Virus record (IMG/VR): IMGVR_UViG_3300030376_005233
Location: 1 to 31,456 of that record
Strand: one strand, 5' to 3'
Length of the DNA: 31,456 bases
Origin: a virus
Taxonomy: Duplodnaviria > Caudoviricetes
Of this stretch, positions 1 through 31,456 are shown piece by piece (within the stretch, counting starts at the first letter, position 1; each line of letters opens with the position of its first letter). The notes under the pieces were generated by a model. The model was not told the origin of the DNA. It ran no database searches and saw only the letters and a list, made by a program, of their open reading frames with translations. The translations under genes and the position numbers were made by a program.

Positions 1-111
1 CTCCGTAGAAATGATCCCGCCGATTCGTCCCGTCATAGCTTCCGCTTCACCGGACTTTTTCAAAGCCGTAAACGGGGTCCACACGCTGAATGACTCGAAT
101 CGTTCTGCCAT
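1..111 (-). CDS. Probable prohead (capsid maturation) protease, N-terminal 37 aa, truncated by the window edge
   Basis: Not in the ORF track. The ATG at 111 overlaps the MuF stop (TAATG). My translation is MAERFESFSVWTPFTALKKSGEAEAMTGRIGGIISTE. The F-x-x-x-x-P...KS...I-x-G-x-x-ST pattern is typical of the first strands of HK97/Twort-type prohead proteases, and the position after portal and MuF fits. Confidence 0.65.
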   Translation of the reverse strand, partial: MAERFESFSVWTPFTALKKSGEAEAMTGRIGGIISTE

Positions 112-1193
112 TATTCGGGCTCGCTCCTTAAAAGGCCGTCACGGGTAACGAACATCCCCGGAGGCACCGCGATAGTATCACAGCGACAGTTGGGGTGAAC
201 CGGAAATATCGTAGCTACCCAAGATGCTGCGGGACGGCCTACATTTGTTCCGTTGCTAAGAAGCTCCTGCGCCGGGAAGACTCGTAACGACGATCCGTCA
301 ACAAACAACCTTAAACAGTGAGAACAGGCATCGCTTTCAGGCATCCTAGCGATCCGGGTATCTGCTCCGTAGTCCTGCACTGCATCGAGAAACACTCCCT
401 CGTTGTAGACTGCTTGTAGCTCAGTCCGGGCTATGCGTTCCCAGTTGTGAGTCCAGTTTCCGGTAGCTCTAGCAAGCTCTCTAGCAAGCTCTCCACTATT
501 CGCGTGGTGTTCTACCGCTTCGGATACCTTTTCTCTGATAAGGGCTATTGTTTCCTCCCTTTTTTCAGGGTCGATCTCTTCTACAATCTGGTCGCCGTCC
601 CACCGCTCTGCCAACGATTCGTCCCAGTTTTCGGCTATTTTGTTCCCTAAACCTCTACAGAACTCTCCTGCCCGCGTAGCCGCTTGGGCGTACATGAAAA
701 CTTCTTCGGACGACATCCATTCAGGCGCGTCTACATCTGGCGATATTGGTATCTTCGTCACCGGAGGTTCTGTAGAAGGCGTGTCCGGCTTTAGGATCTG
801 TACAACAGGCTGTGTAGCCATGTTAGCGGCTTTCTCGCGGTCATAGGCTTCCTGCTCGCTATCTCTAATAGCTAGCTCCTGCTTAAGCGTGTCTGCCCAC
901 TCGTCTATTCCCCACCCCCGCATTTCTGTCCGTTGCTCTGACGTAGCCCTGCCTATCGCAGATGCCACCATCATCGTGTACTCAAACGGGTTGATAGGCA
1001 CAGCAAAGCCGGGAATAGGGATCATAACCCCGCGAAGCATCTTAGGGTCTGGAAACAGATCCTTATCCCACATGCTTTGAACGTCCGCCGCGCTCATTCC
1101 AAGACGGTCGCGACCAAACAACTCAACGACAAACGCCTCGTGGTGCGCTTGAATCATCTGCTTAATCGCTTGCTGTAGAGCTTGTCTTTTCAA
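111..1193 (-). CDS. MuF / SPP1 gp7-like head morphogenesis (minor capsid) protein
   Basis: The C-terminal motifs WERIARTE...YNEG, ACSHC and PVHPNCRC are characteristic of the MuF domain. The TTG start overlaps the upstream stop. Confidence 0.88.
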   Translation of the reverse strand: MKRQALQQAIKQMIQAHHEAFVVELFGRDRLGMSAADVQSMWDKDLFPDPKMLRGVMIPIPGFAVPINPFEYTMMVASAIGRATSEQRTEMRGWGIDEWADTLKQELAIRDSEQEAYDREKAANMATQPVVQILKPDTPSTEPPVTKIPISPDVDAPEWMSSEEVFMYAQAATRAGEFCRGLGNKIAENWDESLAERWDGDQIVEEIDPEKREETIALIREKVSEAVEHHANSGELARELARATGNWTHNWERIARTELQAVYNEGVFLDAVQDYGADTRIARMPESDACSHCLRLFVDGSSLRVFPAQELLSNGTNVGRPAASWVATIFPVHPNCRCDTIAVPPGMFVTRDGLLRSEPE

Positions 1194-1495
1194 TCCTCTA
1201 TGCCCTCAGAGATCGCGTCAGAGACTAGCTGTTCGATAGCAGACTTCAGATAGCCCATGCGTCTCTCGTAGTGGCTTTTAGTGAGTTGGGTCAAGTCTTC
1301 TAGAATCTGCATTTCTCCCCCGCGACTTGAGCCCATGGCTTTGTGTACATGATCACCAAACCCATGGCCACCACACGTCTCTCCGAACAACGTCGAGATA
1401 ACTTGACCTACGGCTATGTCTATTTTTTCTTTAACGTCTTCTAAAGAAGAAGAATCAAACTCGCCTTCTCTAGACTCAGTGACTTTTATTTTCAT
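1190..1495 (-). CDS. Hypothetical head-module protein (101 aa)
   Basis: Overlaps its neighbours by 4 nt at both ends, suggesting translational coupling. No recognisable domain. Confidence 0.7.
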   Translation of the reverse strand: MKIKVTESREGEFDSSSLEDVKEKIDIAVGQVISTLFGETCGGHGFGDHVHKAMGSSRGGEMQILEDLTQLTKSHYERRMGYLKSAIEQLVSDAISEGIED

Positions 1496-2541
1496 CGTCT
1501 ACGCCTCGCCTCGTCTATCTGTAGACGTAACCCTTTAAGAACATCAGAGTAAGACATACCCTTCTTTGTCTCGTCCGGCTTGTCTTTCTTTTCTTTAGGT
1601 GGCGGATACCACTTCCGTCCTTTCGCATCGACGTGGGCGTTGTTACTGCTCTTTGGATCGGGCTCAAAGCCTTTAGGAGCGTCTGGATGCCTTTCTGGCT
1701 TAGGCTTGTCGTCGGCTTTGTCCTCTTCAGCCTTCTCCGCGTCTTTGGTGTCGGCTTTGTCCTTGTCCTTGTCCTTGTCCTTGTGTCCAGCAAACTTCTC
1801 TGCCTTCACTTTCCAGTTAGGGTCGTTGCCGGGTACAAAACCTTCCATAAACGCCCACAAGGCCCATTTTAGTTTAGAGCCGTTGAACTTCTTTTTTTCT
1901 TCGTCCTCTTTGCCGCCGTCTTTGTCAGTCTCTTTGTCTACCCATTCGTCGCTACTCATAGAGTCGGAAGAGCCTGCGGGATGCCATTTCCCCTCTTTCT
2001 TAGTAAACTTTTCTCCCGCTTCGGTCTCAATGCTCCAACCGTCAGGTAGTTTATCTAGGGCTTGAGCTACCGCATCCATCGACTTATCACCGTGATCTTC
2101 ACTGCCCTTGGCGTCGTCAGTCTTCTCGCTTTTCTCACGGCCTCCAGAACTGCCCCGTTTATACTGCCACTTCCCAGACGATAGCTTTCTTCTAGTGCCG
2201 CCGCGTGGACCAGCTTCCCAACCGCCAGCGTCTTTCACTAGGTCAATGACCTCAGATAGAAAACCGCCCTTTTCTAGCTCTTCCATAGCTGCGGTCTGGT
2301 CCGCTACCGTAACAACGGTAGCCCCTTCAGATACCGTATGACTCATGGCCTTCCGCTGTACGTGGTGCTTCGTCTCAGACAAAAGCCATTGAGGGATAAA
2401 AGCGGGCGGCTGCTGCTTATCTAAGTAGTCCCGAAGCTCTTGAGTAAGTCTCTGTCTATCTTCGGTAGAAACATCCACGGGCAAGACACCGCCAACCGGA
2501 CAAAGAGCGAGTAGCCTATCTCGTGCTTCTAGTGCGTTCAT
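1492..2541 (-). CDS. Lys/Asp-rich putative internal head protein (349 aa) with a degenerate copy of the shared leader
   Basis: Coupled to the SNF2 gene (ATGA). Highly charged and low in complexity. Contains LEKGGFLSEVIDLVK...GPRGG..RK..SGKWQYK and a C-terminal KKGMSYSDVLKG. Confidence 0.7.
   Translation of the reverse strand: MNALEARDRLLALCPVGGVLPVDVSTEDRQRLTQELRDYLDKQQPPAFIPQWLLSETKHHVQRKAMSHTVSEGATVVTVADQTAAMEELEKGGFLSEVIDLVKDAGGWEAGPRGGTRRKLSSGKWQYKRGSSGGREKSEKTDDAKGSEDHGDKSMDAVAQALDKLPDGWSIETEAGEKFTKKEGKWHPAGSSDSMSSDEWVDKETDKDGGKEDEEKKKFNGSKLKWALWAFMEGFVPGNDPNWKVKAEKFAGHKDKDKDKDKADTKDAEKAEEDKADDKPKPERHPDAPKGFEPDPKSSNNAHVDAKGRKWYPPPKEKKDKPDETKKGMSYSDVLKGLRLQIDEARRRR
1757..1784. repeat. 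Coding hexamer tandem repeat (TTGTCC) x about 4.7, encoding KDKDKDKDK
   Basis: Read directly from the sequence. Confidence 0.9.
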
Positions 2542-5500
2542 TCCGATTCTCCTTTCTTCGCTGCGTCGGCTTCTGCCTTTCTCTTTCGGGCTTTCTCTTG
2601 CTCTTTTTCGTAGATACGCCGCTGCTTCTCCTCAATCTCTTCTAGAGTTTTCGGCTTCTCGTCAGTGGCCATAAAGTCAGAGGCATCTACACCAAGTGTT
2701 TCTGCAATGTTGTCCAGACTCAGCCCTGTTTTTCCGGGTTGGCGCATAGACACCGCGATCGCGTCGTCTGCCTCCATCGTTCGGCCCATGGCTTGAGCCG
2801 ACTGCATCAGCTTCCTAGATACTGTGCGTTCGACTAGCTCCTCTACAGGGTGCCCCGTTGGACGGTAGACAACGACGTTAGACGTCTGCCCTTGCCTGTG
2901 TACGCGAGCGATAGACTGAGCTAAGGCGTCTGGCTTCCACGGCGTATTAAGGTGAACGACGAAGTTCGCTCGATGCTGCAAGTTAGCCCCTGTCTGCAAC
3001 GCACCCGTGTTGCCGACAATCACTTTAATCGTTCCGTCGTTAAGGTCTTTCTCTGCTTGTCGCCGCTTCTTGTCAGACGTCGCGCCTGTGTAGACGGCTA
3101 TCTGATCTCTCGCTAATCCTTTAGCTACTAGAGCCTCAACCGCCGCTTTCACTCCCCCGTTATATTCGCAGAACATAACCGCGCCTTTATCGGGATTCTG
3201 AGATAGATGGTTCATCACTGTATCAGTGCAGTTATCCATCTTCGGGCTCATATACCCCGGAGCATCGTCAGAGAAGCGCCGCGCATAGCCTTCTTGGGCG
3301 TCGAGTAGACGAGGGTCTACAGATAGCTGGATCATACGCATCATGGCGTCCTGTCCGCCTACAGGCGCTGCTCTAGCCGCTGTTCGATCGATATGGTCTT
3401 TGTTATCGTCAGACCTAGCCTTGTCTAGGTCTAGTTGTAGAGTCTCCGCTCGTACACCAGCTTCTTCCGCTTCTGGGCCGCCTCCGCCAGCCTTTGCTCT
3501 AGCTTTGGCGATCTCGTTACGGACTTTCATCCAGTCCATAAGAGCAACCGCCATCTTCTCCTGCGTGTCGTCCATCGGGATTCTAGGAGCCAGATCTTTT
3601 CGTTCAGGCAGGTTTAGCTCTACGTCAGGGTCTGCGGTAGTCCTACAGAAGAACATGTCGGCAGAGTCTCGATACATGTTGCCTAGTTTCTCAGGACGGA
3701 AGCCTAAGATCTTGGCGTTCGCTCCTTTGCCTTCCGTGTAGCAGTAGTTCGTCCCGAACTCCTTAACGTCGTCTCCCAATGTGCCGGGAGCGATAGCGTT
3801 AATGATATGGAAGAAATCCTCTGCACCATTCGGTTTGGGCGTTCCGCTCATACCGACAACACGGCCAACCGGCTTACATACCGCGTCAACAAAGCCTTGC
3901 CCTTGAGCACTGTTAGGATCCTTGAACTGATGTACCTCGTCCGCAATACGAAGGGTGTCGTTTCCGTGCTTTTCCATTAAGCCCTTAATGATAGCGTAGT
4001 CGCTATCAGGCGGGATAACCTGAAGGGTCGGGTAACGGATTCCTTTAGCTCGTTGTTGGTTTCTAGCGGCCCGCTGTACAATGTTTATGTAGGATAGAAC
4101 ATCCTCTTCGTACATTGCCTGAACCTGCTCGTGCGTGAGGATCTCGTCGTAGGCGTAAGAAACATCTTCCTCATGCTGGCCTTGGTCTATCCTGACAGAG
4201 CGTGCCCAACCGCCTTCTACACGGGTGAAATAATCAGAAACGCCTTGCTGTCTGTGCGTTACCCGTATTTTTGTGCCCTCTGGGTAAGCCTCCATGGCTT
4301 TCCTCTGTTCCTTCTTAGAGAGCTTTTCCCCTTCCGTTTCTACTCGTTTTGTCTGGACGACTTCGTAGGTTTGAGGATCCCTGTATTCTGAACCCGTAGG
4401 TGTATCCGGCGCTAACTTAAAGTGATTAGGAATGTCTTCCCATCTTTTTTGTAGAGTCTGCGGAGTACAGACGATCGCTTGTGTCTCGCCTTTAGCCCAC
4501 GCCTCGTAAGCCGCTAGCCGTTGCTTCTTAGAAGCTCCGGTCAGAATAACGGCCTTGCCTTTACGCAGACGCCCTTTAGCTCTTCCCCGCTTCTCTGCAT
4601 CGTCGCCAAGATCCGAGAAGTTGGTGAAGTGATCCTCCCACGAACCGTGGGCCGACTTAGGAGCAGTGATAAACATCCGGTTAGCTTGGCCCTTCTCTCT
4701 AAGAGAATGATAAAGACCGATAGCAGATAACGTCTTGCCTAGACCCATTTCCATACCCCAGATGGCGCGAGGAGCATGGTTAAGACAAAAGTTGACGGCT
4801 TTTCGTTGGTACTCATGCAACGAAAAGCCTCTCTTGGTGAGCTTCTCCATACCCTTGGGAGTCTTGTACTCTCCGTCCTCGTGGCGTCTGTCGGTCACCC
4901 GGCCTATAGTTGTTTGCCAGTCTTCGTCTACAAAATAGCCCCAAAAGGCTTCTCGTTCGTCGTCTCTAAGGTTCGTCCACCAAGCCGCAAGGTTACGCGC
5001 TATAGGGGCATATACGCTCTGCATCTTTTCAGGAAGTTGCTCATACCGTTTACTTCTTCCAACAAGCCCATAGAAAAACTCTTTCTGGAAACCATGTGCT
5101 AATGGCCCTTCCGGGGCATTTTCCATGAATCCCGTATGCAGAAGAAGTTGAGCCGCCGTAAGCTCTTTAACGTCGTACTCTCCGGTAGGTAGTTGAGCCG
5201 CCGATCCGTCTTCTTCTCTCAGTTGGGGTATGTAGATCTTAAAACCTTTGTCGTTATAAGACGTCTTGAAGTTAAAGGGCTCAGGCAACATACCCAAGAA
5301 GTTCGGCGGACGGTTTTCAGCGACCTTAAACGCCTCTTGTTCAATAAGGTTACCCATATCGAACTCTTCCGCTAACAGGTACTCTTCTGCGCCTTCCGGT
5401 GCTTCGTCAGACAGTTTCTCAGAGCCGCTGCCCATAGCCGTCCTAACATCGACTTCACCAGCGGCAGGCTCTTCCCAAGTCTCCGTCTTATTTTCTCGAT

Positions 5501-6188
5501 GCCATTGAGCTACTTCCGCTGTTACCCATTTAGCAACGTCTCTACCTGCTTCGTCTTTGCGGACTAAACGAACAAGCCCTTGTTGGGTTAGCTCAACAAT
5601 GTTTACAGACTCACCCGGCTTTTCTACTACTTCTGTGTCGCTTTCAGGCATCCGATCCCAACCGGGCTCAGATTCCTTTTCCCCGACGTCCGCAAAGCCT
5701 GTCTCTGCCTCTTTAGCGGCACGCTCTTTCTCTCGCTCTTCCCGCTTCATCTGCCGCTTGGCGTCTCTATCTGCTTTCTCGTCTTGGCGCTTCTTTTCTG
5801 CCTCTTTAGCGGCTTCTACAACGTCAGCGAGGGTCTGCCCTTCGTGTTTGATCTTAGCCCGCGTAACATGCTCTTGCATACCCGCTGCGGCCATTGCCTC
5901 TCTAACAAGATCTAGAGACGACTTGCCCTCTTCTGCTTCTACCGCTGTAGGCTTCTTGCTTGGCGTCTTTCCAGACGGCTTCTTTTTGCGTGAGCTTGAG
6001 CCCGATGTCTTCGCCTTCGTTCCGCTTTGCTTCTTCTTCCCTTTAGGCTCTGTGTACTTGTAGTCGCCCCAACCCCACGACATTCTCCCGTGCTTGTCTC
6101 GTTTAAGCACACGCTTTTTCGACTTGTATTTGCCGCCCTCTTGCCCTTTTTTGAGGTCTATCAAGTCAATGATGTCTGAGTATTTCAT
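2538..6188 (-). CDS. SNF2/SWI2-family ATPase with a long N-terminal extension (1216 aa), probably virion-associated
   Basis: Motifs: Q motif LHEYQ, I MEMGLGKT, Ia ITAPKS, II DEVH, III MSGTP, SPK, IV VMFCEY, V TGANLQ, PW-P, VI QSIARVHRQGQ. The start overlaps the portal stop (TAATG). Confidence 0.93.
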   Translation of the reverse strand: MKYSDIIDLIDLKKGQEGGKYKSKKRVLKRDKHGRMSWGWGDYKYTEPKGKKKQSGTKAKTSGSSSRKKKPSGKTPSKKPTAVEAEEGKSSLDLVREAMAAAGMQEHVTRAKIKHEGQTLADVVEAAKEAEKKRQDEKADRDAKRQMKREEREKERAAKEAETGFADVGEKESEPGWDRMPESDTEVVEKPGESVNIVELTQQGLVRLVRKDEAGRDVAKWVTAEVAQWHRENKTETWEEPAAGEVDVRTAMGSGSEKLSDEAPEGAEEYLLAEEFDMGNLIEQEAFKVAENRPPNFLGMLPEPFNFKTSYNDKGFKIYIPQLREEDGSAAQLPTGEYDVKELTAAQLLLHTGFMENAPEGPLAHGFQKEFFYGLVGRSKRYEQLPEKMQSVYAPIARNLAAWWTNLRDDEREAFWGYFVDEDWQTTIGRVTDRRHEDGEYKTPKGMEKLTKRGFSLHEYQRKAVNFCLNHAPRAIWGMEMGLGKTLSAIGLYHSLREKGQANRMFITAPKSAHGSWEDHFTNFSDLGDDAEKRGRAKGRLRKGKAVILTGASKKQRLAAYEAWAKGETQAIVCTPQTLQKRWEDIPNHFKLAPDTPTGSEYRDPQTYEVVQTKRVETEGEKLSKKEQRKAMEAYPEGTKIRVTHRQQGVSDYFTRVEGGWARSVRIDQGQHEEDVSYAYDEILTHEQVQAMYEEDVLSYINIVQRAARNQQRAKGIRYPTLQVIPPDSDYAIIKGLMEKHGNDTLRIADEVHQFKDPNSAQGQGFVDAVCKPVGRVVGMSGTPKPNGAEDFFHIINAIAPGTLGDDVKEFGTNYCYTEGKGANAKILGFRPEKLGNMYRDSADMFFCRTTADPDVELNLPERKDLAPRIPMDDTQEKMAVALMDWMKVRNEIAKARAKAGGGGPEAEEAGVRAETLQLDLDKARSDDNKDHIDRTAARAAPVGGQDAMMRMIQLSVDPRLLDAQEGYARRFSDDAPGYMSPKMDNCTDTVMNHLSQNPDKGAVMFCEYNGGVKAAVEALVAKGLARDQIAVYTGATSDKKRRQAEKDLNDGTIKVIVGNTGALQTGANLQHRANFVVHLNTPWKPDALAQSIARVHRQGQTSNVVVYRPTGHPVEELVERTVSRKLMQSAQAMGRTMEADDAIAVSMRQPGKTGLSLDNIAETLGVDASDFMATDEKPKTLEEIEEKQRRIYEKEQEKARKRKAEADAAKKGESE

Positions 6189-7813
6189 TACTCTACCTCC
6201 ACAATAACCGACTTAACGCGAGGATGTCTGGTCAGGCTCTTTTCTACCTCTTCCGCCTCTCCGCCTAACTTACCTGCTAACAGCTTATCTACATCGAAGT
6301 CTGTATCGCCCTCAAAGCCTTCTTCTTCGCCTTCGCCCTCAAAGCCTTCTTCTTCGCCTTCGCCTTCGCCTTCGCCGCCGCCTTCTTCTTCTTGTGCGGC
6401 CATCATAGACGCCGTGTTCATGTAGCTAGCATTCATAATCATGTCGCCCACAGGAGACTCTAGAGGCTCCAGATCGTACATGGCCCGTGTTTCGTTGATT
6501 GTACGGAAGTTCTGGCAAGCCTTGATGTCGAGATCGACCTTTGCAGTCTCAGACATAGAATCGAAGCCAACGAACTCGATCATTAGCTCCGGGTCGATCT
6601 TCCAGATAACACCGCTGTTGATCCACGACTGCACTGAACGAAGCATTGGCCTAAGACCGCGCTCTCGTGAGTACGTTAGCTGGTCTCCGGGGCCGCTACC
6701 GCTTAGGCTGCTTGACTGGTTCTCGTTACCGTATTGGTAACCAAGCTCTGCCGCGTCCATCCCGTAGACCATGCACGCTTGGCGCAAGAGAAAACTAAGC
6801 CACTGCGTAAACTCCATGTCCTTATTCGACTGGGACATAGACACGTTTTGAAGTTCTTCTTTGTTCTCTGGGTCTAACTGAATGATAGGTGTCCGGTGAG
6901 CGTTAGACGCTCCTGATAACATCGCGTAGAACTCCCTACGGAACGCTCTGAACAACTGCGGGTTCATCTTGGATTTAACCGCTAGGATGCCGCTAGTGTG
7001 CATCCCGTTAGTGAAGTTGTTCGCGTTGAAGTTCTCTGCGTTAAGCAGGTTAGTCACCACCCTAATAAGCTCTTCAAGCTCCGGGTAACCGTATCCGTTG
7101 CTCTTAATCCAAGTGCGCGGACGACGTACACCGAAGACTAGCTCTTCGCTACTAAAGTCGGCGACTTTCTTTTGATTGATAACCTGAACGTATCCGGTCT
7201 TAACAGGATCGTAGCGTCCGGCTTTTCTTTCTTTGTCGGACAACTTAGCGCGGCGCACTGTGCTTGCGTCTACAGCGAGAAGTCCTGCAATCTTTCCGCC
7301 GCGTGTTTTAACCACCTCAAACGTAGCTTGATCAAAGACGAGGCTATCCCGAAGAATCTTACGAATAAAGGTCTCGAAACGATTGTCGTAGCCAAGGCGA
7401 GTGTCCCCGCAAGTGGATATCCACCGCGTCATTTCTTCGATTCGTTTAATGTCCGCTTCTGACGGATCTTCAGTCTGGTCTCGAAGAACAATACGGTAGC
7501 CCAACGAGTAAGGAGTCTGTTGAGGAATACAGAACTCCGCAACCTGATTGATCCGGGTGTTGATAATCGCGCTGATTAACGGGATTCGCGACATGCGTCT
7601 AAGGGTCTTAAAGTCCAACCCGGACGCGCCCTCTCGATTCTCCAGACCCATAGCGGCCTGCATTTCCTGAAAGGCAAAGTCGCCTACGTCAATCTCCCAC
7701 GACTTAGGAATAGGCATAGGCCCGTTTTCTGGAGCCATGTTACCTTTTTCTAGGGTGTCGCTGGCTTCTTCGTTAGTCCCTTTGTTGGGAAGTATAAAGT
7801 CGTACCAAGCCAT
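6188..7813 (-). CDS. Phage portal protein (Twort/SPO1-like type)
   Basis: Motifs AIINTRINQV, RDSLVFDQ, GYGYPELE, DMEF.QWL..L, YGMD.AE.G, SRERGLRP.L and TINE.R match portals of Herelleviridae-like phages as I recall them. Acidic C-terminal tail. Confidence 0.92.
   Translation of the reverse strand: MAWYDFILPNKGTNEEASDTLEKGNMAPENGPMPIPKSWEIDVGDFAFQEMQAAMGLENREGASGLDFKTLRRMSRIPLISAIINTRINQVAEFCIPQQTPYSLGYRIVLRDQTEDPSEADIKRIEEMTRWISTCGDTRLGYDNRFETFIRKILRDSLVFDQATFEVVKTRGGKIAGLLAVDASTVRRAKLSDKERKAGRYDPVKTGYVQVINQKKVADFSSEELVFGVRRPRTWIKSNGYGYPELEELIRVVTNLLNAENFNANNFTNGMHTSGILAVKSKMNPQLFRAFRREFYAMLSGASNAHRTPIIQLDPENKEELQNVSMSQSNKDMEFTQWLSFLLRQACMVYGMDAAELGYQYGNENQSSSLSGSGPGDQLTYSRERGLRPMLRSVQSWINSGVIWKIDPELMIEFVGFDSMSETAKVDLDIKACQNFRTINETRAMYDLEPLESPVGDMIMNASYMNTASMMAAQEEEGGGEGEGEGEEEGFEGEGEEEGFEGDTDFDVDKLLAGKLGGEAEEVEKSLTRHPRVKSVIVEVE
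6306..6375. repeat. 27-bp direct repeat plus (TCGCCT)n, encoding the acidic EGEGEEEGF tail of the portal
   Basis: tcgccctcaaagccttcttcttcgcct occurs twice in tandem. Confidence 0.85.
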
Positions 7814-7815
7814 AG

Positions 7816-10800
7816 CTATTGTTTCCCCCCTAGAAGCGCCTCAAAGAATCCTCTTCTAAATAAGGACTTCTGAAGCATGTTTGCTTTCGATATTGCCTGA
7901 ATAAGCTCTTCCATCGCCTCACCTATCCTTTTCCGCTCTTCTCCTTGCGGGTAGGGCTGTGCGTACTTCGCCTTGGGCTTTTCTTCGTCAAAAGGAGTCG
8001 GAGGCATTGCTTCGTCTAGTGCGGCTACAAGACGTCGGTAGCGGTCCTGCTTTTCGTAATACGCATATCTCATCTCGTTGTAGCCCTTCGATTCTCGCGC
8101 TTGCTCATAAGCCTTTTGTAGACTTCTAGTTCGCGTTGTTTCGAGAATAACCTGCGCTTGCATCTCAAGCTCTTCAGACAACTTGTCGTACAAGTCGTCT
8201 GACTCTTTCTTAGCCGCGTCTATCTCGTCCTTAAAAACGGCCCTTTGCTTGTCAGCTTCTGCGCTCTCGTGAGCGTGCTTTCTGTTAGTCCACGCCCTAA
8301 CTTCTTCGACGTCGGGGTCTACCATCTTGCCCGATACGCGGTAGGTCTTTGTCCCCGTAACTAAGTACGTGCTCTCTCGGCCTTGTTTCTCTAGCTTGTC
8401 GCTTAGGTACGTTTCAAAGGCCCGCGCAAACATCTCATGCGGACGCGACCAATAGTCGCCCATAGCCTCAGAGTGCCTAGCAAACTCAGACCGCTTAGTT
8501 CCCACCTCTATATCGTAGGAGCCCGGACCTCTTCCTAACCCTTCTGGGTCTTGTCGGCAATACCTAGAGCGTACATCTGTTTCCGAGTTAAACATCGCCA
8601 TGTGAACCTTTTGGTAAGCCTTCATAACAGAACCAAAGGGCTCTTTGTGGAACTCGGTAAAGTCGATCTTACCGGCCTTGAAACCGTCTGTTACAGCCTG
8701 CATTGTCTTAACTTCGATAGACGCAATACTCAGCTTCTCCGCCAACACGTTGTCGATAAAGTGGCCCCACTCGTGAGCTAACGATCCGCCGCCCGAAATA
8801 GAAGTAAGGTTGATGATCTTGTCGGCAGGTTCGTAGTGAGCCGCCGCGTGTCCGGTCCCTCTAGCTCCAATAGCAATAGCTAGTTTACCTCCCCACGATA
8901 GGTCTTTCGGATCTTCAAGATCCATCAGGTCCGCTAAGTCAAACAACCCTCCGTGTAGTTGCTGGATATGGTGGTCTAACTCGGCGGTAGACATATGGCT
9001 ATCAGAGTTACTGTACTGTAGGTTTTTAAGGTTAAAGTCTTTAATGACTTGCTTTTCGTCGGCTTCTTTAATGACTTTTTGAGCGTACTTCCGCACACCC
9101 TTGCCCGCTGTACGAACGACTTTATCAGGAAGCGACCGCTTCCACCGCTCTCCCTTAGTTACCTCGATACCTGCTTCTTTAAGCTCTTTCTCCTTCTGCT
9201 CTTTCTCTGCTTTCTTGCGGTCCTTTTGGAGCTTGACGTCTTCCGCTTCGACTCCTAAGTCTCTCCACATCTCTTCTTCAGGAAGACCGTCTTTGCTCAT
9301 ATCTGAGCTAGCGACCATTCCTCTATGGGCTGCGAGCGCGTCGTCTTTTTGTCGAACTACATCTGCTTCGGCGGCGACTAGCTCCTCGCCGGTAACGATG
9401 TCTTCCCAACCGTGCATAGCCACGACGCTAGAACCTACACTAAAACCTAACGGTCGATCGTGCGTCATCTCGACAATGTTTTTGCTCCACGCAATAGCGC
9501 GAGCAAGTTTCTTCTTGTCGTTCTTGTGCCTTTTCCCACCAAGACCGTTCTCAATGAACCGCTTACCGAGCGCCGCTAAGGCTTTTCTCGTGGTATTGCT
9601 TTTCGCGTGTTGTTCTTTTTCCTCGTCAGTCAGAAGGTAGCTACTGTGCCGCCCCGCCATCTCTGTATAAAAACGCTGTTTAGCGTCCGGGTCTCCGTAG
9701 TACGAACTGCCGCCTTCTAGCCCTAACGGCCTAGCGATCTTTGCGACGTCTTGGAGCCCTGCTCGAACCGCTTCTCTACGTCGTAGCTTTTGTTTGTGCT
9801 CCCATTCGCTTATGTCCATCCCGTCGTTGACTGCTTTGAACACGTAGCCCGAACTGAACATCTTTAGATCTTGAAGCACCGCGAAACAGTCTTGTGGAGT
9901 AACCGCCCGATCAAGCGACTGCTGAAGAAGCTCCACACCCGCGAGGTAGTTCTTACGGCCTTCTAGGCTATTAGGAGCGTCTTTCTGAACGAGGCTCCAG
10001 ATCCAGTCTTTGACCACATAGGTGTCTGGCCGCTCGCCCTCTAGCATTGCCTGTTTCGGCTTTCTAGGAGGAACAAGAGCTTTCTTTGACACCACCGTTA
10101 TCTGTTGGGCGTTAGACATCTGATCTAGAGCTTCCGGCGTAACTCCGTGAAACTTATCGAATCTAGACCCAAAGACGTGCTCCCCTTGCTCACGAGCCGT
10201 GTGCTTACCTCCCGCCTTGGCTTTTTCTTGTCTTTTTGTAGCTTCTGCTATCTTAGCAGGAGAAAGGAAAGGCTCGCCCGTATCCAAACGAGCGTAGATC
10301 ACAGGCTTGGCGTCTTTCTTCTTTTTGCCCGGAGGAAACTCAGACACAAACCTGAACTTGCCCCGCTTTGTGTCGCTGTATTTCTGGTTTAGCTCTCGAA
10401 CAGTGAGACCGGCAAACTCCTCAATGCGTTTTGAAAGAAGTTGGTCTACCATTGCGTCTTGCTCGCCGTCGTAGATCTCGGCGGTAGCGATAGACTTCAA
10501 CTCTACCCATTCGCCTTTAGCTCCGCGAACTGCTTCGAGCATGTTGTCTTCGCCCGGATATTCCTGCTTGAACTCGCCTGTTGCCTCTGCTTTCTTGATC
10601 CAAGAAGTAGCCCAATCCTTCAGTACGCGCTCTCTTTCTTCTGCCGCCTTAACGCGCCTTCTCGCCTCTACGGCCCGCTTCGTCTCGGCCTCCTCAAGAG
10701 CCTTCTTCTCTGCTGCTCGCCGGTCTCTTTCTGCATCTCGTTGTTCACGGCGTGCTTCACGTTCTCTTTTCTGCTGTTCTCGGAGTTCCTCTAGCTCTTC

Positions 10801-13749
10801 TGGAGATAGCCCGCCGCCTTCTGTAGTGGTTGCCTCGCCCTCTGGGGGATCAGGGAGTGCGACGTAAAGCCCCATATCATTTAGGCGCTCTATGAGAACC
10901 GTATGTAGGTGGTCTACGCTATTCCTAGCTACAATCTTCATAGCCGCGCCGCGTAACGGCTGCTCTTTTGACGCTTCCTGTACCGTATAGAGAATACGGA
11001 CAGGCGGGTGTTTAGTGTGTGTGTCGGGGTTTTGCCAGTCCCAGTCGCTATTCCAACCTCTATGAACGGCTTTCATTAAGCGTTCAAACACCTTTACGTG
11101 CTTGTCTTGGCCGTCAAACTCACCCAGTCCTTCAAAGTGGAACACTGCCCCTTTCGCGTCTTTATTCACAATATCAGGACGCCACTTGTTGAAGTCTTTC
11201 ACGCCGTAGTAGTGAGATAGTAACTGCTGCATCTGTTCTTCAGTCGTGTCAGAAGAGATGCTGACCACAGGAACGCCCGCCGCGTCTGCAATCTTCTTAG
11301 CAGTAGTAACAGTACCTTCTTCGGGGTTCTGGGGGATCTGCCGCCAGTCCCAGTCTCGAACCTCCGCCTCTATCCTTGCTTCGCGCACGACATCGGTTAG
11401 GTTATCTGCGCCTCCAGTTGTTACAGCTTCTTCGGCTTCTTCGGCTTCGTCGTCTTCCGTGGGCTCTGCGTGATGCTCTTCAATCGCCGAATACAGTTTA
11501 GCAAGGTCTTCCTGAAGCGCCTTGTATGCTCCTGCCGGGTCCGCTTCTATCGCGTGCGCGTGTACCAGATTGTTAATCCGGTTAATAAGTTCTTCTAGGA
11601 CAGGGCTCTCTACACCTTGCTCCGCCGCGTGCTCCATCAGAACCATCGTAGCATCGACAAGCGATTGGTGGCTCTTCGGCATCCGTTCCCAACCGGCCTC
11701 AATGTCTGTCTCTGTTTGCTCAATAGCCTCTTCGACTACCTCAGTAAGCGTACCGCCGCCTTCGGTCGTAACCTCTGGCTCTGCTGTAACCTCTGGCTCT
11801 GCTGTAACCTCTGGCTCTGCTGTAGCTTCTTCGACTACCTCAGTAAGCGTACCGCCGCCTTCGGTCGTAACTTCAGGCTCTGGTAACGTGCCCTCTTTAG
11901 CGTGAGAAAGCACCTGAACGCCTTTAGACGGTAAACCCGCGCCCGTAAGCTCTGCCGCTATCTCGTGGACTTTATCCGCTCGATAATCTTCAGATTCCCA
12001 ACGCCTAGACTTAGGCCAAAACCAAAACCCCTGCCTTCTGGACCATCTTAGCCCGTGTTTTTTTGCCACCGGACGCAAGCGATCTACGTCTCCGCGTTCA
12101 GTGTTGAGGATACGAATACCCTCGCCAGCCTCAAAATGCACCTCTACACGAGCGTCTGCCGGTCCCGTAACCTTGACCCCATGGTGGTGCTCTTCTTCGT
12201 GCTGTGTAGCCTCTTCCGTGGTCTTCTCGACGGCTTCTTCTGGGGTGTCAGTGCCGCCGCCTTCGGTCGTGACCTCCGGTGCCTGCTCTTCTTCCTCCGC
12301 TTGCTCTTTTTCAAACGACTGTACTAGCTTGAAATCAGCCGTTGGTGATGGCTGGAAGTAGACGCCGCCTTTGATACGAGAAGAGAACACTCCCCCGCTA
12401 ACGGTCACCTCGCCGTTGTCCATCATAACGCCACCGCCGCGTTTTTTTCCGGGCGGTGGTCCAAGGTCCACGTATTTAATCCCGTGGAGTTTGTGGTCTA
12501 AATAAGAGCTATCCGGGTCGTAGGCCGCTCCCGATCGCACTTTTGCCGGGTCAATAGCCCCTCTGACAGATAGAACAGTCCGACGCTTACCGTTAACTAG
12601 AACGACGTCGCCGGGTAGTAGCTTTTGGTACTCCGCCCGATAATGCTCGTGCTCTGCCGCTTTCTTCGCCTGCCTTTCTTCGAGCGTATCCTCTGGCATA
12701 CGCTCCCAACCAGCTTCTGACTCCTGCTCTACTGCCGTACCGCCTGTGCCTCCGCCTTCAGTGGTTGCTTCTGGCTCTGGCGTTGCTTCTGGCTCTGCTC
12801 CCGGCATCTCATAACCAAGCGACTCTAGACGCTTGGCAATCAACCTAAGCATCTGCGCCTTAGACAAAGTGCGCGGCTTTCCTTCGCCTTCGCCCTTCTC
12901 TTTCTTTTCTCCCTTCTCTCTTTCCGGCTTCTCTCCGCCTCCGGTGTCCTTTTTGTCCGGGCGAGCCTCAATGTGAGCCTTTAGGGCTAGAAGAAGCTCT
13001 ATATCATCGGTGTTGAGGATGAAGTTCACCATGGCTTGGTTCAACGGCGGGTTAGCCGCGTCTACAAGCTCTCGGTAGTCAACGGAAGCACCCTTGTTAG
13101 GGTCAGCGCCGTGAGCAAAGAACTCTACGTCGTCCTTTTCTGGTTCCTGCTGCGTCAAAAACCCTTTCTTCTCAAACGCAGAGTAGACCGAAGAACGAAG
13201 ACCGGGGTTGTTTCCGATGTACTCAAAGAGGTTCTCGGCTTCGTCGTCACGTAGGGTGTCTTCTATCTCAGCCGTAGAGGCACCGTAGTGGCTTGCTATA
13301 CTGTCTAGAACCATGTCCTTTAGGGAAGGAGCCAGACTATCCAGAAAACGCGAGTTAAGCGCCCCTTTGGTAGGCGCTGTGTGCGCCGTCTTTAGGTAAG
13401 CTCCTGAGAAGGAACCTTCTAACGTCCAGTGGCTGTCTCCGTTAGTCGGACGTCGCCACTGATCGTAGGTCTCTTCCGCGTCCATGTTCTTAGGTTGAAT
13501 AGGATTTGGTGGCTCTTGTTTCTTCTTGCCGGACAGATTGAAGAGCCAGTCAACAAGGTTTTTAGACGTCTTGCCTTTTTTGGCTTTCTCGTCTTTCTTC
13601 TTTGCTGCTTTACGGCCCTTCTTTGGCTTGGCGTACTTGTGTACCCATTTCATCTTTCCGGTCTTCGGATCTCGAACGCGCTTACGAGAAACGTATTTAC
13701 CGCCCTCTTTGGCCTTAATCAGATCCAGAATGTCGTTAAAAGTAGCCAC
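7816..13749 (-). CDS. Giant polyvalent protein (1977 aa) with LPD5-like, zincin metallopeptidase (HExxH) and LPD1-like C-terminal domains
   Basis: GTG start with a GGAGG RBS. The C-terminal part has LAIAIGARG..AAAHYEP..IINLT...GGGSLAHEWGHFID (HEWGH at 8761-8775), then YWSRPHEMFARAFE.Y..DKL...YLV and PYPQGEER, the LPD1 pattern. GEHVFGSRFD at about 10.17 kb resembles the LPD5 start GEKIGGARKD. Confidence 0.85.
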   Translation of the reverse strand: MATFNDILDLIKAKEGGKYVSRKRVRDPKTGKMKWVHKYAKPKKGRKAAKKKDEKAKKGKTSKNLVDWLFNLSGKKKQEPPNPIQPKNMDAEETYDQWRRPTNGDSHWTLEGSFSGAYLKTAHTAPTKGALNSRFLDSLAPSLKDMVLDSIASHYGASTAEIEDTLRDDEAENLFEYIGNNPGLRSSVYSAFEKKGFLTQQEPEKDDVEFFAHGADPNKGASVDYRELVDAANPPLNQAMVNFILNTDDIELLLALKAHIEARPDKKDTGGGEKPEREKGEKKEKGEGEGKPRTLSKAQMLRLIAKRLESLGYEMPGAEPEATPEPEATTEGGGTGGTAVEQESEAGWERMPEDTLEERQAKKAAEHEHYRAEYQKLLPGDVVLVNGKRRTVLSVRGAIDPAKVRSGAAYDPDSSYLDHKLHGIKYVDLGPPPGKKRGGGVMMDNGEVTVSGGVFSSRIKGGVYFQPSPTADFKLVQSFEKEQAEEEEQAPEVTTEGGGTDTPEEAVEKTTEEATQHEEEHHHGVKVTGPADARVEVHFEAGEGIRILNTERGDVDRLRPVAKKHGLRWSRRQGFWFWPKSRRWESEDYRADKVHEIAAELTGAGLPSKGVQVLSHAKEGTLPEPEVTTEGGGTLTEVVEEATAEPEVTAEPEVTAEPEVTTEGGGTLTEVVEEAIEQTETDIEAGWERMPKSHQSLVDATMVLMEHAAEQGVESPVLEELINRINNLVHAHAIEADPAGAYKALQEDLAKLYSAIEEHHAEPTEDDEAEEAEEAVTTGGADNLTDVVREARIEAEVRDWDWRQIPQNPEEGTVTTAKKIADAAGVPVVSISSDTTEEQMQQLLSHYYGVKDFNKWRPDIVNKDAKGAVFHFEGLGEFDGQDKHVKVFERLMKAVHRGWNSDWDWQNPDTHTKHPPVRILYTVQEASKEQPLRGAAMKIVARNSVDHLHTVLIERLNDMGLYVALPDPPEGEATTTEGGGLSPEELEELREQQKREREARREQRDAERDRRAAEKKALEEAETKRAVEARRRVKAAEERERVLKDWATSWIKKAEATGEFKQEYPGEDNMLEAVRGAKGEWVELKSIATAEIYDGEQDAMVDQLLSKRIEEFAGLTVRELNQKYSDTKRGKFRFVSEFPPGKKKKDAKPVIYARLDTGEPFLSPAKIAEATKRQEKAKAGGKHTAREQGEHVFGSRFDKFHGVTPEALDQMSNAQQITVVSKKALVPPRKPKQAMLEGERPDTYVVKDWIWSLVQKDAPNSLEGRKNYLAGVELLQQSLDRAVTPQDCFAVLQDLKMFSSGYVFKAVNDGMDISEWEHKQKLRRREAVRAGLQDVAKIARPLGLEGGSSYYGDPDAKQRFYTEMAGRHSSYLLTDEEKEQHAKSNTTRKALAALGKRFIENGLGGKRHKNDKKKLARAIAWSKNIVEMTHDRPLGFSVGSSVVAMHGWEDIVTGEELVAAEADVVRQKDDALAAHRGMVASSDMSKDGLPEEEMWRDLGVEAEDVKLQKDRKKAEKEQKEKELKEAGIEVTKGERWKRSLPDKVVRTAGKGVRKYAQKVIKEADEKQVIKDFNLKNLQYSNSDSHMSTAELDHHIQQLHGGLFDLADLMDLEDPKDLSWGGKLAIAIGARGTGHAAAHYEPADKIINLTSISGGGSLAHEWGHFIDNVLAEKLSIASIEVKTMQAVTDGFKAGKIDFTEFHKEPFGSVMKAYQKVHMAMFNSETDVRSRYCRQDPEGLGRGPGSYDIEVGTKRSEFARHSEAMGDYWSRPHEMFARAFETYLSDKLEKQGRESTYLVTGTKTYRVSGKMVDPDVEEVRAWTNRKHAHESAEADKQRAVFKDEIDAAKKESDDLYDKLSEELEMQAQVILETTRTRSLQKAYEQARESKGYNEMRYAYYEKQDRYRRLVAALDEAMPPTPFDEEKPKAKYAQPYPQGEERKRIGEAMEELIQAISKANMLQKSLFRRGFFEALLGGKQ
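11729..11871. repeat. 44-bp exact direct repeat (period 99 bp) enclosing an 18-bp tandem repeat; encodes EVTTEGGGTLTEVVEEA and AEPEVT linkers
   Basis: tcttcgactacctcagtaagcgtaccgccgccttcggtcgtaac at 11729-11772 and 11828-11871, with gctgtaacctctggctct units between. Confidence 0.9.
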
Positions 13750-13759
13750 CAGTTACCTC

Positions 13760-16700
13760 CTAATATGACGACATACCGGACTTGAGCTTGGTACACATAC
13801 GCTGTACCTGCTCGTCCGACCACTTAGGGTACGCCGCTCTAACCGCCGCTTCTACCGACTTGCCCTGCTTCATATGCGCCTTGACCTTTTCCATGTTCTT
13901 AAAGAACTGGTCTCGGACAATCGTAGCGAACGTAGAAGATGCTGTCTGGACTTCGCGATGCTTCTTTAGTGTAGAAGAAAAACTAAAGCTCTTCTTTGCG
14001 GAGTCCCTCTCTTTGCCTGTAGCCGCGTTGTGAGGATGGTTAGCCGGTAACCCGTCTTTACCTACATTCATCGGCATAATAACGTGTTTTTCTCCGTCTC
14101 CACGGGTGATAATGACGGGATCTCGTGGTCCCGTGTATTGGACCTTAATAGGGCCTTTTGCCCCTTCTAGGGCTTGCTTCACGTATTTGCCGTTAAGTAC
14201 CGCTAATTTCCCTTTGCCTTTGTGTTTTTCTGCCGCCGTATGTTTAGTGCCGTGCATCCCTGCGTGTATCGCGTCTTTGTGATCCTCGTACTCTGCGGTG
14301 TGTGCCGCTTGGACGTGAACCTCTCCGCCTTCAGTAAAGATATGGAAATGAGGGTTTCCCGTTTTCTTACTAGCGTGTGCGCTCGTAGTAGAGTGATGCG
14401 CGTGAGCCATAAACGCCTCGGCATCGAAGGTATGAGTATGCTTCGCGTCCTCTTTAGGCATAGCCCGTTTCCAGTCGGGAAACGCTCCGTGGTCTGCTTC
14501 GACCACTTTGCCGGTCTTCTTGCCCTTTTTCGGCATACTGCCCGCATGGCCCCCTGGCCCCCATTTGGGTCGTACATACTCCTTCGCGCCAACCACTTCG
14601 TGAGCGTAGGCTTTGCCCTCTTCCATCTTGTCCGATACAGGGATCATAGCGATTCGGTGACCGTCTGTAGAGACCATGAACCGCTGGCCTCCGTGGTCTG
14701 CTATCACCGATTGCTTTAGCTGCTTCTGTGCAAACTCGCCACTCGCTTGAAAGCTGCTAGACCGCTTATGGGCACTGTCTACAGAATCGTGCGTCTTCGC
14801 CACGGATCCAAAAGCACCGGGTTTGTTGGACGCTGTAGCTTCAACAGCATCGTGCGAATCCTTAGCTCTCTTGCGCCGATTCGCTTCCGTTTTGGCTTTG
14901 TTTCTCCGTGACCAGATCGGGTTGTTTCTGTTGGACTCTTTGGTAGCGTGGTCGTTCATCTTCTTGATGGCTGCCGTGGCCTTTTTAGAAGCATCCCCAG
15001 ACATGTTGTTCGGGTCAAAACCGTCTAACTCTCCCTTGGCCTCCATATCCATGAGATGGTCCATCATGTAGGTCGCTTGCGGACCTGTCATAGCCCCGCC
15101 AATCCCTAGACCAGCCGCTACGTGAGTCACGCGAACCTTGCCCTTATCCTTCGGATCCTTCGTGATGGCCCAGTCGCCTTTGCCGTAGATCGTCGCGGGA
15201 ACTTCGGTCCCTTCTCCGCCGTGTGTGTTTTTAACAGTAACTGTACCCTTCTTGCCTTTTTTAGCTTTCGGGGGTCCGGCGTCCGCGTAGACGCCGTGCC
15301 CTAGATCTTCTAGGTGTCCAGCCTCGACCATCTCCTTGTGCTGCTTCTCGTATTTCGCGTGGCGCTTTGCGTTCTCTTCTTCGTTCCTAGAACCGCCCTG
15401 CTTGCCCGGTTTTAGTGCTGGAGTAACGAGGTAGCCTTCGTCGTGAATATCCTCAAGACGTTCTTTGTTAGACAACATGCCTGTAGACTCCTCCTTAGCA
15501 GGAGCCTCCTTCTCTTTGGCTTTGTCGGTCCTCGGCTTTCCAGTCGTCGAAGACGGGCTAGGATCTCCCGCCCGTGAGATCCCCATTTCAGCGTAGCGTT
15601 GAGCCTCGCTCTTTCCGTAGATGCCTACGTGTAGCTCGTGGTGACCTGGGTCGGACGCCTTGGCGTTAGCCACGAACCGTCTAGTACCCTCTTCAGCACC
15701 GGCTTCCCCGTAGACATATCCCGCGCTCTTGAAGCCTGCCGCGTGCTGTAGGTGGATAGAATCGCCGTGGCTAGTCGCGATGTACGTCTTACCGTCTACT
15801 TGAACGATCTTGACCTTCTTGCCAGACGTCGTTTTCTTCGGCTTGTTCCAAGAGCCCGTCTTCGGGTTCTTGGTCTGCATGACACCGCGCTCGTTGCCGT
15901 TCTTCATCTTCTCGACGGAAAAACGCGCTTGAGTACGCGAACGCCCGTAAGGGTAATCATCGACATCAAGCGTGTCGTGATAAGTAGCGCCGTCCAAGCT
16001 AGGCACCTTGCGCTTCTTGTCAGTAGCGATGTTAGGTGCTGGACCGCCCGCTTCCGCCTTGGGCTTCTCTTCGGTCTTAGGTCCAGACGCAAGCCACTTA
16101 TCGAACTCGTCCTGAAGTTTCTTCGTCTTGGTCTTTGGTAACGGCCCTACTTCGGCTTCGTACTCGGACCACTTCTTGTTAGTCCATGCCATAAAGTCGA
16201 TGTTGCTAGGCTTCTTCCCAGCGGCTTCCGTAGCGTCTAGGTACGCTTGGTAACGGGCAGTTACTTCCGCCTTGGGCTTCTCTTCCGCCTTCGGTGCTGC
16301 CTCGAAGAACTTGTCCACCACCTCGTTGTTGATCATCCCTGTGAACAGGCTAAGCATGGTGTTGAACTTCAGGTTGCTTGCGGCTTTTTCGTTCTCTTTG
16401 AGGAGCTTTTTAGCCTCGGCAGAGTGAGCCGGGACTTCTCGTAGCTTACTCAAAAGCTCCCACTCAGCGTCTCCAAGCGGGAAGTTATCCGGCTTACTGC
16501 TAACGGCCTTCGGCTTCTCGTCTGCTTCTGGCTTCTTACCGGCTACTCTGTTCTCGCGGATCATTCGATCAACGAACTCTTTCGGTAGTTTACCGTTGTT
16601 CTCAGAAGCTACCGCCACAACGTCAACCGCGTCTTGCATACGGATACCCGGCAAAAGCTCTTCCGCCCGTGCCTGCATCTTCTTCGTAGCGTCAGGATCT

Positions 16701-17419
16701 CCCGAATGGTGACCGGCTAGCAAAGCCGCGTCTGGGTTTTTCTTTGCCCCGGCTTCTTCCGCCACCTGCGTGAGGGTCTTCTCTCCGCCCTTGCCGCTCT
16801 CTTTCTTCTCGTCAGTCTTCTCGGCTTCCGCTTTGGCTTCTCCGCCCTTGCCGCTCTCTTTCTCTTCAGACTGCAACTGACCGATCCGAGCCTCGACCAT
16901 CTTGAGTAGCGCGGCCATGCTCATGCGCTTCTCTTTCTCTTCTCCGCCCTCCTCCTTCTCTTTAGGCTCCTTGGGCTCCTTGGGCTCCTTCTCTTCGCCA
17001 CCTTCGGTCGTAGCCTTCTCTTCTTTGGGCGGCTTCTGCTTGACCAGCTTCTTTAGCGCCCCCCGTAGCTTGAGCAACTCGCCAAGGGTCATGTGGTTGA
17101 CCGCGCTCACCATAGAGTCCATGGGAACGCTCTTAGCTGATACAAGGGCCTCTAGAAGGCGCTTCAAAGCAGAGCCGCGACCCTTCTTCTTTGGCTCGTC
17201 GTACTTGTATTCCCACTTCCACTTGCCGGAACGTACAACGCGCTTCTTGGACTTGTATTTACCGCCGCGCTCTTGGCCACCTTTCAAGATGTCTGTAAAG
17301 AATCCGCCCTTATAAGCGGTGTCTTTTTCCTTCTTTGCTTTGTAGCCGCAGTTGCACTCTTCCCCTTTTGGGCAAGAGCATTTCTCTGTCTTTTTGTCTT
17401 CTTTGTCGTGGTAAGGCAT
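13760..17419 (-). CDS. Giant Lys-rich multidomain protein (1219 aa) with a C-terminal partial DNA polymerase III beta-clamp-like domain
   Basis: Start moved to the ATG at 17419 (AGGAG RBS; the longer start overlaps the upstream gene). MVSTDGHRIA, GAFPDWKRAMP, LNGKYVKQAL and HVIMPMNV align in order with the DnaN motifs VATDGHRLA, GRFPDYRRVLP, FNVSYVLDVL and YVVMPMRL. Confidence 0.82.
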   Translation of the reverse strand: MPYHDKEDKKTEKCSCPKGEECNCGYKAKKEKDTAYKGGFFTDILKGGQERGGKYKSKKRVVRSGKWKWEYKYDEPKKKGRGSALKRLLEALVSAKSVPMDSMVSAVNHMTLGELLKLRGALKKLVKQKPPKEEKATTEGGEEKEPKEPKEPKEKEEGGEEKEKRMSMAALLKMVEARIGQLQSEEKESGKGGEAKAEAEKTDEKKESGKGGEKTLTQVAEEAGAKKNPDAALLAGHHSGDPDATKKMQARAEELLPGIRMQDAVDVVAVASENNGKLPKEFVDRMIRENRVAGKKPEADEKPKAVSSKPDNFPLGDAEWELLSKLREVPAHSAEAKKLLKENEKAASNLKFNTMLSLFTGMINNEVVDKFFEAAPKAEEKPKAEVTARYQAYLDATEAAGKKPSNIDFMAWTNKKWSEYEAEVGPLPKTKTKKLQDEFDKWLASGPKTEEKPKAEAGGPAPNIATDKKRKVPSLDGATYHDTLDVDDYPYGRSRTQARFSVEKMKNGNERGVMQTKNPKTGSWNKPKKTTSGKKVKIVQVDGKTYIATSHGDSIHLQHAAGFKSAGYVYGEAGAEEGTRRFVANAKASDPGHHELHVGIYGKSEAQRYAEMGISRAGDPSPSSTTGKPRTDKAKEKEAPAKEESTGMLSNKERLEDIHDEGYLVTPALKPGKQGGSRNEEENAKRHAKYEKQHKEMVEAGHLEDLGHGVYADAGPPKAKKGKKGTVTVKNTHGGEGTEVPATIYGKGDWAITKDPKDKGKVRVTHVAAGLGIGGAMTGPQATYMMDHLMDMEAKGELDGFDPNNMSGDASKKATAAIKKMNDHATKESNRNNPIWSRRNKAKTEANRRKRAKDSHDAVEATASNKPGAFGSVAKTHDSVDSAHKRSSSFQASGEFAQKQLKQSVIADHGGQRFMVSTDGHRIAMIPVSDKMEEGKAYAHEVVGAKEYVRPKWGPGGHAGSMPKKGKKTGKVVEADHGAFPDWKRAMPKEDAKHTHTFDAEAFMAHAHHSTTSAHASKKTGNPHFHIFTEGGEVHVQAAHTAEYEDHKDAIHAGMHGTKHTAAEKHKGKGKLAVLNGKYVKQALEGAKGPIKVQYTGPRDPVIITRGDGEKHVIMPMNVGKDGLPANHPHNAATGKERDSAKKSFSFSSTLKKHREVQTASSTFATIVRDQFFKNMEKVKAHMKQGKSVEAAVRAAYPKWSDEQVQRMCTKLKSGMSSY

Positions 17420-17429
17420 GACTCGTCTC

Positions 17430-17720
17430 CTATGACTGCGCGTGGCTGTCTTGTGTCTGGTTAGCTTGCTCTTCTTCCAGAGCAAGAAGTATCTTTGCTT
17501 TTTCTACGTAGGCACGCGCCCGCACGTCGTCTCTTTCCATGATTGCGAACATATGTCCGTCATAATGAACTAGACGGCCCCCTTGGAGACCTAAAGCCAG
17601 TTCTATCGTCTCCACAGTATCGTCAGGGTGAGGACGAATAGCGAAGATGTTAGAAAAGCGAGCTAGCCCTCTCGCGTGTAGCGAGACTTTTTCTGTAGGA
17701 GTAAGTGCTTTTAGATCCAT
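17430..17720 (-). CDS. Hypothetical protein (96 aa)
   Basis: Start moved to the ATG at 17720, just after the upstream stop, with AGGGTGG upstream. Fills the gap in the operon. Confidence 0.65.
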   Translation of the reverse strand: MDLKALTPTEKVSLHARGLARFSNIFAIRPHPDDTVETIELALGLQGGRLVHYDGHMFAIMERDDVRARAYVEKAKILLALEEEQANQTQDSHAQS

Positions 17721-17724
17721 AGTT

Positions 17725-19422
17725 TTACCACCCTGTTCCGCCTGAAGTTCTGTATTCGATAGCAGACGACGGCCATACCATAGCTTGGAAACGCTTAACT
17801 GCGAATACCTCACTCGAACTAGACCCGCTCGTAGCCCATTTTAGTTGTAATGAATCCATGTCTTTGGAACCCGGATCTCGTAAATAGAAAGCCCCGTAAT
17901 GCCTCAATGCCCGCGCTCTTCGGTTGTAGTTGTACTGAGCCATCGGATGCCACGTATGGTAGATATTGATGTCAGACCCGAAAGCTACACAAGATATTGT
18001 ACCTTCTACCCTCATCAGACCGTCTGCATTACGATATGTTGTACTAGACGTGATGTTTAGTAAGTGCCCCGAACCCGAATCTGTAGAGATCACAACCTCA
18101 TCTGAGGGAGAACTGCCCGCGCACGTAAGCACCATATCTAGGTCAATAGACTGAGTGTCGTTCGCGGTGCTCGACCATTCAATATCTATTGAGTAGTCGA
18201 TTCTAGACCCGCCCAGAAACGTCCCAGACCCGAGCATTAAATAGCCGTTGTACAGCGTTCCGCCCGCCGTACTTATATCTGACGAAGTAAACGATAGCTC
18301 ACTCCCTTGAGGATTCCATGCCACCAGTTGAGGAGTAGACGCCATCTTCCATAGTATGTCGGATAGGTGACCGCCAAAGTTCTTTACAGGCTGCTCGTAG
18401 TTGTCAGGCCGTCTGTCCGGTAGCGGTATGGGAGGGATTATCTCCAAGCAACCGATCGCTGGAGGGGTGTCAAAGGCTTGTCGGTTGAGGTCGCCGCCTG
18501 AAGGCTTAGAGGCAGTATCGCCTGTGCCGTCCGCAATCCCGCCCTCGGCAGGATAATAGTTACCCGCAGCGGGGTCTGTTAGAACTAAAGACGTCCCTAT
18601 CGCAGGCGTTTCTAAGACGTTCGTTAAGGTAAAACCAGCAGCCGAAATATCGTCGTAAAACCCGGAGATAATAGTGTTTTTGATCGTGCCTGTCGTCCCT
18701 GACGAGTTGGCGACTATGCCCTTGTGGTAGTTTACCGAGTTAACTGTCTGTATCACACAGTTTGCGATCGTTGTTCCGTTCGCAGTTACGTATACGATAA
18801 GCGCGGAGGTATTAAGCAGTGAGGCATCTTTGTTGCTATATACCGTCGTGTTAACGATTGTTCCGGTGGATACCAAAATAGCGTACTTTGTCCATCCTAT
18901 AAAAAGCGACGATTCAACTGTCGAAGTGCCAGCCCACATCCCTACGGTTGTAGTGCTAGTAGTGTTTGACGTGTTGTCAACGCGACAACGCCTAACAACC
19001 AGATCATCGCCGACAACACGCATAGCGAAGAGGCCGCTTGAGTTTAAAACGCAATCCTCAAACACAATGTCGCTATGGCCCGACCACCCGCCACGATAAA
19101 CCGTAGAGTAGGTTGTTGCAGTTCCAGTGTAGTTAAACGTGATGCCGCTAAACTTCACTCCCGTCGCCGCGTTGTTGACCAAAACTACGTAGCTATCGGA
19201 AGTGTCCCCCGGATTGTTCCACGTTAACTGCCGACTCGATGGACTAAGAGGATCGCCTTGGACTGTCAGGTTGTCCGGCCACGTTACCCCAGAACCCACT
19301 GATTCAGTTTCGTTATACCCGGCAAGCAGTTGGATTGTATCGCCATCGGATAAGACCCCAGAAGCTAAGGCAGTGTGCAGTGTAGTATAGGTCTGGCCTG
19401 CACCTACGTTATAGGTCGCCAT
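17725..19422 (-). CDS. Right-handed beta-helix (pectin-lyase-like) protein, putative fibre/spike or surface-binding protein
   Basis: The N-terminal cap YNVGAGQTYTTL..AL....DGDTIQL is followed by Asn/Thr/Val-rich coil repeats (IVNTTVY, IANCVI, IKNTII). A closing motif NYYP..G..A..TG...DLN......P.IG.LE precedes a separate ~230-aa beta-rich C-terminal domain. The ATG at 19422 has GGGGGTG upstream. Confidence 0.75.
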   Translation of the reverse strand: MATYNVGAGQTYTTLHTALASGVLSDGDTIQLLAGYNETESVGSGVTWPDNLTVQGDPLSPSSRQLTWNNPGDTSDSYVVLVNNAATGVKFSGITFNYTGTATTYSTVYRGGWSGHSDIVFEDCVLNSSGLFAMRVVGDDLVVRRCRVDNTSNTTSTTTVGMWAGTSTVESSLFIGWTKYAILVSTGTIVNTTVYSNKDASLLNTSALIVYVTANGTTIANCVIQTVNSVNYHKGIVANSSGTTGTIKNTIISGFYDDISAAGFTLTNVLETPAIGTSLVLTDPAAGNYYPAEGGIADGTGDTASKPSGGDLNRQAFDTPPAIGCLEIIPPIPLPDRRPDNYEQPVKNFGGHLSDILWKMASTPQLVAWNPQGSELSFTSSDISTAGGTLYNGYLMLGSGTFLGGSRIDYSIDIEWSSTANDTQSIDLDMVLTCAGSSPSDEVVISTDSGSGHLLNITSSTTYRNADGLMRVEGTISCVAFGSDINIYHTWHPMAQYNYNRRARALRHYGAFYLRDPGSKDMDSLQLKWATSGSSSSEVFAVKRFQAMVWPSSAIEYRTSGGTGW

Positions 19423-19696
19423 CTTCACCCCCCGGTGGCAGATGCTCTTCAGGCTCTGGTACAGGTTCGCCGTTTACCAGAACTGAGATGCCATTCTCAT
19501 AGGTGATAGTCTCAACCACTTGCCCCGATTCGTCCCACGTTGTATGTACGCCGATCGGCGTGTTCATGGCATACGCCTTTTTGCTTCGTAGCTCACCGCT
19601 TGGCCACTTTACGACCACTTCCCCGTCAACTTTGCCGTCAACCAAACTGCCCGTCACAATGCAGCCATCTGTCCTAGTTAGTTCGTAGGCACTCAT
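19409..19696 (-). CDS. Small MORN2-repeat (YwqK-like) protein (95 aa)
   Basis: The repeat pattern G..VDGK.DG....W.SG.L.....Y......G....W.ESG......YENG is typical of MORN variant repeats. Confidence 0.7.
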   Translation of the reverse strand: MSAYELTRTDGCIVTGSLVDGKVDGEVVVKWPSGELRSKKAYAMNTPIGVHTTWDESGQVVETITYENGISVLVNGEPVPEPEEHLPPGGEDGDL

Positions 19697-20745
19697 GCTG
19701 CATACTCCTCAACCTCAATAAGTACTTTTAAAGCGTTAGGACGAAGAACGAATCTGTGCGGATTGCCGGGAGTGCCATCTGAAGAACAACCGGAGAAAGT
19801 CCGAACAAAAACAGAGTCGCCCGCTGCAAACTCCGTCTGGTCCGCGTTTAACGAAATGTCTGTTCCTTGTTGCGACATTGGTGCCCTGCCCACGGATAGA
19901 CCGACTTGACCGTCTTGGCCAAAATGCCCGTAGTAAGTAGGGGAGCCCGATAAAAAGTAGAAGTCTGCCGGGTCTATCTCAGACCAACCGATATTATCTG
20001 GATGGTTGACACTGTTACCCGAAGCCCCCGGTTTTGTCTGATAGACGTAGCCTGTAGACAACGAACCCACGTCTACGATAGCGCCCCGTTGGAACGCGCC
20101 TATAGTGGCATCGCAGATCGCCCCTAGCGTTCTCTGCATTAAAACGGTCTTGTCTGTCACGCCGTGAATCCCGACCGTATGCCCCGTAGTCGTACTTACG
20201 GTGCTATCAAACGTAAACGTGTGAGGCGTAACCCCGGTATCAGTGCTACTATCTGTCGGACCCTCGTAAATAACGAACCGCTTACCGTGCAAGCGGTTTA
20301 GGTTATACGTACTAACAGCGGCTATCGTCATTTGAGCCACTGCCCCAAACGGGTACACTCGCGCCCTTTCGTCACCGCCGTCCGCTGCCATAGGAGTCTT
20401 ATATGTCTCCCACTCTTCTGTCGGTCTTTCGTTTGTATTAGGTCGAGCAATACCAACAAAGACTGTCGGAACCTTAGCCGGTGAGGCACCGTACAAACCG
20501 TCAGGTATGTAGTCCGTCTTGTAGAGCACGTTCATTGTGCCCGTACAGAACTTAACGTTAACGATACGCCCTGCTTTAGCAAAACGGTTATGTATCGTGT
20601 AACCGCTTCTAAGAGGACCGTCCTCAACAAAAGGAAGCTCAATAGCCAAGGTGCGCGTAGCTGAAGTCTTAGAGAATCGGTCTAGAACTACTCCGTCAGA
20701 TACCGCGTTGCGCCCCGGACTGTTTATGGTCCGACGTACACCCAC
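19693..20745 (-). CDS. Hypothetical protein, putative virion structural protein (350 aa)
   Basis: Thr/Gly/Ser-rich, beta-type composition. Lies in the late operon and is coupled to the next gene. Confidence 0.6.
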   Translation of the reverse strand: MGVRRTINSPGRNAVSDGVVLDRFSKTSATRTLAIELPFVEDGPLRSGYTIHNRFAKAGRIVNVKFCTGTMNVLYKTDYIPDGLYGASPAKVPTVFVGIARPNTNERPTEEWETYKTPMAADGGDERARVYPFGAVAQMTIAAVSTYNLNRLHGKRFVIYEGPTDSSTDTGVTPHTFTFDSTVSTTTGHTVGIHGVTDKTVLMQRTLGAICDATIGAFQRGAIVDVGSLSTGYVYQTKPGASGNSVNHPDNIGWSEIDPADFYFLSGSPTYYGHFGQDGQVGLSVGRAPMSQQGTDISLNADQTEFAAGDSVFVRTFSGCSSDGTPGNPHRFVLRPNALKVLIEVEEYAA

Positions 20746-20748
20746 GCG

Positions 20749-21111
20749 CTATAGACCTCTCGCTCGGCTAGATAACAAGACAAACTGTTGGCCTGCTGGC
20801 ATGTTCGTGCCCGCTTGAATAGTGACCTTAATGCCGTCAATCGCTAGGTTTTCAGGTAGATCTACTAAAGCCCCCGCTAGCAGATTAGCCGCCGCCCTTG
20901 AATAGGTGGTCTGCTCCGATTCGCCGCTTGCGGTAACCTCAACAGACCATCTACCATCTTTGGTTCCATCGTCTAGCGCACCGCTGACGGTGATAGTGTG
21001 CTGGCTGTGAACACCGTCTAGACGATACCCCGCCTCATGACGAAAGATCGTCCACGTATTCGTGGATGATTGGCTAGTGGTAGGTAGTACGACTCTCTTT
21101 TGTGGCTCCAC
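20749..21111 (-). CDS. Hypothetical protein, putative small beta-sandwich structural protein (120 aa)
   Basis: GTG start with a strong GGAGG RBS. Alternating hydrophobic strands. Confidence 0.65.
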   Translation of the reverse strand: MEPQKRVVLPTTSQSSTNTWTIFRHEAGYRLDGVHSQHTITVSGALDDGTKDGRWSVEVTASGESEQTTYSRAAANLLAGALVDLPENLAIDGIKVTIQAGTNMPAGQQFVLLSSRARGL

Positions 21112-21189
21112 GGCTTACACCTCCATCGTTATCCGGCAAGGCGCAGCGTACTTGAGTCAAGCCCATTCGTCTACCTGCAAACTCAATCC

Positions 21190-21264
21190 CTAGCGTGAGC
21201 GTAAATAGACTACCACCCCTAAAGCGACCGCTGCTCCCCAACAGAAACCAGAAAAAAATAACAT
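21190..21264 (-). CDS. Possible 24-aa single-pass membrane peptide
   Basis: MLFFSGFCWGAAVALGVVVYLRSR, with GAAGGG 6 nt upstream of the ATG. Below the ORF-track length cut-off. Confidence 0.35.
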   Translation of the reverse strand: MLFFSGFCWGAAVALGVVVYLRSR

Positions 21265-21282
21265 AGCTAACCCTTCAATATC

Positions 21283-22374
21283 TTAGCCAATATCTGAGTC
21301 GTTCTTTTCTCTCAGATAGGTGAGGTACTCGCACCCTTTCTCTATGTCCCAATGGATTGTCAACCTAGCCGGACCTTCCGCCCACGGGTCGATCACTACA
21401 AGGCACGCTTCCCCGAATGTTTGCTCTGAGAAGCCTTTAGACCTAGCAAACGAATCGTTGCGCTTGTACCCACGCACCCTTACCGCGTGAGTAATCCTAT
21501 CGTGTCGTTGTTCCGTCGTTAGTTGTCCCCATTGGTGAATGTGACCTGCTGTGAGTAGGTGACACCTACCGTCTAGCATCGCCTCTTTGTGAGGTCCGTG
21601 AGTAGGGTGATACCAACTACGCCCGCCAAAGTCGTGTCTGAGCACCCACACGATAGGCTCTAACTCAGGCTCGCCTCGCCACTCAATAGTGATACGAAGC
21701 TCGTCTTGCGCGTAGCACGATACGCCTGCTTTGTCTGATAGCCACGCTAACGGATCGACACCGGGACCGTGTGCCCATGCGTCGTGATTGCCGCCTACTA
21801 CGGCTATCCACTGCATCGACGATAGAAACCACTCTGAGAGTCGCCAGCCGTTAGATGCTGTCACACTGGCGTTAGCGTAGAGCCGCCCTAGCCGCCCAAT
21901 CCAATTGTCCTGCATATCGCCAACTGTAGCCGCTAGTACGCCCTCTGTAGCGCCCGCAATAGATACATGCTCGTACAACTTGCCCCAATCGCACCCTTCG
22001 TTGTCTACGTGAGGATCTCCGAAGATGATGATCCCTAGTGGCTCTGCCGGTAGCGTCAGAGTCCGTCTGTGCATGTTCGCTTTAGACTTCTTACGCTTTG
22101 ACGCCTTTACCCGCGCCTGAATGAGTTCCTCAATCGGGATCTCCTCAACCTCTTCGTCTGTCCTACTCTCTACCTCTATCTGAGCAGCCCTAGAAGCCGA
22201 CTCCTTCATTCCCATACGCTGAAGGACATGCGCCACGATGCCGCGAGTAGCTCGCTTACCTGTCTCCTCAGATAGTCTTTCTGCTATCAGTCGGTGACTA
22301 AGCCCTTCTAGTCGCCATACCCGGATCAACTCCGCGTATTTATCGATGATCTCCGCTGTCCTTAGCTTGTCCAT
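21283..22374 (-). CDS. Calcineurin-like metallophosphoesterase with an N-terminal HTH-like domain
   Basis: Complete motif set GDPH, GDMQD, GGNHD, RH and AGHIH. The N-terminal GLSHRLIAERLSEETG...T.G.V..VL is HTH-like. Start moved to the ATG at 22374 (GGAG RBS). Confidence 0.88.
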   Translation of the reverse strand: MDKLRTAEIIDKYAELIRVWRLEGLSHRLIAERLSEETGKRATRGIVAHVLQRMGMKESASRAAQIEVESRTDEEVEEIPIEELIQARVKASKRKKSKANMHRRTLTLPAEPLGIIIFGDPHVDNEGCDWGKLYEHVSIAGATEGVLAATVGDMQDNWIGRLGRLYANASVTASNGWRLSEWFLSSMQWIAVVGGNHDAWAHGPGVDPLAWLSDKAGVSCYAQDELRITIEWRGEPELEPIVWVLRHDFGGRSWYHPTHGPHKEAMLDGRCHLLTAGHIHQWGQLTTEQRHDRITHAVRVRGYKRNDSFARSKGFSEQTFGEACLVVIDPWAEGPARLTIHWDIEKGCEYLTYLREKNDSDIG

Positions 22375-22387
22375 GATCTCGTTCTCC

Positions 22388-22469
22388 GTTGAAAGAAGCC
22401 CGTTCAGGGAGCCGATCACCTCGGTGGGCTAATCCGCTTTCAACTCCGAGCGCAGGGTGAGCACTCGGA
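22388..22469 (-). promoter_or_regulatory. Structured intergenic RNA element (two adjacent stem-loops) between terL and the phosphoesterase gene
   Basis: A 9-bp stem at 22445-22469 (one G-U pair on the - strand), plus nested inverted repeats 22388-22395/22437-22444, 22397-22401/22426-22430 and 22412-22415/22421-22424. Confidence 0.5.
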
Positions 22470-22473
22470 TAGC

Positions 22474-24192
22474 TCAACTGTCAAACCACGGTAGACCGCT
22501 CCAAGCCTCTGGAGCTTGGCTAGCCCTACCGCGATTGTCAGATAACGAGTTAGGATCTTCATGGTCAAGCAAGTCCGCAGGTGCTAGGCGTTCGTCGGCC
22601 TCCGCAGAGAACATAGAATCGTCGCTAAACGACACACGGTGTACGAACGAAGACTTTCTAAGCACTGTCTCAGCTATCCACAAAGCCATCACTGTATCGT
22701 CGTGCCTTTCACGCCCTAAACCCCAAAGCTCTTGAACCAGTGGCTCTATGGCCTCTTTGCTGTCTTGATCGCGACAAGGGAAGACCACCTTGCCGTTTTC
22801 AAACAGCGCCGATAGCGACGGTACGCCGTCCCACGGGTCCGCTTTGTTCTTGCCCGTCGTCAGGTGAGGCTTAAGGGGCAAGTCAGTGGTTCGTTGCAGT
22901 CCCAGAAAGTGGAGTTCACCGAAGTTGTTCTTCTCGACCGCTACCGTTCGTGGCCGTAGCCCCATAGCGTCAAACCTGTCGTATTCCGCGCACACGTACC
23001 CGCGTAGCTGTGCTGGCGTTGTCCCGCGTATCCGCCTTATCCCTAACAGGTAGCGATTGCCGTGATCGTCTCTAGCCCACGTCACGCCTACCGTGTAGTC
23101 CGTGTCTCGCGTCTCCGCGCTCTTAGCGTCAGTAACCAAAGCGAGATCCCAGCCTTGCACTACGTCTAATCCCTCAATGCCGGGATTATCCCATAGACGT
23201 AGCGAGCTACCCGCGCTCTTAGCCCTCTCTAACCATTCCCACTTGATAGCAGCCGCCGAATCGTCCTGTACTTCGTTCTGGAACTCTCTAGAGAACAGCC
23301 TCTGTCCTACCGTCAACCGCTTGCGTAGCAGGTAGTCTAGTGGTCGCTCCGCAGGCCATAAGACCTCGTAGTCCCCGTCTATATTGACGCCCACTACGAT
23401 CTTACGCCCTCTGTCGTCTTCTTCGTACTGGTAACTGTAGTTCTCTGGCCACTCAGAGACCGCTTTGTCTTCCATCACCTCGAACGTAGGATCTTCGATA
23501 AGGTGAGAATAGAGATCATCATGGTGCTTGCGCGTGCCTACGACGATCTGCACACCGTTACGCACTAGCATAGGCCCCAAAGTCCCCTTGAACCAGTCGC
23601 GAGTCTTGGCCCTCTGGTTGGCACTAAACGTCGTTCTATCGTCCTCTACGTCATCGGCTAGAATGACGTCGAAATGGCCACCTGTCACCGCCCCGCCGCT
23701 ACCGACTGCCTCAAGAGTCGGATCAACCGACTGTAGAGGGCGATTGACGTAAACCTGCATTGAAGTCCACTTGTCTTCGTCGGTGACCCTGAAAGGCCCA
23801 AAGCCCTGCTCTGGCGCTGTACACCAGTCCTCTCGGATTCTAGGCGACTCCAACAACGTCTTAACACGCCGCATACGCTTCTCAGCTTGTCCCGCGCTTT
23901 CACAGATCCACAAGATACGAGTGTTACGGTTTAGGCATATCGCCCTTAGCGCGTAGGAGATACAAGCCTCCGTCTTGCCATGGTCGCGAGGAGCGAGGAT
24001 CAACAGGTGGCCCTCTTGGTTAGTGTCTAACGCCTTCCTCCGCGCCTGCTCAAACCTGTCAAGCCAGTTCTCTCTATGGGGTGCGTGCCGCATAGCGCAA
24101 TAGTAGGTATCGAAGAACACCGGAGACTCGACACTCAAGGCTCGACGACCTGCCGGTGTCTGTAACAGCTTGGCGATTGTCTCAGTCGTCAT
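22474..24192 (-). CDS. terL: Terminase large subunit
   Basis: Walker A LILAPRDHGKT, Walker B GGHFDVILADD, coupling motif VVGTR..DDLY, and RNase H-like nuclease residues GWDLA, DYTV, VEKN and HDDTVMA. Confidence 0.95.
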   Translation of the reverse strand: MTTETIAKLLQTPAGRRALSVESPVFFDTYYCAMRHAPHRENWLDRFEQARRKALDTNQEGHLLILAPRDHGKTEACISYALRAICLNRNTRILWICESAGQAEKRMRRVKTLLESPRIREDWCTAPEQGFGPFRVTDEDKWTSMQVYVNRPLQSVDPTLEAVGSGGAVTGGHFDVILADDVEDDRTTFSANQRAKTRDWFKGTLGPMLVRNGVQIVVGTRKHHDDLYSHLIEDPTFEVMEDKAVSEWPENYSYQYEEDDRGRKIVVGVNIDGDYEVLWPAERPLDYLLRKRLTVGQRLFSREFQNEVQDDSAAAIKWEWLERAKSAGSSLRLWDNPGIEGLDVVQGWDLALVTDAKSAETRDTDYTVGVTWARDDHGNRYLLGIRRIRGTTPAQLRGYVCAEYDRFDAMGLRPRTVAVEKNNFGELHFLGLQRTTDLPLKPHLTTGKNKADPWDGVPSLSALFENGKVVFPCRDQDSKEAIEPLVQELWGLGRERHDDTVMALWIAETVLRKSSFVHRVSFSDDSMFSAEADERLAPADLLDHEDPNSLSDNRGRASQAPEAWSGLPWFDS

Positions 24193-24532
24193 AATACTCT
24201 TCTTCCTCCTCTTCCCAATCGTCCGCGTAGTACTCTCCGTTAACTAACTCGTCAGAAAGAGCCTTAGCCCGCTCGTGGAAGGCGTCAGGTAGGTATATAA
24301 GTACGCCGGACTCATCCAACTCTTGAAATAGCCGTAGATCGTCTTCTAGGCCCTGTGTAGGGCTTCTCTTCTTGGCGGATAGGCGCTTAAGCCACCTAAC
24401 AGTTCTTCGTTGAAGGTTAGCGTGGATTGAATCAGCGATCGCGAACGTAGCGGATTCCTGAGAGTAGGGCTCAGGTAGCATCGAGAAGGCCGCGTAGATG
24501 TGCTTCTCTGGAGTTAACGGTCTTCTAGTCAC
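24182..24532 (-). CDS. Hypothetical protein (116 aa) between terS and terL, acidic tail
   Basis: GTG start with a GAGG RBS. Overlaps both neighbours. Confidence 0.7.
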   Translation of the reverse strand: MTRRPLTPEKHIYAAFSMLPEPYSQESATFAIADSIHANLQRRTVRWLKRLSAKKRSPTQGLEDDLRLFQELDESGVLIYLPDAFHERAKALSDELVNGEYYADDWEEEEEEYYDD

Positions 24533-25106
24533 CTGTTTCCTCCTCGCTCGCTTCTACCTCCGCGTCTATCACCGGGGCAGACATTAGAAGCGCCGCGTCT
24601 CTACCTATCTGCGATAGCGCCCCCGGAGCTAGTCCGAAGTCAGTCTCGACACTGGCCACAACGTCAACCGCGATGTGCTGCTTTACGTTGCTCTCTATCT
24701 TGAGTTCCATTTTGTCTAGGCCGCATAGGCTCGCTTTTCGCTTGTTGGCCTCTATGACGACCTTAAAGCAACTGGTCCGCTCTTGGACACTCTCAGCCTG
24801 CATAGCGTCCATCCAAGCAACCTGAGCTACGGCGTCAGCTTCTCGATAGAGTCGCTCTCTACGCCAGTTGACCCGATCGTCGTCAATGGTGGCCGTCCAC
24901 TTCTCTTTAACGAGCGCAAGCCACCTCTCAGCGGTCTTGTAGCCTATCCCCAGCACGTTCCGTAACTGCGACGGGTTAGAGATACCCCTAGAGAGGAGTT
25001 CTTCGACTAGCTCCAACCACGGCGCGATCTCCTCTGGCGACGGTCTGCCCCGTGGGAGTTTAGCCGGGAGCACCAAACCTGTCAGAAGCGGACTACTCTT
25101 ATCCAC
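24525..25106 (-). CDS. terS: Probable terminase small subunit (HTH plus helical oligomerisation region)
   Basis: HTH (GISNPSQLRNVLGIGYKTAERWL) followed by helices ending in KRKASLCGLD, a pattern common in TerS-like proteins. Lies two genes upstream of terL. Start moved to the GTG at 25106 (GAGGGGGA RBS). Confidence 0.65.
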   Translation of the reverse strand: MDKSSPLLTGLVLPAKLPRGRPSPEEIAPWLELVEELLSRGISNPSQLRNVLGIGYKTAERWLALVKEKWTATIDDDRVNWRRERLYREADAVAQVAWMDAMQAESVQERTSCFKVVIEANKRKASLCGLDKMELKIESNVKQHIAVDVVASVETDFGLAPGALSQIGRDAALLMSAPVIDAEVEASEEETGD

Positions 25107-25320
25107 ACTGTCCCCCTCGCGCACACGAGGCGCTCGACGTCTCACCACAGATTTTGAGGTATTTATTAAACCTGTCAGACATTAAATGACCCATCATAGA
25201 TACCTCTCTTCTCCTAGAAACCCCTGTAGTTGTAGGGTGTTGTACCTTTACAGAGAGACTAGGTACAGACCTTCTGAAAATACACCGCTTTTGAAGCGTA
25301 AATCATTTAATGCTCGCTTT

Positions 25321-25758
25321 TCAATCGTCGTCTTCTTCTACCCACGGCTGATCTAGGTCCATGGGATCGATACCTAACGTTCTAACCACAACTCCCGCAG
25401 CTATTTTTGACCCCTGAACAGAGGCTATTCTGCCTTTGATATCAGCTACGATAATGACCATGTGATTAGACAAAGCACCTACTACGTTTCTGGCCTCCTC
25501 AGAGAACCTAGCGTCTTTGGTTAGCTCAATAAACGCGAACACCGGAGAACCGCCCGGAAGTTGTCTGCCCTCAAGCCTCATACCGAGTATGGCGGGACTA
25601 TGCTCTTCTAATAGAAGCCCTTGCTGCCACCCGCAGGGAGTTCCTTCCAAACAAGAGGAGCATTCACAGTTCCTCTTTCTTCCTCGTCTTTTCAAAGCAC
25701 GGGTTAGGCTGCTATCTGTCCTGCTTTTTTTGTTCTTCTTTTTCTTTGTCTTGCTCAT
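25321..25758 (-). CDS. Hypothetical protein with a very basic N-terminus and a CxCxxC...C cluster
   Basis: The ATG at 25758 overlaps the SLT stop (TGATG) and has an AAGGAG RBS. Confidence 0.7.
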   Translation of the reverse strand: MSKTKKKKNKKSRTDSSLTRALKRRGRKRNCECSSCLEGTPCGWQQGLLLEEHSPAILGMRLEGRQLPGGSPVFAFIELTKDARFSEEARNVVGALSNHMVIIVADIKGRIASVQGSKIAAGVVVRTLGIDPMDLDQPWVEEDDD

Positions 25759-26405
25759 CAATGAGACTCCTTCTCTTTCATACACGAGTTAAACAACGGG
25801 CTACCTATCTGGTACTCGTTACACTGGTTAGACATCGCCCGATGTATATCAGCAGGAGATAGCTTAGGTGTAGACACACAGCACTCAGGGCATCGACCAC
25901 ACTTATCCATAACGTATAACTCATGCCACCCTACCGCCCGTAGAGCACTGCCGAGGATCACTTTCAGCTTTAGAGCGCGAGCCTTTACGCGCCTACCGTA
26001 ACCTCTGGAGTATTTCCCGCAGACGTTTCCGCCGTTGTAGTGACACGCCGCCTCGTACCAGCCTTTGTACTTGGTGAGGTACTTCTTTAGAGCACCAACA
26101 CCCGCTACCGTTAGGTCGCAGCCCTTAGCGGTACGACCGGGGCAATGGTACTTAGGTAGCACCTGCATAGCACCGATAGCACCCGCTGAACTCTTAACGG
26201 TAGGAACAAACTTCGACTCTTCGTAGCCGACCGCTACCGCCAACACTACAGGCACGTCCGCATCTACCGCCGCGTCTGCTATCTCAACACACGTCGTAAG
26301 TCTAGCCTCGTAACTCTGGGCCAGCTTCTTATGGTAGCCGGGAGACATACCGGGACTGAATAGCTCAGTAAGAGCAAACATACAGAGTAGAACACTGTTC
26401 ATCAC
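25758..26405 (-). CDS. SLT-family lytic transglycosylase with a hydrophobic N-terminus, Cys-rich
   Basis: Catalytic motif AVGYEESKF, then SSAGAIGAMQVLP and HYNGG (an AYNAG variant). Confidence 0.88.
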   Translation of the reverse strand: MMNSVLLCMFALTELFSPGMSPGYHKKLAQSYEARLTTCVEIADAAVDADVPVVLAVAVGYEESKFVPTVKSSAGAIGAMQVLPKYHCPGRTAKGCDLTVAGVGALKKYLTKYKGWYEAACHYNGGNVCGKYSRGYGRRVKARALKLKVILGSALRAVGWHELYVMDKCGRCPECCVSTPKLSPADIHRAMSNQCNEYQIGSPLFNSCMKEKESH

Positions 26406-26773
26406 TTCACCTCATACCCAAGCTCACGTAACTTTTCGCGAGCGTCCATAGCGCCAAACCCCACAATGCAAACCCAACCGCGAGCCGCTAAGAGGTCCAG
26501 CCATTTCCGTTGTGCCGCGCTTAGCGACGACATACGCCCGTTCTCCCTCTTCATCTCAAGAGCAACTCCCGCAGCACTAGGGGAGTTTGGAGGAGCATCA
26601 AAGATAAGGATGTCCGGTACACCTGCCTGAACACCACTAAGTTTAAGAGAAGCACCCTCACGACGATCACGTCTACCGCCGTTAGGTACATGAGTGAAAC
26701 AGATACCCGAACGTCTCAGAACTTTGGCAATAGCTATCTGCTCTTGTAACTCAGTAGGCACTTTGCTTGGCAT
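26402..26773 (-). CDS. VRR-NUC domain nuclease (putative Holliday junction resolvase)
   Basis: TE..EQ, HVPNGG.R, GV.AGVPD, LEMK and LS..Q..W...L...GW. Confidence 0.92.
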   Translation of the reverse strand: MPSKVPTELQEQIAIAKVLRRSGICFTHVPNGGRRDRREGASLKLSGVQAGVPDILIFDAPPNSPSAAGVALEMKRENGRMSSLSAAQRKWLDLLAARGWVCIVGFGAMDAREKLRELGYEVK

Positions 26774-26775
26774 AT

Positions 26776-27086
26776 TAACAGGTCTCCCGTAAAGAGTCGC
26801 ACGACATCACTACACCTAGCCCTATACCGTACAACGTGAAAGAGCAAAGAAAACGAACACATAGCTTAGGGGTGAACGTTACCGTACCTCTCCACGTAAA
26901 GGCTATCGGCGCAGGCGCAGGCGCGTCTACGACGACAAAGAAAAAGGTACGAAAACATACACCTTGGCTTTTTCTCTTTTCTTTTCGGTTACTTAAGGGG
27001 TGTACCATACTGTACACCGATGCACGGTTATTATGCAACGGCTTACATGTATCCTGTACTATAGCGGTATCGCGTGCGTATCTCAC
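26776..27086. other. Non-coding region downstream of the primase-helicase, candidate replication origin
   Basis: A-tracts facing T-tracts, the palindrome GGTGTAC-N6-GTACACC at 26999-27018, and recurring TACACC. Confidence 0.4.
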
Positions 27087-29378
27087 CTACTCCCCTCCGT
27101 TAGCTACCGCTGCCAAGTGAGGAGTCAGAGTTACTTTGTACGTGTATCCTGCCTTGCCTCGCTTCTTGGTCACGCCTAGTCCTGTGAGTCTCTTGCCGAA
27201 GTTGACCTGTGACATCTGCCTGTGCCCGGTTGCAGATGCCCATTGGACGTAGCAGTTGTATAGCTGAGTAGCCGCCACGCCGGGACCGTCTGGATCGTCC
27301 TCACACCTTGCGTCAACAAACCCAGCGATCTGGTCCGCCGCCTTCCGCCAGTCTTTAACTGCTTTGTCTGAACTCAGAGGAGTAGTGTAGTACCCGCGAG
27401 CCGCCAACTGTGCAGCGCCCTCTACTGCCCACGATGCTATCTGCGATAGTTCATCACATATTATGCGTTGCGCGAGGTGCCGGTCTTGTTCGTGTTCTTT
27501 GAACTCACGTTTGAAGTCGATCACTTGCCAGCGCCGCCAGAAGCCCCGCGACATATCCCTCACACCGGGTAGACTATTGGCGCTGAATAGGTGGGCCGCT
27601 TTAGGGTAGTACGCGAAAGGTGCTTGCCTGATCTCTCTAGCGACTACTTGGTCCCCGGAGATCATCGCCTTGACTGCCTCACTGGCCAGAATGTCCGCCT
27701 CTGGTAGTTCTGCCACCACGTTAAGACGAGCACCGGCTAACATGGCCCGACGATACTCATTATCAAAGTCTTGAGGAGCAACCGCCGTAACACTATCACC
27801 CGGAAAGAGCGCCGTGATGATGCTCTGAATAGTGCTCTTACCGTTAGCGCCCCCGCCTACGAGGATCAGCCCCTTAGCGTACAAAGGGGCACGGTTACAT
27901 AGCGCCGCCCCTACCCACTCTCGGAGTAGCTGAATCCTATCGTCTACGTCTACCTCGTCCCGCCAGCAGTCGCGCAACATCTGAATGAAGGATGAAGGCT
28001 TAGCACCCTCAACAAAAGAGAACGGTAGCCCGGTAGTCTGCCGGTGGTCCGGTGAGAAGTCTTCTTTGTGTACGCCGTCACCGTCTACCCTAACGAACTT
28101 ATCTCGAAACAGGATGCCGTCAGCGCACGAGTCCAACCACCCCCGAAACACCCGCTTCTTGTGAACCAACTTCGATACGTCGTTGGTCAGCCGGTTAGAG
28201 ACCTTCAAAGGCGCTAGCTTTGGGTTACCGTTCCGGTCAATACCACTCATGACCATCTCACCATCGAACCCCACGACAATGCCGTGAAGAGTCTCAGGAT
28301 GCACAACCTCCCAGAGTCCGCGTTTTGTACGGTAGAGCCACAGAGTTGACCTGTCGAACACCATCTCGGTGCCCATACGCTCTAACTCGTCACAGACGTG
28401 ATCGGCTATCTCTACCTCAGAGCCTAACGTGAACCGAGGTCCGTTAAAGACTTGAGCCGGTGAATCGTCCTCCTTTTCGTCGTCAGACGAAGACGAGGAT
28501 ACAGGCTCAGGAGCGTACCGAGTCACCGACCGCGCAATAGTCCGCACCTCCGCATCATCCAGAGGAGGCTCACACCTACCCGCGTTAACAGCACTCAGGG
28601 ACGTGAAGATCTCTTCTTCGTTCATACCCGAACGCCGCAACTTACCGGCTAACCGCGTCAGGTTAACATTGCGAGCCTCTGTGATCTTGTCGTCAATGTT
28701 TAGACCGCTACTTTGCGCCCGGTCTATTCCATCGAACATCGACGCAGGAGCCGCCGCGATAATGCCGGACACGTTCTCTAGGTGCCCGTCTTCCATCCAC
28801 GAGAAGTCCGCGTCAAACCGTAAAGGCACCCCGTCGCGCACGACAAAAGGCAACCGAAAGCAATGGTTCCACCCTTCCGCCTCGACGTCTGCATAGATGC
28901 CGACCTTCTGTGCCTCCGACCGAAGTCCGCGCTGTAACGCCTGAAACTCTGAAGGAGTGACCGAAGCAGGAAGGGTCCAGATTAAACGATAGCCGCCACG
29001 AGTGTCGTACCAACCAACAACATCTGAAGACGGGAGACTATCACGCCTCGCTTGCTGGTCCTTCCGCCAGTCGTCAGGAGCCTCATGGTTAGGACCATCG
29101 ACATCGAGAACAACGACGTCAAAGCGGACAAACGCCTGTAGGTCTTCTATCCACCCGTCGTCCGCGCCTACCCACGGACCCTTGTTTAGGCGCGGACACG
29201 TATCTAACGTGTTGCCGTCTTTGTCCTCTAGGTGGTAACAGCACAACGCCGCATCGTCTGGATACTCCGCAGACAACGCCGCCACAACGTCCACAACGGG
29301 AGACATCTCAACCCTTTCGAGTGACCCCCCGCCGTAGCCCTTTATATAGTGGTTCCTCTGAACCGTTACCTTACCCAT
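27087..29378 (-). CDS. Primase-helicase: AEP-like N-terminus, PriCT-1, D5_N and SF3 helicase (P4 alpha/D5-like)
   Basis: N-terminal VLDVD, TRGGYR and FRLP. PriCT-1 RN..L.RLAG.LRR.G....I...L...N...C.PPL...EV..IA.S..RY. Walker A GGGANGKST, Walker B NVVAE, motif C FSAN.LP, arginine finger GFWRR, and a C-terminal winged helix. Confidence 0.92.
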   Translation of the reverse strand: MGKVTVQRNHYIKGYGGGSLERVEMSPVVDVVAALSAEYPDDAALCCYHLEDKDGNTLDTCPRLNKGPWVGADDGWIEDLQAFVRFDVVVLDVDGPNHEAPDDWRKDQQARRDSLPSSDVVGWYDTRGGYRLIWTLPASVTPSEFQALQRGLRSEAQKVGIYADVEAEGWNHCFRLPFVVRDGVPLRFDADFSWMEDGHLENVSGIIAAAPASMFDGIDRAQSSGLNIDDKITEARNVNLTRLAGKLRRSGMNEEEIFTSLSAVNAGRCEPPLDDAEVRTIARSVTRYAPEPVSSSSSDDEKEDDSPAQVFNGPRFTLGSEVEIADHVCDELERMGTEMVFDRSTLWLYRTKRGLWEVVHPETLHGIVVGFDGEMVMSGIDRNGNPKLAPLKVSNRLTNDVSKLVHKKRVFRGWLDSCADGILFRDKFVRVDGDGVHKEDFSPDHRQTTGLPFSFVEGAKPSSFIQMLRDCWRDEVDVDDRIQLLREWVGAALCNRAPLYAKGLILVGGGANGKSTIQSIITALFPGDSVTAVAPQDFDNEYRRAMLAGARLNVVAELPEADILASEAVKAMISGDQVVAREIRQAPFAYYPKAAHLFSANSLPGVRDMSRGFWRRWQVIDFKREFKEHEQDRHLAQRIICDELSQIASWAVEGAAQLAARGYYTTPLSSDKAVKDWRKAADQIAGFVDARCEDDPDGPGVAATQLYNCYVQWASATGHRQMSQVNFGKRLTGLGVTKKRGKAGYTYKVTLTPHLAAVANGGE

Positions 29379-29592
29379 TGACCGCCTCCTGTCTCGTGTT
29401 CCCGTCCTTGTCTACAAAGTCGCCTAGCCCGACGTCGCCCTCTGTGAGTTCGTGCAACATACCAAGATGCCGAACAGTCGGTAGGTACTCGCCCTCTACC
29501 CACGCATAGATCACTTGACGCGAAACGCCAACACGCGCAGCAACCACCGAAGCGGAGACACCCGCTTTCTTCATCCAGTCTTTCAACGTCAC
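29371..29592 (-). CDS. Cro-like/XRE helix-turn-helix protein (73 aa)
   Basis: Start moved to the GTG at 29592 with a perfect AAGGAGG RBS. TLKDWMKKAGVSASVVAARVGVSRQVIYAWVEG...P is a canonical HTH. Confidence 0.88.
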   Translation of the reverse strand: MTLKDWMKKAGVSASVVAARVGVSRQVIYAWVEGEYLPTVRHLGMLHELTEGDVGLGDFVDKDGNTRQEAVNG

Positions 29593-29641
29593 GCTACCCT
29601 CCTTCTCAGAGCCGAGGCCAAAGCAGTACAGGAGTAGAAAA

Positions 29642-29668
29642 TATCTGTCAAGTGGAGCTTGACAGATA
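29642..29668. promoter_or_regulatory. Perfect 11-bp inverted repeat placing back-to-back TTGACA -35 boxes
   Basis: TATCTGTCAAG-tggag-CTTGACAGATA. Confidence 0.75.
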
Positions 29669-29686
29669 GGGAAACATCCCGATAAT
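29659..29686 (+). promoter_or_regulatory. Sigma70-type promoter P1 (rightward)
   Basis: TTGACA-N16-GATAAT. Confidence 0.65.
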
Positions 29687-29711
29687 GGGACTTCTGACGT
29701 GTCAGGTAGTC

Positions 29712-29739
29712 TTGCAATCTGACAGAACATCGGTATTAT
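29712..29739 (+). promoter_or_regulatory. Sigma70-type promoter P2 (rightward)
   Basis: TTGCAA-N16-TATTAT, 24 nt upstream of the ATG at 29764. Confidence 0.55.
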
Positions 29740-29763
29740 CCACCCTCTGACAAGGACAACGAC

Positions 29764-30093
29764 ATGGACAAAAAGACCCTCAGTTACCTATACGTAGTCA
29801 CGGTTACTGCAAGCCAGTGTCCGCCCTTTCACCGTCGCTTTATGACGGGACTAGCGGCTAGGCAGTGGGCTATCCGCTTTGTTAAGGAGCTTCGCAGCCA
29901 GTCGCCTACCTCCCAGAAAAGCGGTAGCGTCTACGGAAAGAGACGAGTCGTTGTATGGGGTGAGGATATCGGACACACCGAAGTCTTCCTCAATCGCATT
30001 GACGATAAAGAAGAGATCAGCCGTTGGCTTCAGTACCACCTGAACGACGGCCACGACCCACAACCAGAGGAGGCCCCAGATGCTAAGGGATAG
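29764..30093 (+). CDS. Hypothetical early protein (109 aa)
   Basis: AAGGA RBS. First gene after the rightward promoters; overlaps the next ORF. Confidence 0.7.
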   Translation: MDKKTLSYLYVVTVTASQCPPFHRRFMTGLAARQWAIRFVKELRSQSPTSQKSGSVYGKRRVVVWGEDIGHTEVFLNRIDDKEEISRWLQYHLNDGHDPQPEEAPDAKG

Positions 30094-30334
30094 AGACCTA
30101 TCGAGGATTCTAGACAAGCGAGTAACCGACCTAATGACTCAAGGCTTACACGATAAAGCCTACGCTATGGCGGACATGAGAGACCGAGCCTCAGAGCTTG
30201 AGGATCTAGAGAACACGTACAAAGCCAAGATCGAGCGGTTAGAGGACCGCGTAGAAGATCTTGAAGACCAGTTAGCCGACAAAGTTACTGAGCTTTGCCA
30301 CGCGCTAGCCAAGGGGGGGATTAGCCATGACTAA
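30080..30334 (+). CDS. Hypothetical coiled-coil protein (84 aa)
   Basis: GGAGG RBS. Heptad pattern KIERLEDRVEDLEDQL. Confidence 0.75.
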   Translation: MLRDRDLSRILDKRVTDLMTQGLHDKAYAMADMRDRASELEDLENTYKAKIERLEDRVEDLEDQLADKVTELCHALAKGGISHD

Positions 30335-30662
30335 GGCCACTGCACATAAGGGCGACCCGTGTATCTATTGCGGCACGCCTCACGACGACGTTAAGCCCGG
30401 ACCCTGCCCCGCTAGGTTAAAGGTGGTAGAGAAAGCCGTACAAGGCGCTATCTCTGTTACTCTTGAGGCTGCGCTAGACGCCTTTCCTACCGACCTACGT
30501 CTTATCCGCACGATAGTACGAGAAAGAGGACAGCAGCACGCGGTAGCGGCTATTTACGAGATGCTTAAACAGAGTGGAGGTGTAGAGACTGCCATCGCGG
30601 ACATGGGAGACGCTATTGACGGCCTCTACGAGACGTTTAAAGACGTTGGAGTGTCGCCTTGA
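30327..30662 (+). CDS. Hypothetical protein (111 aa) with an N-terminal CxxC...H...C putative zinc knuckle
   Basis: AGGGGGG RBS. CIYCGTPHDDVKPGPC. Overlaps both neighbours. Confidence 0.7.
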   Translation: MTKATAHKGDPCIYCGTPHDDVKPGPCPARLKVVEKAVQGAISVTLEAALDAFPTDLRLIRTIVRERGQQHAVAAIYEMLKQSGGVETAIADMGDAIDGLYETFKDVGVSP

Positions 30663-31456
30663 AGTCTTGGAAGCACGCGAGCGCATCGCAGATAAAGACG
30701 TATCGTCGCTGTGCGCGAAAGTGGCACTGGCAAAAGATCATGGGCAAACAAGATCCGCCCGGTCCCGCCGCTAAACTAGGTAGCGAACTCCACGAGGAAA
30801 TGGAGGAGTATGCCAAAGGCACCCGCGACGAGGCTTCTCTGAATCCTATTGTACGCCCGCTAACTCAGTACATCGCGGCACCGGGTGACATTAACCCGGA
30901 AGACGTAGAGCGAGGCTTTCGCTTTCACCACAAAGACCTAGTGGTGCCTCTGGTAGGCTTTATTGACTTGGTAGAGCCCGGAGATAACCGGGTTACGGAC
31001 TACAAGACCACCAGCGCCTTTCGCTACGCGAAGACATCTGAGGAGCTACGAGGAGACGAGCAGGCTGTAATATATGGCACTGTAGCAAGTGCCAACTGCT
31101 ACGTAGAGTCTCTACCTGTGACATTTAGACACCTCTACGCTCGAACCAAGGGCACGCCTAAGACTCAAGAGGTAGAGGTATCGCTTGACGCGGAGGATCT
31201 AGAGCGCGGGTTTACATCTATCTGCGACACCGTAAAAGAAATGGCGGTAGACGCTGCCAAAGAACCTAAAGAGGTTACACCAAACATTAGCGCGTGCGGA
31301 GACTACGGAGGTTGTCCGTTCCGCGCTGACTGTACGGCACTGGGTGAAAAGTCATTCAGCGCCATATCAACACTCTTTCGCCAGCAAGCGAGCGACAACA
31401 AGGAGAACAAGAGCATGAACTTTCTAGAACGCCTAAACAAGACACGCGCATCGAGT
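30659..31456 (+). CDS. PD-(D/E)XK exonuclease of the Cas4/AddB-like type with an Fe-S cysteine cage, truncated by the window edge
   Basis: Not in the ORF track (no stop within the window). The TTG start overlaps the upstream TGA. My translation shows SASQIKTYRRCARKW, LGSELH, VE, GFIDL, VTDYKT, Q..IY and CGDYGGCPFRADC, i.e. one N-terminal plus three C-terminal cysteines. Confidence 0.9.
   Translation, partial: MKSWKHASASQIKTYRRCARKWHWQKIMGKQDPPGPAAKLGSELHEEMEEYAKGTRDEASLNPIVRPLTQYIAAPGDINPEDVERGFRFHHKDLVVPLVGFIDLVEPGDNRVTDYKTTSAFRYAKTSEELRGDEQAVIYGTVASANCYVESLPVTFRHLYARTKGTPKTQEVEVSLDAEDLERGFTSICDTVKEMAVDAAKEPKEVTPNISACGDYGGCPFRADCTALGEKSFSAISTLFRQQASDNKENKSMNFLERLNKTRASS

Follow-up and report, generated by a model that had tools for sequence, protein, structure and literature searches.

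Three giant proteins encoded around the portal gene of an uncultured tailed phage (Caudoviricetes; IMG/VR record IMGVR_UViG_3300030376_005233, whose 31,456 nucleotides are here called the window) share a leader that consists of two parts: a predicted helix of the type F-x-D-I/L-I/L, ending in a hydrophobic-x-K|[AGS] site, and a basic predicted β-hairpin (the GGKY hairpin) behind it. Starting from this shared leader, from the late head-module position of the genes and from their variable cargo, we consider it probable, though far from certain, that the three proteins are accessory head cargo, whose helix would be an address that is clipped off and whose hairpin would be retained as a DNA tether for co-ejection.

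Head module of the window

The window holds terminase, portal and MuF genes, i.e. the three giant genes lie in a packaging and late-gene setting. All the genes discussed here are on the minus strand. The portal gene (6188..7813; PF04860) belongs to the SPO1/Twort lineage, and directly upstream of it lies the gene of a 1977-aa polyvalent protein (7816..13749), preceded by that of a 1219-aa protein (13760..17419). The portal gene is followed by the genes of a SWI2/SNF2 protein of 1216 aa (2538..6188; phrog_62), of a charged 349-aa protein (1492..2541) and of a short MuF minor head protein (111..1193), devoid of both cargo and lysine site. The window portal is 37-39% identical to SPO1-like portals and 81% identical to that of a sister phage (L001), in which the protease, scaffold and capsid genes come after MuF. 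A contig of 79,848 bp also carries the window proteins, which puts about 48 kb of the genome outside the record. Because the window record stops at MuF, the facts on protease and capsid were taken from this sister phage; a phrog_1028 head maturation protease is present in its head module and in that of a second relative, L007. Judged by sequence, the head genes are of the SPO1/Twort type. A promoter scan of the window returned four sigma-70-like sites against 8.3 expected, none of them at the leader genes.

Detection and extent of the leader

The initial annotation had described three shared leaders and a fourth, degenerate copy in the 349-aa gene. The three peptides are indeed present where they had been placed, namely at aa 4-43 of the 1977-aa protein (13621-13740), aa 3-49 of the SNF2 protein (6042-6182) and aa 40-77 of the 1219-aa protein (17189-17302), while the fourth copy shares the helix only. 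A leader profile was built from 24 outside proteins, leaving out the window and its close relatives (the seeds themselves had been found with a profile containing the window leaders). Among 716 six-frame segments of the window only the three leaders scored, with 53.8 (1977-aa), 28.2 (1219-aa) and 22.4 bits (SNF2), against a best score of 5.1 bits in 200 local shuffles.

In the 1977-aa protein, a predicted propeptide helix of 12 aa ends in L-I-K|A (13714..13749) and is followed by the hairpin (13621..13713; net charge +12 over aa 13-46). The AlphaFold model of this leader has a helix at residues 4-16 and strands at 19-26 and 33-39, with a pLDDT of about 83 in the hairpin and a mean of 68. The predicted propeptide of the SNF2 protein, 14 aa ending in L-K-K|G (6147..6188), likewise precedes a hairpin (6042..6146; +10 over aa 15-53). 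These two leaders stand at the protein start, as had been claimed for all three, but that of the 1219-aa protein begins only at aa 40, behind a Cys-containing stretch of 37 aa and an extra A-Y-K|G site. There the helix FFTDILK ends in I-L-K|G (aa 35-47 with the extra site; 17282..17317), which would make a propeptide of 46 aa ahead of the hairpin (17189..17281; +10 over aa 47-82).

No catalogued domain matched the leader above cut-off in Pfam, PHROGs, NCBIfam, PDB, BFVD or the Atlas clusters, phrog_37606 (E 0.03) being a weak lead. Foldseek with a 50-aa leader model gave no match to viral structures at E<=0.001, tblastn with one leader and one outside member gave none in 50,697 phage records, and a word-indexed search that used aa 1-60 of the 1977-aa protein yielded 31 candidates, none of which scored. 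A literature search found no description of a leader composed of helix, lysine site and hairpin.

Cargo of the giant proteins

The cargo identities first proposed were borne out in part: SNF2 and LPD1 score above the Pfam cut-offs, but LPD5 was not found in the window proteins by Pfam or a further check, and the other two assignments are weaker. In the 1977-aa protein, LPD1 (PF18796, 67.5 bits, cut-off 27; best stretch aa 1763-1804, 8338..8463) follows a zincin-type HEWGH motif (aa 1659-1663, 8761..8775) that lies inside a below-cut-off CLCA_X match, and a C-terminal tail (7816..7893) stands behind two sites, I-S-K|A and L-Q-K|S. The β-clamp-like part near the C-terminus of the 1219-aa protein (aa 978-1118, 14066..14488) is weakly supported by matches to phrog_947 (E 2.6e-7) and, below cut-off, TIGR00663 (E 1e-4), and by Atlas features. 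Clamp-like cargo in one outside member (P0023) gained no confirmation from BLASTP, PHROGs or NCBIfam and was not used. In Pfam, the SNF2 protein matches SNF2, Helicase_C and ResIII only, with no methylase detected, and its DarB-like PHROG matches cover the helicase part only; its nearest cultured relatives are encoded by SPO1-like phages, among which the SP-10 protein, the one examined, has no such leader. The 1219-aa and SNF2 proteins have one recognisable domain each.

The C-termini had been called unrelated, and this is true of the C-terminal domains. Towards the N-terminus the proteins have more than the leader in common, namely short linker motifs among the three giants and, between the 1977- and 1219-aa proteins, a weak helical module (hhalign probability 40%, E 3e-4).

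The 349-aa protein contains an L-E-K|G site, a helix and a GPRGG-type hairpin at aa 94-128 (2158..2277), predicted to adopt the same helix-plus-hairpin fold despite the different hairpin sequence. Its assignment to the GGKY family was rejected (below 0 bits with the GGKY profile; hhalign probability 7%, over seven helix residues). At its C-terminal end there is a helix-only copy without hairpin (T-K-K|G ... YSDVLK|G; 1531..1569). The L007 ortholog of this protein is fused to a GGKY-like hairpin and ddrB-ParB cargo.

The lysine site

Since a solved capsid chain starts directly behind such a lysine and portal relatives keep the motif, we strongly infer from these comparisons that the maturation protease of the SPO1/Twort head lineage cuts at the lysine motif. 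No paper reporting a Herelleviridae capsid cut site was found in the open literature, nor is one given in the accessible text of PMC5923470, and PDB chains were used instead. The mature capsid chains 9row, 9rox and 9roz begin with Ser25, directly after V-V-K24 of the full-length 5lii sequence, and V-V-K24|S25 corresponds in the alignment to L-N-K|A in SPO1 and to L-R-K|A in the capsid protein of the sister phage. In this Twort-like/SPO1 capsid maturation (5lii versus 9row), a short N-terminal propeptide is removed after V-x-K, before Ser, much as would happen to our leaders; removal is known for the capsid protein only, whereas the cut of cargo at the leader is predicted.

The motif occurs in the first 60 aa of 113 of 120 portal relatives (shuffles: mean 26, maximum 39) and in the last 45 aa of 75 (mean 12, maximum 27); the window portal has L-E-K|G (7742-7753) and V-E-K|S (6236-6247). 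Of 23 head-module proteins from three phages, partly orthologous, 15 have it in the first and 13 in the last 45 aa (null 5.7 and 4.9), while the 14 other window proteins are at the level of chance (two and two; null 2.0 and 1.6). Within the window alone, enrichment is weak (N-terminal 4/7, P 0.08; C-terminal 4/7, P 0.03). It should be noted that a motif of three residues is a loose one: the 1977-aa protein by itself matches it 11 times.

The helix as a separable module

It had been expected that leader hits would be confined to N-termini, and this is not so. The pattern of helix plus lysine, itself drawn from the same sequences, was counted 15 times across a set of 12 cargo proteins (mean of the null 0.5, maximum 4): eight copies precede a hairpin, while five at C-termini and two at internal joints have none. 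One relative carries the full leader twice within one protein, ahead of different modules, and in a gene of 216 aa the two parts are separated, the hairpin opening the protein and the helix closing it. The pattern is also present in the sister-phage capsid propeptide and in none of eight controls. Mimicry of portal N-termini by the helix was considered and rejected, because the pattern aromatic-x-D-x-hydrophobic, found in the first 12 aa of 28/120 portals (null 5.6, maximum 14), is too loose.

Because the helix is the part that is also met by itself, at C-termini and where modules join, each time beside a lysine site, and because it resembles the capsid-protein propeptide, it may well be the address to the forming prohead, cut off by the head protease. 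For the same reason, and since the 349-aa copy joins the helix to a different hairpin, the leader is not a purely N-terminal tag of the T4 type. The modular tag on head-packaged cargo that had been proposed is still the best reading, and proteins of the same grammar are reported in virions of a cultured phage with this head type (see below), but the unit would consist of two parts that can occur apart and between which a maturation cut is probable.

The hairpin beyond the window

A search of 1.84 billion representatives with the leader profile gave 34 hits: four that were seeds or their clusters, two Ig-repeat false positives and 28 other members. All 28 have a lysine site and, behind it, the hairpin, no further than 42 aa from the start, an arrangement that is partly built in, as the lysine column belonged to the search profile. 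The 28 come mostly from a distant, AT-rich phage group and bear varied cargo; where their context is known, it consists of virion genes (after the portal, or beside a baseplate wedge gene). In one case the outside copy stands at the start of a remnant reading frame of 57 aa.

Because unrelated hairpins interchange behind the same site, with nothing in common but their positive charge, their aromatic residues and the two-stranded form, the hairpin is proposed to survive the cut, to stay on the mature protein and to bind the packaged DNA for co-ejection, which would be the weakest step of our reading. The roles could conceivably be reversed, with the hairpin as the address, which would dock on the inner capsid surface, the portal, the scaffold, MuF or another protein of the head, while the helix would do no more than present the cut site or mask the hairpin until maturation. 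The hairpin is the most conserved part of the leader: all 31 leaders in the alignment have the same G, G, K, G and Y, but the two phage groups do not have the same helix. The hairpin is common to phages with portals only 23% identical, and one gene has it at the very start, with no preceding helix. We nevertheless regard this arrangement as unlikely. Two or three unrelated hairpins stand behind the same site in one phage: the window has GGKY and GPRGG, and in L011/L017 the same helix is followed by a third type. A generic partner would accommodate this variety more easily than a single protein pocket. In addition, the GGKY hairpin is absent from 5/5 cultured phages of this head type, from 5/5 uncultured portal relatives searched whole and from 49/51 portal loci, many of them short; it is therefore not a lineage-wide address.

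In the favoured reading, the cargo (SNF2 translocase, LPD1/zincin polyvalent protein and clamp-like domain) would act in the host right after entry, where it may serve as the anti-host effectors first proposed. That the packaged and cut proteins instead have their role within the head, where they would condense DNA or form a basic core, and that little or nothing of them acts in the host, has in our opinion a slim chance. Many of the 28 outside members are lysine-rich proteins of 140-280 aa without a Pfam family, the 1219-aa protein has a net charge of +45, and even for T4 the functions of IPII and IPIII are described as unresolved in the accessible text of PMC9026906. Against this, SNF2, LPD1/zincin, InPase and ddrB-ParB cargo is tied to injected polyvalent proteins in the accessible text of Iyer et al. 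2017 (PMC5512222), and the cargo genes appear accessory, since in a relative whose portal is 53% identical no such gene lies between portal and MuF.

Least probable of all is that the shared start is a leftover, without targeting role, of late genes that were duplicated and shuffled side by side, serving as a convenient translation start or marking a seam of recombination: the additional linker motifs and helical module, the local DNA similarity visible between leaders, their conservation between orthologs, which is no higher than that of several downstream blocks, and the copy atop the remnant frame would agree with it, but an invariant-core hairpin heads 18 unrelated clusters of cargo segments (n=28) in phages of 36% and 52-57% G+C, internal and C-terminal copies could not be translation starts, and portals, proteases and capsid proteins all retain the lysine site.

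Comparison with known systems

The comparisons with published systems refer to the accessible parts of the sources. In T4, propeptides address cargo to the head and are then removed by gp21, Alt being cut at both ends (PMC9026906). Like the T4 capsid-targeting sequence (CTS) of IPI-III and the propeptides of Alt, our leader would be a short propeptide shared by unrelated accessory head proteins and ending in a head-protease site. It differs in that the site is a Lys rather than the gp21 Glu site and the head is of SPO1/Twort and not T4 type, in that the helix also occurs at C-termini and inside polyproteins, and in that a conserved basic hairpin of 30 aa would stay on the mature protein, on cargo of up to 1977 aa.

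In P1, the anti-restriction protein DarB, which is very large and contains SWI2/SNF2, is addressed to the head by an N-terminal region of 30 aa (PMC9024508), by analogy with which the leader of our SNF2 protein may act. The Dar proteins have no common N-terminal consensus according to the accessible text of the same source, whereas the window consensus is shared by several cargos, and the adenine methylase joined to SWI2/SNF2 in DarB was not detected in the window protein.

Iyer et al. predicted that polyvalent proteins are packaged and injected, with ArdC-N as a 'header' for conjugative elements and with self-processing by metallopeptidases. The LPD1, zincin-type, SWI2/SNF2, InPase and ddrB-ParB domains and the late-gene context are common to their proteins and ours, and the 1977-aa protein, with LPD1 and the HExxH region, has the at least two domains per chain that define the class. 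In the accessible text of PMC5512222, neither a leader of helix, Lys site and hairpin nor processing by a prohead protease is described.

A further parallel comes from Thermus phages of the same head lineage. A preprint on Lalka27a (bioRxiv 10.64898/2026.04.20.719267) reports the DarB-like Gp2 and a 1715-aa helicase (Lvh) in purified virions. Gp2 has a helix with L-A-K|A, a basic hairpin about 75 aa from the site and a C-terminal L-I-K|G plus helix, while the 1715-aa helicase of Lalka8, whose best PHROG is phrog_62 as for the window SNF2 protein, has L-A-K|A and another hairpin. Large helicase-bearing proteins with Lys sites, terminal helices and basic hairpins are common to both, but the hairpin sequences differ and the preprint, in its accessible part, is silent on a leader or cleavage. 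The accessible parts of the Leptospira LE3/LE4 proteomics study (PMC6078989), of the Mecenats66 paper and of the 2024 Lalka paper likewise contain nothing on a leader.

On a wider view, put forward tentatively and as one we would rather bet against, SPO1/Twort-type heads would carry a general, undescribed grammar, in which an amphipathic address helix, at either end or between polyprotein modules, is clipped at Lys, and an exchangeable basic hairpin, unmasked by the cut, hooks the products to the genome and drags enzymes of up to 200 kDa into the cell. Trypsin cuts at the same lysines, and the grammar may have been missed for this reason: maturation cuts at Lys|Ala/Gly/Ser resemble tryptic cuts, a predicted blind spot of standard virion proteomics.

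Significance

To our knowledge, detailed insight into how injected phage proteins are chosen and loaded is limited to a few systems (T4, P1, phiKZ-like phages). The lineage has cultured members on Bacillus, Thermus and Chryseobacterium, in which the tag proposed here can be tested directly. If true, a two-part, position-independent tag would explain both the loading of polyvalent proteins and their splitting into units, and sequence data by themselves would then suffice to compile the injected effectors of a large head lineage.

Results

The initial annotation had correctly located a leader peptide in three giant minus-strand genes, encoding a 1219-aa protein (13760..17419), a 1977-aa protein (7816..13749) and a 1216-aa SNF2 protein (2538..6188). 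A profile of 24 outside proteins matched exactly these three leaders among 716 six-frame segments (53.8 bits for the 1977-aa, 28.2 for the 1219-aa and 22.4 for the SNF2 protein; next window segment 3.7 bits, best of 200 local shuffles 5.1 bits), a match that is not fully independent because the 24 proteins were themselves retrieved with a profile containing the window leaders. The leader had been taken as a shared start; it is present in all three proteins, but the copy of the 1219-aa protein begins only at residue 40. This protein has a 37-aa start with four cysteines (17309-17419), kept in its ortholog P0008; this start would go with the propeptide on removal. Another protein, P0001, has a Cys-rich stretch between its modules.

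The leader has two parts, separated by hydrophobic-x-K↓[AG] (the arrow marking the proposed cut): the helix part has a net charge of 0 to -1, and the part beyond the lysine, containing the GGKY hairpin, +10 to +12. AlphaFold (31-row alignment) predicts a helix at residues 4-16 and strands at 19-26 and 33-39, with pLDDT about 83 in the strands and 68 overall. No family in Pfam, PHROG, NCBIfam, PDB, BFVD or Atlas accounts for it, the sole weak lead being phrog_37606 (E 0.03). The fourth, degenerate copy proposed in the 349-aa gene (1492..2541) shares the helix and the predicted fold, helix plus hairpin (pLDDT 69, alignment of four sequences), but lacks the GGKY hairpin, scoring below 0 bits against its profile with an hhalign alignment of 7 residues. 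One C-terminal helix-only copy lies in the window at 1531-1551. As for the cargo, SNF2 and LPD1 score above the Pfam thresholds, support for the clamp-like part is weak, and the LPD5 domain assigned earlier was not found. In the SNF2 ATPase a long insertion (4000-4450) separates the first motifs from the DExH motif, and PHROG and tblastn matches fall into two pieces.

The minus-strand gene order is terminase, small genes, 1219-aa gene (ATG at 17419), 1977-aa gene, portal, 1216-aa SNF2, 349 aa, 101 aa and MuF. The same proteins of this 31,456-bp virus record were also found on a 79,848-bp contig. A sister phage with 81% portal identity, L001, shows the same gene order, and there the module goes on with a head protease (phrog_1028), a scaffold-like gene and a capsid protein of phrog_752. 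The closest cultured records for portal and capsid are SPO1-like and Twort-like phages (37-39% and 24-27%, respectively). In a sister-phage locus, L015, the orthologs of the 1219- and 1977-aa genes are set apart by an insertion of unrelated fibre-like genes (2403-5672); compared with it, the window has different accessory genes upstream (17725-21111). Directly after the terminase lies a gene for a 378-aa metallophosphoesterase-like protein (21283-22419; phrog_7339) with a helix-turn-helix-like N-terminal part.

Helix and hairpin are separable. In a relative, L007 (portal 60% identical), one protein opens with the full leader and carries it again internally, the second copy preceding a different module. 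In an InPase protein of L007 two helices are internal and a further one closes the chain, with a related GGKY hairpin also present. A 216-aa gene there has the hairpin at the start and the helix at the end, and the 349-aa gene has an ortholog that is joined to a second hairpin and ddrB-ParB cargo. The helix-plus-lysine pattern, derived post hoc from the same sequences, was counted 15 times across 12 cargo proteins (null mean 0.5, maximum 4), namely 8 times before a hairpin, 5 times C-terminally and twice internally without hairpin; elsewhere it occurs once in the sister capsid propeptide and in none of 8 controls.

Among 1.84 billion representatives, profile A3 gave 34 matches (E<=0.001): 4 seeds or their clusters, 2 Ig-repeat proteins dropped as false positives, and 28 others. 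In all 28 the hairpin starts within the first 42 aa, with the lysine site at most 9 aa before it, a count partly built in since the lysine column formed part of the profile. The idea of an N-terminal tag on varied cargo thus held for the outside hairpins, but not for the internal full leader of L007 nor for the helix, which also stands C-terminally and internally. The outside cargo mostly has no Pfam family (SNF2 in one member, weak ankyrin in one), and single-linkage clustering of 28 cargo segments, 23 of them from outside members and 5 from the window and P0001, gave 18 clusters. Most outside members belong to an AT-rich group whose helix differs. Two come from contigs in a genome bin assigned to Leptospiraceae: one stands immediately behind a portal gene with just 23% identity to the window portal, the other behind a baseplate wedge gene. 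On these contigs the same helix also stands before a third hairpin type.

The GGKY hairpin was absent from all five cultured phages of this head type, from all five uncultured relatives searched whole (mostly fragments) and from 49 of 51 portal loci, which counts against its generality. At one locus, L033 (portal 53% identical), host-like or unrelated genes (4313-10666) and no cargo gene stand between portal and MuF. At another, L018, a leader directly after the portal (4587-4830) heads a frame of only 57 aa, and a further frame just behind contains a short remnant ending in a lysine site; this suggests that the cargo was lost. By inspection, other short basic hairpins follow the same lysine site in Mecenats66, MA9V-3, DAC16, L049 and L065.

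The lysine motif is likely to be the maturation site of this head lineage. In the Twort-like capsid chain (PDB 9row/9rox/9roz) the first residue is Ser25, the one that follows V-V-K24 in the complete sequence (5lii); L-N-K↓A of SPO1 and L-R-K↓A of the sister phage capsid align at this position. From the deposited chain we infer cleavage after K24, of which no explicit report was found in the open literature. The motif stands at the N-termini of capsid protein and protease in SPO1, Lalka8, Mecenats66 and MA9V-3, and of the DAC16 capsid protein. Among portal relatives (best 120 of 322 matches), it lies within the first 60 aa in 113 (shuffles, mean 26) and within the last 45 aa in 75 (mean 12). 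Of 23 head-module proteins of three phages, partly orthologs and so not independent, 15 carry it N-terminally and 13 C-terminally (null 5.7 and 4.9); the 7 window head proteins alone are weakly enriched (P 0.08 and 0.03, respectively), and 14 other window proteins gave 2 and 2 (null 2.0 and 1.6).

Discussion

A two-part leader common to three proteins, its position, its modularity and the variety of its cargo are established here. As to mechanism, the helix would bring the cargo into the prohead, in the way that T4 propeptides join the core; the protease would then cut at the lysines, which would free the helices and divide polyproteins, and the hairpin remaining at each new N-terminus would hold the product on the incoming DNA and take it into the cell. 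Packaging and cutting of the cargo are by themselves quite likely, and the whole scheme, from helix address to entry with DNA, is on balance probable. Its weakest step is the last, which we propose because of the charge and aromatic residues of the hairpins and because unrelated ones take each other's place; that the hairpin is instead the address, docking on a protein, seems unlikely.

A precedent comes from cultured Thermus phages of the same head lineage. Gp2 (DarB-like) and a 1715-aa helicase are reported in purified Lalka27a virions (preprint 10.64898/2026.04.20.719267, accessible text). The Gp2 record starts with a helix and L-A-K↓A, shows a basic hairpin some 75 aa further on and closes with L-I-K↓G and a short tail; the 1715-aa helicase of the near-identical Lalka8, which like the SNF2 of the window belongs to phrog_62, has L-A-K↓A and then another hairpin type. 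The accessible text of the preprint makes no mention of cleavage; tryptic data are unable to reveal lysine cuts, because trypsin cleaves after lysine. Against this precedent counts the SNF2 of SP-10, among the closest cultured matches, which is without leader. That the leader-bearing proteins are purely structural internal proteins is improbable.

Besides the leader, the giant genes have in common some small linker motifs and also a helical module that matches weakly, and must therefore have swapped further pieces too; that the shared start is a functionless residue of such shuffling is nevertheless very doubtful. The linker motifs form a second shared set, at 11700-11850 and 12690-12710 (1977-aa gene), 5640-5830 (SNF2 gene) and about 16750-16780 (1219-aa gene). 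In this set, T-L-T-E-V-V-E-E-A-type helices occur in all three proteins and in a 1464-aa protein of L007, G-W-[DE]-R-M-P occurs in two of the giant proteins, and the 1977-aa protein has five TTEGGG-type repeats. The weak module comes after the leader at 12760-13149 (1977-aa) and 16790-17179 (1219-aa) and consists of two helices with a charged loop between them (hhalign 40%, E 3e-4).

T4 propeptides join the core, and Alt is trimmed at both ends (PMC9026906, accessible text). The leader would work similarly to the T4 CTS and to the P1 DarB signal as presented in the accessible text of PMC9024508, but is neither: protease specificity and head type differ, there is no methylase, and a hairpin is retained in addition. 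By the definition in PMC5512222 the 1977-aa protein counts as polyvalent; the accessible text of that paper does not describe the leader, and its external supplementary alignments might hold such a motif. Nor is the leader described in the accessible texts of PMC7824862, PMC11437467, PMC9503643, PMC5923470, PMC6078989 and PMC10052503, and no description was found in the open literature.

The cultured phages MA9V-3 (3379-7933, 14001-14708), Mecenats66 (1423-6374, 13782-17897) and DAC16 (14458-16116) have NUDIX, helicase and unknown proteins whose starts combine the lysine site with hairpins of other types; in MA9V-3 one such hairpin is at the C-terminus of a NUDIX-like protein. These three phages are good experimental models for proteins carrying a lysine site and hairpin.
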